35,361 nt of DNA from Candidatus Omnitrophota bacterium (GTDB lineage Bacteria > Omnitrophota > 4484-213). Positions within the stretch are counted from its first letter, which is position 1. Each line of letters starts with the position of its first letter. Made by a program: the position numbers and the translations under genes. The DNA lies in contig JAGGUG010000044.1 in the NCBI GenBank assembly GCA_021158625.1, positions 1 through 35,361 of the forward strand, in the 5' to 3' direction. Of this stretch, positions 1 to 35,361 are shown one piece after another. The notes under the pieces were generated by a model, which had not been told where the DNA came from, made no database searches, and worked only from the letters and a program-made list of their open reading frames with translations.

Positions 1-14
1 AAGTAATCCCTCTT

Positions 15-1562
15 ATGTACTATCCCACTAAACAAGAATTTATAAAAAAAGCAGGTGAAGGCAATTTAATTCCGGTCTGGAAAGAGATTCTTGCTGATGT
101 TGAGACCCCTTTATCTCTGTTCAAGAGATTAGATAGAGGAGGATTTTCTTTTCTGTTAGAATCTGTAGAAAAAGGAGAAAGGTGGGGGCGTTATTCTTTT
201 TTAGGGACTAATCCCTCCTTAGTGTTTAAGAGCAAGGGTCGAGAGGCAGAGATAAGCAAGGATGGAAATCTTAGGAGATTTAAGACAGACCAGCCTTTAA
301 CAGAATTAAAAAAGCTCATCTCTCAATATAAACCAGTAGAGACACAAGACCTGCCCTATTTCTGGGGCGGATTGGTGGGTTATGTAAGTTATGACAGTGT
401 GCGCTTTTTTGAGCCAATTTTAGCCACCGGCGACAAGAATATTGACGATTTCAATCTCCCCGACATCTTTTTTATCCTTGCCGATGAGGTTCTCATCTTT
501 GACCACCTCGAGCAGAAGTTCAAGATTGTAGTTAATGCCGATATAGCAGAAGAGAAAAGAGAGGAGGTGCCAGAAGACAGATTAAGAAAAATATATGAGC
601 AGGCGACCAAAAGAATTGAACAGATTATTCAGGAAATAGGCAAACCTCTAAGAGAAAAACCGCTTCCACTTTCTCCTAATTTAAAAAGAGAGGATTGGAA
701 AAGCAATTTTTCTCAAGAAGGATTTAAAACGGCAGTCAGTAAAGCAAAGGAGCACATCCTCCAAGGGGATATAATTCAAGTTGTTCTTTCGCAGAGATGG
801 GAAAGAGAACTTGATTGTTCGCCTCTGAATATCTACCGCGCCCTGCGCTGCATCAATCCCTCGCCCTATATGTTTTACCTGAATTTTAAAGAGGTAAAGC
901 TAATCGGCTCTTCGCCGGAAATCCTGGTGCGTTCTCAGGGTGGGAAAGCAGAGCTGAGGCCAATCGCCGGCACCCGTCGGCGAGGCGAAGACCCGGCGGA
1001 AGACGCAGAGTTAATCAAGGAGTTATTAAATGACCCTAAAGAAAAGGCCGAGCACATTATGCTGGTGGATTTGGGCCGAAATGACCTTGGGCGGGTCTGC
1101 GAGTACAACAGTATTTCTATCCCGGAGTTAATGGTCATTGAAAAATATTCTCATGTGATGCACATTGTCTCTCAATGTGAAGGGAGATTAAGAAGGGATA
1201 AAGATGTCTTTGATTTGTTTAAAGCCTGTTTTCCGGCCGGCACTGTGAGTGGTGCTCCTAAGATAAGGGCGATGCAGATAATTGAGGAGCTGGAGAAAAA
1301 CAAGAGGGGACCTTATGCCGGGGCAGTAGGCTATTTTGGTTTTTCAGGGAATCTGGACTCCTGTATTGCCATCAGGACAATATTGGTAAAAGACAGCAAG
1401 GTTTATATCCAGGCCGGGGCAGGTATTGTCGCTGATTCTCAGCCGGAAAGGGAATATAAGGAGACGATAAATAAGGCCGAGGCGATGAAAGAGGCGGTAG
1501 AGATGGCGAGAGAATGGGAAGTTAAAATCACAAATTCCAAATCACAAACAAATTCCAATTGA
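15..1562 (+). CDS. trpE: Anthranilate synthase component I
   Basis: Motifs LLESVE..GRYSF, NPSPYM, SSPEILV, RPIAGTRRRG, EHIMLVDLGRND, FPAGTVSGAPKIRAM and QAGAGIVADS; next to a glutamine amidotransferase. The last ~12 aa (KITNSKSQTNSN) are encoded by repeat sequence. Confidence 0.95.
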   Translation: MYYPTKQEFIKKAGEGNLIPVWKEILADVETPLSLFKRLDRGGFSFLLESVEKGERWGRYSFLGTNPSLVFKSKGREAEISKDGNLRRFKTDQPLTELKKLISQYKPVETQDLPYFWGGLVGYVSYDSVRFFEPILATGDKNIDDFNLPDIFFILADEVLIFDHLEQKFKIVVNADIAEEKREEVPEDRLRKIYEQATKRIEQIIQEIGKPLREKPLPLSPNLKREDWKSNFSQEGFKTAVSKAKEHILQGDIIQVVLSQRWERELDCSPLNIYRALRCINPSPYMFYLNFKEVKLIGSSPEILVRSQGGKAELRPIAGTRRRGEDPAEDAELIKELLNDPKEKAEHIMLVDLGRNDLGRVCEYNSISIPELMVIEKYSHVMHIVSQCEGRLRRDKDVFDLFKACFPAGTVSGAPKIRAMQIIEELEKNKRGPYAGAVGYFGFSGNLDSCIAIRTILVKDSKVYIQAGAGIVADSQPEREYKETINKAEAMKEAVEMAREWEVKITNSKSQTNSN

Positions 1563-1708
1563 CCCTGTTAAATGCCGCTTCGTGGCAATTTCCCTCTGGC
1601 GGAATTATTTAACAGGGTGAACCCAAACAAAAAATAACAAAAAAATGCTTTTAAGTAGTTGTTTTTGGTCATTGGTTATTGTAATTTGGTGCTTGGTGCT
1701 TGGAATTT
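1525..1708. repeat. Two-armed short tandem repeat scar (AAATCAC/AAATTCC left arm, TTGGTGC/TTGG right arm) with a nested palindromic element
   Basis: aaatcacaaattccaaatcacaaacaaattccaat at 1525-1559 and ttggtcattggttattgtaatttggtgcttggtgcttggaattt ending at 1708. Confidence 0.8.
1563..1617. mobile_element. CCCTGTTAA...TTAACAGGG miniature inverted-repeat element (intergenic copy)
   Basis: Perfect 12-bp inverted repeat accctgttaaat / atttaacagggt; same termini as the four intragenic copies. Confidence 0.75.
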
Positions 1709-1741
1709 CTCAACTTTGACGAATGCCAAAGTTGAGTTAAG

Positions 1742-2329
1742 ATGATTTTAGTAATTGATAACTACGATTCCTTTGTTTATAACTTAGTGCAGTATTTAGG
1801 AGAGTTTGAGAAAGAAATTATTGTCCGGCGCAACGATAGGATTAGTCTCGGCGAGATTAGAAAGCTCAAGCCACAGAAGATTGTTCTCTCTCCGGGCCCG
1901 GGAAGACCCGAAGAGGCAGGGATTTGTAAAAGAGTAATAAAGACCTTTAGCAAGGAGATTCCTATTTTAGGGGTTTGCCTGGGCCATCAATGTATTGCCG
2001 AGGCATTTGGTGGGAGGGTAGTCTTGGCGGAAAAGGTAATGCACGGAAAGACCTCTCTGATTTATCATAATCAGAAAGGAATCTTCCGCAATATCCAGAA
2101 TCCCTTTGTTGCCACCCGCTATCACTCCTTGATTGTCCAAAAAGAATCTCTCCCCGATGTTTTAGAGATCATCGCCCAAACCGAGAAAGATGAGATTATG
2201 GGATTAAAACATAGAGACTATCTAACATGGGGTCTCCAGTTTCATCCCGAGTCCATATTGACAAAAGAAGGAAAGAGGATACTGAAGAACTTTCTTAATG
2301 TAAATGAAGCCCAAACTTATGGAGCTTAA
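1742..2329 (+). CDS. trpG: Anthranilate synthase component II / type I glutamine amidotransferase
   Basis: IDNYDSF, SPGPGRP, GVCLGHQ, MHGKTS, RYHSL and QFHPES motifs. Confidence 0.93.
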   Translation: MILVIDNYDSFVYNLVQYLGEFEKEIIVRRNDRISLGEIRKLKPQKIVLSPGPGRPEEAGICKRVIKTFSKEIPILGVCLGHQCIAEAFGGRVVLAEKVMHGKTSLIYHNQKGIFRNIQNPFVATRYHSLIVQKESLPDVLEIIAQTEKDEIMGLKHRDYLTWGLQFHPESILTKEGKRILKNFLNVNEAQTYGA

Positions 2330-2358
2330 GCGAACATAAGTTTGCTGGCTAAATTTAC

Positions 2359-2411
2359 CCAGCACTAATTTTTCAAAGATGTCTTTAACCAAAGCAGAAA
2401 ATTAGTGCTGG
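2359..2411. repeat. CCAGCACTAATTTT...AAAATTAGTGCTGG inverted-repeat element, copy 1
   Basis: Perfect 14-bp IR; the same termini recur at 10517-10616 with a different interior. Confidence 0.8.
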
Positions 2412-2483
2412 ATTCAATTCCACCATACAATTTAGTCTCCTTGCAGTCGCCTAAATTGTGGTGTCATTGAAGGAGGAAGTATT

Positions 2484-3719
2484 ATGCCCAAGATTTATCT
2501 TATTGATGTTACTAATCGTGATGGAGTGCAAACCTCTCGTTTAGGATTGGCAAAATTAGAAAAAACGATGTTGAATATCTTTCTTAACGAAATGGGGATT
2601 TACCAGAGCGAATTTGGCTTTCCAGTAACCAGACACGAAACCAATTACTTAAATGCCAATCTGGAATTGGCAAAGATGGGAGTGCTAAAGCCAATAATTT
2701 TAGAGGGATGGATAAGAGCGATAAGCGAGGATGTCCAGAAGGCAGTTACTTTAACCCGAGTAGAGCATCTCAATCTCTCTATCTCTACTTCTTCGCAAAT
2801 GATTAGGGGCAAGTTCCAGGGGAGAAAGACAAAGAAAGATATTATCCAGATGATGACTGAGGCGGTAGATTTAGCCCGAGAGAAGGGGATAAAGACCATT
2901 GGGGTAAACGCGGAAGACGCCTCGCGCACCCAAAAGGATTATTTAATAGAATTTGCCCTGGCCGCCAAAGAGCACGGAGCAGATAGGATTAGATATTGTG
3001 ATACACTGGGTTATGATAACCCTTTTACCATTTATGAAAGGGTTCGTTTACTGGCCGAGAAGGTTCAGATTCCTATTGAACTGCACTGTCATAATGACCT
3101 GGGAATGGCTGTTGCCTGTTCGGTTGCCGGGGCAAAAGCGGCTATTGATGCCGGCGTAGATGCCTATATAAATACTACCGTAAATGGAATAGGAGAAAGA
3201 GCCGGGAACGCCGATTTGGTTTCCGTGATACTGGCAATCAAATATTCCAGCGGCTTTAAGAATAAGTATATTCTGGATGAGAGGATTGACCTCTCTAGGG
3301 CATGGAAACTGGCTAAGTATGCTGCCTATGCCTTTGGTGTGCCCATACCTGTGAATCAGCCTGGTGTGGGCGCTAATGCCTTTGCTCACGAATCAGGGAT
3401 CCACGCTGATGGGGCACTAAAAGATAGGCGCAATTATGAACTCTATGATTTTGAAGAATTAGGGCGGGGAGAGCCGGAGATTGTAGAAACCGGCCGAAAG
3501 ATAACCGCCGGCGAATACAGTGGCATCAAGGGCTTCCGCAATGTCTATGAGCGACTGGAGATAAAGTTTAAGAACGACAAAGAGGCATCTGATATTTTGG
3601 AATTGGTGCGTTACGCCAATGTGCATACCCAGAAGCCCTTAACCGAAGATGAACTGAAGTTTATCGCCAGATACCCGGACATCGCCAAAAAGATATTTAC
3701 AATGAAACCACTGAATTAA
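2484..3719 (+). CDS. DRE-TIM metallolyase of the homocitrate synthase / Re-citrate synthase type
   Basis: DVTNRDGVQ, AEDASRT, CDTLG, HCHNDLGMA, NGIGERAGNA and FAHESGIHADG motifs; no LeuA regulatory domain; AGGAGG RBS. Confidence 0.85.
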   Translation: MPKIYLIDVTNRDGVQTSRLGLAKLEKTMLNIFLNEMGIYQSEFGFPVTRHETNYLNANLELAKMGVLKPIILEGWIRAISEDVQKAVTLTRVEHLNLSISTSSQMIRGKFQGRKTKKDIIQMMTEAVDLAREKGIKTIGVNAEDASRTQKDYLIEFALAAKEHGADRIRYCDTLGYDNPFTIYERVRLLAEKVQIPIELHCHNDLGMAVACSVAGAKAAIDAGVDAYINTTVNGIGERAGNADLVSVILAIKYSSGFKNKYILDERIDLSRAWKLAKYAAYAFGVPIPVNQPGVGANAFAHESGIHADGALKDRRNYELYDFEELGRGEPEIVETGRKITAGEYSGIKGFRNVYERLEIKFKNDKEASDILELVRYANVHTQKPLTEDELKFIARYPDIAKKIFTMKPLN

Positions 3720-5084
<1,365 letters not shown>

Positions 5085-5120
5085 TAAGAAGGAATTTTTG
5101 CATTCCTTGTAATTCTGTTT

Positions 5121-5792
5121 ATGTTCAAAATAGTTTTAGCCACTAAAAATCTGAATAAAAAAAGAGAAATAGAGGAGATAATTAGATTAAAAGATATTTA
5201 CCCTGTTAAGTCCCCGCCAAGGCGGGGAGCGGCAAAGCCGCTATTTAACGGGGTAAGGTTCTTATCTCTCGCTGATTATCCCTCTTTTCCTGAAATAGAA
5301 GAGGACGGGAAAGATTTTAGAGAGAATGCAATAAAGAAGGCTTTAGCCACGGCCAATTTTACTCAGGAACTTGCTTTGGCTGATGACTCCGGCTTAGAAG
5401 TAGAAGTATTAAAAGGGGAACCGGGAATCCATTCAGCCCGCTTCGCTGGTGAGAAAAAAGACGATAGAGCGAACATCAAAAAACTCTTGGAGCTATTAAA
5501 GGGCGTTCCTCAAGAAAAACGCCAGGCTAAGTTTAGATGCGTGATTGCTCTGGCTAAACCAGGAAGAGTGATTAAAGTAGCAGAAGGGGTTTGTAAAGGG
5601 TTTATTACCTTTGAACCGAAAGGGAATTTTGGCTTTGGGTATGACCCGGTTTTCTTCCTGCCTTCTTATAATAAGACATTTGCGGAGTTGGACCCGCAAA
5701 TAAAAAACCAAATCAGTCATCGAGCAAAGGCGATAGAGAAAATAAACCAATCATTGCAAAATATAAAATTAGCATTGCGAAATGCAAAATGA
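5121..5792 (+). CDS. rdgB: Non-canonical purine NTP pyrophosphatase (RdgB/HAM1) with an in-frame palindromic insert
   Basis: LATKN..K, ADDSGL, PGIHSARF, GFGYDPVF and KNQISHRAKA motifs. Confidence 0.95.
   Translation: MFKIVLATKNLNKKREIEEIIRLKDIYPVKSPPRRGAAKPLFNGVRFLSLADYPSFPEIEEDGKDFRENAIKKALATANFTQELALADDSGLEVEVLKGEPGIHSARFAGEKKDDRANIKKLLELLKGVPQEKRQAKFRCVIALAKPGRVIKVAEGVCKGFITFEPKGNFGFGYDPVFFLPSYNKTFAELDPQIKNQISHRAKAIEKINQSLQNIKLALRNAK
5201..5253. mobile_element. In-frame CCCTGTTAA...TTAACGGGG element in rdgB
   Basis: Encodes PVKSPPRRGAAKPLFNGV; the interior has hairpins ccccgcc-aa-ggcgggg and agcggc-aaa-gccgct. Confidence 0.8.
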
Positions 5793-5847
5793 AAAAACAA
5801 TTCTTAGGATTATTCATTTTAAAGTGCTAATTGATAATTTTGCATTG
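5752..5847. repeat. Two-armed repeat scar (TGCAAAAT ... ATTTTGCA) overlapping the 3' end of rdgB
   Basis: cattgcaaaatataaaattagcattgcgaaatgcaaaatga versus tcattttaaagtgctaattgataattttgcattg. Confidence 0.65.
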
Positions 5848-5851
5848 ATTC

Positions 5852-5929
5852 CGGGATGTAGCGCAGCTTGGTTAGCGCGCCTGGTTTGGGACCAGGAAGT
5901 CGCCAGTTCAAATCTGGCCATCCCGACCA
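5852..5929 (+). tRNA. tRNA-Pro (anticodon UGG)
   Basis: Acceptor CGGGATG/CATCCCG, D stem GCGC/GCGC, anticodon stem CCTGG/CCAGG with loop TTTGGGA, T arm GCCAG-TTCAAAT-CTGGC, discriminator A and encoded CCA. Confidence 0.97.
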
Positions 5930-5948
5930 ATTATTACAACAATATATA

Positions 5949-6599
5949 ATGAAAATAGTAGAAAGACAGAAAGCCATAGAATTAAGAGAGAAAGGTTTGA
6001 CTTATAGTGAGATTAGGCAGCGTTTAGATATCTCTAGGGGTTCCCTTAGTTTATGGTTACACGACATTCCTTTTGTTCTAAGTGAGAGGAGACGTAATAG
6101 ACGAAGACTAGCTAGTTTTCGCAATAGTCAAGTATTACATAAACGGAAAATCCAAAGAGTTTCTCAGATTATGAGAGCAGCAAAAGAAGAGATGCTAAAT
6201 ACAAAACTTGATGAATTAAAGTTGCTTGGAGCTATGGCATATTGGACTGAAGGCTCTAAGACAAGAGACAGCTTAGTAAAAATTACCAATTCTAATCCAG
6301 ACTTTATTAAATTTGTTCTCAAATGGCTGCGAGAAATTTGTGGTGTATCTGAAAAGAAATTACGAGTTCATCTGCGCATACATGGTGATTTAAACAAAAA
6401 AGAAGCAGAGCAATATTGGTCAAAAATAACCGGAATTCCTTTGAATAGATTCTATAAGACAACTTACAAAATAAGTGCTTCTAACGGTAAACGGTATAAT
6501 AAGCTTAAATATGGAATTGCTAGTATAATAGTATGTGACACAAATTTATTCTATAGAATTATGGGATGGATTGAGGGTATGGTCGAAAGGATAAAATAG
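5949..6599 (+). CDS. HTH plus LAGLIDADG-like domain protein (216 aa), tRNA-adjacent
   Basis: N-terminal HTH (KAIELREKGLTYSEIRQRLDISRGSLSLWL); LGAMAYWTEGSK helix followed by ITNSNPDFIKFVLKWL, resembling single LAGLIDADG domains; AT-rich. The start was moved to ATG 5949 because the ORF-track start lies inside the tRNA. Confidence 0.65.
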   Translation: MKIVERQKAIELREKGLTYSEIRQRLDISRGSLSLWLHDIPFVLSERRRNRRRLASFRNSQVLHKRKIQRVSQIMRAAKEEMLNTKLDELKLLGAMAYWTEGSKTRDSLVKITNSNPDFIKFVLKWLREICGVSEKKLRVHLRIHGDLNKKEAEQYWSKITGIPLNRFYKTTYKISASNGKRYNKLKYGIASIIVCDTNLFYRIMGWIEGMVERIK

Positions 6600-6631
6600 A
6601 CTATTCTACTCTTGGGTCTTAAGACAAATAT

Positions 6632-6669
6632 CAGAAAGGTCGGCGGTTCGAATCCGCCCGCCCCGACCA
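6632..6669 (+). pseudogene. Orphan 3' half of a second tRNA (Pro-like)
   Basis: AGGTC variable loop, T arm GGCGG-TTCGAAT-CCGCC, acceptor 3' strand CGCCCCG, A, CCA; no matching 5' half (CGGGGCG...) directly upstream. Confidence 0.8.
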
Positions 6670-6768
6670 TTCCTTGCAGATTTGCGCCGAAGGTGAGATT
6701 TGGTAGAGAATGGACAGGGTCTATTTCGCTTTGAGCAGTTTGCCCGAAGCAAATTGCGTCCTGAGTTT

Positions 6769-7713
6769 ATGCAAAATCTAATTGTTTCCTCTGCTCCCCA
6801 TATTCACTGTCGAGATTCCACAAGGAAGGTAATGTGGTCGGTAGTTGTTGCCTTAATCCCGGCCGGGATTGCCGCCGGCATTTTCTTTGGAATAAGAGCC
6901 TTAGAGATTATCTTTATCTCGGTGGTCTTTGCGGTAGTATTTGAGTTCTTGATCCAGAGACTCAGAAGACAGGAGATTACTGTTCTTGACGGGAGTGCTG
7001 TAATCACCGGGATTCTTTTGGCCTTTACTCTTCCTCCTACTGTTCCGCTCTGGCTGCCGATAGTGGGCGTATTTATCGCCATTGTTTTTGGAAAACAGAT
7101 CTTTGGCGGATTAGGAAATAATATCTTCAATCCAGCATTGGTTGGACGGGCTTTTCTGGTTGCTTCCTGGCCAAATCTGATGAGTAGGTGGGTAGCACCA
7201 TTTAGTTATCGTATGGATGCAGTTACCTCGGCTACGCCCTTAGCGTTAATTAAAGGAAACGAAACAATAAGCGGACATTTTTCTTATTGGAATCTTTTTA
7301 TGGGTAACTGTGCAGGGTGCCTGGGAGAAACCTCGGCTTTGGCTTTGCTATTAGGAGCGGGTTTTCTCTTTTATAAAAGGTATATCACCTGGCATATACC
7401 TCTTACTTATATTCTTAGTGTCGGGTTATTAACCTGGCTCTTGGGCAGAGAGGGTTTATTTAGTGGTGATTTTCTCTATAATATCCTTGCCGGTGGTTTA
7501 ATGTTAGGAGCGTTGTTTATGGCTACCGATATGACCACTACTCCCCTCGCTAATAAAGGAAAACTCATCTTTGGCCTGGGTTGCGGATGTATTACGGCTC
7601 TCATTCGGCTTAAGGGAGGCTATCCAGAGGGAGTTTGTTATTCTATTCTGCTTATGAATGCGTTTACGCCCTTGATTGATAAACTAACCACTAACCGAGC
7701 GCACACTTCATAG
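6769..7713 (+). CDS. rnfD: Rnf electron transport complex subunit D
   Basis: SSAPHIH, KQIFGGLGNNIFNPALVGRAF, DAVTSATPL (FMN site), GETSALALL and FMATD motifs. Confidence 0.95.
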   Translation: MQNLIVSSAPHIHCRDSTRKVMWSVVVALIPAGIAAGIFFGIRALEIIFISVVFAVVFEFLIQRLRRQEITVLDGSAVITGILLAFTLPPTVPLWLPIVGVFIAIVFGKQIFGGLGNNIFNPALVGRAFLVASWPNLMSRWVAPFSYRMDAVTSATPLALIKGNETISGHFSYWNLFMGNCAGCLGETSALALLLGAGFLFYKRYITWHIPLTYILSVGLLTWLLGREGLFSGDFLYNILAGGLMLGALFMATDMTTTPLANKGKLIFGLGCGCITALIRLKGGYPEGVCYSILLMNAFTPLIDKLTTNRAHTS

Positions 7714-7740
7714 CTGGGTTGGTGTAATTTCTGGTTTTAA

Positions 7741-7777
7741 AAGCTTGTAACCTGAAGCTTGTAGCTTGCAGCCTGTA
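7741..7777. repeat. Heptamer-type repeat (GCTTGTA/GCCTG family)
   Basis: aagcttgtaacctgaagcttgtagcttgcagcctgta; a reverse-complement-like copy sits inside argJ at 9962-9996. Confidence 0.6.
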
Positions 7778-7779
7778 AT

Positions 7780-8391
7780 ATGTTTAAAAAAGGACTAATT
7801 TTGGGAATAATTTCTTTTGTTGCCGCTGTTTTGCTTTCGTTTACCTATATCTTAACCAAGCCGATTATTGCCCAACAGAGCTTAAAGAGTGAAGAGGAGG
7901 CTATCTCTGCATTTTTGCCCAATGTAGATAGAATAGAAAAGATAGAAAAGGAAGGAAAGGTTTGCCCCGTTAGAAAAAACCATATTCGTAAAGGTGAGGA
8001 TGACAAAGGGGATTATAAAGAGAGAGAGGGGGAGGATGAGGGTCGTAAGTTTTCTAACGGGGTTTATTATAAATGCTATAGCCAGGGCAAATTAGTCGGT
8101 TATGCACTCATTGCCTCTGCTTCTGGTTACAGCAGTGAAATCAAAGTGATGATAGCCCTGGATAAAGATAAAGTAATAAAAGGAATTAAGATTTTGGAGG
8201 AGAAGGAAACACCGGGATTGGGGTCAAAGATTAGCGATGATTACTTTACAGGACAGTTTAAAGATAAGAAAGCCGGGGAACTAATATTAGGAGAAAGTAT
8301 TGAAGCAATTAGTGGAGCAACTATTTCTTCCAGAGCAGTGATAGAGGCGGTAAAGAAGGAAGTGGAGAGATTTCAAATCGTCAATCGTTGA
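7780..8391 (+). CDS. rnfG: Rnf complex subunit G with an in-frame palindromic insert
   Basis: N-terminal TM segment, GYSSEI, ETPGLG and AISGATISS (FMN-Thr) motifs. Confidence 0.92.
   Translation: MFKKGLILGIISFVAAVLLSFTYILTKPIIAQQSLKSEEEAISAFLPNVDRIEKIEKEGKVCPVRKNHIRKGEDDKGDYKEREGEDEGRKFSNGVYYKCYSQGKLVGYALIASASGYSSEIKVMIALDKDKVIKGIKILEEKETPGLGSKISDDYFTGQFKDKKAGELILGESIEAISGATISSRAVIEAVKKEVERFQIVNR
7965..8062. mobile_element. In-frame CCCCGTTAGAAAA...TTTTCTAACGGGG element in rnfG
   Basis: Perfect terminal IR; encodes PVRKNHIRKGEDDKGDYKEREGEDEGRKFSNGV. Confidence 0.85.
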
Positions 8392-8514
8392 AGGGTAGCG
8401 TAGCTGGAAACGGTAATCGGTTATCGTTGAACGTAAAAAAACGCAACCATCCGATGTCCAATGTTTCGAGTTACGCAACCGATAGACGTAAGACGAAATA
8501 TTAGATTTGGTTTT

Positions 8515-9135
8515 ATGAAAAGGTTCGCAAAAGGCATTTTTAAGGAAAATCCTATCTTTGTTCTGATGATTGGACTCTGCCCGGTGCTGGCAATAACTAC
8601 TTCTGTGGCTAACGGTTTGGGAATGGGATTACCGGTTACTTTTGTGCTTTTGGGTTCAAACACAATTGTTTCTTGTTTAAGAAAGTTTATTCCTTCTGAA
8701 ATAAGACTGCCTTGTTTTATTGTGATTATTGCCTCTTTTGTTACCATTGTTGAACTTTTGCTCAAGGCGTTTTTCCCTGCTCTCAATAGAAGTTTGGGAA
8801 TATTTGTTCCCCTGATTGCTGTGAACTGTATTATATTGGGAAGAGCAGAGGCGTTTGCCTTTAAGAATTCAGTTTTTCAATCTGTTATCGATGCTTTAAC
8901 AGTGGGGGTAGGATTTACTTTTGCTTTGTTGATAATCTCTTTAGTCAGGGAGATTTTGGGTAGCGGAGAGCTCTTTGGCTTTCGCATCCTCCATTTTCAG
9001 CCGGCTCTGTTCTTTGCCTTTCCGGCTGGAGCCTTCTTGATAATCGGAATGTTGATGGGGATACTGAACCTTGGCAAGAATTATACTCGCCCTGCGGGCA
9101 AGTCCCCTAAGCCAAGGTTCAGAAAATTCCAATGA
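8515..9135 (+). CDS. rnfE: Rnf complex subunit E
   Basis: ENPIFVLMIGLCPVLA, LGIFVPLIAVNCIILGRAE and REILGSG motifs; likely start at ATG 8515. Confidence 0.93.
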   Translation: MKRFAKGIFKENPIFVLMIGLCPVLAITTSVANGLGMGLPVTFVLLGSNTIVSCLRKFIPSEIRLPCFIVIIASFVTIVELLLKAFFPALNRSLGIFVPLIAVNCIILGRAEAFAFKNSVFQSVIDALTVGVGFTFALLIISLVREILGSGELFGFRILHFQPALFFAFPAGAFLIIGMLMGILNLGKNYTRPAGKSPKPRFRKFQ

Positions 9136-9243
9136 CCAATTTTCAGATCCCAATGAAATCCCGATTTTCTAAACCCAAAACAGAAGAAAAGATACTTGGG
9201 GTTTGGGATTTGGTTGGGCATTGGGGCTTGGGCATTGAGGTTT
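9123..9243. repeat. Two-armed repeat scar (CCAATGA/CCCAA ... TTGGG/CATTGG)
   Basis: aaattccaatgaccaat...cccaatgaaatccc...aaacccaaa followed by ttggggtttgggatttggttgggcattggggcttgggcattga; same family as 1525-1708. Confidence 0.8.
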
Positions 9244-9253
9244 TTTAAAAGCA

Positions 9254-10465
9254 ATGAAGACAATCTCTAAGAACATAGTCCCTCGAGGATTCAAATTTGC
9301 CGGAATACACTGCGGGATAAAGAGAAAAAAGAAAGATTTAGGGTTGATTTATTCCGATACTCCGGCAGTGGCGGCAGGTCTCTGGACTACTAACAAAATG
9401 CAGGCTGCGCCGATTCAGATATGCAAGAAAAATATCGAGAACAAGATTCAAGCAATAATTGTAAACAGTGGAAACGCCAATTGCGGTTTGCGCCAGGGGA
9501 GGAAAGATGCACTTTTGATAAACGAATGGGTTGGTCGAGAATTAGGGATTAACCAGGAATGTATTCTGCCTGCTTCTACAGGGATTATCGGTATTCCTCT
9601 GCCAATAGATAAGATAAAAAAGAGGGTTTCCTTTTTGGTTAGAGAGTTAAAAGAGGAGAGCGATGATTTTGCCGAGGCAATTCTGACCACCGATAAAGTG
9701 AGCAAACAGGTGGCTTTGGAATTGAAAATAGGGGGTAAAGAGGTTATAATCAGCGGAGTAGCCAAAGGGTCAGGGATGATTTCACCAAAAATGGCAACAA
9801 TGCTCTGTTTTGTTACTACCGATATTGATATTGATAAAGCGCTCCTTAAGGATTGCTTAAAAAAGGCCGTAGAGAATTCATTCAATCAGATTACTATTGA
9901 CGGCGAGATGAGCACCAATGATACAGTCTTATGTCTGGCAAATGGGAGAGCGGGGAATAATAAGCTTCAAGCTGCAGGCCTCAGGCTGCAGGCTGAAAAA
10001 GAAGAAAATAGAAATTTAGAAAAGTTTCAAGAGGGTTTAAATTATGTCACTGCTTATTTGGCAAAGGAGATTGTCAAGGATGGAGAAGGGGCAACTAAGC
10101 TTATTGAAATAGAGGTTCAGGGAGCAAAAAAAGAGGGAGATGCCGAGAAGGTTGCCCGCCGAATTGCCAACTCCAATCTGATTAAAGCAATGTTCTACGG
10201 CGAAAGCACTAATTACGGCAGAATAGCCGCGGCTATCGGCGCTACCGGCGTTGATTTAAAAAATGTGGATATTCATTTAGTCGGCAATAAAAGTAAAATA
10301 AAGATTTTTAAACAAGGATACTTTATAAATGTAGACGAAGGACTCTTAAAAAAAATCTTAGAAGAAAAGGAAATGAAACTAAAGGTAGATTTAAACAAAG
10401 GGAATTTTTCTGAGAAACTCTTGACCTGCGATTTATCCGAGGAGTATGTAAGAATAAATAAATGA
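9254..10465 (+). CDS. argJ: Bifunctional ornithine acetyltransferase / N-acetylglutamate synthase
   Basis: NSGNANC, STGIIG, ILTTD, AKGSGMISPKMATML, STNDT and VKDGEGATK motifs. Confidence 0.96.
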   Translation: MKTISKNIVPRGFKFAGIHCGIKRKKKDLGLIYSDTPAVAAGLWTTNKMQAAPIQICKKNIENKIQAIIVNSGNANCGLRQGRKDALLINEWVGRELGINQECILPASTGIIGIPLPIDKIKKRVSFLVRELKEESDDFAEAILTTDKVSKQVALELKIGGKEVIISGVAKGSGMISPKMATMLCFVTTDIDIDKALLKDCLKKAVENSFNQITIDGEMSTNDTVLCLANGRAGNNKLQAAGLRLQAEKEENRNLEKFQEGLNYVTAYLAKEIVKDGEGATKLIEIEVQGAKKEGDAEKVARRIANSNLIKAMFYGESTNYGRIAAAIGATGVDLKNVDIHLVGNKSKIKIFKQGYFINVDEGLLKKILEEKEMKLKVDLNKGNFSEKLLTCDLSEEYVRINK

Positions 10466-10516
10466 AACTTGGCTTTGCGGAGCAGGAAGTGCTTCGCAAA
10501 TTTGTTAGTTGAATTT

Positions 10517-10616
10517 CCCAGCACTAATTTTCATAGAAAGCAGTGATTATTTTGTCTAAGGTTATAATTCTGTTCAATTCATAGATTAATCTTGTGTCTC
10601 AAAAATTAGTGCTGGG
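10517..10616. repeat. CCCAGCACTAATTTT...AAAATTAGTGCTGGG inverted-repeat element, copy 2
   Basis: Perfect 15-bp IR around a 70-nt AT-rich interior. Confidence 0.85.
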
Positions 10617-10703
10617 TTCCTTGTCTGCCAAAGTCTTGGCGACGGCGGAAATGCGCACAGCAACTTACGTTCACTATTGTTCCGTAAGTTATGAACTTAT
10701 TGA

Positions 10704-11543
10704 ATGAAAAAAATAATTGAAAAAGCCGATGTCTTGATCGAAGCCCTGCCCTATATCAAAAACTTTCGCAACAAAATCTTTGTGGTAAAGTATGGTGGTA
10801 GCGCAATGATGGATAGGGAAAGAGGAAAAACCATTTTACAGGATATTGTGTTTATGAACTATGTGGGTATAAAGGTAATGGTAGTTCACGGTGGTGGGTA
10901 TTTTATCAATCAGAGTTTAAAGAAGAAAGGTAAGCAGTCTAAATTTGCTAACGGATTAAGAGTGACAGACAGGGAGACAATAGAGACAGTGATTTCTACC
11001 CTAAGGAAATTAAACGAGCAGATTGTGGAAGAAATTAAGGGATTAGGAGGAGAATCGGTGGGGGTAAATGGCGAAGATGTTTTTAGAGTGAGTCCCCACA
11101 GGGCAGAGATTGGTTTTGTAGGAGAAGTAGAATCTGTAGATAGCCACGAGATAAACAAACTTTTGGAAGAGAAGAAAATTCCGGTAATTTCTCCCTTAGG
11201 AAAGAATAGCCAGGATGTTTACAATATTAACGCCGACCAGGCCGCTGCTGAGATTAGCTTAGAGCTCAGAGCAGAGAAATTAGTCCTGCTCACCGATGTG
11301 CTCGGGATTTTAGCCGAAGAGAATAAAGAAAGTTCTTTAATCTCCACACTCCATATTAAAGAGGTAAACAGTTTAATTAAAAGAGAAATTGTTACCGGTG
11401 GGATGGTTCCCAAGGTTCAGGCTGGTGTGAAAGCCTTGCAGCACAAGGTAAATAAGGTGCATATTATTGATGGCAGGATAAAACACTCTCTACTTTTGGA
11501 GATATTTACTGACCAGGGAATTGGGACGGAGATAGTAAAATAG
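10704..11543 (+). CDS. argB: Acetylglutamate kinase
   Basis: EALPYI, VVKYGGSAM, VHGGG, GLRVTD, YNINAD, GGMVPK and LLLEIFTDQGIGT motifs. Confidence 0.97.
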   Translation: MKKIIEKADVLIEALPYIKNFRNKIFVVKYGGSAMMDRERGKTILQDIVFMNYVGIKVMVVHGGGYFINQSLKKKGKQSKFANGLRVTDRETIETVISTLRKLNEQIVEEIKGLGGESVGVNGEDVFRVSPHRAEIGFVGEVESVDSHEINKLLEEKKIPVISPLGKNSQDVYNINADQAAAEISLELRAEKLVLLTDVLGILAEENKESSLISTLHIKEVNSLIKREIVTGGMVPKVQAGVKALQHKVNKVHIIDGRIKHSLLLEIFTDQGIGTEIVK

Positions 11544-11613
11544 TTGCCAGTCACCAGTCTCCAGTTACCAGTGGTTTTTCTGGTGACTTGGTGACCTGGT
11601 AACTGGTGACCTG
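11542..11613. repeat. Two-armed heptamer repeat scar (GTCACCA ... TGGTGAC)
   Basis: agttgccagtcaccagtctccagttaccagt / ctggtgacttggtgacctggtaactggtgacctg; same family as 3722-3794. Confidence 0.85.
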
Positions 11614-11618
11614 ATGTT

Positions 11619-12797
11619 ATGACTACCAAAGAAATCGCCAAACTATATGAAAAGTATGTCCTTCCTACCTATAGCCATCTTCCTTTGGCTTTGGTAAAGG
11701 GAAAAGGGGTTAAGGTCTGGGATGTCCATCAAAGAAAGTATCTTGATTTTTTTTCGGGCTGGGGAGTAAGTAATTTAGGACATTGTCACCCAAGAGTTGT
11801 AAACGCTCTCAAAGACCAGGCAAGAAAACTTCTTCACATTCCCAACAATTACTATGGCCTCTTGCAGGCAAGGTTAGCCCGGGAGATTTCTGAGGCTTCT
11901 TTTGGCGGCAAGGTCTTCTTCTGCAACAGCGGCGCAGAGGCAAACGAAGCGGCGATTAAATTTGCCCGTAAATATGGTAGAGGAGAGAGATATGAGATTA
12001 TCTCAATGCTCAAATCTTTTCACGGAAGAACGCTCGCAACTCTAACCCTGACCGGTCAGGAGAAATATCACTTAGGATATAAACCTTTGCCCAGCGGATT
12101 TAGATATGTTCCTTTTAATGATATCAAAGCAGCTAAGGAGGCAATAAATGAAAAGACAATTGCCATAATCTTAGAGCTCATTCAAGGAGAAGGAGGGGTA
12201 AATATTGCTGATGAGGATTATATAAAAGAATTGCGTCAGATTTGCAGCGAGAAGGATATTTTGTTAATTTTTGACGAAGTGCAAACAGGGATAGGAAGAA
12301 CCGGAAGATTGTTTTGTTATCAACATTACGAAGTAAAGCCGGATGTTATGCTTTTAGCAAAGGGCTTGGGGGGTGGTGTTCCCATTGGAGCAATAGTGGT
12401 AAAAAAGGAGCTCGCCGATATCTTTTCGCCGCATTCGCACGCCTCTACTTTTGGCGGGAATCCCCTGGTATGCAAAGCCGCCTTAGCCGTATTTAAAGCA
12501 ATTAAAAAGGAAAAATTATTAAAAAATGCCGTAGAGATGGGTGCTTATCTAAGAGAAAAATTAGAAGGTTTAAAAAAGAAATATTCTTTTATTAAAGAGG
12601 TTCGCGGGAAGGGCTTGATGTGGGCTGTAGAGTTAAGTATTGAGGGAGGAGAAATTGTCCGGGCCTGCCTTGAGAAGGGCTTGCTTATTAATTGCACCCA
12701 AGATAAAATTTTAAGAATTATGCCTCCCTTGGTGATAAAGAAAAAAGATATTGATAAAGGGCTCGGGATTTTGGATGAAGTCTTAGCAGCTTCTTAG
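11619..12797 (+). CDS. argD: Acetylornithine aminotransferase
   Basis: NSGAEANE, SFHGRT, IQGEGG, FDEVQTG, AKGLGGG and STFGGNP motifs; arg cluster context. Confidence 0.95.
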   Translation: MTTKEIAKLYEKYVLPTYSHLPLALVKGKGVKVWDVHQRKYLDFFSGWGVSNLGHCHPRVVNALKDQARKLLHIPNNYYGLLQARLAREISEASFGGKVFFCNSGAEANEAAIKFARKYGRGERYEIISMLKSFHGRTLATLTLTGQEKYHLGYKPLPSGFRYVPFNDIKAAKEAINEKTIAIILELIQGEGGVNIADEDYIKELRQICSEKDILLIFDEVQTGIGRTGRLFCYQHYEVKPDVMLLAKGLGGGVPIGAIVVKKELADIFSPHSHASTFGGNPLVCKAALAVFKAIKKEKLLKNAVEMGAYLREKLEGLKKKYSFIKEVRGKGLMWAVELSIEGGEIVRACLEKGLLINCTQDKILRIMPPLVIKKKDIDKGLGILDEVLAAS

Positions 12798-12832
12798 CGA
12801 CAAAAATCGAGCCTTTATCCTCCGGGGGTCCT

Positions 12833-13717
12833 ATGAAAAATCTAATTTCTATAAAAGATTTAAGCATTGAGGAAATAGAAAAGATTTTCTCTCTGGCCAA
12901 TGAGATAAAGAAAAAGCCGCACAAATTTAGCCGGTATCTCAAGGGAAAGTCTTTTGCCCTTATTTTTCATAAGCCCTCTTTGAGAACACGGGTGTCCTTT
13001 GAGACCGGGATTTTTCAATTGGGGGCAAAGGCAGTTTACTTAGAGGAAGAGATTGGATTTTCTAAAAGAGAACCGGTGAAGGATATCGCCCGGGTTTTAT
13101 CGCGCTATGTAGATGGGGTTATTATTAGAACATTTTCGCATCAGCTCCTTCTTGATTTTGCTAAGTATAGCACTGCGGCGGTAATAAACGCCCTTACCGA
13201 TTCATTCCACCCCTGCCAGGTTCTCTCAGACCTTTGGACTATCAGAGAAAAAAAAGGTGAATTAAGGAAGGTAAAGATTGCCTATGTTGGCGATGGGAAT
13301 AATGTTTGCAATTCTCTGATTTATGGTTGCCTCAAGACAAAGGCGAATTTACGGATTGCTACTCCTGCGGGATATGAACCGAGGATATCAATCCCCGCTC
13401 AGAACTTAGAAATTAGAATTATGAATGACCCTGAGGAGGCAGTGAAGGATGCCGATATTATCTATACCGATGTCTGGACAAGTATGGGGGAAGAAGGAAG
13501 AGAGGATCGCAAAGAGATTTTTCAAAATTTTCAGGTAAGTAAAAGATTGGTTAATTATGCAAAGCCGGACTGCTTGATTATGCACTGCCTACCTGCCCAT
13601 CGGGGAGAGGAAATCACTGATGAGGTAATTGAGGGGAGAAACTCTATTGTTTTTGAGCAGGCAGAGAATCGCCTTTATGTCCAGAAGGCAATATTAATTT
13701 CATTAGACATACTATAA
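12833..13717 (+). CDS. argF: Ornithine carbamoyltransferase
   Basis: KPSLRTRVSF, HPCQ, GDGNNV, TDVWTSMG, MHCLPAHRG and QAENR motifs. Confidence 0.96.
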   Translation: MKNLISIKDLSIEEIEKIFSLANEIKKKPHKFSRYLKGKSFALIFHKPSLRTRVSFETGIFQLGAKAVYLEEEIGFSKREPVKDIARVLSRYVDGVIIRTFSHQLLLDFAKYSTAAVINALTDSFHPCQVLSDLWTIREKKGELRKVKIAYVGDGNNVCNSLIYGCLKTKANLRIATPAGYEPRISIPAQNLEIRIMNDPEEAVKDADIIYTDVWTSMGEEGREDRKEIFQNFQVSKRLVNYAKPDCLIMHCLPAHRGEEITDEVIEGRNSIVFEQAENRLYVQKAILISLDIL

Positions 13718-13766
13718 AAAATAGGTATGTCCGATGAGATAATCGAAGATTATATCAGGAGAACAG

Positions 13767-14918
13767 ATGAAGAAAGTAGTTTTAGCCTATTCTGGCGGTT
13801 TGGATACCTGTGTCTCTATAAGATGGCTTAGAGATAAGGGCTATGATGTCCTTGCTCTCCTTGCCGATTTAGGACAGAAAGCCAATTTCGAGCTCCTCAA
13901 AAAGAGGGCAATCTCGGCCGGGGCAGAAAAGGTTTATGTCTCTGATTTAAAGAAGGAATTTGTCCAGGATTTTATCCTGCCCAGTTTAAAGGCAGAAGCG
14001 GTTTATGAGGATTATCTTTTAACCACCGCTTTAGGGAGACCTCTAATTGCCAAAGAGGTTGTTAAAATTGCCCACAAAGAAAGAGCAGACTATGTTGCCC
14101 ACGGATGCACCGGGAGAGGAAATGACCAGGTTCGCTTTGAACTCTCCTATAAGATGTTAGACCCTCGTTTAAAGGTTATTGCCCCCTTGCGCGAATGGGA
14201 ATTTAACTCAAGAGAAGAAGAGATTGAGTATGCTAAAAAGAATGGTATTAGTTTGGATCTTAAAAAGAGTGTCTATAGCATTGATGAAAATCTCTGGGGG
14301 GTGAGTATTGAATGCGGAGAATTAGAGGACCCCTATAATGAGCCATCTGCCAATGCCTGGCAGATTGGTGCTCTGAGAGAGATTTCCAAACCTACTTATC
14401 TGGAGATTTATTTTGATAGAGGTATTCCGACTGACCTGAATAATAAAAGGATAGATACCCAGGAGCTAATTGTCAGGCTAAATAAAATAGGTGGAAAATA
14501 CGCTATTGGCAGAAAGGACTTGATTGAAGACAGAATTGTGGGAATTAAATCCCGCGAGCTCTATGAAGCCCCGGCAGCAGAGATTCTTTACAAAGCCCAT
14601 CACGCTTTAGAGAGCCTGATTTTGGATAAACAAACCCTGAATTTCAAGCACCTGATTTCTTTGAAATATGGCGAACTTATTTATAGTGGACTGTGGTTTT
14701 CTACCCTAAGAGAAGCATTAAGCAGATTTGTTGATTTTACCCAGGAGAAGGTGCAAGGGACTGTTCGGATAAAGCTCTCCCCGGGAAATTGCGAGATAGT
14801 CGGTAGGAAATCAAGATATGCTTTGTATAAAAAGGAATTGGCTACCTATGGCAAAGACAGCAAATTTGACCAGAAGGCCGCTGAGGGATTGATAAAGATT
14901 TTGGGAATGGGATATTAG
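13767..14918 (+). CDS. argG: Argininosuccinate synthase
   Basis: LAYSGGLDT, HGCTGRGNDQVRFE, YSIDENLWG and KSRELYEAP motifs. Confidence 0.97.
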   Translation: MKKVVLAYSGGLDTCVSIRWLRDKGYDVLALLADLGQKANFELLKKRAISAGAEKVYVSDLKKEFVQDFILPSLKAEAVYEDYLLTTALGRPLIAKEVVKIAHKERADYVAHGCTGRGNDQVRFELSYKMLDPRLKVIAPLREWEFNSREEEIEYAKKNGISLDLKKSVYSIDENLWGVSIECGELEDPYNEPSANAWQIGALREISKPTYLEIYFDRGIPTDLNNKRIDTQELIVRLNKIGGKYAIGRKDLIEDRIVGIKSRELYEAPAAEILYKAHHALESLILDKQTLNFKHLISLKYGELIYSGLWFSTLREALSRFVDFTQEKVQGTVRIKLSPGNCEIVGRKSRYALYKKELATYGKDSKFDQKAAEGLIKILGMGY

Positions 14919-14978
14919 GAAAGTTGACAGTAGGCAGTTGGTAGTAGGTAACTGTAGATTGACTTCCGGAGGCACAAA

Positions 14979-16361
14979 ATGACTACAAAAAAAATGTGGG
15001 GCGGGAGGTTTAAAAAAAAGACCGATTCGGATGTAGAAAGGTTTACTAAATCAATAGATTATGATTATAAATTAGCTAAATATGATGTATATGGTTCTTT
15101 GTTGCATGTATTCGTATTAAATGCGTGTGGATTTTTAACAAAGGAAGAGGAAAAAAGTATGTCTAATGCTCTTCGTAAGATATATAATGATATTGTAAGT
15201 GGGAAGTTTAAGTATAATAAAAGGAGTGAAGATATTCATACTGATATTCAAAATAAAGTAGAGAAAGAAGTTGGTCCTTTATCTCTGAAACTGCATACAG
15301 CAAGGTCAAGGAATGACCAGGTTCTTTTTGATTTAAAGCTTTTTTGCAGAGATGAATTACTTTATGTTGGGAAATTATGCAAAGAATTGCAGAATTCTAT
15401 ATTGGAAATTTGCGAAGAACATAAAGAAACATTTATTCCCGGCTATACGCATTTGCAGCATGCCCAGATTGTTCGTTTAAAAGATTATTTAGGAAGCTAC
15501 GCCGAGATGTTCAAAAGGGATCTGGATAGATTAGATAATACGAGAGAAAGAATAAGATTGACTTTGGGTTCGGGGGCCCTTGCCGGCACGCCTATTGGTT
15601 CTACTTTGTATCAGGAAATGGCGAAAAAATTTGTTCGGGAACATAAAGAGTTAAAAGAAATTTTCAGCACAGAACATATTGACAAAGTTTCAAATACATT
15701 GGATACGGTTAGCGATAGAGATTTTGTTATTGAAGTTTTATCGGTATTATCAATAATGGGTATGCATTTATCAAGATTTGCCGAGGACCTAATTATTTGG
15801 TCAACAAAGGAATTTGGTTTTGTGGAGATTGATGACGCCTTTGCTACCGGGAGTTCTCTGATGCCCCAGAAGAAAAATCCGGATGTTCTTGAATTAATAA
15901 GGGCCTATACTGGAACCCTGTATGGCAATCTAATGAGCGTTTTGACAATGATGAAAGGACTGCCGCTTACTTATAACCGGGATATGCAGTTGGATAAACC
16001 GCCATTGTTTAGTTCATTTGAAATAATAGAACAAGAGTTAAAAATTTTCCCCAAGCTTATAAAAACACTAAAGTGGAATAAAAAAACTATTGAAAAGGCA
16101 ATAGAAAACGATGAAACCCTGTATGCTACAGACCTTGTTTATTATCTTATCAAAAAGGGTATTGCGTTTAAGCAGGCGCACGACATTATTGGAAAATTGA
16201 TTAAATTTTCTTTAGATAGCAGCAGAAAGATAAAGGAAATGAGCAATATAGAGTTAAAGAGATTTTCTGACAGATTGAAACAGGAAGAGATAGTTAAATT
16301 GCTGGATCCTGAGACATCGGTTAAATCAAGAGAATCGGTTGTTAGAACAAGCAATGTCTAA
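14979..16361 (+). CDS. argH: Argininosuccinate lyase
   Basis: WGGRF, LHTARSRNDQ, PGYTHLQHAQ, GSSLMPQKKNPD and KGLPLTYNRDMQ motifs. Confidence 0.97.
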   Translation: MTTKKMWGGRFKKKTDSDVERFTKSIDYDYKLAKYDVYGSLLHVFVLNACGFLTKEEEKSMSNALRKIYNDIVSGKFKYNKRSEDIHTDIQNKVEKEVGPLSLKLHTARSRNDQVLFDLKLFCRDELLYVGKLCKELQNSILEICEEHKETFIPGYTHLQHAQIVRLKDYLGSYAEMFKRDLDRLDNTRERIRLTLGSGALAGTPIGSTLYQEMAKKFVREHKELKEIFSTEHIDKVSNTLDTVSDRDFVIEVLSVLSIMGMHLSRFAEDLIIWSTKEFGFVEIDDAFATGSSLMPQKKNPDVLELIRAYTGTLYGNLMSVLTMMKGLPLTYNRDMQLDKPPLFSSFEIIEQELKIFPKLIKTLKWNKKTIEKAIENDETLYATDLVYYLIKKGIAFKQAHDIIGKLIKFSLDSSRKIKEMSNIELKRFSDRLKQEEIVKLLDPETSVKSRESVVRTSNV

Positions 16362-17673
16362 TTTTAAATACAAAAGAAATCAACTATACTGCGAGGCTGT
16401 TCCTCTAAAGCAGATTGCTGAGAGCGCAGGGACACCTGTTTATATCTATAGCTATCAAAGTTTAGTTGGTAGATATAAGGAGTTAAAACAAGCATTTGCT
16501 TCTGCTCATCCACTTATCTGCTTTTCGGTAAAAGCAAATTCCAATCTAACAATTTGCAAGGTGCTTAGCGAGCAAGGAGCAGGTCTGGATATTGTTTCCG
16601 GGGGCGAACTTTATCGAGCAAAAAAAATCAAAGTCGATCCCAAAAAGATTGTTTTTGCCGGTGCAGGAAAAACAGAAGAAGAGATAAGAGAGGCGATTAA
16701 AGCAAAGATTTTGCTTATCAATGCCGAATCAGAACAAGAAGTAGAAGAGATTGATAGGATTGCCGGCGAATTAGGAAGGAAGATACGGGTTGGCTTACGG
16801 ATAAATCCTGATGTTCCCGGCGGAGGGCATCGCTATATTCAGACAGCCAAAGAAGAGAATAAATTCGGGATTTCCTTAAAAGAAGCAAAAGAGCTCTTTT
16901 TAAAGAAAGAGAAATTTTCCCATCTGAATATTTGCGGAATTCATTTTCATTTGGGTTCACAGATAACTACACCTCAGCCTTTTGTGAGAGCATTAAAAAA
17001 AATTGTTCCTTTAATCCAGGAACTCAAAAAGAAAGGAGTAGAGATAAGTTATTTAGACATTGGCGGCGGATTTTTTGGAGTGGCTAATAAATTTGCTCGG
17101 GCGATTCTGCCTTTGGTAAAAGGCTTAGAGATAAACCCCGTTAGAAGTAAGTCCCGATTTATGGGGACTGCTCCGGCTGAACATCAGGGGACTTCTAACG
17201 GGGTAAAATTAATATTAGAACCGGGGAGATTCTTGACAGCCGAAAGCGGGATTTTGCTGACCAAGGTGCTTTATATTAAGAAAAGAGAAGAGGGCAAAAG
17301 ATTTATTATTGTAGACGCCGGAATGAACGACTTTATTCGCCCTGCTTTGTATAACGCGTATCACGAGGTTATCCCTGTTGTCCGAAAACCGCTCAACCCT
17401 CAACCCTCAACCCTCAGCGATGTTGTCGGGCCGGTTTGTGAAAGTGGAGATTTCTTTGCCAAAGACAGAAATTTACCTTTGCTAAAAAGCGGAGACTTTT
17501 TGGCAGTAATGGAGAGTGGAGCCTATGGATTTGTAATGGCTTCTAATTACAACTCCCGTCCCCGCCCGGCTGAAATTTTAGTAAAAGAAGATAAATTTTA
17601 TCTGATTCGGGAAAGAGAAAGATATAGAGATTTAATCCGTGGAGAGTTAACTATGGAGGGTAGCCCTCCATAG
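16354..17673 (+). CDS. lysA: Diaminopimelate decarboxylase with two in-frame repeat inserts
   Basis: SVKANSN, DIVSGGEL, KFGI, HFHLGSQ, EPGR, GPVCESGD and MASNYNSRPR motifs; likely ATG 16354 overlaps the argH stop. Confidence 0.96.
   Translation: MSNFKYKRNQLYCEAVPLKQIAESAGTPVYIYSYQSLVGRYKELKQAFASAHPLICFSVKANSNLTICKVLSEQGAGLDIVSGGELYRAKKIKVDPKKIVFAGAGKTEEEIREAIKAKILLINAESEQEVEEIDRIAGELGRKIRVGLRINPDVPGGGHRYIQTAKEENKFGISLKEAKELFLKKEKFSHLNICGIHFHLGSQITTPQPFVRALKKIVPLIQELKKKGVEISYLDIGGGFFGVANKFARAILPLVKGLEINPVRSKSRFMGTAPAEHQGTSNGVKLILEPGRFLTAESGILLTKVLYIKKREEGKRFIIVDAGMNDFIRPALYNAYHEVIPVVRKPLNPQPSTLSDVVGPVCESGDFFAKDRNLPLLKSGDFLAVMESGAYGFVMASNYNSRPRPAEILVKEDKFYLIRERERYRDLIRGELTMEGSPP
17136..17203. 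mobile_element. In-frame CCCCGTTAGAAGT...ACTTCTAACGGGG element in lysA
   Basis: Perfect 13-bp IR flanked by TAAA on both sides; encodes PVRSKSRFMGTAPAEHQGTSNGV. Confidence 0.88.
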
Positions 17674-17684
17674 TTAATTAAGAA

Positions 17685-18674
17685 ATGCAGAGAATAAATT
17701 TCGTAAAAGCAGTTGCTTCGGGGAATGATTTTATAATTATTGATGCTACTCGCTACCCGCTACCCGCTACCCGTCTTTATAAAAAACTTGCTAAAGAACT
17801 TTGTAAAAGGAAATTTGGAATTGGCGCAGATGGACTCTTATTAGTTGAGCCCTCTCAGAAGGCAGATTTCAGGATGCGCATTTTTAATCCTGACGGCAGC
17901 GAAGCCGAGATGTGCGGGAATGGAGCGCGCTGTGCGGCACTACACGCTACACGCAAAAGAACACAAGAAAAAAAAATAAAAATAGAGACGAAGGCAGGAA
18001 TTGTAGAGGCGGAAATTCAAACCCGCTACCCGCAAAATATAAAGATAAAAATGCCGCAACCTAAAAATTTTAAACTTGATATTCCTCTAAAAATTGACAA
18101 CAAAAGCATATCAGTGAGTTTTGTTAATCTCGGTGTCCCACACGCAGTCGTCTTTGTTAAAAATTTAGAAAAAGTTGATGTTCAGAATTTGGGCAGAAAG
18201 ATTCGCGAGCATCAAGAATTTCAGCCCGAGGGAACAAATGTTAATTTCGTCCAGGTATTGACTGGCGAGACTGTCCGCATCAGGACTTACGAGCGTGGCG
18301 TAGAGGAGGAGACGCTTTCTTGCGGCACGGGGAGCGTAGCCGCTGCGATTATCGCAGAGCGCAAAGCGCAGAGCACAAAGCGCAAACTACCCCGAACAGC
18401 CCCGAACAGCCCCGAAGGGCAAGCCTACGGGGCAGGCAAGACTACGGGACAGGCAGAGCACAAAATCAACCCCGTGGGAAATTTTGCTAAGAACTCTCTG
18501 AATTCCAAAGGTGTATCTCACATAGCAAAGGTGATTTCTAAGAGGGTCAATGTGCACACACAAGGAGAAATATTAAAGGTTTATCTCGATGAGCAATTGA
18601 AGGATGTGTATTTAGAAGGAGAGGCGAGGATTATTTATTTTGGCAGTATAGTTAACGCAACAAAACAAGTCTGA
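17685..18674 (+). CDS. dapF: Diaminopimelate epimerase with multiple in-frame repeat inserts
   Basis: GNDF, GIGADG, NPDGSEAEMCGNG, GVPH, GTNVNF and YERGVEEETLSCGTG motifs. Confidence 0.96.
   Translation: MQRINFVKAVASGNDFIIIDATRYPLPATRLYKKLAKELCKRKFGIGADGLLLVEPSQKADFRMRIFNPDGSEAEMCGNGARCAALHATRKRTQEKKIKIETKAGIVEAEIQTRYPQNIKIKMPQPKNFKLDIPLKIDNKSISVSFVNLGVPHAVVFVKNLEKVDVQNLGRKIREHQEFQPEGTNVNFVQVLTGETVRIRTYERGVEEETLSCGTGSVAAAIIAERKAQSTKRKLPRTAPNSPEGQAYGAGKTTGQAEHKINPVGNFAKNSLNSKGVSHIAKVISKRVNVHTQGEILKVYLDEQLKDVYLEGEARIIYFGSIVNATKQV
18470..18546. mobile_element. Degenerate in-frame CCCCGT...GGG element in dapF
   Basis: ccccgtgggaaat ... atttctaagaggg flanked by TCAA on both sides; encodes PVGNFAK...ISKRV. 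Confidence 0.7.
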
Positions 18675-18700
18675 CTTAAAATGTTACATTAAATAGTAAA

Positions 18701-19906
18701 ATGCCACACTTTAATTCTATTCCTGAGATAATTGAAGACCTCAAAAAGGGCAAAATCGTTATCGTTGTTGACGATGAAGCCCGCGAAAATGAGGGCGACC
18801 TCATTACCTCTGCCCAGTATATCAGCAAAGAAAAGATTAATTTTATGGCTAAATATGGCCGAGGATTAATTTGTCTGCCCATCATCGGAGAGCGTCTTGA
18901 TGAATTAAATCTTGGGCCAATGGTTTCTCCCAATACTGAGCATTTAAGAACCGATTTTTCGGTTTCTGTGGATGCCAGGAAGGGAATTACCACCGGAATT
19001 TCTGCTGCTGACCGGGCAAAGACAATAAAAACAATTCTGAATAAGAAGACAAAACCGAAGGATTTGACAAAGCCAGGTCATATCTTCCCTCTGCGGGCAA
19101 AAGCAGGAGGGGTTTTGGTGCGCGCTGGGCACACAGAAGCGGCAGTAGACTTAATGAAATTAGCCCATTTATTTCCAGCGGGTGTGATCTGCGAGATTAT
19201 GAACGAAGACGGAACAATGGCGCGCACACCCGAGCTATTCAAATTTGCCCGGAGGCATAAGCTGAAACTCTGCACTATTGCTCAGCTCATAAAATATAGA
19301 CGTCGCTCAGAGAAATTGATTAAAAGGGTAGTAGAAAGCAACCTTGTTAATGCTTATGGTAAATGGCGGCTTTTCGCCTATGAATCTATTTTAGATAAAG
19401 AGACCCATATTGCTTTGGTTATGGGCAAGTTTAACAAAAAGGAGGAGGTCCTGGTAAGGGTGCATTCGCAGTGTCTGACCGGCGATGTCTTTGGCTCTTT
19501 TCGCTGTGATTGTGGAGAGCAATTACATAAGGCAATGGAAGAGATTGCCAGAGAAAAGCGGGGTGTGGTTCTTTATCTGCAGCAAGAAGGAAGAGGGATT
19601 GGTTTACTGAATAAATTAAAGGCATATGTTTTACAGGATAAAGGCTTGGATACTGTAGAGGCAAATAAAAAATTGGGGTTTAAACCCGATCTGCGGGATT
19701 ATGGCATTGGCGCCCAGATTCTGGCAGATTTAGGATTGAAGAAGATAAAATTATTGACTAATAATCCGCAAAAAGTAATCGGTTTAGCGGGATATGGTTT
19801 AGAGATAAGCAAATGGATTCCTTTAGAAATCAAGCCCCATTTTTTTAATAAGGCTTATCTTAAAACAAAAAAGGAAAAGATGGGGCATAAACTCAGAAGG
19901 GTGTGA
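18701..19906 (+). CDS. ribBA: Bifunctional DHBP synthase / GTP cyclohydrolase II
   Basis: [49 protein letters not shown] and QEGRGIGL motifs. Confidence 0.97.
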
Positions 19907-19916
19907 CAAAAAATAC

Positions 19917-19944
19917 TTGACAAAAAATGAAAATATGACATAAT
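19917..19944 (+). promoter_or_regulatory. Putative sigma70 promoter of the pilus locus
   Basis: TTGACA (19917-19922), 16-nt spacer, extended -10 TGaCATAAT; the -35 is overlapped by the direct repeat TGACAAAAAAT. Confidence 0.6.
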
Positions 19945-20027
19945 GTATGTATCAATATCTACCATTATATGTAGCACTTGTTATATGTGTTAAGGGTTAA
20001 TCACAAAAAGATTGAAGGAGATTTATA

Positions 20028-20288
20028 ATGGAGTCGGAAGTGAAGAGGTTGATTTCTGCAAGAGAAATTCAGGTTAAATATCATATTTCTCTTTCTAGTG
20101 TAAACTATTACACTAATTTAGGACTCCTGCCTGTTGCGGGTAAGCGAGGGAATAAGCGATTATATGACCCAGACCTCATAAGAAAGAGAATGAAAGAAAT
20201 CCACAGACTTAAGCGCGAAGGTTTTCCTCTTCGGTTGATACAACGCCACTTTCTTTCTTCTTCCGAAGAGATTTTTCCAGTGGGTTGA
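20028..20288 (+). CDS. Small MerR-family HTH protein lacking an effector domain
   Basis: ISAREI...SSVNYYTNLGLLP...GNKRLY...GFPLRLI pattern; AAGGAG RBS. Confidence 0.85.
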   Translation: MESEVKRLISAREIQVKYHISLSSVNYYTNLGLLPVAGKRGNKRLYDPDLIRKRMKEIHRLKREGFPLRLIQRHFLSSSEEIFPVG

Positions 20289-20342
20289 ATTTTAAAGATA
20301 GTTATATAGTTTTGTGCAGTTTAGTAAGATGTGAGGGGAATA

Positions 20343-22040
20343 ATGAGAAAGAAAGGAACCGTTTCCTCGAGAGAACCTCTTCCTGCAGGGATAGATATCG
20401 GCAGTTCTGGCATCAAGTTAGTCCAGTTGGCTCTGAATTCGCAACAAGGATTAGAGATTATCCGGCTTGATCAAGCCCAATACAAAGAGGTAAACCAGGG
20501 GCTTGAGCCGAACGCCAGAAAGATAGAATTGTTGAGGAGGTTGGTGGAGCGGAACAAAATAGGACCGGCGGTGGTAACTTCTCTTTCCATCGATGAACTC
20601 CAGTTCTATAACCTGACTTTACCTTCTATGCCCAGACAGGAACTTTCGGAAGCGGTGCGCTGGAAGATAGAGGAGCTTTTGCCCCCTCATATGCAGATAG
20701 AGCAGGTAGAATTTGATTTTTTTATCCTAAATGAGAAGGAGAGTTTTGAGGTCAAGAGTCAGATAAGTGTACTTGCGGTGGTGGCGGCCAGGGCTGTGGT
20801 CGAAGAGAAGATTAATCTCCTGCAGGAGGTGGGGCTTAAACCTGTGGCGATAGAAGCCGCTCCTTTTGCTCTGGTTGGCTTCAGCCCTAAGATTTCTCGG
20901 GATGACAGGGAAGTAGTGGTGTGGTTAGACCTTGGCGCCGAGCGCACCTCTATGGTTGTTACAAAAGGAAGCAAAATATACTTTTGCCGTAGATTGGCTG
21001 TCAATTCTAACCAGCTCACAAGGGCGATCCTCGAGCATCGTCACTTGGAATGGAACAAGGCAGAAGAACTAAAGATTAAGTGCGGACTTTCTTCAGAGAA
21101 CCTTAGCCAATCTGAAGAAGATAAAACTACATCGCTCTATCTACCTATGGTTTCTACTCTTGAGAACTTGGTAGCTGATATAGAACATTCTTTCAAATAT
21201 TTTTCATATCAAATAACCCAATCTCGAGTGACAAAGTTTGTTCGTGTAGTCCTTAGCGGAGGTGGTGCCAACCTTAAAAATTTACCTCAATTTTTGAGTG
21301 AAAAATTAGAAGCCCCGGTCGAACTTGCCAATCCCTTCAGCGGTCTTAAAATCTCCGAGGAGATTTATAGCCAAAGAGGAGAATTCCTCCAGGCCCCAAG
21401 TGGTTTTGCTCTCGCTTGTGGTTTGGCAGCGAGAGATGTAGATAAAGAGGGTTTCCGTCCGAATCTGGTGCCCAAAAAGGTGGCTAAAGGTTCCAGATTC
21501 TTTTTCTTTGAAAGGGTTTTCCAGAAAACTTTACAGAAGAAGGGGATGCGAATTGGATTATGTATAGCCTGCGCTTTTTTAGTAATTGTGGGATTTCAAT
21601 TAGGTAAAGTAGAACTTTATAAGCGCAGAGTGAATTCAGCCCGAAGGCAAGTTCAGTTAGTCAAGGCCGACTTGCGACGACTCCAATCCCAGCAATTTAA
21701 GCTCGCCGAGAAACAAGCCGAGTTTCAAGATAGGAAATCAAAGTTAGAAGCCCGGCTAAACTTGTTGAAGGTATCCAGACGTCATCCTGAAGAATTCTCC
21801 AGGGTCTTAGCGGAAGTTGCCACCCTTATCCCCGAAGAGATATGGTTGAAGAAATTAATCTACTCTGAGCAAAAGCTTACTATAACTGGCTCTACTTTTG
21901 ATATACAATTGGTAGCGGAATTGATAAAAAAGTTGGAAGCCTCCCCGGATTTCTTTAACCCTGTGTTTAATTATACCCAGAAGGAACCCAAGAAAGAAGG
22001 AACCTATGATTTTGAGATAACCGTGGAGGTAAAACCATAG
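20343..22040 (+). CDS. pilM: Type IV pilus assembly PilM-PilN fusion
   Basis: GIDIGSSGIK, LDLGAERT and LSGGGANLKNL (actin-like PilM), then RPNLVP, a TM segment, a coiled coil and IPEEIWL...ITG (PilN). Confidence 0.85.
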   Translation: MRKKGTVSSREPLPAGIDIGSSGIKLVQLALNSQQGLEIIRLDQAQYKEVNQGLEPNARKIELLRRLVERNKIGPAVVTSLSIDELQFYNLTLPSMPRQELSEAVRWKIEELLPPHMQIEQVEFDFFILNEKESFEVKSQISVLAVVAARAVVEEKINLLQEVGLKPVAIEAAPFALVGFSPKISRDDREVVVWLDLGAERTSMVVTKGSKIYFCRRLAVNSNQLTRAILEHRHLEWNKAEELKIKCGLSSENLSQSEEDKTTSLYLPMVSTLENLVADIEHSFKYFSYQITQSRVTKFVRVVLSGGGANLKNLPQFLSEKLEAPVELANPFSGLKISEEIYSQRGEFLQAPSGFALACGLAARDVDKEGFRPNLVPKKVAKGSRFFFFERVFQKTLQKKGMRIGLCIACAFLVIVGFQLGKVELYKRRVNSARRQVQLVKADLRRLQSQQFKLAEKQAEFQDRKSKLEARLNLLKVSRRHPEEFSRVLAEVATLIPEEIWLKKLIYSEQKLTITGSTFDIQLVAELIKKLEASPDFFNPVFNYTQKEPKKEGTYDFEITVEVKP

Positions 22041-22050
22041 AGAAGAAAAT

Positions 22051-22911
22051 ATGTTCGAGAAGTTAGCAAACTTTAAGAAGTTAACAACGAGAGAGAAGAT
22101 CCTGGTTATAGGCTTGGTCCTGGTTGTGGGGGTTAATTTGTATATTCAGCTCATCCACAAACCCATCTCTAAGAGGCTTAAGAACTATAGATTTCAACTC
22201 TTGAAGACAAAGGGAAAACTTGAAGAGCTTGAGTCCAAACTCCCCGATTTAAGAAAACAGAAGGACGATATCAATTCTATGAAGGTTGAATTCAAGAAGA
22301 TGGAAGAACATATCAAAGAAATGGAGAGAACCCTTCCTGGCCGGGGGCAGACTACTCAGTTCTTAAAGGAGCTAACTCGTGAGGCCAGCGGTCTGAATAT
22401 TGAGCTAACTTCCATCAGGCAGAAGGTCGAGCGGTACGGAGATTATTCTCGACTCTTCGTGGAACTCAAATTCAATGCCTCTTATGGAGATATAGTAAAC
22501 TACATTCGGAACTTGGAGAGCATTTCGCCTTATTTGGCTGTGGAGAAGATGGAGGTCTCGGAACCTAAAAAGATGGAAGAGAAAAGCACAGTGCAACTTG
22601 CGCTCTCGGTATTGTTGGGCGAGGCTTATCTTCCCGAGTCCTTCAAAGCGCCTCCTGAGGGTCCACCCGTCAAGGTAAGTAGAGATATATTTATCTCCTC
22701 AAGAGGTCCTGTTTCGAGTGCAAAAATTCAAGTCAGCGAGCTTAAATTGATGGGTGTGACCTGGCGAGGAGAAAGATCCACCGCAATAATAAATAATGAG
22801 GTAGTCAGGGTAGGCGATAAGGTAGGTAATCTAAGAGTCAAGCAGATACTATTAGAATCAGTTACCCTGACAGATGGGCGAGAGGATTTTGTCTTATCAA
22901 TTGAAAGATAA
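22051..22911 (+). CDS. pilO: PilO/GspM-like protein with a C-terminal PilP/GspC-like beta domain
   Basis: REK-TM-coiled coil-LP...ASYGDIVNYIRNLE pattern; C-terminal LKLMGVTW...AIINNEVVRVGD. Confidence 0.75.
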   Translation: MFEKLANFKKLTTREKILVIGLVLVVGVNLYIQLIHKPISKRLKNYRFQLLKTKGKLEELESKLPDLRKQKDDINSMKVEFKKMEEHIKEMERTLPGRGQTTQFLKELTREASGLNIELTSIRQKVERYGDYSRLFVELKFNASYGDIVNYIRNLESISPYLAVEKMEVSEPKKMEEKSTVQLALSVLLGEAYLPESFKAPPEGPPVKVSRDIFISSRGPVSSAKIQVSELKLMGVTWRGERSTAIINNEVVRVGDKVGNLRVKQILLESVTLTDGREDFVLSIER

Positions 22912-22912
22912 A

Positions 22913-22991
22913 AAATAGAAGCGGAACAACACTAATCTAAAGGCGAATCAACGCTGAGGGCCTAAATCAGCGTTGAGAGGCACTTCTATTT
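22913..22991. repeat. Nested inverted repeat resembling the flanks of the GxxExxY gene, but empty
   Basis: aaatagaag/cttctattt outer IR and tcaacgctga/tcagcgttga inner IR; TAGAAGCGGA is identical to 33341-33350. Confidence 0.7.
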
Positions 22992-23008
22992 AAAAAGGAG
23001 ATAGTGCT

Positions 23009-24844
23009 ATGAAATCAAAAATTATTAGTAAAAACAGGGCGAGGGTTGTGATTATCTTATTTATTGTTGCTCTCTTTCTAACAACCCCACTTGAGAATAT
23101 CAAGTATGCTTACGGAGATGAGAAGGTTTCTACCGGTGGAGAAAGTTCTTCTTTAGCAGGAGAGAAGTCTGCCACCGTGAGTGGCGTTGCTCTCCCAGGC
23201 GTGGCTCACGCCACGCGTGTTGAGTCTTTGGAAGAACGCTTGAAGAAGAAAATTTCTCTTGATTATAAGGATGCTGATCTCCACAGCGTGCTGCGCTCCA
23301 TAGCCTGGACATATGGGCTCAATTTGGTTACCTCTCCTGATATCAAGGGCAAGGTGACCATAAGTTTACAGGATGTGACCATAGAGGAAGCGCTGGATGC
23401 AATTCTCGCTATAAATGGGCTCACTTACACAAGGCGTAAAGACATCATCTTTATAGCCCCGGGCGACTCCGAGATGGTAGAGATAAAAAACGAAGTTGTC
23501 TTTCTTAAATATATCGCTGCCGGGGAAGCGCAGAATCTTTTAAGAAGAGCTCTTTCACCCAAGGGGGATATAAAAATAGATGAGTTGTCAAATAGCCTGA
23601 TAGTAAGCGATTTCTCTAGCAATATAGCGAAGTTAAAAGAGCTCTTGGGAAAGATAGATGTAGCTCCCACCCAGGTTTTGATTGAAGCAAAGATAGTAGA
23701 TATGACCTCAACCGATTTAAGAGCGTTGGGTGTTAAATGGGATGCGGACTATTCCCCGGGACATGGTATCTTTGACAGGTCTACCAAATACCCTGAACGG
23801 CTGAAAGGCACGATAGATATGACTGAGGAGTCTGCCGGCCTGAGCGGAGGGCAGCTGACCATAGATACCTTTACCCTGAAACATCTTACGGTCACCGCTA
23901 CAATAGATGCCCTGGTGAAGAATGGAAAAGCCAATCTTCTGGCAAGTCCCTCCATTGCTGTCTTGAATGGTCAGGAGGCCCGAATCATAATCGGCGAAAG
24001 ATATCCCTATAAGGAGCGTACCCAGACCGCCACGGGCACCACCGAGACAACAAAGTTTGTGGATATTGGAACCACTCTCAGGGTGACCCCTCAGGTCAAC
24101 GAGGATGGTTACATCACTATGAGAGTCCATCCCGAGGTATCTTCATTATACGCTTCTCTCGATGCAGGACCAAGGATCACCACCCGCGAAGCCGATACCA
24201 CCGTGAGAGTGAAGGAAGGAGAAACTCTGGTTATAGGAGGGCTGATTAAACAGAAGGACAACCGCTCCCGCGGAAAAATCCCCATCTTTGGTGATATTCC
24301 CCTAATCGGATTTCTATTCTCCCGAAGCGAAAGGGATATGGAACAGAAGGAATTGGCGGTATTTATAACCCCCCGGATATTAAGGTCCAGAAAGGAGATG
24401 GAACTCCTTAGCAAGGAGAAGGTCGCCAGGGAAGAGGTATATGTGACCTTGGAGAAAACTGCGCAGCTTTCAATTGTATCCAGGTTATTTAAAAAGGCGA
24501 ATAACCTGGATAAGGGTTACGGACTGGCGAGCCGCAGAAAGAGTGAGCAATTCAGAAAGGCTCAGGCTTTGAGTTTGTTTGAGCACATCTTTACTGAATT
24601 CCCCGACAGTGAGAAGGCTCCGGAGGCGAAGTTTCGGGCAGGAATGATATATTACAGAGACCTGAAGGATTATAAGAAGGCAAAAGATATTTTCTCCCGG
24701 GTAATCTCTGATTATCCAGAAAGCCCCTTCGCAACAAAGGCTAAGTATTATCTTCGCAAAATGGAACCCAAGAAACCTGAGAAAAGAAAAAAGATAAAAC
24801 GGAGACTAAAACCTGACTTAGAGCCCACCTGGAAAATAAAGTAG
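23009..24844 (+). CDS. pilQ: Secretin (PilQ/GspD family) with a C-terminal TPR extension
   Basis: STN/N domains, QVLIEAKIV, LASPSI..LNGQEA.I.IG, LRVTPQV, GETLVIGGLI, IPIFGDIPLIGFLF and ELAVFITPRI motifs. Confidence 0.9.
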   Translation: MKSKIISKNRARVVIILFIVALFLTTPLENIKYAYGDEKVSTGGESSSLAGEKSATVSGVALPGVAHATRVESLEERLKKKISLDYKDADLHSVLRSIAWTYGLNLVTSPDIKGKVTISLQDVTIEEALDAILAINGLTYTRRKDIIFIAPGDSEMVEIKNEVVFLKYIAAGEAQNLLRRALSPKGDIKIDELSNSLIVSDFSSNIAKLKELLGKIDVAPTQVLIEAKIVDMTSTDLRALGVKWDADYSPGHGIFDRSTKYPERLKGTIDMTEESAGLSGGQLTIDTFTLKHLTVTATIDALVKNGKANLLASPSIAVLNGQEARIIIGERYPYKERTQTATGTTETTKFVDIGTTLRVTPQVNEDGYITMRVHPEVSSLYASLDAGPRITTREADTTVRVKEGETLVIGGLIKQKDNRSRGKIPIFGDIPLIGFLFSRSERDMEQKELAVFITPRILRSRKEMELLSKEKVAREEVYVTLEKTAQLSIVSRLFKKANNLDKGYGLASRRKSEQFRKAQALSLFEHIFTEFPDSEKAPEAKFRAGMIYYRDLKDYKKAKDIFSRVISDYPESPFATKAKYYLRKMEPKKPEKRKKIKRRLKPDLEPTWKIK

Positions 24845-24925
24845 AGGGATGCTTAGGGAGGCTCTTATGTTTCCTTATAGTCCCTATGAATGCCATAACG
24901 AGAGTGACCCGCGAGGAGTAAGAAA

Positions 24926-27157
24926 ATGAAAAAGAACAAAATAATATATTTATTCTTTCTCGGTCTACTAATTTCTCTTTTAGGAGATTTAAGGTCAGTC
25001 TACGCGCTGGATGAGCAACCTACTCGCCTCGCTGAGTCGGCGCTTGTCTCGGGGCGCTCGCCTCTCGGCGAAGCCGAGGAAAATCAGGGGAAGCGGGTTA
25101 AACAATCCACAAGCGTAAGTGAGGCAATGGCGCATTACAATTTGGCTAAGAAGTATTTTTTATCCGGAGAGTATACAAAAGCCCGCCAGGAATTTGGCTT
25201 AGCCGCCCAATTAGATCAGAGTAAACGCAAGTCCGTTTATCGCCTTTCCCGGATGTATCTAAAGAAAATTGAGGAATTAGAAAAGAAGAGGAAACAGACA
25301 GAGGCGAGAAAGAGATGGGAAAAGATGAGGGCGGAGAAGTTAAGAAAGCAAGCCGAACTCAAAGCCAGGCGCGAAGCAGAAAGGAAAGCCAGACAGGAAG
25401 CCGCGCAGAGGGCTAAGGAAGCCACACAAAAGAGAAGAGCTGAAGTTAGAGCCAGGAAGGAAGAGCTCAAGAACTACTATACCAAAGGCAAAATCCATTA
25501 TCACAAAGGACAATATCAAGAGGCGATTGAGGAATTTAAGAAAGTTTTAAGTTTAGACCCAGAACATAAGGCAGGGAGATATATTGAGCTTTCCTTGAAG
25601 GCGATTGAAAAAAGAAAGCAGAGAAAACTTTTAGCTCAGAAGAAGGCAGAGCAACAAGCCAAGAGACAAGAGGAAGTGAGACCTCCCTCTCAAGAGCGGG
25701 AGGTTAAACCGGGCGAGAAAGAAAGTCTGAAGGAAGAAATAGAGCGACTTAAGCGTCAGATTGAAGAAGAAAATACTCGACTTAGGCTCGAGATAGAGAA
25801 ATTGAGAGAATCCCAGGAAAAGGCAAAGGAAAGGGAGTTGAGGCCAAAGGTTGAGGGGATGTTAGCGAAAAAGGAGGCCTTGGCTCTGGAAGAAGCAAAA
25901 TTAAAGGCATTCGTTGCGGGTCTTCAGAAGCTTGAAGCCAGACAGAGGAGACTTAAGCGGGAGGCCGAAGTTAGGATGAGTTTTAACAAAAAGGAGAGAC
26001 TCAAAGCAAGGGAAAGAAGAATAAGAGAAGAAGAGGCTAAGCTTAAGCTCAAACTCAAGGAAGAAAAGAACGCTCTCAGAGCCCGGCTTGAAGATGAATC
26101 AAAAAGAAAATTGAACTCTCTCCTTGAGGAAAAAGAAATTTTTTTCATTAATCAACTTGAAGAATACAAGCGAATACTCCAGGAGAAAGAAATTCCCTCT
26201 GTGGTTCAATTAAAAGAGAAAAAAAAGAAGATTTGTGCCCAATTGGCAAGTCTCCAGGAAGAGAAAAAGAGGCTTGAAGAGCTAAAACGCTCAAGGGCTG
26301 AACTAAGGAAAAAATTAGAAAGGAAATTCCAGCGACAGATTAAAGAGAAACTCACTCCCGGGCCCTCACTTCGGGTTGAAGTTAAAGAGGAGGATGAAGA
26401 ACTCAAAGCCAATTTGACAGCTGTTAATGAGAAGATAAAAAGGGTAGAGAAGATAAAGAAAGAGATAGAAGAGGAGTTACTGAATGAGGAGAAGAAACAG
26501 CAGAAGCAGAAGGAAAAGGCTCTGAAGGAAGAGAAAGCGCGAATTAAGCGAGAGTTTGAAAGGCAAAAGACTCGATTGGCTCTTGAGTTCCAAAAGGAGT
26601 TAAAGGCAAATTTTCAGACCCGGCTTAAGGCTCTGGAAGCAGACCGTAGGACCAAAATTGAGTCAATCTTAAAAGAGGAAGAAAAAAAAGAGAAGTTGGC
26701 TTCTGAATCAGAAAAGAAGTTACTTCAGGCGATTCTCAGAAAGTTAGGAGAGGTTAAACAACAAAGAGTTCAGGCCCAGGATAGACTTAAGGTCATTGAA
26801 ACTCTACGAAGAGAGCTTGAGGCACAGAGGAAAGCCGAACTCAAAGCCAGGCGCGAAGCAGAAAGGAAAGCCAGACAGGAAGCCGCGCAGAGGGCTAAGG
26901 AAGTAGAAGCCCCACCCATAGAACCCCCGGCCGGGGAATACTTAATAAGCGAGGGCGATACATTAGAGATCTTTGTTTACCTTCCTGACCTTCCAGAAGA
27001 AGTCAGCGTCAACTTGGATGGCGAGATTTCCTATCCTCTAATTGGCACGCTCCAGGCGAAAGGAAAAACCATAGACCAATTAAAGGAAGAAATCAGTGAG
27101 AGATTATCTCAATTTATAAATAATCCCTATGTCTCATTAACGATAAAAGGAAAATAG
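24926..27157 (+). CDS. Exported TPR, long coiled-coil and C-terminal Poly_export (Wza-like) domain protein
   Basis: Signal-like N-terminus; two TPR-like units; ~450 aa of E/K/R-rich helix; YLISEGDTLEIFV...V.LDGEISYPLIGTLQAKGKTIDQL...NPYV. Confidence 0.75.
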   Translation: MKKNKIIYLFFLGLLISLLGDLRSVYALDEQPTRLAESALVSGRSPLGEAEENQGKRVKQSTSVSEAMAHYNLAKKYFLSGEYTKARQEFGLAAQLDQSKRKSVYRLSRMYLKKIEELEKKRKQTEARKRWEKMRAEKLRKQAELKARREAERKARQEAAQRAKEATQKRRAEVRARKEELKNYYTKGKIHYHKGQYQEAIEEFKKVLSLDPEHKAGRYIELSLKAIEKRKQRKLLAQKKAEQQAKRQEEVRPPSQEREVKPGEKESLKEEIERLKRQIEEENTRLRLEIEKLRESQEKAKERELRPKVEGMLAKKEALALEEAKLKAFVAGLQKLEARQRRLKREAEVRMSFNKKERLKARERRIREEEAKLKLKLKEEKNALRARLEDESKRKLNSLLEEKEIFFINQLEEYKRILQEKEIPSVVQLKEKKKKICAQLASLQEEKKRLEELKRSRAELRKKLERKFQRQIKEKLTPGPSLRVEVKEEDEELKANLTAVNEKIKRVEKIKKEIEEELLNEEKKQQKQKEKALKEEKARIKREFERQKTRLALEFQKELKANFQTRLKALEADRRTKIESILKEEEKKEKLASESEKKLLQAILRKLGEVKQQRVQAQDRLKVIETLRRELEAQRKAELKARREAERKARQEAAQRAKEVEAPPIEPPAGEYLISEGDTLEIFVYLPDLPEEVSVNLDGEISYPLIGTLQAKGKTIDQLKEEISERLSQFINNPYVSLTIKGK
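25350..26903 (+). repeat. Exact 72-nt direct repeat (25350-25421 and 26832-26903)
   Basis: Both copies encode AELKARREAERKARQEAAQRAKE with identical DNA, 1482 nt apart. Confidence 0.92.
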
Positions 27158-27210
27158 CGTTATAGCGTAATAAAGTTATAGATTTCAACTCAATAACCCA
27201 ATAACAAAGA

Positions 27211-27262
27211 AAGACCCTTATTTACCCTTATATTCCCTTATTCACCCTTATTTAGCCTTATT
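27211..27262. repeat. CCCTTAT array with a 10-nt period
   Basis: aagaccctta tttaccctta tattccctta ttcaccctta tttagcctta, followed by antisense ataagggg. Confidence 0.9.
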
Positions 27263-27303
27263 AAAATAAGGGGAGACAATAACCCAATAACACAATAACG
27301 AGT

Positions 27304-28521
27304 ATGCCTACTTTCACTTACAAAGCCCGAGATAGCTTTGGTGAACTTATCAGTGGGGCTATAGAAGGTGACAATAAGAAAGCCGTAGCCAAGAGCCTTA
27401 ACAGATTGGGTTATAGTGTTATCCAGATAAGCTTGCAAAAATCACTCCAACCAATCCTCACAGATTTTATCAAGGGTTTTCGTCCCATAAGTAAACAAGA
27501 AATAACCGTCTTTACCAGACAATTGGCTACCCTTAGTCGTTCGGGGATGGCTATATCCCCGGCTCTTTCCATAGCGTGTGAGCAGACCACCAATCCTAAA
27601 TTTCGCCTTATCTTAGGGGATGTGGTTAATCATGTCCAGGGGGGTATGAGCCTCTCAGAAGCCCTCTCAAAATATCCTGAGGTTTTCTCGGATCTGTTTG
27701 TAAATATGGTCAAAGTGGGGGAGACAGGTGGGATTTTAGATAAGGTCCTGGATAGACTGGTTACCTTAAGCACTCAGGAACTCGAAAGGAACACGCGCAT
27801 AAGATCAGCATTAATCTATCCTATAGTTCTGGTAGCTGTTGCCTTCTTGGTAGTAAATTTTCTTCTAATAGGAGTTCTTCCGAAGTTTGTTGCTGTATTT
27901 AGGGCATCTCAGGCGAGATTACCGCTGCCCACCCAGCTTATTCTGAGTTTTAGTTGGATTTTGAGGCATCTGTGGTTACCTCTATTGATTGGTGTGGGGT
28001 GCCTCGCAGTTTGGTTTAAGAGGTACATAAAACAACCTGCAGGAAGATACAGGTTTGATTCGAAGGTTTTAAAACTACCCCTGTTTGGTAAACTTTATAC
28101 TAAAATAATGATATCCCGTTTTACAGGTGTCCTCTCAGCGCTCATCGCCTCAGGAGTTCCCCTGCTTCAAGCCCTGGGCGTTGTGGAGAAGACCATTACC
28201 AATATGGTCATCCGCCGCATAGTTCAGAATATACGCACCTCCATCACTGAAGGACAATCTCTGGCCGGAGCATTTAAGACCAGTGGTTTCTTCCCGCCTA
28301 TGGTTGTCCAGATGATATCGGTAGGAGAAAAGACGGGCAAGCTCGATGAAATGCTTCGGGATATTTCTTCTTTTTATGACCCGGAGATAGAATACACGAT
28401 TAGAAATCTAACTACCCTCTTAGAACCATTTATGTTGTTAGCAATGGGGGCTATGGTTGCCTTCATCGCTTTGTCGGTGTTATTACCGATATTCAACTTG
28501 ATTAAAGTGTTCCGGGGATGA
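27304..28521 (+). CDS. pilC: Type IV pilus / T2SS platform protein PilC/GspF
   Basis: MPTFTYKARD, FTRQLATL, GETGGILD, ALIYP and VGEKTGKLDEML...LLEP motifs. Confidence 0.95.
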   Translation: MPTFTYKARDSFGELISGAIEGDNKKAVAKSLNRLGYSVIQISLQKSLQPILTDFIKGFRPISKQEITVFTRQLATLSRSGMAISPALSIACEQTTNPKFRLILGDVVNHVQGGMSLSEALSKYPEVFSDLFVNMVKVGETGGILDKVLDRLVTLSTQELERNTRIRSALIYPIVLVAVAFLVVNFLLIGVLPKFVAVFRASQARLPLPTQLILSFSWILRHLWLPLLIGVGCLAVWFKRYIKQPAGRYRFDSKVLKLPLFGKLYTKIMISRFTGVLSALIASGVPLLQALGVVEKTITNMVIRRIVQNIRTSITEGQSLAGAFKTSGFFPPMVVQMISVGEKTGKLDEMLRDISSFYDPEIEYTIRNLTTLLEPFMLLAMGAMVAFIALSVLLPIFNLIKVFRG

Positions 28522-28525
28522 GTAT

Positions 28526-28801
28526 AACCCTTATTTTCCGGGGATGAGTATGACCCCTATTTACCCTTATAGTCCCTTATTCTTTATTGAGGAAAACCCT
28601 TATTTAATAGAAGTCCCTTATTAAGAGAAAACCCTTATTTACCCTTATTTAATAAGAATCCCTTATTAAGAGAAAACCCTTATTTACCCTTATAGTCCCT
28701 TATTGAGGGAAGACCCTTATTTACCCTTATTTAATAGAAGTCCCTTAATTCGTCCTTATTGAAAATGAAAGAAAGACTTTATTCGCCCTTATTCACCCTT
28801 A
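28526..28801. repeat. CCCTTATT array
   Basis: About 20 imperfect units with mixed 10-nt and 15-17-nt spacing. Confidence 0.95.
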
Positions 28802-28808
28802 CGCCACT

Positions 28809-29264
28809 ATGAACGCAATAATGAAGAAAGGTTTTACTTTACTCGAGCTTCTAATCGTAATAAGTATAATCGCTATCCTCGCAGCTACGATGATTCCCAA
28901 CTTTATCGGCTTCGATGCAGAAGCAAAACTTGCTGCTACTCAAAGCAACCTTAATACCCTCCGCACTCGCATTGTTCTCTTTAGAACTAAAGAGGGACAT
29001 TATCCCGAAACTCTGGAAGAACTATTAGAGACCACCTATAGCGATATGGGAATAGAACGGCCATATCTGGATAGTATACCTGTGGAGTTCATCTCTTCAA
29101 AGCAGGGAAATGCTGATGTTGAGAACCAGACTTCCGAGGACCCCCTACCCGGAGACGGCGGCTGGGTCTATTTTGTAGACAAAGCAAAAGTAGTTATAGA
29201 CTGGGATATGCCCCTCGATTCAAAATGGGGAAAGTACGAGGGGGAGGTGCCATCGGAATGGTAG
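28809..29264 (+). CDS. Prepilin, GspG/PilA-like major (pseudo)pilin
   Basis: KKG|FTLLELLIVISIIAILAATMIP with Glu5; GHYP..LEEL. Confidence 0.9.
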   Translation: MNAIMKKGFTLLELLIVISIIAILAATMIPNFIGFDAEAKLAATQSNLNTLRTRIVLFRTKEGHYPETLEELLETTYSDMGIERPYLDSIPVEFISSKQGNADVENQTSEDPLPGDGGWVYFVDKAKVVIDWDMPLDSKWGKYEGEVPSEW

Positions 29265-29283
29265 TTCGTTATTGTTATAAACG

Positions 29284-29326
29284 AAGAACCCTTATTTACC
29301 CTTATTTTCCCTTATCTTCCCTTATT
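29284..29326. repeat. CCCTTAT array with a 10-nt period
   Basis: Four units followed by antisense ctaagggg. Confidence 0.9.
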
Positions 29327-29355
29327 AAAACTAAGGGGAGACAATAAATGACGCA

Positions 29356-29712
29356 ATGAACACAATAACAAACAAGGGGGTTGTGCTGTTAAGCGTTGTA
29401 ATTATTCTGCTGACCATAACCTTAATCGGTGGAAGCCTTGCCGCCTTTTTATCATCGGTTAATATCTCAACGTGCAATATAGCCGACCAAACAAAGGCGC
29501 TATACCTGGCTGAAGCAGGCATTGCTCATGCGATTCATAATCTCCGCACCGAGGCAGGAGAGGGTGGCATCCTGGATAAGACGATTGGACCCATTACTCT
29601 TGGAGAAGGAACCTATCAGGTTTCAGTGGATTTTGCCCAATCGCTGATAACCTCAACCGGGGAGGTGCGCGGAACAAGGCGAACACTCCAGTTTCAGTAT
29701 AAACCCCTATAG
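29356..29712 (+). CDS. PilX/GspK-like minor pilin
   Basis: KG|VVLLSVV without Glu5; KALYLAEAGI and ITSTG motifs typical of PilX N-terminal domains. Confidence 0.8.
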   Translation: MNTITNKGVVLLSVVIILLTITLIGGSLAAFLSSVNISTCNIADQTKALYLAEAGIAHAIHNLRTEAGEGGILDKTIGPITLGEGTYQVSVDFAQSLITSTGEVRGTRRTLQFQYKPL

Positions 29713-29737
29713 CGTTATAGGGTATAGTGTTATAGAC

Positions 29738-29955
29738 GAAGACCTTTATTTTCCCTTATTTACCCTTATTTAATAGAAGTCCCTTATTAAGAGAAAACCC
29801 TTATTTAATAAGAATCCCTTATTGAGGAAAACCCTTATTTACCCTTATAGTCCCTTATTGAGGAAAACCCTTATTTACCCTTATTTGATAGAAGTCCCTT
29901 AATTCGTCCTTATTGAAAATGAAAGAAAGACTTTATTCGCCCTTATTCACCCTTA
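29738..29955. repeat. CCCTTATT array
   Basis: About 15 units; the 3' 88 nt (29888-29975) are identical to 28734-28821. Confidence 0.95.
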
Positions 29956-29962
29956 CGCCACT

Positions 29963-30379
29963 ATGAACGCAATAACAAATAAAGGTTTTACCTACATCGA
30001 GCTTCTAATAACCCTGGTGATAATGGCGGTTTTGTTTGTCCCGATGATGCAAGTATTTTCCCATTTCCTCCATTCCACCGTGGTATCCCAGGATTTCATA
30101 ACCGCAACAAATTTAGCCAGATGGGAGATGGAGCGGGTCAAAAATCTGAATATGACCAAAGCCCAACTTAGAGAAGCGGGCGATAGCATATATCCGTCGG
30201 GTGAACCGCTTGAGATGAATAATGCAAAGTGGCGGATAAGCAGAAAGGTATTCAAAGAGACTGATCCTCTGGAGGTTCGTGTTTCTGTCTTCCATGACGG
30301 TGAACCCGACAGGCCCCTCGTGACCCTGGTGACGCTAATTGAGGATACGATTTGGGAGGAAATTCGCCCATTGGAATAA
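29963..30379 (+). CDS. PilV/GspI-like minor pilin
   Basis: KG|FTYIELLITLVIMAVL; ATNLARWEME. Confidence 0.85.
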   Translation: MNAITNKGFTYIELLITLVIMAVLFVPMMQVFSHFLHSTVVSQDFITATNLARWEMERVKNLNMTKAQLREAGDSIYPSGEPLEMNNAKWRISRKVFKETDPLEVRVSVFHDGEPDRPLVTLVTLIEDTIWEEIRPLE

Positions 30380-30384
30380 AGATG

Positions 30385-30516
30385 TTCCCTTATTCACCCT
30401 TATCAAGGAAGATCCTTATTTTCCCTTATCAAGGAAACTCCCTTATCAAAGGAAGTCCCTTATCAAAGGAAGCCCCTTATTTTCCCTTATCAAGGGACCC
30501 TTATTCACCCTTATCA
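30385..30516. repeat. CCCTTATC(AA) array
   Basis: About 10 units of the TC subtype. Confidence 0.95.
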
Positions 30517-30531
30517 AACCAAGAGGCAGAA

Positions 30532-31746
30532 ATGGTCTATCAACCCAAAGACCCCTTAGGTTTTACCCTAATTGAGCTACTGATTGCTATCGCCATATCG
30601 GTAGTAATTAGCGCGGCGATATACTTCAGTCTGAGTAGTGCCCTGGAGAGCTGGGGATATTCCCGGGACCATCTTGCTCTTCAGAAGGTTATTTCAGAGG
30701 TTATGGACGAAGTTGCGGACGGGACCTTCAGAGCATATGGACTAAAAGACAGTTTAGAAATACTATCAGCGAGCGGGACAAAGATAGAGTTTGTCCCCCC
30801 CTGGACCGACGATACCCATATGTTTATCTCTGGTGACCTAATTTATACCTTGAACCGTCGACCCAAGCCCGGGTCGGCAGTGCCAGTTGGAGAGGTTAAA
30901 TTCCCCGGCTCAGATGAGTATCGAACCATACCCGTAACTCTTGTTGAAACAGAATTTATAAAAGAACCTCAGGTTAAGATTGGCTTGGTGCCGCCTGAAG
31001 GGAGCCAACTTCGCTTTACCTACCATCCTGACCCCAAAACAAACCCCGATACAATAAAGACTATCTGGTGGGACCCGGAGGAGCAACAACTCTATTCAGA
31101 GGATATAGATGGGATAGAGAATATCTCTAGGAACCCTCTTGGAGTAAAGCTCACCGATTTTCGCCTGCGATACTACGATAACGCAAATAACCCGGTAGGC
31201 GACCAGGGCGGGCTCGACCAGAATACTCTGCTGACGGTCACCGGAATCGAGGTATGGATGAAGGCTGAACTTGGCCAATATTCACAAGAATTAGTGAGTT
31301 TCGTAAACCTGCGCAATTCACCAATGCGTAAAGGTTTCCTGACTTTAAGAGAAGGCACTAAATTTCCCATTCCTGACAGCCACAACATCCACACCCTTTT
31401 ATTGACCAACTTTTCGGGTGTAGGGAATCTGGACGAACTTCAGCTTGAAGCCACTCCATCCACAGGAAAGAGCTGGGGGGTAACTATAAAGTTTTCAAAA
31501 ACGGGTTCAGCTAAAGCCATAATAGAGACTCTTATTATAGAATATCCACCTGGCCATTCCATCTATACTGAACACCCTCGCTCAAGCGTTGAGCTGGGAT
31601 TGGATCTGCTTACCCTGGGTGCCAATGGCCTCTATGACTACGATGACGACCCGGACATCGAGGACTTTGTCCTGCTGAAGGATGAGGTGGTATTAGAGGT
31701 GAAGAGGATGGATATCGAAGGTGCCGGGCTTTTCGTTAGACCATGA
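30532..31746 (+). CDS. PilW/GspJ-like minor pilin with a leader copied from the four-helix-bundle gene
   Basis: MVYQPKDPLG|FTLIELLIAIAISVVI; GAGG RBS before ATG 30532. Confidence 0.85.
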   Translation: MVYQPKDPLGFTLIELLIAIAISVVISAAIYFSLSSALESWGYSRDHLALQKVISEVMDEVADGTFRAYGLKDSLEILSASGTKIEFVPPWTDDTHMFISGDLIYTLNRRPKPGSAVPVGEVKFPGSDEYRTIPVTLVETEFIKEPQVKIGLVPPEGSQLRFTYHPDPKTNPDTIKTIWWDPEEQQLYSEDIDGIENISRNPLGVKLTDFRLRYYDNANNPVGDQGGLDQNTLLTVTGIEVWMKAELGQYSQELVSFVNLRNSPMRKGFLTLREGTKFPIPDSHNIHTLLLTNFSGVGNLDELQLEATPSTGKSWGVTIKFSKTGSAKAIIETLIIEYPPGHSIYTEHPRSSVELGLDLLTLGANGLYDYDDDPDIEDFVLLKDEVVLEVKRMDIEGAGLFVRP

Positions 31747-32041
31747 AAAGACCCTTATTGAAGGAAGACCCTTATCAAAGGAAGTCTCTTATCAAGGGAA
31801 GCCCCTTATTTCCCCTTATCTCCCTTATTCACCCTTATCAAGGAAACTCCCTTATCAAGGGAAGACCCTTATCAAGGAAAAACCCTTATCTTCCCTTATT
31901 TTCCCTTATTCACCCTTATCCAAGAAAGTCCCTTATCAAAGGAAGACCCTTATCTTCCCTTATTTTCCCTTATCAAGAGACCCTTATCAAAGGAGGACCC
32001 TTATTTTCCCTTATCAAGAGACCCTTATTCACCCTTATCAA
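31747..32041. repeat. CCCTTATC(AA) array
   Basis: About 22 units; the longest array, directly 5' of the four-helix-bundle gene. Confidence 0.95.
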
Positions 32042-32055
32042 ACCAAGAGGCAGAA

Positions 32056-32610
32056 ATGGTCTATCAACCCAAAGACCCCTTAGGTTATAAGAAGCTCCTG
32101 ACCTGGAAACAGGCCGGCGAGATTTATCACAAGACAAAAGATTTTACCAAGAAATACCTCAATAGAACAACAGATAGAAGATTAATTGCTCATATGGATG
32201 ATTCCGCCCGGTCAGTTCAACGTAATATAGAAGAGGGTTATAAAAGGGCAACGACAAAGGAGTATGTTGAATTTCTTGGTTTCTCCCGCGCCTCTTTGGA
32301 AGAATTGAAGGGGGATGTTGAGGAGTTGAAAAGGGAATGGAAAGAAGGGGTAAGATGGGTCGATAAAGGGAAAATAGAGGAGTTGTTGGACCTTATTTAT
32401 GGCGAAGATTGTATGATGGGCAGGCAGATTGCATCTCTGGAGAGGAAGATGGTAGAGGAGAAGACTCTGCCGCAGAAAGAGATGATAATGAGAAGTTGGA
32501 AATTGGATAAATTGAGAGAGAAAAAGTTCTGGAGGTCTATTAAAGATAAATTTGGGCTTGAGAAGGATGAAAAAGGGAGGATAAGAAAGAATGATGATGA
32601 GAAAGAATAA
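32056..32610 (+). CDS. Four-helix-bundle protein (23S rRNA-IVP / TIGR02436-like family)
   Basis: GYKKLLTWKQA...HMDDSARSVQRNIEEGY.R...EYVEFLGFSRASLEEL pattern. Confidence 0.88.
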   Translation: MVYQPKDPLGYKKLLTWKQAGEIYHKTKDFTKKYLNRTTDRRLIAHMDDSARSVQRNIEEGYKRATTKEYVEFLGFSRASLEELKGDVEELKREWKEGVRWVDKGKIEELLDLIYGEDCMMGRQIASLERKMVEEKTLPQKEMIMRSWKLDKLREKKFWRSIKDKFGLEKDEKGRIRKNDDEKE

Positions 32611-32618
32611 GGAACAGA

Positions 32619-32820
32619 TTTCCCCTTATTTACCCTTATTAAGGAAACTCCCTTATCAAAGGAAGTCTCTTATCAAGGGAAGACCCTTATCAAGGAAAAA
32701 ACCCTTATCTTCCCTTATTTTCCCTTATTCACCCTTATCAAAGGAAGTCCCTTATCAAGGGAAGCCCCTTATTTTCCCTTATCTTCCCTTATCAAGAGAC
32801 CCTTATTCACCCTTATCAAA
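32619..32820. repeat. CCCTTATC(AA) array
   Basis: About 15 units directly 3' of the four-helix-bundle gene. Confidence 0.95.
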
Positions 32821-32833
32821 CCAAGAGGCAGAA

Positions 32834-33343
32834 ATGGTCTATCAACCCAAAAACGCAATAACTCCCGCCTGCCGGACGGGCAGGCAAAAACGCAATAACC
32901 CAATAACAAATAAGTGGCTATCAGTATTATTATTAGTGGTCTTCAGTGTCCTTTTCGCTACGGTTGCCTGTGCTGACGAAAAGGTATGGAGTGCTGGCGG
33001 AGATGAAACGACCTGGAGCGACGACGACAACTGGTTTCCGGCCGTTGAACCCAACAGTGAAGACGATGTCACCATAGATATGGAGGATGCCTCTGTTACT
33101 TGCACCGAGACCTTTAAAGCAAAGTCTATCGTTGTGGGTGGCAGAACGAGTTCGACCCTTACCAGCAACAACTTTGTCTACGGAACAGTAACGCCCGATT
33201 CGGCATCTGATGTGGCATTAGACAATAAAAAGGGCGGCACGATTATCCTGAAGGGTGCTGGAACGCTCACCCTGGGAGGTCAATATAGGAGTTCAGAAGA
33301 ATCTCTCATCTCCGAGCCGAGCTTTATGTTCTGGGTAAAGTAG
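32834..33343 (+). CDS. Small secreted acidic beta-rich protein (WS..NW motif, G8/adhesin-like) with a mosaic repeat-derived N-terminus
   Basis: Hydrophobic signal ending ACA|DEK; WSAGG...WSDDDNW.P..EP...DDVTI; GAGG RBS before ATG 32834. Confidence 0.7.
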   Translation: MVYQPKNAITPACRTGRQKRNNPITNKWLSVLLLVVFSVLFATVACADEKVWSAGGDETTWSDDDNWFPAVEPNSEDDVTIDMEDASVTCTETFKAKSIVVGGRTSSTLTSNNFVYGTVTPDSASDVALDNKKGGTIILKGAGTLTLGGQYRSSEESLISEPSFMFWVK

Positions 33344-33820
33344 AAGCGGATCTCCGCGGATAGCGACGCAGAAAGACGCGGATAGAATAATGGGAAAGTT
33401 ACTATATGAAAAGGAGTCGTACGAGATACGCGGCGCGTGTTTTGCAGTTTGGAAAGAATTCGGCAGTGCTTTTAAAGAGACAGTAATTGAAAAAGCCTTG
33501 GCAAAAGAGTTTAAGGAGAGAGGATTGTCTATAGATCGCCAGAAACGGATAGATATATTCTATAGGGATGAAAAAGTGGGCGTTTATATTCCAGATTTTG
33601 TAATAGATAATAAAATTATTATAGAGATTAAGGTTAAACCTGTATTGATTCAAGAAGACAGGCGACAGTTTTGGCATTACCTTAAAGGTTCTCATTATCG
33701 TCTTGGGTTTTTGGTCAATTTCGGTACGAAGAAACTTGAGATTGTTAGGAGGGTATATGATTCTGCGCGCACAAGATATCAGCGTATATCCGCGTAGATA
33801 TCCGCGTCTATCTGCTTCTA
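33341..33820. mobile_element. Inverted-repeat-bounded cassette carrying the GxxExxY gene
   Basis: tagaagcgga versus tctgcttcta (9/10 complementary); agacgcggata versus tatccgcgtct (11/11); tandem (ACGCGGA)/(TCCGCGT) units. Confidence 0.6.
33390..33797 (+). CDS. GxxExxY family protein (PD-(D/E)xK nuclease-like fold)
   Basis: LLYEKESYEIRGACFAVWKEFGSAFKETVIEKAL, PDFVIDNKIIIEIK, QFWHYLK and GFLVNFG; the signature is the variant GSAFKETVI. Confidence 0.9.
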   Translation: MGKLLYEKESYEIRGACFAVWKEFGSAFKETVIEKALAKEFKERGLSIDRQKRIDIFYRDEKVGVYIPDFVIDNKIIIEIKVKPVLIQEDRRQFWHYLKGSHYRLGFLVNFGTKKLEIVRRVYDSARTRYQRISA

Positions 33821-33848
33821 AATAACCCAATAACAGGAGGTAAAAGCG

Positions 33849-35361
33849 ATGAAAAAGAAAATTTGGATGTTGGTGTTAATAGCAATGGTCATCTTACTTG
33901 GCGTCCACTATCTTTACGCCGGCCAGCTCCTCTTTGACGGTGTTCCCGTGGACATCACCACGACCGACAATGAGGACCTGGTCATTGTCCCCGGCAGTGG
34001 TGGTAATACTCAAATAGGCGATGCCACCGGCGCAAATACCCACGCCACCTCAAACGACGATTTGCATGTGACAGGCGTTTTAGAAACCGACGGTGTCCTT
34101 TATTCTGACTCAGGCATAATTTCAGGTTCCACCATCCGCTCGGACACCGACTCAACAGATTCGCTCGGTTCAAGCTCAACTGCCTGGTTGAACCTCTATG
34201 TAGATTCAGTCAAGACTGTATCCGGCACGAACCTTATTCTTCTCCCAACCTCGGCATATACCATAATCGGCGATGCTGGCTCAGCAGGCCATGTCTCAGC
34301 CAACGACGACCTCTTTGTATCAGGCGCTTTGGAGGTTGACGGCACAATCTACGCAGACGGCGCGATTACCGCTGGGTCAAATATCATTTCCGATACCGAC
34401 TCAACCGACTCGCTCGGTTCCTCTAATATCGCCTGGTTGTACCTCTATGTAGATACTATCTCCACAACATCAGGGACAGACCTTTCGTTATCTCCAGCAT
34501 CAGGAAGCGGCGTGGATGGCTCGGTAACCCGTTCTGCCGCAACAGGTAACGAAATTGCCTACGACCTCGCCGCCACTGTAGAGAAAGCCTCGGGAGACTT
34601 TACCGGCCTCAGACTCAATGTCACAGATACCGCCTCACCCGGGCTGCTTAAACTGCAAGACCTGCAAGTCGGGGGGACTTCCATATTGCAGGTTTATGAA
34701 GACACAAACTCTGCCAACTATGGCCGTCTATCAGTCGGCTCTGCCCCCTGGGATGGCGAAGCATCAGGACACTTTGTTGGCTCCTCAGACGGCACCCAGA
34801 TTGCCGTAAATGCACCGGATACCTTTACCGGAAATCTTATTGACTTACAAGTCGCCGGTGTTTCCAAATACAAAGTTAGTTATGAGGGTATAGTTACCCA
34901 GGTTGGCTCCCAGACCGTTACTGGAAATATCGTTCCCTCGGCAGATTCAGAGTATAACCTCGGCTCAACCTCGGCTGCCTGGTTGAATCTTTATGCCGAC
35001 AATATCAAGACAGTGAGCGGCACGAACCTTATTCTTCTCCCAACCTCGGCATATACCATAATCGGCGATGCCGGCTCAGCAGGCCATGTCTCAGCCAACG
35101 ACGACCTCTTTGTCTCCGGAGCCGCAGAAGTCGACGGCACCCTCTACGCCGATGGCGGAATAACCGCCACCACTGTAAATGCCACCACCTTTGATACCAA
35201 TGTTGCTGCTGCCGGCCTCACTCTCTCCGGGACGACCCTTGCTGCTGACGGCACCGATACCGACATCAACATCGCGATTACCCCCCAGGGCGCAGGCGAG
35301 GTGGATATCAGCAAGGTCGATATCGATGGCGGGACTATTGACGCGACAACCATCGGGGCGA
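33849..35361 (+). CDS. Large exported S/T/D/G-rich repeat protein (adhesin/fibre-like), truncated by the window end; absent from the ORF track
   Basis: AGGAGG RBS; MKKKIWMLVLIAMVILLGVHYLYA signal; open to the window end; repeats SDTDSTDSLGSS..AWL.LY.D and IGDA....NDDL.V.G..EVDG. Confidence 0.88.
   Translation, partial: MKKKIWMLVLIAMVILLGVHYLYAGQLLFDGVPVDITTTDNEDLVIVPGSGGNTQIGDATGANTHATSNDDLHVTGVLETDGVLYSDSGIISGSTIRSDTDSTDSLGSSSTAWLNLYVDSVKTVSGTNLILLPTSAYTIIGDAGSAGHVSANDDLFVSGALEVDGTIYADGAITAGSNIISDTDSTDSLGSSNIAWLYLYVDTISTTSGTDLSLSPASGSGVDGSVTRSAATGNEIAYDLAATVEKASGDFTGLRLNVTDTASPGLLKLQDLQVGGTSILQVYEDTNSANYGRLSVGSAPWDGEASGHFVGSSDGTQIAVNAPDTFTGNLIDLQVAGVSKYKVSYEGIVTQVGSQTVTGNIVPSADSEYNLGSTSAAWLNLYADNIKTVSGTNLILLPTSAYTIIGDAGSAGHVSANDDLFVSGAAEVDGTLYADGGITATTVNATTFDTNVAAAGLTLSGTTLAADGTDTDINIAITPQGAGEVDISKVDIDGGTIDATTIGA
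34223..35113 (+). repeat. 96-nt near-exact direct repeat (34223-34318 and 35018-35113)
   Basis: One synonymous mismatch (gct/gcc); 795 nt apart and in frame. Confidence 0.9.

Follow-up and report, generated by a model that had tools for sequence, protein, structure and literature searches.

How does a short palindromic element come to lie in frame within conserved enzyme genes, and which gene moves it? These questions are raised by a 35,361-nt stretch of DNA from a Candidatus Omnitrophota bacterium (hereafter the window, always at its full length), in which five short sequences with common inverted ends lie in one intergenic space and within rdgB, rnfG, lysA and dapF. A preliminary description had listed all five with their flanking 4-mers, and both the copies and the flanks were found as it gave them. 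Its observations were confirmed and its interpretation, an active non-autonomous element that captures cargo and adds peptide loops to enzymes, was partly supported. The motif CCCYGTTA occurs 8 times in the window versus 1.77 expected, a count reached in 0/100 shuffled sequences.

The genome that carries the window (G000) is 90% complete in 128 contigs. It was compared with G001, a genome of the same genus with ~80% identity, with G002, which is 94-97% identical to it in the blocks flanking the PEPCK site, and with G003 and G004. Sister families of elements were named by their ends (A, B, C and D), and AB-type refers to pairs of family A/B ends. The features needed here are as follows, the last two lying elsewhere in G000:

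1508-1738, intergenic: composite palindromic repeat block of ~230 nt that encloses the intergenic copy; G002 has 17 nt there instead
1563-1617 (55 nt), intergenic between trpE and trpG: family-A gene-less copy, one of a 55-member hairpin-module cluster
2358-2412, no strand assigned, intergenic: sister family-C gene-less copy with ends CCCAGCACTAATTT
5121-5792, plus strand: rdgB (XTP/dITP diphosphatase; RdgB match 1.9e-75)
5201-5253 (53 nt), plus strand: family-A copy in rdgB, read as PVKSPPRRGAAKPLFNGV
7780-8391, plus strand: rnfG (RnfG match 9e-32)
7965-8062 (98 nt), plus strand: family-B copy in rnfG, read as PVRKNHIRKGEDDKGDYKEREGEDEGRKFSNGV
10517-10616 (100 nt), no strand assigned, intergenic: sister family-C copy with family-C ends
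16339-17673, plus strand: lysA (diaminopimelate decarboxylase; LysA match 1e-142)
17136-17203 (68 nt), plus strand: family-B copy in lysA, TAAA on both sides, read as PVRSKSRFMGTAPAEHQGTSNGV
17685-18674, plus strand: dapF (diaminopimelate epimerase; DapF match 3.1e-79)
18353-18455, plus strand: three short in-frame tandem arrays in dapF that closely precede the element without being part of it
18470-18546 (77 nt), plus strand: degenerate family-B copy in dapF, TCAA on both sides, read as PVGNFAKNSLNSKGVSHIAKVISKRV
C32:576-844: family-A full-length unit encoding an 85-residue protein
C9:3432-3718: family-B full-length unit, frameshifted

Orthologue alignment revealed empty sites in G001 for all four coding copies. 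G001 and G003 have no element at the rdgB site (net 57 nt), which in G002 is occupied by a 59-nt variant whose first hairpin is different. The rnfG site is also empty in both G001 and G003 (net 102 nt); the interior of this copy is a singleton and its folding is limited to the terminal stem. An empty lysA site was found in G001, G003 and G004, with a net difference of 72 nt from G001, and the 24-residue insert is found in 0/11 aligned LysA orthologues. Relative to chain 2p3e_A the insert falls between residues 246 and 274, with the conserved ILEPGR stretch directly after it, and the same element is present on contigs from other studies, where it shows better hairpins. The dapF copy has degenerate ends (CCCCGTGGGA...TCTAAGAGGG) and folds no better than its shuffles (z -0.39); in G001 its place is taken by one TCAA (net 81 nt). 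At the position of the dapF tandem arrays G001 shows (AATGGCA)x5, and between the last aligned dapF blocks the window exceeds G001 by 159 nt, arrays and element together. Concerning the intergenic copy, it would fold as single-stranded DNA into a stem and two hairpins (z -3.9, fold versus shuffles), and the composite block around it recurs elsewhere in G000, G002 and G003. This copy adjoins the trpE stop codon (1560-1562), which is supplied by its TTGA flank.

A census of these ends across G000 yielded 156 copies, and 157 when the degenerate dapF copy was added by hand. At each of the seven CDS sites for which an empty relative was available the net gain was the length of the element plus 4 nt (rdgB 57, rnfG 102, lysA 72, dapF 81, gatA 84, PEPCK 60 and UDG 66), which, together with the 156 copies, supports the proposal of a non-autonomous, multi-copy element with a 4-nt gain at its target. 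Its mobility is recent, as the PEPCK copy is missing from the 94-97% identical G002. The 4-nt flanks of the 156 copies were identical on both sides in 37 cases versus 11.7 expected (0/2000 permutations), with T at position -4 in 126/156 and A at position -1 in 122/156. A TNNA target with true duplication, as had been suggested, holds therefore in statistical terms, but the relative's single 4-mer was matched (with at most one mismatch) at only 4/7 sites. The flanks at the other three (rdgB, PEPCK and UDG) are not a simple duplication, and this counts against the model proposed below.

Conservation is concentrated in the ~10 terminal nt on either side. The two arms, of 10-13 nt, covary and agree at position 4 in 132/156 copies and at position 9 in 151/156, and a compensatory change from C1-G68 to T1-A68 was found in one strain. 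Copy sizes range from 29 to about 120 nt, exactly 56 nt being found in 35 copies, and one insertion lies within the 23S rRNA gene. By interior, the 157 copies group into 72 clusters, made of sub-families or shuffled 5-7-bp GC hairpin modules, and interiors vary between relatives at one and the same site. The five copies in the window had been described as sharing termini and not interiors; the termini are indeed shared, but the intergenic and rdgB copies have one hairpin-module architecture in common. The idea of captured cargo was not supported: no source for the interiors was found elsewhere in G000, and capture of host sequence was rejected because that genome holds no other match to the interiors of the rnfG and dapF copies. 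The features of a MITE are all found here: inverted terminal repeats, target-site duplication with clean empty sites and, as shown below, a longer element of the same genome that has these ends and a gene.

Since ~85% of the genome is coding, most landings hit genes. Forty copies, the degenerate dapF copy among them, lie in ORFs and 117/157 outside. Among the 36 in-ORF copies outside the window, 33 are in genes with Pfam domains, including rpoB, dnaE, gatA, dxs, pnp, ftsA and atpG. The four coding copies of the window start at codon position 3, their length plus 4 is divisible by three, and translation bore out the peptides reported for them (xPV...NGV, with KRV as the ending in dapF). Tabulated across the genome as the preliminary description had proposed, 3n+2 lengths were found in 36/40 in-ORF copies versus 74/117 of the others (Fisher p 0.0012); the frame rule is thus general, but the bias is partly intrinsic since it is present outside ORFs too. 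Reading phases of the in-ORF copies are distributed 28/12/0, the zero corresponding to the frame with a stop in the termini, and all coding copies are stop-free. Persistence in a gene needs, then, an element whose length plus 4 is a multiple of three, avoidance of the TAA/TAG frame of the ends, and a stop-free interior. These frame statistics, and a low-depth RNA-library contig taken up below that could be DNA carry-over, support read-through as the origin of new peptide loops, and the persisting copies are presumably translated as loops of 19-34 residues, with xPV...NGV in the commoner frame. No clear signal that interiors are pre-adapted to stay open was observed: among non-ORF 3n+2 copies, counted by orientation, 101/140 were open in phase 1 and 62/140 in phase 2, versus 54% and 52% in shuffled sequences. 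Weaker hairpins were not seen in coding copies, which fold slightly stronger (p 0.04).

We looked for long copies that carry a mobilising gene, another suggestion of the preliminary description, and found GIY-YIG nuclease genes between the same ends. G000 has four small GIY-YIG genes (PF01541, E 3e-11 to 3e-17), every one of them enclosed by inverted ends, and a gene-less repeat family of this genome shares each of the four end sets; a fifth GIY-YIG match is UvrC. The full-length units measure 256-291 bp and consist of 13-16-bp inverted ends starting with (A)CCC and one gene, placed between the two half-sites of one palindrome. Besides the family-A and family-B units listed above, families C and D likewise have a GIY-YIG unit with the ends of their gene-less copies; the ends of the copy at 2358-2412 also bracket the GIY-YIG gene at G000:C67:6304-6559. 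The encoded nucleases have 77-85 residues and a single domain, PF01541 spanning nearly their whole length, and the nearest solved proteins are UPF0213 BH0048 (2e-10) and EF2693.

This arrangement extends beyond G000. Such ends were found at 21/30 other Omnitrophota loci and at 45/80 loci from many phyla versus 0/80 in a shifted-window control, and the GIY-YIG unit of ~280 bp recurs across many phyla. On the nuclease tree the class of ends changes 11 times versus 24.1 in shuffles (0/500) and thus follows the tree, whereas host phylum, with 27 changes versus 27.7, does not. In G004 no GIY-YIG match was found and the ends form 1 pair, compared with 34-88 pairs in its four relatives. At phylum level nuclease and ends are weakly linked in their presence, AB-type pairs occurring in 41/114 genomes with the nuclease versus 1/7 without; co-occurrence at this level was dropped as evidence, and its weakness counts against mobilisation by the nuclease. 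No empty site was found for a full-length unit, the C32 and C9 flanks being without orthologous match in G001-G003, and a search for phage carriers gave no homologue at E <= 1e-8. Concerning other enzymes, no DDE_Tnp_1 or DDE_3 genes were found in G000, its single Y1_Tnp gene (C47), which is RAYT-like, is flanked by a different palindrome, a REP of its own, with no AB-type ends nearby, and these ends are likewise absent around the one rve gene. Mobilisation by a RAYT or DDE enzyme was rejected on these grounds.

We consider it reasonably probable that a very small hairpin-ended element with one GIY-YIG nuclease gene gave rise to the five copies as gene-less derivatives (MITEs), and this nuclease is most probably the mobilising gene. 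Acting in trans, it would recognise the stem formed by the two ends, perhaps on single-stranded DNA by analogy with the Ssn nucleases, and would cut at the base of the stem. The excised or copied hairpin would then enter a T-N-N-A site, which would gain, in all, the element plus 4 nt. A point against this is that GIY-YIG enzymes hydrolyse DNA and are not known to join strands, so that integration would need host repair or ligation. While insertion, frame filter, link of ends to nuclease gene and spread across phyla are direct observations, we infer the catalysis by the nuclease, the single-stranded intermediate, the positions of the cuts and the actual translation of the inserts. Two further observations count against mobilisation by the nuclease: the family-B unit on C9 is frameshifted in spite of the abundance of family B, and in G001 and G003 no gene-less expansion was found for GIY-YIG units with other ends.

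The same two observations would suit an alternative in which another enzyme, be it a transposase of the host or one absent from the assembly, or else a recombination pathway, moves the hairpins and the GIY-YIG gene is a passenger or a secondary invader in the loop of some copies. Strand-transfer chemistry is, as is well established, absent from GIY-YIG nucleases, and a transposase could be missing from an assembly of this completeness and fragmentation. We judge this explanation unlikely, however, in view of the 4/4 small GIY-YIG genes lying between ends common to repeat families, the ends at 45/80 loci in other phyla versus 0/80 controls, the end class that tracks the nuclease tree, and the transposase survey of G000, where DDE_Tnp_1 and DDE_3 genes were not found and the Y1 and rve genes have other ends. 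The copies could instead be signals that serve the host, through control of incoming single-stranded DNA or as transcript hairpins, spread by recombination and tolerated as by-products where they fall in coding sequence. A host-level role in transformation is described for NTS/SsnA in Neisseria (PMC11893778), 117/157 copies lie outside ORFs, and the interior differences between relatives at one site could reflect recombination between copies. Yet the gain of the element plus 4 nt at unrelated sites in conserved enzymes, the excess of identical flanking 4-mers, the decoupling of the nuclease tree from host phylum, and insertions within rpoB, dnaE and the 23S rRNA gene make it quite improbable.

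It is highly improbable that transcripts or proteins lose the coding copies in the manner of introns or inteins, leaving the enzymes unchanged. The strong hairpin folds could be RNA-processing sites, and a 159-nt RNA-library contig (depth 2.5, DNA carry-over being possible) begins with base 2 of the lysA element; however, the same contig passes from the element into downstream lysA, and no joint skipping the element was found among the contigs of four RNA runs, which could miss rare forms. No intein or intron features are present. Moreover, removal would make the frame rule needless, yet 36/40 coding copies are 3n+2, all are stop-free and the stop-bearing frame is unused; on this rule we rejected the intron or intein reading.

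The nuclease-encoding element that we favor has its closest published counterpart in the Ssn/SRM system, and the closest parallel for its in-frame insertion is that of the Rickettsia palindromic elements (RPEs). Chenal et al. 2025 (PMC11893778) describe Ssn proteins as single-domain GIY-YIG nucleases that cut single-stranded DNA beside hairpin repeats flanking their own genes; they liken the NTS-ssnA-NTS layout to an insertion sequence and compare it with REP/RAYT. Both systems have a small single-domain protein (~90 residues there, 77-85 here) and a gene flanked by inverted repeats that are also present in tens to hundreds of copies (PMC11893778). The G000 nucleases may belong to the Ssn sub-family (cd10448) or to UPF0213, the group of their nearest solved proteins. 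The two systems differ in that the gene lies here between half-sites of one palindrome and there between complete hairpins, and in that the CCCYGTTARA ends are unlike NTS/SRM, do not match the SRM search sequence by eye and are absent from 10 supplement files of PMC11893778. Empty sites and a 4-nt gain at TNNA also distinguish the elements described here, as does the quarter of copies that lie in genes and in frame, versus 2% of NTS inside genes (PMC11893778). Rickettsia is named there among SRM-rich genomes, while Omnitrophota, Patescibacteria and Planctomycetes are not named in the text or supplement files searched. In our literature search the motif was undescribed, and a GIY-YIG-bearing inverted-repeat element was described only in PMC11893778.

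The RPEs too are palindromic repeats that interrupt unrelated metabolic genes without shifting the frame, where they are read as inserted peptides, on a similar scale (44 insertions in R. conorii versus 40 in-ORF copies here; PMC10969869). RPEs are, however, about 150 bp long, with a conserved interior of about 100-150 bp that encodes a family-specific peptide (PMC10969869), whereas here the ends alone are conserved, with 72 interior clusters and sizes from 29 nt. No mobilising gene is named for RPEs in the portion of PMC10969869 consulted, and our literature search found no paper naming both GIY-YIG and Rickettsia palindromic elements. Classical MITEs such as Correia, Nezha and Chunjie (PMC10969869) resemble these copies in inverted ends, target duplication, small size, high copy number and a longer cognate element with the same ends, but the cognate element is here below 300 bp and has no known transposase family. 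REP/BIME sequences with RAYT are similar in that short hairpin repeats flank the gene of their own cognate enzyme; the enzyme here is GIY-YIG and not a tyrosine HUH transposase, and REPs are extragenic. Mosaic arrays with shared ends and varied interiors are also formed by the dRS3-bounded mosaic elements of Neisseria. In the GIY-YIG homing endonucleases I-TevI and Seg the nuclease domain is joined to a DNA-binding domain and homing occurs into the cognate allele, whereas the nuclease here is a single domain of 77-85 residues and copies lie at unrelated sites with a 4-nt gain.

We put forward, tentatively, that these may be working members of an undescribed class of transposable elements, the smallest self-contained ones known (~270-290 bp), whose sole protein, a GIY-YIG nuclease of Ssn-like type, would act on the hairpin ends of the element itself. 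Such elements would cross phyla freely, and their gene-less copies would place inserts in rRNA and new surface loops in essential proteins (rpoB, dnaE, gatA and lysA); this class might also include the in-frame palindromic elements of Rickettsia. About 3% of the genes of this small genome carry a random-looking loop of about 16-40 residues, and the availability of relatives with and without each loop makes them a natural experiment in protein evolution. For work on single-stranded DNA, each cognate nuclease with its ends is a candidate sequence-specific tool. Should the link to the nuclease be correct, Ssn-type nucleases would gain a role in a mobile element with a defined target and boundaries, and in-frame palindromic elements would gain a candidate mobilising enzyme, a question open since the Rickettsia elements were described.

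The five copies in the window were confirmed on the sequence with the positions and ends first described for them, the ends of the dapF copy being degenerate:

1563-1617, intergenic copy between trpE and trpG
5201-5253, copy in rdgB
7965-8062, copy in rnfG
17136-17203, copy in lysA
18470-18546, copy in dapF

Curated family models identified the coding hosts as RdgB, RnfG, LysA and DapF. The motif CCCYGTTA has 8 occurrences in the window where 1.77 would be expected, and 0 of 100 shuffles attained that observed count. As the preliminary description had it, the length of every coding copy becomes divisible by three when 4 nt are added, and the encoded peptide reads xPV...NGV in three of them and ends in KRV in dapF; all four begin at the third position of a codon. 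In single-stranded DNA folding, the intergenic copy and those in rdgB and lysA showed a terminal stem and two small hairpins (z -3.9, -4.4 and -5.8), the rnfG copy retained the terminal stem alone (z -2.1) and the dapF copy folded no better than shuffles. The trpE stop codon falls within the TTGA flank of the intergenic copy, which is enclosed by a repeat block (1508-1738, about 230 nt) that is composite and palindromic and has heptamer-like arms; this block is represented by 17 nt at the locus of a close relative (G002) and recurs many times in the window's genome (G000) and its relatives. The dapF gene also carries three in-frame short tandem arrays (18353-18455; periods 7/14, 10 and 17 nt) where a same-genus genome (G001) has (AATGGCA)x5; this is a hypervariable microsatellite within a housekeeping enzyme.

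A census allowing at most one mismatch per 10-nt end gave 156 copies in G000 (1.18 Mb in 128 contigs), or 157 with the degenerate dapF copy added by hand. Perfect-end pairs numbered 88, and the reversed-pattern control gave 0. Forty copies sit inside an open frame that spans them, is 120 codons or longer and extends 20 codons or more to each side, and Pfam domains were found for 33 of the 36 that are outside the window. Their hosts include rpoB, dnaE, gatA, dxs, lpxB, ftsA, ftsQ, alr, pnp, pth, nusB, atpG, holB, mnmA, PEPCK, Fe-hydrogenase, proC, comEC and uracil-DNA glycosylase. The frame rule holds genome-wide, since the length class that preserves frame after a 4-nt gain (3n+2) comprises 36 of the 40 in-ORF copies versus 74 of the 117 others (Fisher p 0.0012). 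The bias is also family-wide (110/157), with exactly 56 nt in 35 copies. The four in-ORF copies of other lengths are on contigs C82, C107 (ends probably mis-paired), C17 (mismatched end) and C113 (ORF without a domain). Reading phases of the in-ORF copies are distributed 28/12/0, and the phase never used is the one where the ends read TAA or TAG; among non-ORF copies, that phase was recorded as "closed" in 0 of 140 orientations (sic). Because long open frames make up about 85% of the genome, yet hold 25% of the copies, coding insertions are strongly filtered.

Comparison with relatives revealed clean empty sites for seven coding copies. G001, with about 80% DNA identity, is devoid of the four window coding copies, the window being longer by 57 (rdgB), 102 (rnfG), 72 (lysA) and 81 nt (dapF); the rdgB, rnfG and lysA copies are missing as well from a further relative (G003), and the 24-residue LysA insert was found in none of 11 aligned orthologues. 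Three copies on other contigs behave alike:

gatA, net gain of 84 nt, empty in G001
PEPCK, net gain of 60 nt, empty in G001 and G002
UDG, net gain of 66 nt, empty in G001

From these and the four window sites, the gain equals the element plus 4 nt in 7/7 cases. The lack of clean empty sites that would have counted against the preliminary description was thus not observed, and the claim that the element is mobile proved right. G002, whose neighbouring blocks are 94-97% identical, is missing 180 nt in rdgB (window 5501-5680) and 466 nt in the next ORF (5998-6463), with 97% identical flanks; either a deletion or an artefact of assembly accounts for this, with no link to the elements.

Of the 156 copies, 126 are preceded by T at -4 and 122 by A at -1, with the opposite side mirrored. 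Identical flanking 4-mers occur in 37 copies against 11.7 expected (0/2000 permutations), and inverted flanks showed no enrichment among the 156 copies (12 vs 17.6). The empty sites complicate the target picture given by these statistics. In dapF, rnfG, lysA and gatA, the two G000 flanks agree with each other and with the relative's single 4-mer (at most one mismatch each). The relative has TTTA for UDG (TTTA/TGAA), CGGA for rdgB (TTTA/TAAG) and CCAA for PEPCK (TTTA/TAAA). One idea is that donor-derived 4-nt ends may accompany the elements.

The suggestion that the interiors are captured cargo did not stand. The 157 copies form 72 interior clusters; one cluster of 55 members, which includes the intergenic and rdgB copies, is assembled from GC hairpins of 5-7 bp that are interchangeable, the lysA copy has one module in common with one other copy, and the interiors in rnfG and dapF each stand alone, with no match elsewhere in the genome. 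This pattern does not resemble captured cargo. Interiors differ between like ends at orthologous sites in rdgB (53 nt in G000, 59 nt in G002), nusB (G000:C55:10115-10164; 50 nt vs 59 nt in G001) and at a site of sister family C (G000:C45:3565-3616; 52 vs 119 nt between relatives); these swaps could reflect hot-spot re-insertion or inter-copy conversion. The lysA copy is also present on contigs of three other studies, in one of which 10 of 27 differences lie within the 68-nt element, where, read by hand, they give back two 6-bp hairpins without mismatch and turn the terminal C-G pair into T-A.

PF01541 matched UvrC and four small stand-alone GIY-YIG genes in G000, and inverted ends bracket 4/4 of the latter in units of 256-291 bp, two of which (C32 and C9) have the ends of families A and B, those of the five window copies:

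C32, ends CCCTGTTAAATAA, family A
C9, ends CCCCGTTAGAAATT, family B, ORF frameshifted, TTCG on either side
C67, ends CCCAGCACTAATTTT, family C, about 50 gene-less copies, two in the window
C106, ends CCCCCACACCAATT, sister family D, a few gene-less copies

In the C32 unit (G000:C32:576-844) the ORF begins 14 nt within the left end and crosses the right end, taking its TGA stop from flanking DNA. No DDE_Tnp_1 or DDE_3 genes were found in G000, and its sole rve gene lacks these ends. The sole Y1 transposase gene (G000:C47:9376-9648, minus strand) is RAYT-like and has its own palindrome (REP), ATTCCAAACCCGCATTGGAAT, on both sides; gene and palindrome form another hairpin-repeat system, independent of the first.

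A profile built on the three proteins that are intact matched 114 of 121 sampled Omnitrophota genomes, and inverted ends scoring at least 11 flank the gene in 21 of 30 Omnitrophota loci examined. In a species-wide genome collection, the best 80 loci came from Patescibacteria, Planctomycetota, Bacteroidota, Ignavibacteriota, Chlorobiota, Cloacimonadota, Bdellovibrionota and others; 45 have inverted ends, against 0/80 in a shifted-window control, recurrently ACCCCGTTAGAGA, ATCCCGTTAGAGA or ACCCTGTTAAA. On a quick, short and weakly resolved tree of 64 nucleases with clear ends, end class changes 11 times versus 24.1 when shuffled (0/500) and host phylum 27 versus 27.7. Since end class and not host phylum follows the nuclease tree, gene and ends move across phyla as one unit.

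Other repeats were observed in the genome. The 23S rRNA gene (G000:C127:1-3017) spreads Rfam model positions 1-2495 over 3017 nt, a surplus of about 520 nt, and contains a family-B copy of 115 nt at 2738-2852 as well as mini hairpins of family C at 1422-1455 and 2021-2054, insertions resembling intervening sequences. Family-C copies C82:3746-3797, C82:4313-4364 and C61:2217-2268 are flush to the base with tRNA 3' ends (Glu, Gln and Gln). Repeats make up most of the window's intergenic spacers, and those at 2343-2476, 9124-9255, 10445-10531 and 10600-10720 are found dozens of times in G001-G003; the non-coding DNA of this lineage is largely a repeat mosaic.

The nearest solved proteins to the G000 nucleases are UPF0213. 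The closest published system is Ssn/SRM, in which single-domain GIY-YIG nucleases cut single-stranded DNA beside hairpin repeats that flank the Ssn genes themselves and reach hundreds of copies, a likeness to insertion sequences pointed out by its authors; the text and supplements consulted mention neither this end motif nor a layout of half-sites, and neither a gain of 4 nt, coding copies in frame nor these phyla (PMC11893778). The closest parallel for in-frame insertion, judging from the part consulted, is the Rickettsia palindromic elements, described there with conserved interiors of about 150 bp (PMC10969869). The literature searched, bioRxiv supplements being outside its scope, held no description of the present element, nor did the searched literature tie the Rickettsia elements to GIY-YIG.

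We favour, with fair though not strong confidence, the view that the copies are gene-less derivatives of a hairpin element of the GIY-YIG kind and that selection has filtered their insertions. The GIY-YIG nuclease would be their likely mobiliser; within this explanation we infer its catalysis, the intermediate and the translation of the inserts. Selection would leave in genes only those insertions that are in frame and stop-free, and these, in line with the preliminary description, would add new peptide loops to the host enzymes.

Follow-up and report, generated by a model that had tools for sequence, protein, structure and literature searches.

A GxxExxY gene cassette and a gene-less hairpin in an Omnitrophota genome look like two forms of an apparently undescribed selfish DNA element

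MITEs and their parent insertion sequences comprise autonomous and internally deleted forms that have the same terminal inverted repeats and occupy insertion sites that vary between strains. Branched or cruciform DNA, a shape that inverted repeats are able to take, is the substrate cut by T7 endonuclease I and archaeal Hjc. Two reports on REPINs and RAYTs (PMC3116915, PMC3337134) portray a single-gene enzyme flanked by palindromic repeats that recur without the gene; these gene-less hairpins are intergenic, and a genome holds few enzyme genes and many hairpins. In the account of 23S rRNA intervening sequences (IVSs) in the relevant part of PMC4990558, a small ORF of unknown function lies within terminal inverted repeats, and it is sporadically distributed, decay-prone and suspected of horizontal transfer. 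The function of the GxxExxY/PDDEXK_3 family is labelled 'Unknown' in the family listing of one review (PMC3424549), and in the literature on GxxExxY/PDDEXK_3 and 23S rRNA intervening-sequence proteins we found no description of cassettes such as the one analyzed here. In the window, the 35,361-nt stretch of Candidatus Omnitrophota DNA that we analyzed, a GxxExxY gene between inverted arms and a hairpin that holds no gene are set between genes of a single pilus operon and are apparently two forms of one selfish DNA element.

The cassette and the hairpin in the window

The initial annotation described inverted arms enclosing the GxxExxY gene, and its coordinates and sequence strings proved correct (Table 1). 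Each arm consists of four ~11-nt units, the outer word being TAGAAGCnGAT and the inner ones ACGCnGAT in both arms; the 8-nt words lie about one DNA helical turn (10–12 nt) apart and are inverted between the arms, and the distinct outermost word gives the element its ends, TAGAAGC...GCTTCTA. A repeat finder returned the arms as a 53-nt inverted repeat (33332–33384 and 33777–33829) with 75% complementarity. Terminal inverted repeats are also present in relatives, and a profile of the relatives' arms matched the left arm at 33341–33385 (E = 1e-9) and the right arm at 33820–33776 (E = 2.8e-13). The left arm opens with TAG, the triplet at which the upstream ORF stops. This ORF retains its native C-terminus: its L035 orthologue terminates in a similar peptide. 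The right arm encodes the last seven codons and the stop of the GxxExxY gene. It is also traversed outward by a short +1-frame ORF that stops just beyond the arm end in the window, and the equivalent frame at three relatives' loci (L034, L069 and L106; frames taken from translations) continues into the pilin gene.

Table 1. Coordinates of the cassette, the hairpin and their neighbours in the window
Feature	Position	Strand	Details
pilO-like gene, upstream of hairpin	22051..22911	+	PF04350, E = 2.2e-9
Gene-less decayed hairpin copy	22916..22988	+	73 nt; four-unit left arm 22916–22959, short loop, shortened right arm
pilQ secretin gene, downstream of hairpin	23009..24844	+	PF00263, E = 1.7e-51
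Upstream neighbour of cassette	32591..33343	+	250 aa; no family match
Left arm of gene-carrying cassette	33341..33384	+	four ~11-nt units: outer TAGAAGCGGAT word, three inner ACGCnGAT-type words
GxxExxY/PDDEXK_3 gene	33390..33797	+	135 aa; PF13366, E = 6.3e-31; TIGR04256, E = 1.4e-30
Short +1-frame ORF	33757..33825	+	ATG within conserved V-Y-D codons; AGGAGG before ATG
Right arm of gene-carrying cassette	33777..33820	+	four inverted words; terminus GCTTCTA
Downstream neighbour of cassette	33849..35360	+	own ribosome-binding site; 29 nt past right arm

The encoded protein scored 107.6 bits against PF13366 (cut-off 22) and 106 bits against TIGR04256 (cut-off 35). Only the Glu of the name-giving G-x-x-E-x-x-Y motif is retained, the three positions reading A27, E30 and I33 in the window protein and in the proteins closest to it versus G, E and Y in the consensus. 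E30 is an invariant column, as are the other members of the catalytic set, D69, E79 and K81, across a 43-sequence alignment (A1). An AlphaFold2 model (pLDDT 91.2) fell below 50 at residues 128–135, and this arm-encoded tail is predicted to be disordered; Foldseek matched the model to Cas4 SSO0001 (E = 8e-4), lambda-exonuclease-like proteins and Hjc folds. The catalytic residues and the modelled core fold place the protein in the PD-(D/E)xK nuclease superfamily, with catalysis predicted. A Pfam scan, in which PF13366 was accompanied by nothing but a weak match to Phage_endo_I, revealed none of the known transposase classes (DDE, HUH, serine or tyrosine), and PADLOC gave no defence-family match for this protein or for the window's four-helix protein. 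A parallel that had been drawn between the GxxExxY and four-helix cassettes is a loose one, as the four-helix gene is flanked by direct rather than inverted arrays.

The hairpin begins 4 nt past the pilO stop codon and ends 20 nt ahead of the pilQ start. The repeat finder resolved it into an inner 10-bp stem (22948–22957/22967–22976) and an outer 9-bp stem (22913–22921/22983–22991), and the RNA fold of 22905–23000 reached -24.2 kcal/mol (z = -4.3), which 0 of 200 shuffles equalled. Spacing between pilO and pilQ is 97 nt in the window versus an overlap to 16 nt in six relatives, all without the hairpin. Since the junction is tight in these six, the hairpin is an insertion relative to them, in keeping with the initial annotation, and the alternative of a conserved terminator is contradicted. 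A terminator scan of 22000–34500 gave 21 terminator-like sites, none of them at 22916–22988 or at the cassette arms, and no T-run follows the stem; Rfam matched nothing at the hairpin or the cassette, a single tRNA being its sole match in the window. The same-genus genomes G001 and G002 yielded only paralogue-level PilO matches, and contigs of three sequencing runs (X1–X3), which may derive from the source sample itself, were identical to the window at both the hairpin and the cassette sites.

Both the hairpin and the left arm start with TAGAAGCGGA, at 22916 and 33341. A genome-wide search for the shared 10-mer found 3 copies against ~2.2 expected, so that at this chance-level frequency the 10-mer alone is uninformative. 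Short-word BLAST of the hairpin against the arms did not rise above noise (E = 22 for 14 nt that include 1 mismatch), a profile of the arms only ranked the hairpin fourth (E = 0.59), and a gapped chain score for both arms together placed it third among non-self loci in loose alignments. It is the comparison via relatives, not the window sequences alone, that makes the homology clear. When gene-less hairpins from four relatives, and no window sequence, were built into an nhmmer profile, its top match in the 1.18-Mb genome lay at 22916–22983 (E = 2.7e-9; model positions 1–68 of 83), and a profile of 20 hairpins gave E = 3.3e-4 at this site. The hairpin is identical over 21 of 21 nt (E = 2.8e-5) to the gene-less hairpin of the metagenome locus L034, and its best matches are to an 83–86-nt gene-less type with three copies in L106 (two free, one joined to the gene cassette) and one in L034. 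These sequence comparisons show that the hairpin and the gene-carrying cassette are homologous, and they bear out the earlier proposal that the hairpin is a gene-less member of the family.

Elsewhere in the genome, five degraded GxxExxY loci each have their own word arrays. The cassette's own word family is represented in the genome by a single intact gene and a single decayed hairpin. A strict word regex turned up no additional clusters of it, and the TAGAAGC family may be extinct in this genome.

Inheritance, placement and turnover in relatives

Loci L102, L103/L104, L106, L110 and L114 (59–81% protein identity) share terminal and inner words with the window cassette, in agreement with the proposal that the gene and its inverted tandem-word arms act as one unit. 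Among 76 homologue loci, 35 had a 6-mer repeated upstream whose reverse complement was repeated downstream; when the flanks were shifted by 400 nt, paired 6-mers were found at 0 of 69 loci. This displaced-flank word test was used in place of a flank-pairing test against mismatched flanks, a control weakened by words common to several loci, in which 16 of the 76 loci lay above the 99th percentile and 48 above the 95th. Taken together, the shared words show that the gene and its words are passed on jointly in different genomes. Such cassettes were found across phyla, in Omnitrophota, Patescibacteria and Planctomycetota-labelled bins.

Gene-less copies can be numerous. The terminal-word pattern occurred 52, 19 and 13 times in the genomes of three relatives, compared with 1, 0 and 0 times for the reversed control. 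One genome, G042, has 2 gene-carrying cassettes and at least 16 hairpins, sixteen of which were retrieved, and in a second, G044, about 40 places match the gene-less hairpin. The copies in both are near-uniform in length, at or close to 92 nt (90–93 nt), G042 and G044 being kin whose copies are not independent. Five genomes contain both gene and hairpins, a co-occurrence that is biased because these genomes were found via the gene. In 23 copies of exactly 92 nt, the conserved word positions were paired in 95% of cases and the variable positions in 18%, and seven spacer positions formed Watson-Crick pairs in 6 of 161 cases and purine-purine or pyrimidine-pyrimidine oppositions in 146. The paired words of these 92-nt copies are thereby interrupted every 8–11 bp by spacers that almost never pair.

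Copies occupy the gap that separates a stop codon from the ribosome-binding site that follows it. In the two related genomes, strict end patterns parsed 33 of 53 fetched loci, leaving out 20, and in 27 of the 33 parsed copies the stop codon of a long ORF lay -3 to +9 nt from the element end; 9 parsed copies use the element's own TAG as stop codon. The asymmetric centre has a prevailing orientation with respect to the genes on either side (24 of 31 copies). This placement agrees with the earlier statement that the element targets gene junctions only in part: the position next to stop codons stands, while the targeting may be selection for harmless sites, and selection in short spacers can by itself explain the proximity to stop codons.

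One filled site of G042 corresponds to an unrelated 31-nt spacer in G044; at a second, G044 carries a hairpin of another word family, and different word families occur at one and the same junction in different lineages. The pilC-pilin junction is found in three states, an intact gene in L106, a remnant in L034 and a gene-less mini-form in L069, with 25–31 C-terminal codons left between intact arms in L034 and about 10 in L069. The L106 cassette thus provides a GxxExxY gene at a junction of the same operon in a relative, in keeping with the initial annotation; at the pilO-pilQ junction, where it had suggested looking for one, no relative examined has the gene. In a sister strain (run X5, 95–99% alike), family arms are joined to the pilin-p118 and p118-p138 junctions and, at loose ends, lie before pilC and after a 464-aa ORF; the window has other repeats at these places. 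Comparison of these sequences shows that gene junctions gain and lose copies, both among related genomes and from one sister strain to another. All copies have TA at either end, which can be read as a TA duplication or as part of the repeat; a TA target-site duplication would suit the window cassette and L212, a model without duplication suits other copies, neither model fits all, and the single empty site, in G044, is too diverged for this reading.

Proposed element and alternative readings

We propose, with a probability of about 0.6, that the cassette and the hairpin are members of a single family of palindromic word-array elements, which occupy short intercistronic spacers in gene-carrying and gene-less forms, with a REPIN/RAYT-like layout and a PD-(D/E)xK nuclease. 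A bolder version, to which we give a little less than even odds, would make the ~130-aa nuclease the sole element protein of a widespread mobile DNA: it would read the phased 8-nt words, move or copy itself and the 70–93-nt hairpins into stop-RBS spacers, and cross phyla, with arms that the downstream gene can adopt to encode its leader or signal peptide. In the first of these readings, one or more dimers of the nuclease would bind the phased words of the two arms and cut at the conserved ends, mobilizing or maintaining both forms as a RAYT does for REPINs. Unpaired spacers would stop the palindrome from becoming a long perfect stem, and the terminal TAG and the outward-reading start within the 3' end of the gene would limit harm to neighbours. 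The nuclease's role in mobilization is inferred from the association of the gene with the repeats, and to our knowledge a lone PD-(D/E)xK nuclease has no strand-transfer activity.

Roles in mRNA stabilization or processing have been proposed for REP sequences. The hairpins might likewise be intercistronic RNA useful to the host (3'-end stabilizers, processing sites or attenuators), with the GxxExxY gene as a passenger or RNA-handling factor. The placement of copies exactly in the gap from stop codon to ribosome-binding site, the prevailing orientation of the centre, the use of one junction by different word families and the stable RNA fold of the 22.9-kb hairpin would all fit. We nevertheless consider such a role improbable: the hairpin is missing from the pilO-pilQ junction of six relatives and an orthologous site in G044 is vacant, a stabilizer stem has no need of sequence-specific words common to the arms and to the nuclease gene's flanks across genomes and phyla, the spacers avoid pairing, and the stem has neither a T-run nor an Rfam match. 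Still less probable is removal of the cassette at the RNA level, in which the arms would pair in the transcript and RNase III would cut the stem, freeing the cassette RNA from the operon transcript. The ORF within terminal inverted repeats recalls the Coxiella IVS as presented in the relevant part of PMC4990558, which has a near-perfect 28-bp stem; here, the arms are only 75% complementary and the words of the 92-nt relatives are broken every 8–11 bp. The window also contains a 23S_rRNA_IVP family gene, and one degraded GxxExxY copy is situated between two tRNA genes; against this, the site itself lies in a protein operon rather than in rRNA, and RNA cutting would leave the spread of DNA copies unexplained.

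The origin of the 22.9-kb hairpin is a separate matter, on which the initial annotation had suggested a scar left on loss of the gene. Decay in place does occur, as the series from whole gene (L106) through 25–31 codons (L034) to about 10 (L069) at pilC-pilin illustrates, and the hairpin might similarly be what a full pilO-pilQ cassette left behind. We find this origin possible but rather unlikely, and favour the arrival of a gene-less copy: the hairpin has no ORF codon traces, it best matches the 83–86-nt gene-less type, every relative examined lacks the gene at pilO-pilQ, and independent deletions would leave ragged ends rather than the near-uniform copies of G042 and G044, whose numbers (at least 16 and about 40, respectively) fit the spread of a mini-form. 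That the likeness of hairpin and arms is mere chance, and the hairpin an ordinary terminator or operon hairpin, we regard as hardly credible. The 10-mer count, the BLAST result and the arms-only profile would allow it, but the match to the relatives' profile is the best in the genome and starts exactly at 22916, the identity to L034 is unbroken over 21 nt, and the hairpin is neither conserved in the six relatives nor followed by a T-run.

Uncultivated bacteria commonly encode GxxExxY/PDDEXK_3 proteins, a family to which no function has been assigned; if these proteins do partner with repeats as proposed, the family would gain one, and the few enzyme classes known to disperse palindromic repeats would be joined by a new one. 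The partnership would also account for much of the repeat DNA between genes in small genomes and for assemblies breaking there so often. The phased words and non-pairing spacers would constitute a concrete recognition code, and the precise stop-RBS seating, together with the reuse of arms as pilin leaders, would suggest how such elements live inside essential operons.

Comparison with known systems

T7 endonuclease I and Hjc are, like the window protein, small proteins with a PD-(D/E)xK core, and their E...D...E.K catalytic residues align with it; the similarity is nonetheless weak: the D...E.K motif region resembles T7 endonuclease I in sequence at E = 2e-4 in Pfam (below the cut-off) and E = 0.07–0.3 in PDB, and the Foldseek TM is ~0.4. 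As with MITEs and insertion sequences, gene-carrying and gene-less forms have the same terminal inverted repeats and insertions vary between strains, but the elements here have no known transposase class, a target-site duplication fits some copies and not others, and their intercistronic placement is very precise. The resemblance to 23S rRNA IVSs extends to the enclosed small ORF, its sporadic distribution, its suspected horizontal transfer and its decay. The IVSs covered in that part of PMC4990558, however, lie in rRNA helices and carry a four-helix S23p ORF within an RNase III stem, whereas the elements described here lie between protein genes, carry GxxExxY and have interrupted arms.

The layout of REPINs and RAYTs, as given in the reports cited above, is matched in G042 and G044, where few genes accompany many intergenic hairpins; the window genome has just one gene and one decayed hairpin. 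The RAYT of those accounts is an HUH/Y1 (IS200/IS605-like) transposase acting with a single REP palindrome, whereas the elements described here combine a predicted PD-(D/E)xK nuclease with four phased 8-nt words and non-pairing spacers, and their cassettes cross phyla and often decay.

Layout of the cassette and kinship of the gene-less hairpin

The window, contig C87 of a genome of 1.18 Mb in 128 contigs, carries a type IV pilus operon in its 20.3-35.4 kb portion. The initial annotation had proposed filled and empty forms of one element family at gene junctions of this operon, namely a GxxExxY gene between inverted arms and a gene-less hairpin between pilO and pilQ; all of the strings it quoted are present at the positions it gave, and the core of the proposal stands. 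Its further suggestions, that the hairpin may be a scar left when a cassette was lost from this site and that the element may actively target junctions, are possible readings. Literature searches returned no published description of such cassettes.

Features of the pilus operon, of related loci (L034, L069, L106) and of other contigs of the same genome (C56, C82)
Feature	Position	Strand	Remarks
pilM/N fusion			before pilO
pilO	22051-22911
Gene-less hairpin	22916-22988		between pilO and pilQ
pilQ	23009-24844
TPR/Poly_export protein			between pilQ and pilC
pilC	27304-28521
pilin and several pilin-like genes			after pilC
CCCTTATT-type arrays	27157-27303, 28522-28808, 29265-29355, 29713-29962, 31745-32055, 32611-32850
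Four-helix 23S_rRNA_IVP-family gene	32056-32610
250-aa ORF			directly before GxxExxY gene
Cassette arms	33341-33384, 33777-33820
GxxExxY gene	33390-33797
504-aa ORF			after GxxExxY gene
Pilin leader read from ATG in GxxExxY 3' end through right arm	L069:448-520; L034:3060-3190; L106:1865-2010		major pilin without short leader of its own
Truncated GxxExxY gene	C82:3600-4400	minus	fits exactly between two tRNA genes; inverted word arrays of its own, GACGCCAA-type
GxxExxY gene split by G+C-rich palindromic insert	C56:1300-2100		CGCGAATTACGC-type arrays on flanks

A repeat finder reported the inverted arms around the GxxExxY gene as 53 nt with 75% complementarity. Each arm consists of four units of ~11 nt: an outermost word, TAGAAGCnGAT in the left arm and its inverse, ending GCTTCTA, in the right, and three inner words of the ACGCnGAT type. 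The upstream 250-aa ORF stops at the TAG of the first word and has its native C-terminus, since the orthologue in the related locus L035 ends in a similar peptide. At the other end, the right arm contains the last seven codons of the GxxExxY gene, which are modelled as disordered.

The feature between pilO and pilQ is a 73-nt two-stem hairpin (RNA fold -24.2 kcal/mol, z -4.3); no T-run was found after its stem, and no Rfam family matched it. Direct comparison with the cassette was uninformative: a 10-mer common to both occurs three times in the genome versus ~2 expected, which proves nothing by itself, and BLAST of the hairpin against the arms stayed at noise level. Kinship shows through relatives recovered by scanning metagenomes with PilC (L034, 62% PilC identity; L069, 79% in an alignment of the C-terminal 121 residues) and genomes with the GxxExxY protein (L106, 81%; L102, 80%; L103/L104, 71%; L114; L110), all of which share the terminal and inner words of the cassette. 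The pilO-pilQ hairpin is identical at 21/21 nt to the start of a gene-less hairpin of L034 (E 2.8e-5, 1.87-Mb database), and an nhmmer profile of only four gene-less hairpins, three from L106 and one from L034, found 22916-22983 as its best match in the whole genome, from model position 1 (E 2.7e-9). A broader 20-hairpin profile gave E 3.3e-4 and an arms-only profile E 0.59. On these matches to the relatives' hairpins, the pilO-pilQ hairpin belongs to the cassette family as a gene-less member that has shortened and diverged. Since the pilO-pilQ gap ranges from an overlap to at most 16 nt in six relatives (L002, L004, L005, L035, L036, L058) versus 97 nt in the window, the sequence comparison further identifies it as an insertion.

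Nearly all other junctions of the operon are filled by CCCTTATT-type word arrays with a period of ~10 nt, some with a terminal short hairpin, and long direct copies of these arrays lie on both sides of the four-helix gene. DNA around the start codon of that gene is found again within the N-terminal portion of the 250-aa ORF, and a matching leader peptide precedes the mature N-terminus of a 464-aa pilin-like ORF.

Gene-less copies, decay and turnover

Gene-less copies form populations. Matches to the terminal-word pattern number 52, 19 and 13 in the L103, L102 and L106 genomes versus 1, 0 and 0 for the reversed-pattern control. From G042, one of two related, mutually kin genomes, 16 hairpins of 90-93 nt were fetched versus two gene-carrying cassettes of 478 nt, and about 40 places in the other, G044, match one such hairpin at 83-95% identity. 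Strict end patterns parsed 33 of 53 fetched loci. A long-ORF stop codon lies at -3 to +9 nt of an element end in 27 of these 33 copies and at 12-16 nt in two more, with none in four; in nine the element's own TAG is the stop, and the next start codon is usually 9-24 nt past the other end. The pilO-pilQ hairpin matches this pattern, with the pilO stop 4 nt before it and the pilQ start 20 nt after. By manual count, the asymmetric centre is oriented alike relative to flanking genes in 24/31 classifiable copies; because these come from kin genomes, the bias can only hint at strand-specific insertion or selection.

The pilC-pilin junction offers a series from intact to decayed states. An intact cassette begins directly after the pilC stop at the pilC-pilin junction of L106, which has family members at four consecutive junctions; about ten remnant codons lie between the arms at this junction in L069; and in L034 the arms enclose a gene of which 25-31 C-terminal codons are left, a state present at two of its junctions. 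Five further GxxExxY loci in the window's genome are frameshifted, truncated or interrupted, each with its own inverted arrays of different words, and 5 of 47 close homologue matches for which translation was attempted have in-frame stops. At C56:1300-2100 a four-helix-bundle-like ORF directly follows the GxxExxY gene, the same pairing of both cassette genes as in the window. In a relative, a gene-less hairpin of CACAGAT words (L088:3090-3350) lies between a pilin-like gene and a homologue of the 504-aa ORF. L103 and L104 are identical gene-carrying cassettes about 6.7 kb apart on one contig; their downstream sequence is common and their differing upstream flanks part exactly at the A-run that precedes TAGAAGC, which may reflect a segmental duplication ending at the element's left end.

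Sites also differ between related genomes. At one G042 hairpin site, the G044 flanks are 76% and 69% identical and enclose no more than an unrelated 31-nt spacer; at a second, G044 has a hairpin of another word family. In run X5, a sister strain from a study other than that of X1-X3, contigs are 95-99% alike to the window and the cassette is present on a contig starting at its left arm. In contigs of X5, the pilin end is joined to a right-arm-like stretch followed by the start of the next gene, and at the following junction the arm continues into the leader codons of a 138-aa pilin-like gene. Loose ends place a right-arm end immediately upstream of pilC and a TAGAAGC word immediately downstream of the 464-aa ORF. 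Where X5 has these TAGAAGC-family arms, the window has CCCTTATT-type arrays instead. Within the N-terminal region of pilQ, one X5 contig also lacks 42 nt, leaving the frame intact (window 23175-23218).

Near the 3' end of the GxxExxY gene, AGGAGG and then a +1-frame ATG lie inside conserved R-R-V-Y-D codons. This frame exits through the right arm and stops just past it in the window; in L034, L069 and L106 it runs in frame into pilin, in place of the usual short leader. The residue before the mature FTL... N-terminus is Ala in L034 and L069 and not the usual Gly. On contig C49 (883-948, minus strand), an ORF takes its ribosome-binding site, its start codon and an N-terminus like a signal peptide from a stretch that resembles the cassette 3' end together with the right arm (16/16 nt identity to the right arm; arms profile E 0.0048). 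This stretch may be an arm co-opted to encode a leader, as in the three pilins.

The GxxExxY protein and the design of the arms

Profile matches place the window protein clearly in the GxxExxY family, with its closest relatives from Omnitrophota. Across 43 aligned sequences E30, D69, E79, K81 and R120 never vary, and in its clade the name motif has A for G and I for Y. The structure model is confident (pLDDT 91.2), and its likeness to PD-(D/E)xK nucleases is loose (TM 0.4-0.5, to Cas4 SSO0001, lambda-exonuclease-like proteins and Hjc resolvases); among solved proteins, T7 endonuclease I is closest in sequence, as a weak match. The protein matched no defence system. ACGCnGAT-type words accompany most homologues of at least 47% identity, which span several phyla, and more distant homologues have other words. 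This tracking of word type with protein relatedness shows that the gene is passed on together with its arms and is compatible with, not proof of, word recognition by the protein.

In the 23 copies that measure exactly 92 nt, pairing reaches 95% at the 33 conserved (word) positions versus 18% at the 13 variable ones. Seven spacer positions are Watson-Crick in 6/161 pairs and purine-purine or pyrimidine-pyrimidine in 146, and the cassette arms of the window have the same habit. The words are thus kept as sequence, about one helical turn apart, with the spacers held unpaired. Such a design fits phased protein-binding sites, and also avoidance of a long perfect palindrome or double-stranded RNA. 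We propose that the nuclease would bind the phased words on both arms and cut at the conserved ends, mobilising gene-carrying and gene-less forms. The same design speaks against a simple stem for RNase III like that of the IVS elements (PMC4990558).

Follow-up and report, generated by a model that had tools for sequence, protein, structure and literature searches.

CCCTTAT arrays at the gene junctions of an Omnitrophota type IV pilus operon as possible arms of small selfish cassettes

Background

In Coxiella, an S23p ORF lies within an intervening sequence (IVS), in the loop of a 28-bp terminal-inverted-repeat stem that RNase III cleaves; upstream of the ORF are tandem GACAGAT heptamers whose number varies between strains (PMC4990558). 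Heptamers have been reported as the commonest class of long simple sequence repeats (SSRs), with polymerase slippage as their origin (Mrazek 2007, in the summary given by PMC4679880). The same paper describes direct repeats of the heptamer TAACTGA just upstream of start codons, for which binding of a translational regulator was proposed (PMC4679880). The S23p family itself, PF05635, is homologous to Avd according to PMC10053308, which agrees with the relationship to Avd that an earlier, sequence-only reading of the present locus had stated for its four-helix-bundle (4HB) family.

We have analyzed a stretch of 35,361 nt from Candidatus Omnitrophota bacterium (GCA_021158625.1, contig JAGGUG010000044.1), referred to here as the window, in which short CCCTTAT arrays occupy junctions of a type IV pilus operon that also harbours a 4HB gene.

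Results and discussion

Census of the arrays

The window contains 85 copies of the heptamer CCCTTAT, as against 8.16 +/- 2.76 in 100 dinucleotide shuffles; the largest count among the shuffles was 16 and none attained 85. On the + strand of the seven stop-to-start junctions J1 to J7 (Table 1) lie 77 of these copies, accompanied by 12 units with one mismatch. The seven arrays of one orientation that had been described from the sequence are thus real and far above shuffle expectation, and all seven are intergenic, as claimed, by the ORF map and family matches. Mapping of the motif over the whole genome (1.18 Mb) gave 332 matches and seven clusters of three or more, every one of which is a J1-J7 array. 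The arrays are confined to one type IV pilus operon (27.2-32.8 kb).

Units are spaced by 10 nt (34 cases), 17 nt (17), 18 nt (5), 14 nt (4) or 16 nt (2), close to the 10 and 15-17 nt given before. The architecture is irregular, with a 7-nt core and spacers of 3 or 10 nt, and is no simple tandem repeat; the core is far better conserved than the spacers, the 34 ten-nt units showing 7 different spacer triplets. The two subtypes noted earlier can be distinguished by the eighth base, which is T or A in 32 of the 33 units of J1-J4 and C in 27 of the 44 units of J5-J7. The longest array and the last one do flank the 4HB gene. Each array ends 20-40 nt upstream of a start codon. Contigs from sequencing runs X1-X3, which may be the window's own source, agree with it at every position of J1, of J3 and of almost the whole of J5 (0 differences); they break inside the four long arrays (J2, J4, J6 and J7), so that the exact lengths of these are provisional. 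Upstream, the letters of the reported "eroded trace" were confirmed at 24870-24888; its two degenerate units, too few for statistics, may be what remains of a CCCTTAT-type copy that had both arms and has since decayed.

Table 1. Features of the operon and its junctions (positions in the window)
Feature	Position	Strand	Evidence or description
Decayed gene-less miniature of GCGGAT-type (GxxExxY) element, pilO-secretin junction	22916..22984	+	Left terminus TAGAAGCGGA; internal AACGCTGA / ATCAGCGTT; right end ..CACTTCTA
Secretin / coiled-coil junction, earlier "eroded trace" (CTCTTAT, CCTTAT, CCCTAT)	24845..24925	+	Purine tract AGGGATGCTTAGGGAGG precedes; read directly
J1: four 10-nt CCCTTAT units (4 exact), CCTTATT-AAA-ATAAGGGG hairpin/SD, then pilC start	27158..27303	+	Direct reading
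pilC/gspF platform protein	27304..28521	+	PF00482 5.8e-61; TIGR02120 2e-114
J2: long composite array, 14 exact units	28522..28808	+	Starts with 26-nt tandem duplication of pilC 3' end
Major pilin / pseudopilin	28809..29264	+	N_methyl PF07963, TIGR02532, PilA/GspG-like matches
J3: four 10-nt units (4 exact) and SD-pairing hairpin	29265..29355	+	Unit census, RNA fold
p118, pilin-like 118-aa protein	29356..29712	+	No family match
J4: long composite array, 11 exact units	29713..29962	+	Unit census, repeat D6
GspI-like minor pilin	29963..30379	+	PF02501, PF07963
J5: CCCTTATC-subtype array, 9 exact units	30380..30531	+	Unit census
GspJ-like minor pilin, 404 aa	30532..31746	+	PF07963
J6: longest array, 21 exact units, upstream flank of 4HB gene	31747..32055	+	Unit census
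4HB gene (S23p / 23S_rRNA_IVP)	32056..32610	+	PF05635 47.7 bits (cut-off 33.8); TIGR02436 42.4 bits; PDB 2gsc E 3.8e-4
J7: 14 exact units, downstream flank of 4HB gene	32611..32833	+	Unit census
p169, secreted, no known family, conserved downstream partner of gspJ	32834..33343	+	Orthologues
Complete GCGGAT-type element	33341..33820	+	Left terminus TAGAAGCGGA, (CGCGGATAG)n arm, GxxExxY gene, (ATATCCGCGT)n arm, right terminus TCTGCTTCTA
GxxExxY PD-(D/E)XK nuclease gene	33390-33797	+	PF13366 6.3e-31; TIGR04256 1.4e-30

The GxxExxY element and its turnover

Downstream of p169 lies a GxxExxY nuclease gene that the earlier reading had not listed. The arms of the element that carries it form a duplex with z = -6.4 (0 of 200 shuffles as good). 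Its termini, TAGAAGCNGA...TCNGCTTCTA, are shared by 7 of 8 loci (L285-L292, the window's own locus and seven others at 63% identity or more), and copies with 73-80% identity are found in four other families. Among 28 evaluable GxxExxY genes, 24 have a 6-mer at least three times in a flank, 21 have inverted repeats shared between the flanks, and in 21 the flank duplex is better than all 60 shuffles.

Gene-less miniatures of this element fill the orthologous operon of a relative, genome G252: every junction mapped there (before pilC, pilC to pilin, after the pilin, and the next one) holds either such a miniature, of 74-152 nt, or a full GxxExxY element, and the 3.4 kb mapped contain no 4HB gene. 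Exchange of one kind of end for another is indicated by run X5, from another study, which represents a strain diverged by a few per cent. In X5, single contigs run from the pilin gene to p118, and from p118 to gspI, by way of about 43 nt similar to window positions 33778-33821; these joints were accepted at 90% likeness, and their sides are 30-43 nt long, a length range for which the tool gives a warning. J3 and J4 thus appear to have been replaced, at strain level, by ends of the GxxExxY element. J5 is 9 nt shorter in X5.

The 4HB gene and duplicated blocks

Orthologues of gspJ with 50-66% identity were found in at least 11 loci among the matches listed. At five of six orthologous loci p169 follows gspJ directly, with no 4HB gene between them; the gaps are 14 nt, 15 nt, two overlaps and one of 213 nt that contains a degraded GxxExxY remnant. 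None of the six loci has an ORF matching the window's 4HB protein (BLASTP E <= 1e-4), and CCCTTAT arrays are absent from all six operons. By this comparison of loci, the 4HB gene is a later insertion between gspJ and p169. The first 11 codons of the gene duplicate the gspJ prepilin leader, and the PF05635 match begins at residue 12. We also considered a DGR-type Avd as the identity of the protein; this is ruled out by its PF05635/TIGR02436 matches and the lack of a bAvd (PF22296) match at E <= 0.01.

Gene starts and array ends have been copied together within the operon. A block made up of the last 101 nt of J2 and the first 47 nt of the pilin gene is found again at J4/gspI with 94% identity (repeat D6). 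The end of the J5 array, the RBS and the first 34 nt of gspJ recur before the 4HB gene with 96% identity, and before p169 with 72% (repeat D5); the starts of p169 and gspJ have 18 nt in common. A 110-nt block is common to J6 and J7 (repeat D4, 95% identity).

Flanking arrays across the phylum

The sequence-only reading had suggested checking 4HB subfamilies for flanking k-mers of their own, and such k-mers do occur, gene by gene: across Omnitrophota, 23 of 28 4HB genes have a 6-mer at least three times in a flank, compared with 2 of 15 neighbouring genes at the same loci. Both flanks are repetitive in 10 of 28 (0 of 15 in the control), and a repeated 6-mer is shared in inverted orientation by the upstream and downstream flanks in 15 of 28 (0 of 15; in the window's own genome, 13 of 895 genes). 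The flank duplex was better than all 200 shuffles in 15 of 29 4HB cases. Eleven more 4HB matches, from genomes of the same genus and family, mostly have arrays with motifs of their own, as judged by eye. Throughout the phylum, arrays specific to each cassette, inverted upstream versus downstream, bracket the 4HB and GxxExxY genes, and these flanks have pairing potential.

One 4HB cassette, in genome G369, has a right arm that aligns in phase with J1 and J3, their common form being four or five 10-nt CCCTTAY units, CCTTATT, a loop, AAGGG(G)AG and the next ATG, although such short periodic units are easily forced into alignment. An arm of this type also occurs in G132. A genome of the window's genus (G002) has an empty inverted pair, (AAGGGTTAGT)x4.4, 13 nt and (CCCTTACTAA)x4.5, adjoining a pilC paralogue.

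A cassette interpretation

The interpretation to which we give an even chance is that the CCCTTAT arrays are arms of selfish, junction-colonising cassettes, mostly gene-less, that have been altered by slippage and recombination. Small cassettes of this kind would colonise the stop-to-start junctions of Omnitrophota operons, here those of the type IV pilus operon. A full cassette would consist of one small gene, either S23p / PF05635 4HB or GxxExxY PD-(D/E)XK nuclease, bracketed by cassette-specific units of 7-10 nt, purine-rich upstream and complementary downstream, so that the flanks can pair in a long stem. On this view a cassette inserted between gspJ and p169 with the window's 4HB gene as its cargo, and a copied gspJ 5' region would afterwards have replaced the upstream arm and the first 11 codons. 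Slippage would lengthen or shorten the arrays, and recombination or gene conversion would carry them, along with the 5' ends of genes, from one junction to another; strains would also exchange them for ends of the other type of cassette. Since SD-like AAGGGGAG stands at the right end of an array, just before the next start codon, the downstream gene need not be silenced. The arrays of J1-J5 would descend from 4HB-cassette arms. The mechanism of cassette mobility, any processing of the arms by RNase III, which this genome encodes, and any effect of the arrays on pilin expression are likewise conjectural.

Several observations count against cassettes. The arrays around the window's 4HB gene are direct, rather than inverted; J6 and J7 nevertheless form a flank duplex of -43.1 kcal/mol (-17.9 in shuffles; z = -5.25, 0 of 200) because the long units, CCCTT-ATC-AAGGG, are quasi-palindromic. 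In J1-J5 CCCTTAT has one polarity, with at most one inverted unit, and no defined termini comparable to those of the GxxExxY element were found there. The closest 4HB homologue found has only 40% identity, which leaves us without a sister cassette bearing CCCTTAT arms, and the CCCTTAC-type arms of G369 and G132 have no further gene-less copies within 13 kb. Within the window's own genome, 8 of 10 cassettes have at least three copies in a flank, but intergenic spacers are array-rich in general (a 6-mer at least three times in 207 of 541, compared with 96 in shuffles), so the cassettes are not clearly enriched over other intergenic DNA.

Alternative explanations

The arrays might instead be SSRs born of slippage, a local extreme of a genome-wide heptamer habit unlinked to the 4HB and GxxExxY cassettes, an explanation that we consider unlikely. 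It fits the reported prevalence of heptamers among SSRs (PMC4679880) and a sharp excess of TRF arrays at periods of 7, 14 and 21 nt (77, 79 and 32 arrays at score >= 46, with 3 at period 8, 2 at period 9 and none at 6 or below), about half of which fall inside long ORFs, the lysA-like and dapF-like genes of the window among them. A 6-mer occurs at least four times in 89 of 541 intergenic spacers (22 in shuffles), and an inverted partner lies within 700 nt of just 12 of the 202 short arrays in this genome; most are thus plain one-polarity repeats that need no cassette. Duplicating pilin paralogues could have taken upstream arrays along, but the arrays adjoin non-paralogous genes too (pilC, 4HB and p169). 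Moreover, a single motif with irregular units, unlike a simple tandem repeat, occupies seven junctions and no other array of the genome, in a form that matches the G369 right arm, and slippage cannot swap an array for the end of an unrelated element, as at J3 and J4 of X5.

We assign a similarly low probability to the proposal that the arrays control expression of the pilin operon in cis, as 5'-UTR or intercistronic RNA elements kept by selection, among which the cassettes merely landed. They might serve as a platform for an RNA-binding protein, or as anti-SD/SD hairpins with ribosome standby sites. The TAACTGA heptamers (PMC4679880) are the closest published analogue, and the conservation of the core over the spacers, the distance of 20-40 nt to start codons and the joint copying of array ends and start codons (D5, D6) point the same way. 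The RNA fold of J3, in which the last CCCUUAU unit pairs with SD-like AAGGGGAG, is better than all 200 shuffles (z = -3.43), but J1, J5 and J6 fold no better than shuffles (z = -1.2, -1.1 and -0.3). An Rfam search gave no family at E <= 1 save one chance match (0.68), and neither promoter-like sites (17, compared with 14.0 +/- 4.1) nor terminator-like sites (19, compared with 12.6 +/- 3.4) are in excess. The lack of arrays at J3 and J4 in X5 and of CCCTTAT arrays in the six orthologous operons indicates that they are not needed to express these genes.

Deposition of CCCTTAT next to surface-structure genes by an Avd-like 4HB protein with an RT or nuclease in trans, as first proposed, draws on the homology of PF05635 to Avd (PMC10053308), the association of 4HB genes with their own k-mers and the presence of one RT in the genome and an adjoining PD-(D/E)XK nuclease, but is very improbable: the sole RT (the only PF00078 match, on contig C56 and, as had been noted, outside the window) is part of a complete DGR that has a separate bAvd (PF22296, 56.3 bits), VR and TR and no CCCTTAT cluster nearby, the window's protein has no bAvd match at E <= 0.01, its gene was inserted and has borrowed its start, G252 has the same junction-filling layout with GxxExxY and, in the 3.4 kb mapped, no 4HB gene, flanking arrays across the phylum are inverted like element ends and not one-directional, and the CCCTTAT-type 10-nt arrays of 213 public loci do not adjoin 4HB genes, which were found in 2 of those loci. 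The original interpretation is supported in part: the association of 4HB genes with short-unit arrays, each with its own k-mer, stands, and templated writing is not supported. The arrays behave as ends of mobile cassettes would, and not as written tracts would.

Comparison with known systems

With their pairable flanks around a small gene, the Omnitrophota cassettes resemble the S23p-bearing intervening sequences that RNase III excises from 23S rRNA.

Structure and distribution of the CCCTTAT arrays

The right half of the window is a plus-strand operon of type IV pilus / type II secretion-like genes, and seven of its stop-to-start junctions between 27.2 and 32.8 kb (J1 to J7) hold arrays of CCCTTAT units. 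The arrays described in the sequence-only reading are real: the plus strand of J1 to J7 carries 77 exact units and 12 with one mismatch, and CCCTTAT occurs 85 times in the window against an expectation of 8.2 +/- 2.8. The genome-wide map proposed there was made, and J1 to J7 are the only clusters of this motif in the whole assembly (1.18 Mb, 128 contigs). The division of the arrays into two subtypes, with the boundary at J4/J5, was also correct. The arrays do not consist of a fixed unit repeated head to tail; the 7-nt core is spaced by 10, 14, 16, 17 and 18 nt in irregular order, mostly by 10 nt (34 times) and 17 nt (17 times), and the long units are quasi-palindromic with the form CCCTTAT-C/T-N-AAGGRAR. 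No defined ends were found for the CCCTTAT arrays. Contigs from three sequencing runs of one study reproduce J1, J3 and most of J5 with zero differences, so that the arrays are not an artefact of one assembly. The same contigs break within J2, J4, J6 and J7, and the lengths of these four long arrays are provisional.

Features of the pilus operon in the window, and of the diversity-generating retroelement (DGR, 1-3887) on contig C56 of the same genome
Sequence	Feature	Position	Strand	Remarks
Window	pilM-N	start 20331	+
Window	pilO	start 22051	+
Window	secretin	start 23009	+
Window	coiled-coil/TPR/Poly_export protein	start 24926	+
Window	pilC	start 27304	+
Window	major pilin	start 28809	+
Window	p118, pilin-like protein	start 29356	+	118 aa
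Window	GspI-like pilin	start 29963	+
Window	GspJ-like pilin	start 30532	+	404 aa
Window	four-helix-bundle gene (4HB)	start 32056	+
Window	p169, secreted protein	start 32834	+	169 aa
Window	GxxExxY PD-(D/E)XK nuclease gene	start 33390	+
Window	large repeat protein	start 33849	+
C56 (L234)	DGR target gene	2-1282		C-terminal variable region ~1140-1282
C56	truncated GxxExxY fragment in the DGR locus	1402-1626
C56	bAvd of the DGR	1840-2184		PF22296, 56.3 bits (cut-off 40)
C56	template repeat of the DGR	~2465-2600		differs from the 3' variable region of the target at adenines
C56	reverse transcriptase of the DGR	2616-3887	opposite	IGNLTSQ motif

A repeat search of window positions 27100-33000 returned array families and nothing else, with no template or variable repeat among them. 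Some of the repeated blocks extend into genes. A 112-nt block (D5), composed of an array end, the ribosome binding site and the first 34 coding nt of the GspJ-like gene, recurs ahead of the 4HB gene with 96% identity and ahead of p169 with 72%. A 110-nt block (D4) is common to J6 and J7 (95% identity) and a 148-nt block (D6) to the starts of the pilin and GspI-like genes (94%).

Several smaller features of the operon were recorded. A small ORF directly upstream of pilM (20029-20290) resembles an HTH regulator by eye. A 26-nt tandem duplication at 28510-28551 takes in the 3' end of pilC with its stop codon as well as the first array unit, and TTCCGGGGATGAGTAT is present twice. GTTAT-rich tracts lie just after stop codons at 27158-27185, 29265-29285 and 29713-29740, and four copies of AATAACCCAATAAC (about 27192, 27278, 32894 and 33821) lie shortly upstream of start codons; together they frame junctions as a second motif pair and may be the remains of another element with inverted arms. 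The 5' coding part of p169 contains a GC-rich hairpin of 23 nt (32863-32885) with a direct copy of AAAAACGCAATAAC on each side (32849-32899), an arrangement suggestive of a very small insertion that duplicated its target.

The four-helix-bundle gene and its relatives

The 4HB gene (32056-32610) has J6 as its upstream and J7 as its downstream flank. Its product matches PF05635 (S23p; 47.7 bits, cut-off 33.8) and TIGR02436 (42.4 bits, cut-off 24), both covering residues 12-87 alone, and PDB entry 2gsc (XCC0516) over residues 12-115 with an E-value of 3.8e-4; the four-helix-bundle fold and pentameric ring of the family are predicted for it from these sequence matches. Residues 1-11 repeat the prepilin leader of the GspJ-like protein. 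The closest relative found is 40% identical and there was no near homologue. The gene is seated between the protein-coding genes gspJ and p169 and not in a helix of 23S rRNA; an Rfam search of 26900-34000 found no rRNA. For comparison, six orthologous operons were taken from other families in the phylum (GspJ-like proteins 53-66% identical). In five of these six, p169 follows directly after the GspJ-like gene (gaps of 14, 15 and 213 nt, and two overlaps), and no ORF in any of the six matches the 4HB protein. The 4HB gene of the window is a passenger. PilC orthologues within the genus are just 34-38% identical, so that there is no close orthologous locus to compare there.

The two flanks of the window 4HB gene pair with an energy of -43.1 kcal/mol, compared to -17.9 for shuffled sequences (0/200 as good; z = -5.25), because the long CCCTTAT units are quasi-palindromic. 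A link between 4HB genes and gene-specific flanking k-mers had been put forward for testing in the sequence-only reading, and it holds across the phylum: a 6-mer present at least three times is found in one flank of 23 of 28 4HB genes and in both flanks of 10, while 15 have repeated 6-mers common to the two flanks in inverted orientation. The corresponding counts for 15 other genes of the same loci were 2, 0 and 0, and in the window's own genome inverted shared repeats occur at 13 of 895 genes. Flank pairing was better than all 200 shuffles for 15 of 29 cassettes. The upstream arms are purine-rich (for example, repeats of AAGGGTTACT) and the downstream arms are their complement; the arm motif differs copy by copy, including eleven further matches from the same genus or family that were inspected by eye. 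Several phylum copies of the gene are interrupted by stops. Several cassettes lie in pilus operons, as in genome G388, where one is placed between the end of a pilB-like gene and the start of pilC. Next to a pilC paralogue in a same-genus genome, AAGGGTTAGT and CCCTTACTAA arrays form an inverted pair with no gene between them. CCCTTAC-type downstream arms are present in two 4HB cassettes (G369 and G132), and the arm in G369 aligns in phase with both J1 and J3. The order is four or five 10-nt units, then CCTTATT, then a loop and AAGGG(G)AG, followed by the next start codon.

A second cassette family carrying a GxxExxY nuclease

The window also contains, at 33341-33820, a GCGGAT-type element, a cassette that bears the GxxExxY gene (PF13366). 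Its arms are built from the (ACGCGGAT)n unit, with (CGCGGATAG)n upstream and (ATATCCGCGT)n downstream of the gene, and its outer termini are TAGAAGCGGA and TCTGCTTCTA. The flanks form a duplex of -61 kcal/mol, compared to -32 for shuffles (0/200 as good). A survey of 400 genomes of the phylum gave 28 evaluable GxxExxY loci. A 6-mer present at least three times was found in a flank at 24 of them, repeated 6-mers common to both flanks in inverted orientation at 21, and a flank duplex better than all 60 shuffles likewise at 21. Copies 73-80% identical are present in four other families, and the GCGGAT-type termini are kept in seven of eight loci (the window's own and seven others at 63% identity or more). 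Inspection of element flanks by eye gave one possible 5-nt target-site duplication, in G336, and no consistent duplication. Two GxxExxY matches in G336 (contig C1, 54249-54635 and 60942-61328) lie 6.7 kb apart with equal scores and query identity, which suggests a recent duplication or transposition.

Related pilus operons contain these elements in several junctions. In G279 one GxxExxY copy immediately precedes the GspJ-like gene, and the gap from this gene to p169 holds a degraded one. In the orthologous operon of G252 a gene-less miniature precedes pilC; pilC is followed by a full element that a second miniature adjoins, and a third and a fourth miniature lie after the pilin gene and in the next junction. 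One full element and four miniatures thus occupy 3.4 kb. The window has the one full element and a decayed GCGGAT-type miniature in the gap between pilO and the secretin gene. G252 gives the picture drawn in the sequence-only reading, with arrays at every junction around one small gene, built here by a nuclease-bearing element.

Turnover of junctions between strains

A sequencing run from a second study, X5, represents a strain that is a few per cent diverged. Single X5 contigs lead from the pilin gene to p118, and from p118 to the GspI-like gene. In place of J3 and J4 they carry ~43 nt that look like the right arm plus terminus of the GxxExxY element (window 33778-33821). The calls were made at 90% likeness, and their sides of 30-43 nt fall in a range flagged as risky; we accepted them since each contig joins two adjacent genes of this operon. 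J5 is kept in X5 but is 9 nt shorter, and J2 is kept but rearranged. Past the gspJ stop there is a 13-letter loose end, whose last 9 letters resemble window 33339-33347, and the X5 contigs neither cover 31814-32983 nor bridge it; this does not count as evidence that the strain lacks the 4HB gene.

Short repeats in the genome, in relatives and in public data

Short tandem repeats are abundant in this genome. Tandem Repeats Finder (TRF, score of at least 46) gave 77, 79 and 32 arrays with periods of 7, 14 and 21 nt, compared to 3 and 2 for periods 8 and 9; about half of the period-7/14/21 arrays lie within long ORFs. A 6-mer repeated at least four times is found in 89 of 541 intergenic spacers, against 22 after shuffling, and of 202 arrays just 12 are accompanied by an inverted partner at a distance of up to 700 nt. 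That the CCCTTAT arrays are plain slippage repeats of this kind we consider improbable, given their irregular spacing; slippage-type repeats are common here and need no cassette, and this explanation therefore stays alive. Beside the 10 cassette genes of the genome, the enrichment of arrays is not significant (8 of 10 have a 6-mer at least three times in a flank), since intergenic DNA is array-rich anyway and the shared-6-mer measure has a background of 44% of genes, which makes it uninformative within this genome.

The copy number of period-7 arrays peaks at 4.x in coding and intergenic sequence alike. In-frame heptamers are seen in window genes, with CTCAACC repeated 3.6 times in a lysA-like ORF (17387-17416) and GCTACCC four times in a dapF-like ORF (17745-17773). 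Some array families recur across the genome with fixed layouts (for example on contigs C29, C64, C83 and C102, and on C30, C67, C101 and C113); an ATTCGTA(A) family has at least 10 loci and a TGCCTAC/GCAGTAG family at least 12, the latter in a few cases as inverted pairs.

A pattern of three CCCTTAT units was found in one of 60 relatives (G027) and in neither of two same-genus genomes. In G027, another Omnitrophota genome, a long perfect hairpin has three AATAAGGG(G) units at its side (contig C97, ~28434-28460), and a toxin-antitoxin-like gene pair is adjacent. Public scans for the CCCTTAT-N3 pattern returned 93 genome stretches and at least 120 metagenome stretches, against ~0.3 expected by chance with uniform bases. 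Most arrays inspected are regular 10-nt tandem repeats, chiefly the CCCTYATMAA type of Saprospiraceae and often in inverted pairs, and none of the inspected stretches is an orthologue of the window locus. In Saprospiraceae MAGs, 10-nt repeats of CCCTTATCAA, CCCTTATAAA and CCCTCATCAA are very common, and intergenic inverted pairs take the form (GGGTTGATAA)n, a short loop and (TTATCAACCC)n. With five queries from the window's genome, phmmer found 4HB matches beside two of 213 public loci, both to one 4HB query, and no GxxExxY match. Among 150 of the 223 small ORFs within 500 nt of public arrays, Pfam searches gave 17 families with two or more members; PF05635 and PF13366 were not among them, with one member each at most.

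Regulatory, coding and retroelement readings

The arrays could also be cis-regulatory modules of the operon, an explanation that we regard as unlikely. J3 folds well (z = -3.4), its last unit pairing with a Shine-Dalgarno-like tract, and is alone in this; the RNA fold of the long arrays is unremarkable (z = -0.3 to -1.2; J6, -0.3). No excess of promoter or terminator sites was detected, and the sole Rfam match in 26900-34000 (snoR125, E 0.68) is at chance level. A G-quadruplex or i-motif on the G-rich strand is rejected as weak, with absolute G4Hunter-like means of 0.22-0.54 across J1 to J7, where the usual threshold is ~1.2. ORFs cross the arrays, yet a coding role is rejected because units 10 or 17 nt long shift the reading frame.

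The mechanism favoured in the sequence-only reading, in which an Avd-like protein and a reverse transcriptase acting in trans write the repeats, is now very improbable: the only reverse transcriptase of the genome lies within a complete DGR on C56 with its own bAvd, and the genome-wide scan shows no CCCTTAT cluster around it. Nor is the window 4HB protein a DGR Avd, as it has no match to the bAvd profile PF22296 at E <= 0.01 and no adjacent reverse transcriptase, template repeat or variable region.

Interpretation

The best-supported account, which we hold with moderate confidence, is that the CCCTTAT arrays are arm sequences of the 4HB/GxxExxY class of cassettes. On this account the arms would have multiplied within the operon without a gene or as arms alone. 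Slippage would have reshaped them, as would recombination in which the 5' ends of genes are copied too, and between strains they would have been exchanged for the ends of the GxxExxY element. The object as a whole would then be an IVS-like or REPIN-like selfish cassette that occupies operon junctions and carries 4HB or GxxExxY. The step from 4HB-cassette arms to the one-polarity arrays of J1 to J5 is our inference. Our confidence is held at this level because J1 to J5 have no left arm and no defined ends, and because the best relative of the 4HB protein is 40% identical.

More tentatively, 4HB and GxxExxY genes may define an unrecognised class of junction-hopping elements, 'intervening sequences of operons', organised like REPIN-RAYT systems. 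Each cassette protein would recognise its own repeat-built arms and mobilise gene-less copies in trans, with the GxxExxY nuclease as a putative homing or transposition enzyme. Paired arms might let RNase III (gene on C119, 104.9 bits) excise the element from polycistronic RNA, and insertion would therefore be non-polar. At a given stop-to-start site, competing families would supplant one another within the divergence of a species. If so, the 23S rRNA IVS and the DGR Avd would be special cases or recruits of a wider class.

The '23S rRNA-intervening sequence protein / four helix bundle protein' and 'GxxExxY protein' (PDDEXK_3) families are very large and annotated everywhere, with function unknown. 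The locus and its relatives place both in one concrete, testable context, as cargo of small cassettes with pairable repeat-built arms that lie between cistrons, have gene-less copies and turn over between strains. This context would tie the S23p ORFs and heptamer repeats of rRNA IVS to ordinary operons. It proposes an origin for some of the short intergenic repeats that several phyla carry without explanation, and a source of Avd. It is also a warning for annotation: where junctions in operons for surface structures are filled with repeats, these can be debris of mobile elements and not regulatory sequence. No prior statement of the link between 4HB/GxxExxY cassettes and repeats was found in the literature searched, which did not cover supplements and subscription journals.

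Comparison with known systems

The four-helix-bundle fold family of Avd is described as related to PF05635 (PMC10053308), the family of the window 4HB protein; the window gene differs in having no reverse transcriptase, template repeat or variable region beside it, and the bAvd of this genome sits on C56. PDDEXK_3 is listed as 'Unknown', with multiple transfers (PMC3424549).

For heptamers just upstream of start codons the closest analogue is the TAACTGA direct repeats reported from Beggiatoaceae, Cyanobacteria and Bacteroidetes, which have short spacers, form arrays of up to 43 copies, lie mostly a few nt upstream of start codons, and are patchily spread with function unknown (PMC4679880). 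There, one motif occupies 169 sites genome-wide, whereas CCCTTAT is confined to one operon. A further difference, also from long simple-sequence repeats, is that hundreds of other motifs, pure heptamer arrays among them, occur elsewhere in the window's genome. The link to cassette genes found here has no counterpart in the abstract and introduction of that report.

The closest published system is the S23p IVS of 23S rRNA in Coxiella burnetii and Leptospira. The Coxiella IVS is described as an S23p ORF in the loop of a 28-bp terminal-inverted-repeat stem that is cut by RNase III, with a strain-variable number of tandem heptamers just upstream of the ORF; the ORF of IVS is often decaying and IVS are regarded as selfish (PMC4990558). 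The cassettes share the cargo family (S23p, PF05635) and an ORF between pairable inverted flanks (15 of 28 phylum 4HB genes), with stem-forming flanks at the window 4HB gene and in 15 of 29 phylum cassettes, and the decay of the IVS ORF has its parallel in the several 4HB copies broken by stops. They differ in lying in mRNA operon junctions instead of helix 9, 25 or 45 of 23S rRNA, in having arms made up of arrays with 7-10-nt units where IVS have a single unique inverted repeat, and in having gene-less or arm-only copies in neighbouring junctions and a second cargo, GxxExxY, of the same design. Excision by RNase III is reported for IVS; this genome encodes RNase III too, and excision of the cassettes is putative.

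The pairing of gene-bearing with gene-less copies has its closest analogue in REPIN-RAYT systems. REP/REPIN sequences are described as short, palindromic and intergenic, with many non-autonomous copies and a rare protein-coding copy flanked by the same repeats, each RAYT gene being matched to its own repeat population (PMC3337134, PMC3116915). A REP-like hairpin motif, TTCCAAACCCGCATTGGAA, lies on either side of the one Y1_Tnp transposase gene of the window's genome (C47, 9376-9648, minus strand; IS200/RAYT-like), the two flanks being in inverted orientation. Neither CCCTTAT nor any other recurrent heptamer occurs within 2 kb of this gene, and it is unconnected with the heptamer arrays. In the cassettes the part of the Y1 transposase of REPIN-RAYT would fall to a PD-(D/E)XK nuclease or to a 4HB protein, the arms are tandem arrays, and mobilisation in trans is putative. 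The likeness in gene-less copies holds for the GCGGAT-type element, of which G252 combines one GxxExxY gene with four gene-less miniatures that have common termini, and the window one full copy with one decayed miniature.

Follow-up and report, generated by a model that had tools for sequence, protein, structure and literature searches.

Described Relatives of the Cassette

PF05635 four-helix proteins are widespread, and we know of no function for them decades after their first sighting in rRNA intervening sequences. The closest described systems are the intervening sequences (IVSs) of 23S rRNA genes that bear an open reading frame (ORF), e.g., in Coxiella burnetii, where the encoded protein belongs to the S23p/PF05635 family (PMC4990558). 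A preprint on rRNA insertions in CPR bacteria (10.1101/2024.02.27.582315) also terms the protein uncharacterised.

The locus analysed here, from an uncultured Omnitrophota bacterium, lies in a window of 35,361 nt (the whole stretch of DNA under study) and holds a cassette built around a gene of the same family. The cassette resembles an IVS in being small, sporadic, apparently selfish, furnished with repeated ends, and located inside a host transcription unit. It differs in that its site is a pilus operon, with protein-coding genes on both sides, rather than rRNA, and its arms are long direct arrays of a 7-nt word rather than inverted repeats, with 77/77 intergenic words on the + strand. Unlike an IVS, it has no evident RNase III-type stem in its arms, whose predicted RNA folding is no better than that of shuffled sequence (z −0.21 and −0.64), and its gene is intact, carries a good Shine–Dalgarno (SD) sequence, and has a start that host genes appear to have captured. 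An IVS-type stem-loop cassette was ruled out on two counts, the non-rRNA site and the lack of pairing inverted termini. We likewise rejected the diversity-generating retroelement (DGR) accessory protein Avd, a member of the same Pfam clan, as the genome's sole RVT_1 match lies on another contig (C56), and a DGR TR/VR pair, as the window repeats are exact copies and not A-mutated pairs. The sole solved structure matched by sequence is Xanthomonas campestris XCC0516 (PDB 2gsc; E 4.5e-06, residues 13–88), from the same uncharacterised four-helix-bundle family; compared with it, the four-helix protein of the window is extended by 10 residues at its N-terminus, and its K/E-rich C-terminal part of ~95 residues falls outside the match. 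In the literature searched (article texts), PF05635 or GxxExxY genes with word arrays at their flanks did not turn up, nor did cassette-derived starts. The in-frame capture of a cassette start by host genes proposed here, and the spread of the arrays over a whole operon, are new.

CCCTTAT Arrays across the Pseudopilin Operon

Arrays of the word CCCTTAT are present in all seven intergenic regions of the pseudopilin operon. The window holds 79 such words, of which 77 are on the + strand within these regions, and no cluster of at least four words occurs on any other contig of the 128-contig genome. In order along the + strand, region 1 (27158–27303), 5′ of a gspF/pilC-like gene, has four words at 10-nt spacing and two AATAACCCAATAAC words; region 2 (28522–28808) is a type-1 array of 14 words ending in the start of pseudopilin 1 (MNAIMKKG/FTLLELL, the slash marking the cleavage site); region 3 (29265–29355) has four words 5′ of a 118-aa pilin-like gene (MNTITNKG...); and region 4 (29713–29962) is a type-1 array of 11 words, whose last ~100 nt, together with the opening 47 nt of pseudopilin 3 (29862–30009), are 94% identical to 28708–28855 (repeat family D11). 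Region 5 (30380–30531) is a type-2 array of nine words ending in the SD AAGAGG. Regions 6 (31747–32055) and 7 (32611–32833) are the left and right arms of the four-helix cassette, and bracket the PF05635 ORF with 21 words upstream and 14 downstream; region 7 and the 3′-terminal ~200 nt of region 6 are collinear, array-unit indels aside. The initial annotation was unaware of arrays in all seven regions and of arrays as a hallmark of the cassette family.

No Rfam match was found between 27000 and 34000 at E ≤ 0.1. Promoter-like sites number 16, compared with 13.3 ± 3.5 in shuffled sequences, and terminator-like sites 15, compared with 8.2 ± 2.8, several of them being mini-hairpins of the arrays.

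Three Copies of One Translation Start

The 3′ ends of three of these arrays (150–310 nt, word spacing 10 or 17 nt) contain the same start block. An exact comparison within the window bears out the copies reported by the initial annotation: block A (30496–30562, + strand) is identical over 67 nt to block B (32020–32086, + strand), and its first 54 nt (30496–30549) recur unchanged as block C (32798–32851, + strand), the third copy, with which the secreted protein does begin as MVYQPK. An exact 67-mer repeat within 35 kb is far beyond chance. Block A consists of the array end, SD, ATG and ten codons (MVYQPKDPLG), block B, where the four-helix gene has its native start, is the donor-type copy, and block C comprises the array end, SD, ATG and six codons (MVYQPK). 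All three share AAGAGGCAGAAATG, which spans the SD and ATG (at 30521, 32045 and 32823), with AAGAGG 5 nt 5′ of the ATG in each case. The A/B identity ends within GGTT at the G/F codons of the pilin, as had been claimed for a switch at the prepilin peptidase site, and B and C share 68 nt exactly (32006–32073 and 32784–32851). Similarity around the blocks is longer than first described: A and B resemble each other over 112 nt at 96% (repeat family D9), and the arrays 5′ of B and of C do so over 110 nt at 95% (repeat family D8). A 112-nt probe matches nine places in the 1.18-Mb genome, every one on this contig.

The Four-Helix Gene as the Source of the Start

The four-helix-bundle gene (32056–32610, + strand; 184 aa, MVYQPKDPLGYKKLLTWKQ) is the sole copy of its subfamily in the genome, and its product scores above the family cut-offs of PF05635 (47.7 bits against 33.8) and TIGR02436 (42.4 against 24), with a pI of 9.3. 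Nearly all of the 105 homologues collected are annotated as PF05635. The native N-terminus of the subfamily is MVYQPK(N/D)P.GY, a motif found in 38 of the 105, including nearly all close ones (those at or above ~60% identity). As the pattern M[VIF]Y[QKLMTE][PS][KRQ], it starts 36 homologues and lies behind an over-called extension in two more, with the exact MVYQPK start in 16. In a 30-sequence alignment, G10, Y11 and the LLTW that follows (L14, W17) are conserved columns. A start with MVY, or YQP in the first 45 residues, is absent from all 119 other pilin homologues. The two sets of homologues thus show the direction of transfer, as read from these N-termini, to be from the four-helix gene to the host genes; the proposal that its ribosome-binding site and first codons had been placed on the pilin and secreted genes is upheld.

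The Chimeric Pseudopilin

The gene fused to block A (30532–31746, + strand) encodes a GspJ-like minor pseudopilin of 404 aa with the leader MVYQPKDPLG/FTLIELL. Its N-methylation motif is recognized by PF07963 (26.9 bits against a cut-off of 21.2) and TIGR02532 (26.8 against 16.3). Like other class III signal peptides of these families, it has G(−1), F(+1), E(+5) and a hydrophobic helix; unlike them, its leader is non-homologous to those of the 119 relatives and comes from an unrelated cytoplasmic protein. Comparing orthologous N-termini, as had been suggested, gives a clear answer, since the closest homologue (P0108; 85% identity over 98% of the length) starts with MGRG/FTLIELLIAIAISVVI. The net charge of the chimeric leader is 0. 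Most short leaders among the homologues are +1 or +2; among the 62 of at most 25 residues, seven have charge 0 and three are negative. Prepilin peptidase requires little beyond G(−1) and E(+5), and the genome carries a Peptidase_A24 gene (contig C84, 84.5 bits); cleavage at G/F by this class of enzyme is predicted.

A second strain, ~97% identical and sequenced in another study (X5), has the chimeric pilin too, with the leader MVYQPRDPFG. Three of its changes fall in the block, namely K6R (30548 A>G), L9F (30558 A>C) and the synonymous 30537 C>T. The 27 pilin differences listed comprise 18 synonymous and nine non-synonymous changes. Because a second strain carries the chimera with this excess of synonymous change, the comparison shows a fusion that is real, inherited and, judging by the substitution pattern, under purifying selection. 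The operon thereby offers a natural experiment in pilus biology, in which a class III signal peptide appears to have been wholly swapped for an unrelated sequence under purifying selection in two strains, and only G(−1) and the mature N-terminus seem to matter in the leader. Past the pilin, the X5 contig ends in 13 letters unlike the window, the last of which resemble the first letters of the left arm of the GxxExxY cassette found farther along the window, a stretch too short to interpret.

The Secreted-Protein Gene and a Second Cassette

The gene fused to block C (32834–33343, + strand) encodes a secreted protein of 169 aa (MVYQPKNAIT...), orthologous to the gene directly 3′ of the pilin in relatives. 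The protein begins as a mosaic of three parts, in which MVYQPK and NAIT are followed by a hairpin insert and then by NNPITNKW and the signal peptide. Two copies of AAAAACGCAATAAC (at 32849 and 32886, together 32849–32899, + strand) flank a GC hairpin (32867–32885) in the 5′ coding part. This mosaic start is absent from the initial annotation.

Directly downstream is a second cassette (33344–33830, + strand), identified by profile matches and flanking words, with a GxxExxY/PDDEXK_3 gene at 33390–33797. Flanking the gene are CGCGGATA words at 33355 and 33377 on one side and, inverted, TATCCGCG words at 33787 and 33799 on the other.

The Cassette and Its Arrays in Relatives

No orthologous operon is detectable in the same-genus and same-family genomes (G001–G004, 84–96% complete), where matches are confined to the 5′ part of a 743-aa gene and a 53-nt signal-peptide match; the ancestral state was therefore inferred from more distant relatives. 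In 14 orthologous pilin loci (L015, L077–L089), tblastn finds no match to the four-helix protein, CCCTTAT occurs zero to two times per ~4 kb without forming arrays, and the genes are compact, the secreted gene lying 5–12 nt past the pilin or overlapping it in most. The MVYQPK-type start is absent from these 14 operons too. Because these loci lack the four-helix gene and their genes nearly abut, the comparison shows the cassette to be an insertion between the pilin and the secreted gene. Its effect on the operon would be threefold: it splits coupled genes, brings arrays into every intergenic region, and donates a start with its first codons.

The arrays belong to the cassette, because CCCTTAT also flanks homologous four-helix genes in other metagenomes. 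At 16 homologue loci in metagenomes and in genomes other than this one, the 150-nt flanks hold 66 CCTTAT/ATAAGG words in 4,482 nt (14.7 per kb), against 5.7 per kb within ORFs and 0.58 per kb in the remaining sequence, as counted with a word picked after the data had been seen; at least two words flank the gene in 13/16. Directly repeated arms with the start not duplicated are seen at four homologue loci (L055, L061, L062, L065) and inverted arms at three (L057, L058, L060). The array-flanked PF05635 build is found at these last three and at four further contigs of the same genome (C105, C56, C82, C69). A common anatomy emerges, namely a gene with its own SD and start between arms of a family-specific 7-nt word.

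None of 17 other homologue loci has a second start block, and the pattern ATGGTNTAYCARCCNAAR, searched in 401 genomes of the phylum, has three matches in this genome (G000) and no genuine one in the 400 others. Two ATGGTNTAYCARCCNAAR matches outside it were set aside as chance matches, one being the start of an IS3-type transposase. A triple-word pattern match in G027, the sole one in 41 relatives, was also discarded as a short, unrelated hairpin beside toxin–antitoxin-like genes.

The GxxExxY family offers a comparable case. In G279, whose pilin is 66% identical, the codons of the mature pilin directly adjoin a GxxExxY cassette, and the pilin's only start lies inside the cassette 3′ end; the cassette array would thus be read as the pilin leader, and a decayed second copy would serve the secreted gene in the same way. 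G279 appears to be an independent parallel to the start capture in G000.

How the Start May Have Been Captured

We consider it probable that the cassette start was captured in-frame by two host genes, such that the pseudopilin leader would be the N-terminus of a selfish protein. A small selfish cassette, with a gene of the 23S-rRNA-IVS family, its own SD and start, and CCCTTAT arms, has inserted between the pseudopilin and secreted genes. Its left arm, SD, ATG and first ten codons would have been joined in-frame to the pseudopilin exactly at the G(−1) codon, and the left arm, SD, ATG and first six codons to the secreted-protein gene. Both host genes would now rely on the cassette's translation-initiation region, because neither the ORFs nor the sequence offers another in-frame start near their 5′ ends, and translation of both proteins is expected to begin at the grafted ATG. 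The grafts may have survived because the joins fall in tolerant parts of the two proteins: the pilin leader would be cut off by prepilin peptidase, and the graft on the secreted gene would form the n-region of its signal peptide. On the left side, recombination or copying between many similar arrays could have supplied the crossover; on the right, a microhomology join may have sufficed, at GGTT for the pilin and at A-rich/AAC sequence for the secreted gene. This recombination route could have run through copying of the arm only, or through insertion of a whole cassette and later loss of its body.

The latter variant, in which full cassettes once stood before both the pilin and the secreted gene and lost their bodies from codon 10 and codon 6, respectively, is a serious but lesser possibility. 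It would account for the arms of regions 6 and 7, collinear for more than 200 nt including the first six codons, as in a body-less tandem duplicate, and for the unequal join positions, as expected of independent deletions; moreover, the intact and decayed GxxExxY cassettes of G279 precede the same two genes, suggesting that cassettes land at both and then decay. However, no leftover four-helix coding past the first ten or six codons is present in the window, and the genome has no second body. The four other array-bearing intergenic regions hold neither a start block nor a trace of an ORF, and the arms thus seem able to spread or persist alone. Also against it are the four homologue loci with directly repeated arms and an unduplicated start, and the failure of the start block to recur at any of the 17.

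A bolder extension of the capture proposal is improbable in our judgment. It would make the array, SD and start a self-propagating 'translation-start cartridge', with the four-helix protein binding the 10-nt-phased words on DNA or RNA, and, through arrays seeded ahead of seven consecutive cistrons and the rewriting of two starts, the operon brought under cassette control or the cassette made undeletable.

The initial idea of switchable pilus variants, i.e., a phase-variable pilus arising through RecA-mediated recombination that would delete either the pilin body (A × B) or the four-helix gene (B × C), seems quite unlikely. Direct repeats of 67–68 nt within more than 100 nt at ~95% would suffice for homologous recombination, and the X5 contig parts from the window 2 nt short of the pilin stop codon, indicating that downstream structure differs between strains. 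However, joints between copies were seen in none of the four public runs compared, which are represented by Logan contigs and so drop rare variants. An A × B deletion would also destroy a conserved minor pseudopilin under purifying selection, and the blocks differ between strains, although strains would be expected to keep a conserved recombination site intact.

It is very improbable that the three copies result from mis-joined or collapsed short-read contigs and that the chimeric starts exist in no cell. The suspicion is natural for a 128-contig metagenome bin with exact repeats of 54–68 nt, longer than common assembly k-mers, and public unitigs do break 30 nt inside the blocks: those leading into the two genes, from 32057 for the four-helix gene and from 32822 for the secreted one, hold only 30 block letters each, one short of the rule for bridging by public unitigs. 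Yet record 18 of run X4 (30496–31260) and record 26 of X5 (30498–30944), the latter from another study and with its own SNPs inside the block, both span block A into the pilin. The right-hand unitigs all begin exactly k−1 letters into the block and each continues into a gene of its own, which implies that three distinct right junctions exist. In run X1, the shared 54-nt unitig has a depth of 45.3 against 9.6–12.8 in its neighbours (~3.5–4.7 times single copy), and the exact 404-aa and 184-aa products are each found on three contigs in the protein collection. For junction A, an assembly artefact is largely refuted. X5 has no cover over 31805–32660 (the four-helix gene and arms), where contigs break in the repeats, hence this is not evidence of absence.

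Finally, it is barely conceivable that MVYQPKDPLG was the leader of the pilin or operon, later gained by the four-helix gene, for nothing more than the symmetry of the repeat favours it, and the motif, found in 0/119 pilins, is fused to the conserved G10, Y11, L14 and W17 in the family, 38/105 four-helix homologues on unrelated contigs carrying it; the two homologue sets refute this reverse direction.

For annotation, the locus carries a warning: an N-terminal 'extension' of a candidate-phylum gene can be a cassette arm that is translated, and the G279 pilin is annotated in this way.

Operon and Genome Setting

The right third of the window is a type IV pilus/T2SS-like operon on the + strand, recognized from Pfam/NCBIfam matches. 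Its source genome (G000) measures 1.18 Mb in 128 contigs and is about 90% complete, the window being contig C87. The operon encodes a PilM-PilN fusion (20331–22040), PilO (22051–22911), a secretin (23009–24844), a 743-aa TPR/Poly_export protein (24926–27157), GspF/PilC (27304–28521), three small pilin-like genes (starts at 28809, 29356, and 29963), a 404-aa GspJ-like pseudopilin (30532–31746; hereafter, the pilin), a 184-aa four-helix-bundle gene (32056–32610; PF05635, 47.7 bits; TIGR02436), a 169-aa secreted protein (32834–33343), a GxxExxY/PDDEXK_3 gene (33390–33797; TIGR04256, 106 bits), and, from 33849 onward, a large repeat protein. This last product (33849–35360), secreted and without a Pfam match, has DNA repeats of 249 and 795 nt within its gene, with 209 nt at 84% and 54-nt units at 74–76%. 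Neither the pilin nor the operon (20331–35361) was found in four same-family genomes (G001–G004, 84–96% complete), and the best matches, at 61–66% identity, come from the phylum's other families. This reflects either horizontal acquisition of the operon or repeats that block its assembly in those bins.

One Start Block Shared by Three Genes

The initial annotation proposed that the translation start of the four-helix gene had been pasted in frame onto the pilin and the secreted gene. The identities it described are exact to the base: 30496–30562 (copy A, pilin) equals 32020–32086 (copy B, four-helix gene) over 67 nt, and 30496–30549 equals 32798–32851 (copy C, secreted gene) over 54 nt. Similarity continues farther left than it reported, with A and B alike at 96% over 112 nt and the arrays preceding B and C at 95% over 110 nt; B and C share 68 exact nt (32006–32073 and 32784–32851). 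All three blocks contain AAGAGGCAGAAATG followed by the MVYQPK codons. Copies A and B run on through DPLG and, as first noticed, switch within GGTT at the G(-1)/F(+1) codons of the pilin's prepilin peptidase site, after which TTTACC (F T) follows in the pilin and TATAAG (Y K) in the four-helix gene.

Among 105 other proteins returned by a search with the four-helix protein, 36 begin M[VIF]Y[QKLMTE][PS][KRQ], two more have the motif behind an over-called extension, and exact MVYQPK starts 16. The consensus of 30 aligned close relatives is MVYQPKNPVGYR.LLTWKQAG; G10 never varies in it, and Y11 is almost invariant. None of the 119 other proteins listed by the pilin search begins with the motif; the closest listed (P0108, 85% identity) starts MGRG, then FTLIELLIAIAISVVI. 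Since the motif is native to the four-helix family and missing from pilin homologues, transfer ran from the four-helix gene to the host genes, as originally suggested, and the same distribution excludes the reverse direction.

We compared 14 orthologous pilin loci, one in G006 (36% identity) and 13 in phylum genomes (48–66%), drawn from 41 and 401 genomes searched, respectively. The four-helix gene is absent from all 14 (no tblastn hit), each of which has at most two CCCTTAT words per about 4 kb. In most, the secreted-protein orthologue (e.g., starting MRKIILLLIVF...AAEKNWAGGGDGSTWSDDDNW) follows the pilin by 5–12 nt or overlaps it; in G000, 1,087 nt separate the two genes, made up of array, four-helix gene, and array. 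These comparisons indicate that the four-helix cassette is an insertion between pilin and secreted gene. Thus, both motif ownership and cassette-free orthologous loci support the grafting of the start.

Word Arrays and Cassette Architecture

CCCTTAT arrays fill every intergenic region of seven consecutive cistrons: 77 of the 79 words in the window lie on the + strand in seven intergenic regions between 27158 and 32833 (4, 14, 4, 11, 9, 21, and 14 words, in order). Within-array spacings (n = 68) are exactly 10 nt in 34 cases and exactly 17 nt in 17, and no other G000 contig has a cluster of at least four words. Each start block forms the end of an array, and the arrays are part of the cassette.

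The cassette arms are direct repeats, collinear over >200 nt save for array-unit indels. Their predicted RNA folding does not exceed that of shuffled sequence (z of -0.21 and -0.64), so that an IVS-like stem is not evident, in contrast to the stem-forming ends of rRNA intervening sequences. Both PMC4990558 and bioRxiv 10.1101/2024.02.27.582315 regard the PF05635 family as a passenger of such sequences, uncharacterised and probably selfish; we found no published account of word-array architecture around PF05635 or GxxExxY genes.

In 21 homologue loci from other genomes and metagenomes, four-helix ORFs are bordered by short-period arrays of CCCTTAT, TCCTTAT, CCCTTCT, or CCCTTAA. Across the 16 loci whose start is complete, CCTTAT/ATAAGG (a word picked after the data were seen) occurs per kb 14.7 times in the 150-nt flanks, 5.7 within ORFs, and 0.58 elsewhere, with at least two words in the flanks of 13. 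Arms are inverted in L057, L058, and L060 and direct in L049, L055, L061, L062, and L065. Besides its direct, weakly folding arms and its operon-wide arrays, the present locus stands out in that SD, ATG, and opening codons of the cassette are joined in frame to two host genes. No further example was found: a second copy of the own start block was seen in none of 17 other homologue loci. A degenerate MVYQPK pattern, sought in 401 genomes, occurred only in G000 and at two chance places. Together, the data support a PF05635 cassette with direct arms that spread through the operon and gave its start and N-terminal codons to the pseudopilin and the secreted protein.

Reality of the Junctions

Public unitigs match the window in three runs of one study. 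Misassembly through the repeats is countered at junction A, which run X4 reproduces (record 18, 30496–31260) and which recurs with its own SNPs in run X5 of a second study: there, a relative at roughly 97% identity has a contig (30498–30944) joining block to pilin, and three changes within the block give the leader MVYQPRDPFG before FTLIELL. The 54-nt unitig common to all three copies has a depth of 45.3 in run X1, versus 9.6–12.8 in single-copy neighbours. Unitigs entering the four-helix and secreted genes begin 30 letters inside the block, one short of our bridging rule, and junctions B and C therefore rest on the window assembly and near-bridges. Of 27 listed differences between the pilins of the two strains, 18 are synonymous and 9 non-synonymous; the gene has been kept under purifying selection ever since the graft. 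As to the switching by recombination first envisaged, no joints between block copies are listed in contigs of four public runs, which cannot show rare molecules.

How the Graft May Have Arisen

On the left, long similar arrays would supply homology for recombination or copying. On the right, the pilin join lacks homology beyond GGTT, and the secreted-gene join is A-rich/AAC. Neighbouring pilins carry AAAGGTTTTAC at the same position, so microhomology of 4–5 nt at most is plausible at the pilin join. Given array homology on the left and nearly none on the right, we infer recombination or copying inside the arrays, closed by a microhomology join. Copying of an arm alone and insertion of a whole cassette followed by deletion both fit the data; no other four-helix fragments survive in the window or genome.

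A parallel in G279, whose pilin is 66% identical (locus L077, contig C112, reverse strand, about 1020–3000 of the reoriented locus), supports by analogy the general picture of cassette-derived starts. An intact GxxExxY cassette directly precedes the mature pilin codons, and the pilin start lies inside its 3' end, so that translation of the cassette's TCAGCGT array yields the leader MRRPVPNISVYQRRYQRISASNS before FTLIELL. A decayed second cassette before the secreted gene provides that gene's start, the TCAGCGT array again forming an N-terminal extension. In this operon, gene starts have evidently served more than once as sites of landing and remodelling, which cleavable N-termini tolerate.

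Host-Gene Starts and the Chimeric Leader

The grafted ATG is the pilin's sole in-frame start with an SD upstream of the G/F codons; the alternative, a TTG at 30352, would translate the whole array. In the secreted gene, no in-frame ATG lies between 32834 and the hydrophobic core. Both host genes are thus predicted to need the grafted start. The chimeric leader retains G-1, F+1, and E+5, a Peptidase_A24 gene is present in G000, and processing is predicted. The leader's net charge of 0 is unusual, though not unique: among 62 homologue leaders of at most 25 residues, seven are at 0 and three negative.

The secreted protein's N-terminus is a mosaic of MVYQPK, NAIT (which matches codons 2–5 of the neighbouring pilins' MNAITNKG leaders), a GC hairpin (32867–32885) between two AAAAACGCAATAAC copies (32849 and 32886), NNPITNKW, and the signal peptide. 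A same-genus genome encodes a different secreted protein starting MNTITNKWLL, which makes a start of this kind the probable ancestral one. The hairpin, GCCTGCC..GGCAGGC, lies inside the 5' coding region, bordered by 14-nt repeat copies (32849–32899); 13 CCTGCC(3–8)GGCAGG hairpins occur in the genome (contigs C12, C62, C95, C116, and others), four of them in the middle of inverted word arrays (TCGTT.../GACGAAAC...) that contain no ORF. Within the genome, AATAACCCAATAAC is confined to this operon, where four + strand copies (27192, 27278, 32894, and 33821) lie near gene starts, one of them in the 5' end of the secreted gene.

The 5' regions of pseudopilins 1 and 3 (28708–28855 and 29862–30009; array end, SD, and the first ~15 codons) share 94% identity over 148 nt. 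The three pilin-like genes begin MN(A/T)I(M/T)(K/N)KG; their G006 orthologues instead begin MKMAGSKNG, MVMKIKEGINQRG, and MMRGKTGPVSLNSG. These common 5' regions are a second, older case of shared starts.

Related Elements

Other copies of PF05635 and GxxExxY genes in G000 follow the same plan, each with its own words. Those on C105, C82, C69, and C73, several broken, are flanked by CCAGTGA, GACGCCAA/TTGGCG, and GGATG/ATCCG; on C82, the copy has tRNA genes on either side. The GxxExxY element at 33344–33830 is a second cassette of this build in the same operon, its gene lying between CGCGGATA words (33355 and 33377) and inverted TATCCGCG words (33787 and 33799), with a 20-nt inverted repeat at 90% identity.

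Many four-helix homologues (among them P0005, P0007, P0065, P0071, P0097, and P0104) contain in-frame tandem peptide repeats, e.g., VTRDAVTRDSVTR, DKGNIRDNKGNIR, and DKGGYRNIKDDKGGYRNVK, both at the C-terminus and between helices two and three; ATAAGGG-type word arrays thus also grow inside the ORF. On contig C56 (1423–3569), three neighbours are bordered by GCGCAATTAGCG-type arrays: RVT_1 (77.4 bits, opposite strand), a weak match to PF05635 (23.6 bits), and a fragment of PDDEXK_3. This reverse transcriptase is the only one in the genome, and the cluster possibly represents a diversity-generating retroelement that includes an Avd-like protein.

Follow-up and report, generated by a model that had tools for sequence, protein, structure and literature searches.

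Why should a small gene carry, within its own coding sequence, the reverse complement of the repeats that surround it, and what might its transcript do with them? The question is raised by a 35,361-nucleotide stretch of DNA from a Candidatus Omnitrophota bacterium (the window), in which a gene for a four-helix-bundle (4HB) protein is placed between two near-duplicate CCCTTAT arrays, within a pseudopilin operon. According to profile searches, this plus-strand operon encodes PilM/N, PilO, a secretin, T2SS-F and four to five pseudopilin-type proteins. A preliminary description of the locus proposed that the mRNA of the 4HB gene could fold back on the arrays to give an excisable stem, like that of an rRNA intervening sequence (IVS), or could carry an internal template for telomerase-like copying.

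The CCCTTAT heptamer occurs 85 times in the window, against 8.2±2.8 expected, and is at background level in the genome outside contig JAGGUG010000044.1, being confined to one operon; the assembly (1.18 Mb in 128 contigs, 90% complete) holds 477 other short tandem arrays, 158 of them with period 7. Between 27215 and 32816 there are 77 copies on the plus strand and one on the minus strand (at 27266), and these 77 of 78 sense-strand units lie in seven spacers of the operon genes (Table 1). Their spacing is 10 or 17 nt around the 7-nt core, that is, core heptamers stand 3 or 10 nt apart. The RNA of the array upstream of the 4HB gene is, on its own, as structured as its shuffles (z -0.03), and in the fold of 29265-29358 the final unit of a shorter array pairs with TAAGGGGAG ahead of a start codon (z -2.5). 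A scan for promoters and terminators gave nothing convincing within the arrays, Rfam matched one tRNA only across the whole window and had no match in 27000-33900, and PADLOC had no match. Contigs from four DNA sequencing runs end at the arrays, so that array length is unreadable from those runs; one run, which stems from a different study, has contigs on the pilin gene, on part of ORF 32834 and on the GxxExxY gene but none on 31752-32720, the gap being unbridged. The 16S rRNA of this genome, whose 3' end the unit might mimic, ends in ...GGATCACCTCCTTT, which has only CCTT in common with the unit.

Table 1. Features of the 4HB locus and its operon, with positions in the window.
Position	Strand	Feature	Basis
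27205-27262	+	CCCTTAT array upstream of the T2SS-F gene	
28520-28808	+	CCCTTAT array with TTA-type units, preceding pseudopilin gene 28809	
29265-29330	+	Short CCCTTAT array, last unit pairing with TAAGGGGAG	z -2.5
29735-29962	+	CCCTTAT array, near-duplicate of 28520-28808, upstream of pseudopilin gene 29963	
30380-30574	+	Array plus copy of the 4HB ribosome-binding site and first 43 coding bases	alignment
31747-32055	+	Upstream array, 21 exact CCCTTAT units, 10-/17-nt spacing, ending in the ribosome-binding stretch AACCAAGAGGCAGAA	
32056-32610	+	4HB coding sequence (PF05635/TIGR02436 "23S rRNA IVS protein"), 184 aa	profiles, AF2, Foldseek
32345-32381	+	Two probable decayed purine-strand units in the helix 3-4 loop, GGGGTAAGA (EGVR) and GATAAAGGGAAAATA (DKGKI)	
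32573-32585	+	Probable decayed unit in the C-terminal tail, AAGGGAGGATAAG (EKGRIR)	
32595-32612	+	Region of the stop codon, TGATGAGAAAGAATAAGG, with 78% complementarity over 18 nt to array stretch CCTTATTCACCCTTATCA	repeat-search pairs
32611-32833	+	Downstream array with 14 exact CCCTTAT units, oriented like the upstream array and nearly duplicating it	
32800-32857	+	Third module copy (array end, ribosome-binding site, ATGGTCTATCAACCCAAA) heading ORF 32834-33343	

The protein itself belongs to a family with an rRNA connection, since PF05635 proteins have been familiar from the earliest descriptions of rRNA IVSs. It scores 47.7 bits against PF05635 (cut-off 33.8), with only positions 1-75 of the 106 in the profile aligned, and 42.4 bits against TIGR02436, 'four helix bundle protein' (cut-off 24). 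The AlphaFold (AF2) model made from 30 relatives (pLDDT 86) has helices at residues 15-34, 41-62, 67-96 and 104-134, then a fifth (140-166) and lastly a small hairpin (168-178). Its top Foldseek matches are Xcc0516 (2gsc), BT_0352 (2rld) and the DGR protein Avd (4dwl), with 8ub7 also matched, and the 2gsc alignment (E 9e-5, target-normalised TM at most 0.88) indicates a four-helix-bundle fold like that of Xcc0516 and BT_0352. The S-x3-N-x2-E motif of the family, given as part of GxxRxxxSxxxNxxE in the accessible portion of PMC3936711, corresponds to S53, N57 and E60, which are invariant across the 30 sequences of relatives in alignment A2. Alignment and model give the subfamily of the window protein an extra fifth helix and a basic tail, both basic in charge. 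In the accessible portion of a 2024 preprint (10.1101/2024.02.27.582315), the PF05635 domain is still termed functionally uncharacterized.

The beginning of this protein also turns up elsewhere in the operon. Its N-terminus, MVYQPKDPLGY, is native to its own subfamily, MVYQPKNPxGY being conserved in the 30-sequence alignment. A block made of an array end, a ribosome-binding site and ATGGTCTATCAACCCAAA occurs three times, before the pseudopilin gene 30532, the 4HB gene and ORF 32834, and an 18-mer of this module has three occurrences in the genome, every one of them inside the window. The copy at 30380-30574 now forms the 5' end and leader (MVYQPKDPLG/FTLIELL) of the pseudopilin gene 30532-31746, in which the N_methyl motif is present. 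The MVYQPKDPLG leader is missing from the pilin homologues L002, L003 and L005, which have other leaders, and arrays were not found at the distant pilin-homologue loci L002-L004. Because the MVYQPK leader is conserved in the 4HB subfamily, it is native to the 4HB gene and has been acquired by the pseudopilin, which, as aligned, evidently starts with the ribosome-binding site and first ten codons of the cassette. Recombination between arrays has probably moved this 5' module ahead of the two neighbouring genes, and such cassettes can remodel host operons, the 5' end of the pseudopilin gene being the example.

The antisense matches within the 4HB coding sequence are there as the preliminary description had them, all four quoted strings and their array counterparts being found letter for letter. 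The segment 32362-32376 agrees with the array unit at 14 of 15 positions with one extra base, the one-base indel that had been claimed, and 32573-32585 agrees at 12 of 13; two further matches, 32345-32354 and GAATAAGG at the stop codon, are present but weaker. A repeat search adds 32366-32381 (14/16) and an exact 11-mer pair, AAGGGAAAATA/TATTTTCCCTT, with at least two array partners. The matches had been placed after the conserved helices, which is right for the second, in the tail beyond the fifth helix, but not for the first cluster, which lies in the helix 3-4 loop. Exact ATAAGGG, the reverse complement of the core heptamer, was not found in the 4HB coding sequence.

Taken alone, the window's antisense matches are no better than chance, none of five tests being passed. 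Coding-sequence 8-mers with a reverse complement in the arrays number 16, against 9.9±3.8 in 500 synonymous shuffles (6.8% reach this value) and 7.0±3.8 in 500 codon-order shuffles (4.2%). The best local alignment between coding sequence and arrays scores 20, against 17.2±2.1 (reached by 14.6% of shuffles), or against 17.0±2.2 with its own flanks only (10.5% of 200 shuffles), and the coding sequence holds three unit 7-mers derived from the flanks, against 1.26±0.99 (9.9% of 1000). Folding of 31747-32833 gives -289.7 kcal/mol, against -281.5±7.2 (14% of 50 synonymous shuffles are as low), and the minimum-energy fold has 143 pairs between coding sequence and arrays, against 141±19 (reached by 44%), with the same outcome for energy and pairing in codon-order shuffles; a whole-length RNAduplex of coding sequence against arrays was discarded as a single inflated structure. 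Across the tests of k-mers, alignment, energy and pairing, 4-46% of shuffles reach the values of the window. The comparison with codon-shuffled controls that had been suggested thus leaves the fold of this region no better than the controls, and the idea that such matches are commoner than in shuffled K/E/G-rich coding sequence is refuted for the window, about 5-15% of shuffles equalling them.

The relatives of the gene give a wider view. Among 552 candidates there are 106 relatives at E<=0.001, the nearest of which carry the names of Omnitrophota and Elusimicrobia MAGs and share 60-73% identity with the protein over some 97% of its length; the DNA of homologues comprised 12 close loci and 15 more distant ones sharing the SLEELKGD motif. 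The neighbours of 11 homologue loci (28 ORFs scanned) are unrelated housekeeping genes, which argues that the 4HB gene moves as a cassette. A full-length member of the subfamily is present in one of 401 genomes of the phylum, the window's own, and none was found in viral contigs. The pattern CCCTTATNNNCCCTTAT occurs in 12 other genomes of 400, with 1-4 matches each (a reversed control pattern gave about 10 single matches); no subfamily gene lies within 1.5 kb of these matches, some of which are coding coincidences, and the pattern was not found in the four closest relative genomes (84-96% complete). By these sequence comparisons, the SLEELKGD clade evidently moves among unrelated host genes and takes arrays of a 7-8-nt unit along with it.

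Short-unit arrays flank the gene at 27 related loci, which come from several phyla, and the unit is specific to each subfamily: CCCTTAT in A, ATCCTTAT in B, ACCCTTA[A/T/C] in C, TCCCTTAA in D, and in E GTTACA upstream and TGTAAC downstream. Units are 7-8 nt long, with a CCTTA core common to four of the five subfamilies. CCCTTAT-like units stand beside the start or stop codon in nearly every close homologue; for a motif set picked after viewing the flanks, CCTTAT/CCCTAT on either strand, there are 62 occurrences in the 4094 nt that lie no more than 200 nt from the ORF and 49 in the other 32860 nt, a 10-fold higher density near the gene, the near density exceeding the far one at 11 of 12 loci. 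Orientation relative to the gene is also biased at the 24 loci of subfamilies A-D, where the 100 nt upstream hold 50 CCTTA against 7 TAAGG (dominant strand pyrimidine at 17 loci, purine at 2, tied at 5) and the downstream flank 35 against 7. The MAGs sharing the unit are labelled Omnitrophota, Elusimicrobia, Saccharibacteria and Planctomycetia, at a protein identity of 45-75%. The purine strand, with GGG plus 7 nt, fits a G-quadruplex motif, and subfamilies B and E are without G-runs.

The same units are also found inside the ORFs of these relatives. The 13 ORFs of subfamilies A and B hold 31 copies of ATAAGG, against 14.7±3.0 in synonymous shuffles (0 of 1000 reach it), with both frames that avoid TAA in use, ATA-AGG and xAT-AAG-Gxx, and sense CCTTAT present only twice in those ORFs. 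Loop and tail hold 26 of the 31 (16 in the helix 3-4 loop, 10 in the tail), the columns of all three window matches included. In the ORF of L026, loop and tail each contain four units, spaced 10, 12, 12 and 12, 10, 11 nt, and in that of L016 the loop contains three. The flanks thus evidently carry the pyrimidine strand on the sense strand, and the loop and tail of the ORF mostly its reverse complement, read in two frames.

In the alignment, the three internal matches of the window occupy columns 101-104, 107-111 and 199-204, where two to four relatives have the exact unit. Exact ATAAGG is found at column 103 in L016 and L026, at columns 106-107 in L015, L016, L018 and L026, and at columns 202-203 in L026, L030 and L031; the exact units replacing the window forms are GGGATAAGG for GGGGTAAGA, GATAAGGG for GATAAAGGG and ATAAGG for GGATAAGA. 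Since they share columns with exact units of relatives, the window's matches are most likely decayed, worn copies of the cassette's own repeat unit.

How closely the internal units follow the flanks was measured with unit sets defined from the flanks alone, against 500 synonymous shuffles for each subfamily. Subfamily A ORFs hold their own units at 10.2/kb and the other sets at 0.2-2.9/kb (45 own units, against 15.2±4.1), and subfamily B at 12.4/kb and 0.4-6.6/kb (34 against 13.3±3.6). The corresponding values are 21.8/kb and 0.2-11.5/kb in C (119 against 27.0±5.6) and 13.1/kb and 0.7-7.2/kb in D (20 against 3.6±2.2), the C and D sets having one unit in common and the C set including two AT-rich 7-mers from a single locus. 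In each of these four subfamilies 0/500 shuffles reach the observed count. Subfamily E holds its own units at only 1.2/kb, with other sets at 0.6-2.4/kb (2 against 3.4, reached by 79%). The sets of other clades are mostly at 0.2-3.9/kb, with the exception of the A set at 6.6 in B and 5.5 in C; an own-versus-other matrix of 8-mers was dropped because it was driven by the amount of array in each flank. The last base of the unit is split by clade as well: ATAAGGG:ATAAGGA is 15:1 in A ORFs (leaving out the window and L027, both with none) and 2:13 in B ORFs, the flanks having 14:0 and 6:18. At the ELKGD site, the Gly codon tracks the flank unit in 3 of 3 subfamily D loci, though in just 3 of the 8 loci in subfamily C. 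The covariation of internal purine segments with the flanking repeat, which had been put forward as the test in homologues, is therefore present, although it rests on a few deep clades rather than on many independent events. A subfamily-specific unit really does occur both around and inside the gene and, as judged from these counts, is maintained at the nucleotide level, the internal units evidently being kept beyond what protein sequence and codon usage explain.

Whether such units can pair varies from locus to locus. When the ORF body is aligned antisense with its own flanks, 12 of 28 loci, and 8 of the 13 closest, reach p<=0.025; sharing of units in the same orientation reaches the same level in 9 of 28, where the flanks hold purine arrays, and this fits repeat spread as well as pairing. 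In L028, the loop of the ORF is complementary to both arrays, at 81% over 53 nt for the downstream one and 80% over 49 nt for the upstream one; the flanks of L031 are 82% complementary over 38 nt, and L046 has a terminal inverted repeat (25 nt at 88%). The ORFs of subfamily C include purine and pyrimidine arrays, in frame and separated by a spacer, which fold into nested helices. For the best-aligned internal hairpin of this subfamily (7 sequences), RNAalifold gave an unfavourable covariation term of +1.26, the pairs being mostly invariant, with double changes in 4 of 19. The predicted fold energy is lower for the sense strand in 13 of 22 flank segments, by a mean of -0.5 kcal/mol, so that there is no sense-strand preference. 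The unit enrichment in homologues, the split by clade and the L028 copy together point to fold-back potential as a trait of the family and make an IVS-like reading reasonable, and for the family we regard such fold-back as plausible. The window copy itself has mostly lost the complementarity; with direct flanking arrays and internal units that have each drifted by one or two bases, its pairing is indistinguishable from chance.

In our view, an IVS-like mechanism outside rRNA, with purine-pyrimidine stems on one transcript, is the most likely account of these observations, although we hold it tentatively. The cassette would act like a 23S-rRNA intervening sequence that has been placed outside rRNA: purine units in or beside the ORF would pair with pyrimidine arrays of the same transcript into long imperfect stems, RNase III, and possibly the 4HB protein too, would take these as substrates, and the stems would set the RNA of the selfish gene apart from that of the host operon. 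Such a role at the transcript level is favoured by the strand bias of the flanks, the conservation of the unit across phyla, the IVS precedent, the presence of an RNase III gene in this genome, and a neighbouring stem. The latter encloses the GxxExxY gene of the window (PF13366, 33390-33797) with 53-nt arms of GCGGATA/TATCCGC units, 75% complementary, and is retained in both minimum-energy and centroid folds. Speaking against pairing of this kind, the window arrays are direct, the upstream array is unstructured, and subfamily E is without internal units.

A less likely, though still quite possible, explanation is that the matches are due to chance in the window and to neutral spread of repeats in the relatives, complementarity having no function. 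Codons for K, E, G and R (AAG, GGA, GAA, AGG) facing a pyrimidine-rich array would give the window's matches, and slippage with template switching would expand arrays into parts of the protein that tolerate hydrophilic inserts. The non-significant tests in the window agree with this, as do the variable loop of close relatives, from 13 to some 45 residues long, the unit spacing of L026, which avoids the TAA frame as expected under coding constraint alone, the same-orientation sharing at 9 of 28 loci, and the absence of strand asymmetry in folding and of clear compensatory change; in-frame palindromic inserts are moreover known from Rickettsia, as described in the accessible part of PMC10969869. 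However, a unit conserved over four MAG labels at 45-75% protein identity is hard to obtain without constraint, the orientation of the flanks relative to the gene is strongly biased (50:7), and the three window matches coincide with unit-bearing columns. It is unlikely, and more so than neutral spread, that the units are recognition sites of the 4HB protein, in DNA or RNA, of an iteron-like or autoregulatory kind. If each subfamily's protein bound its own unit, this would explain the joint change of unit and protein as well as the helical-turn spacing of 10 nt, and the subfamily-specific units and 10-nt period would follow; the fold resembles Avd, a member of the DGR ribonucleoprotein reverse-transcriptase complex (4dwl, 8ub7), and the window protein's subfamily has the basic tail and fifth helix. 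Yet other genomes of the phylum have short CCCTTAT arrays without such a gene within 1.5 kb, and binding to duplex DNA would not need a strand bias in the flanks.

The arrays could instead be 5'-leader elements of the operon that act on translation, either as an unstructured pyrimidine platform or as anti-Shine-Dalgarno copies, with the internal matches irrelevant. This would suit the 77 of 78 sense-strand units in seven spacers of one operon, the unstructured array RNA, the pairing of the last unit in 29265-29358 upstream of a start codon, as well as the translational role proposed, in the portion of PMC4679880 available, for TAACTGA heptamer arrays; but it leaves unexplained the units within the ORFs of relatives and the arrays past stop codons, and the 4HB module's ribosome-binding site, AAGAGG, would pair poorly with CCCUU, so that we judge it very improbable. 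Least credible of all is the telomerase-like templating that had been suggested at the outset, in which an internal purine segment of the mRNA would template iterative reverse transcription and so build the arrays. The units in relatives' ORFs do match their flanks, and resemblance to Avd at the level of the family is the only other point in its favour. No reverse transcriptase (RT) is present in the window, the protein has no Avd match, and the 28 neighbour ORFs of 11 homologue loci include no RT-family match; the sole RT of the genome (C56:2616-3887) lies next to a true Avd (NF033474, 80.9 bits, cut-off 80), which makes it part of a DGR. Compared with the arrays that they are supposed to have templated, the internal units of the window are also less perfect, and the claim is left unsupported.

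A broader proposal, which goes beyond the IVS-like reading and which we consider doubtful, is that the SLEELKGD clade is the protein half of a selfish protein-repeat pair: a pentamer would recognise its own 7-8-nt unit, the unit would be kept around and inside the ORF, the transcript or single-stranded DNA would fold for the protein and RNase III, and landing would seed arrays that recombine and rewrite host 5' ends. If so, the pseudopilin here would have got its leader peptide from cassette-seeded arrays. A subfamily-specific repeat around and inside the gene of one clade, in several phyla, points to a partner of the protein at the nucleic-acid level, and makes the question of PF05635 function testable by simple binding and RNase III processing experiments. 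Subfamily-specific units common to the flanks and ORF of these genes were undescribed in the literature searched, in which subscription journals were thinly covered and supplements excluded; the accessible portions of earlier sources do cover the IVS/S23p precedent, as well as heptamer arrays from other phyla (PMC4679880) and palindromic elements inserted in frame (PMC10969869).

The closest of the known systems is the 23S rRNA IVS with an S23p ORF, as found in Leptospira and Coxiella, which has the same protein family and a small selfish ORF. In Coxiella, according to the accessible part of PMC4990558, tandem heptamers lie directly upstream of the S23p ORF in strain-variable numbers, RNase III cuts at the first of them, and the IVS has complementary ends that are cut by this enzyme; the position of the heptamers right upstream of the ORF is the likeness to our locus. 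Unlike an IVS, the 4HB gene is outside any rRNA gene (by Rfam) and between pseudopilin genes, its flanks in the window are direct arrays with no long upstream/downstream inverted pair found enclosing the ORF, and its units are also inside the ORF and specific to the protein subfamily. Complementary ends of the IVS type do occur at the neighbouring GxxExxY gene and at homologues L031, L046, L047 and L023. Avd, the DGR accessory protein and part of a ribonucleoprotein, has its fold (4dwl, 8ub7) in common with the 4HB protein, which differs in having no NF033474 match at E<=0.01 and no RT or template/variable repeat nearby, the DGR of this genome being elsewhere.

Among short repeats, cyanobacterial STRRs are another intergenic type of short tandem heptamer. 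TAACTGA heptamer arrays are described, in the accessible portion of PMC4679880, from Beggiatoaceae, cyanobacteria and Bacteroidetes as intergenic, forward and near start codons. Like both, the CCCTTAT units are short, intergenic and oriented forward to the downstream ORF (77 plus against 1 minus); unlike them, they are not head-to-tail, having periods of 10 and 17 nt, and they are confined to one operon here, tied to a gene subfamily and present within the gene. The palindromic elements of Rickettsia (RPEs) are, in the available part of PMC10969869, self-complementary repeat DNA translated in frame in protein loops. Subfamily C relatives resemble RPEs and in-frame MITEs in their in-frame hairpin of purine and pyrimidine arrays, an inverted array found in those relatives, whereas the window ORF holds only single decayed units. 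The inserts nevertheless differ from RPEs in being arrays of a 7-8-nt unit rather than a discrete element of about 150 bp, and in matching the gene's own flanks, at the same positions across the whole protein clade.

The pseudopilin gene 30532 and ORF 32834, located on either side of the four-helix-bundle (4HB) gene, both start with the first 6-10 codons of the 4HB gene (Table). In the pseudopilin gene the junction with this 4HB-derived leader coincides precisely with the G|F site of prepilin cleavage. Pilin homologues from elsewhere carry different leaders. In ORF 32834, the 5' portion of the coding sequence contains a 13-pair G+C-rich hairpin (GCCTGCC...GGCAGGC, 32861-32891), flanked by two AACGCAATAAC repeats that are similar to the leader codons of the other pseudopilins. 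A prepilin-type gene, recognized by its N_methyl motif, is also found directly 3' of a 70%-identical 4HB homologue in a contig of an Elusimicrobia MAG, which could reflect either coincidence or a preferred neighbourhood.

Table. Coordinates of arrays, hairpins, modules and genes in the window and in other contigs of the same assembly
Feature	Location	Details
(CCAGTCA)n/(CTGGTGA)n-type intergenic hairpin	window 3715-3792	fold z -4.0
(CCAGTCA)n/(CTGGTGA)n-type intergenic hairpin	window 11540-11620	fold z -6.0
CCCTTAT/TAAGGGGAG pairing	window 27160-27305	fold z -1.4
CCCTTAT/TAAGGGGAG pairing	window 29265-29358	fold z -2.5
4HB 5' module at pseudopilin gene 30532	window 30380-30574	upstream array, ribosome-binding site, first codons
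4HB 5' module at ORF 32834	window 32800-32857	upstream array, ribosome-binding site, first codons
GxxExxY gene	ORF 33390-33797	PF13366, PD-(D/E)XK
Arms around GxxExxY gene	33332-33384 / 33777-33829	53 nt each
Truncated GxxExxY ORF	L083 1402-1626	
Avd	L083 1840-2184	NF033474, 80.9 bits
RT	L083 2616-3887	strand opposite to Avd
Second four-helix-bundle gene	C105:4711-5010 (-)	87 bits

Short tandem arrays abound in this genome: its 1.18 Mb contain 477 of them, of which 158 have a period of 7, 87 a period of 14 and 26 a period of 21, and nearly each spacer has its own array unit, both in the genome and in positions 1525-18455 of the window; the longest are the CCCTTAT arrays. At two sites in the window a Shine-Dalgarno-like TAAGGGGAG immediately 5' of the next gene pairs with the final unit of the CCCTTAT array, possibly forming a hairpin that sequesters the ribosome-binding site. 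In two intergenic hairpins of the window, a heptamer array precedes an array of the reverse-complement unit (Table). In two metagenome loci with 4HB homologues (L040 and L042), in-frame inserts in the helix 1-2 loop, reading TLNQTLNEPLNGTLKGSFKGEIKGDLKG, contain pyrimidine units (ACC CTT AAC) and then purine units (TTA AAG GGT), and therefore represent an inverted array translated as protein.

Further observations concern three other contigs of the assembly. The second four-helix-bundle gene has two in-frame TAA codons and CCAGTGA/CCGGTGA-type heptamer arrays on either flank. Locus L083 (C56:1-6283) is DGR-like, comprising an Avd, an RT and a truncated GxxExxY ORF (Table), and repeats of GCGCAATTA type are present upstream of the accessory protein gene avd. 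Near its 3' end, the 16S rRNA gene of locus L084 (C77:6500-12500) contains a group I intron (61 bits), and its 3' exon terminates in ...GGATCACCTCCTTT.

The GxxExxY gene of the window is enclosed by arms that are 75% complementary and composed of GCGGATA/TATCCGC units, the 3' arm overlapping the last codons of the gene. Together, gene and arms constitute an architecture like that of the intervening sequences of rRNA genes, here located outside rRNA.
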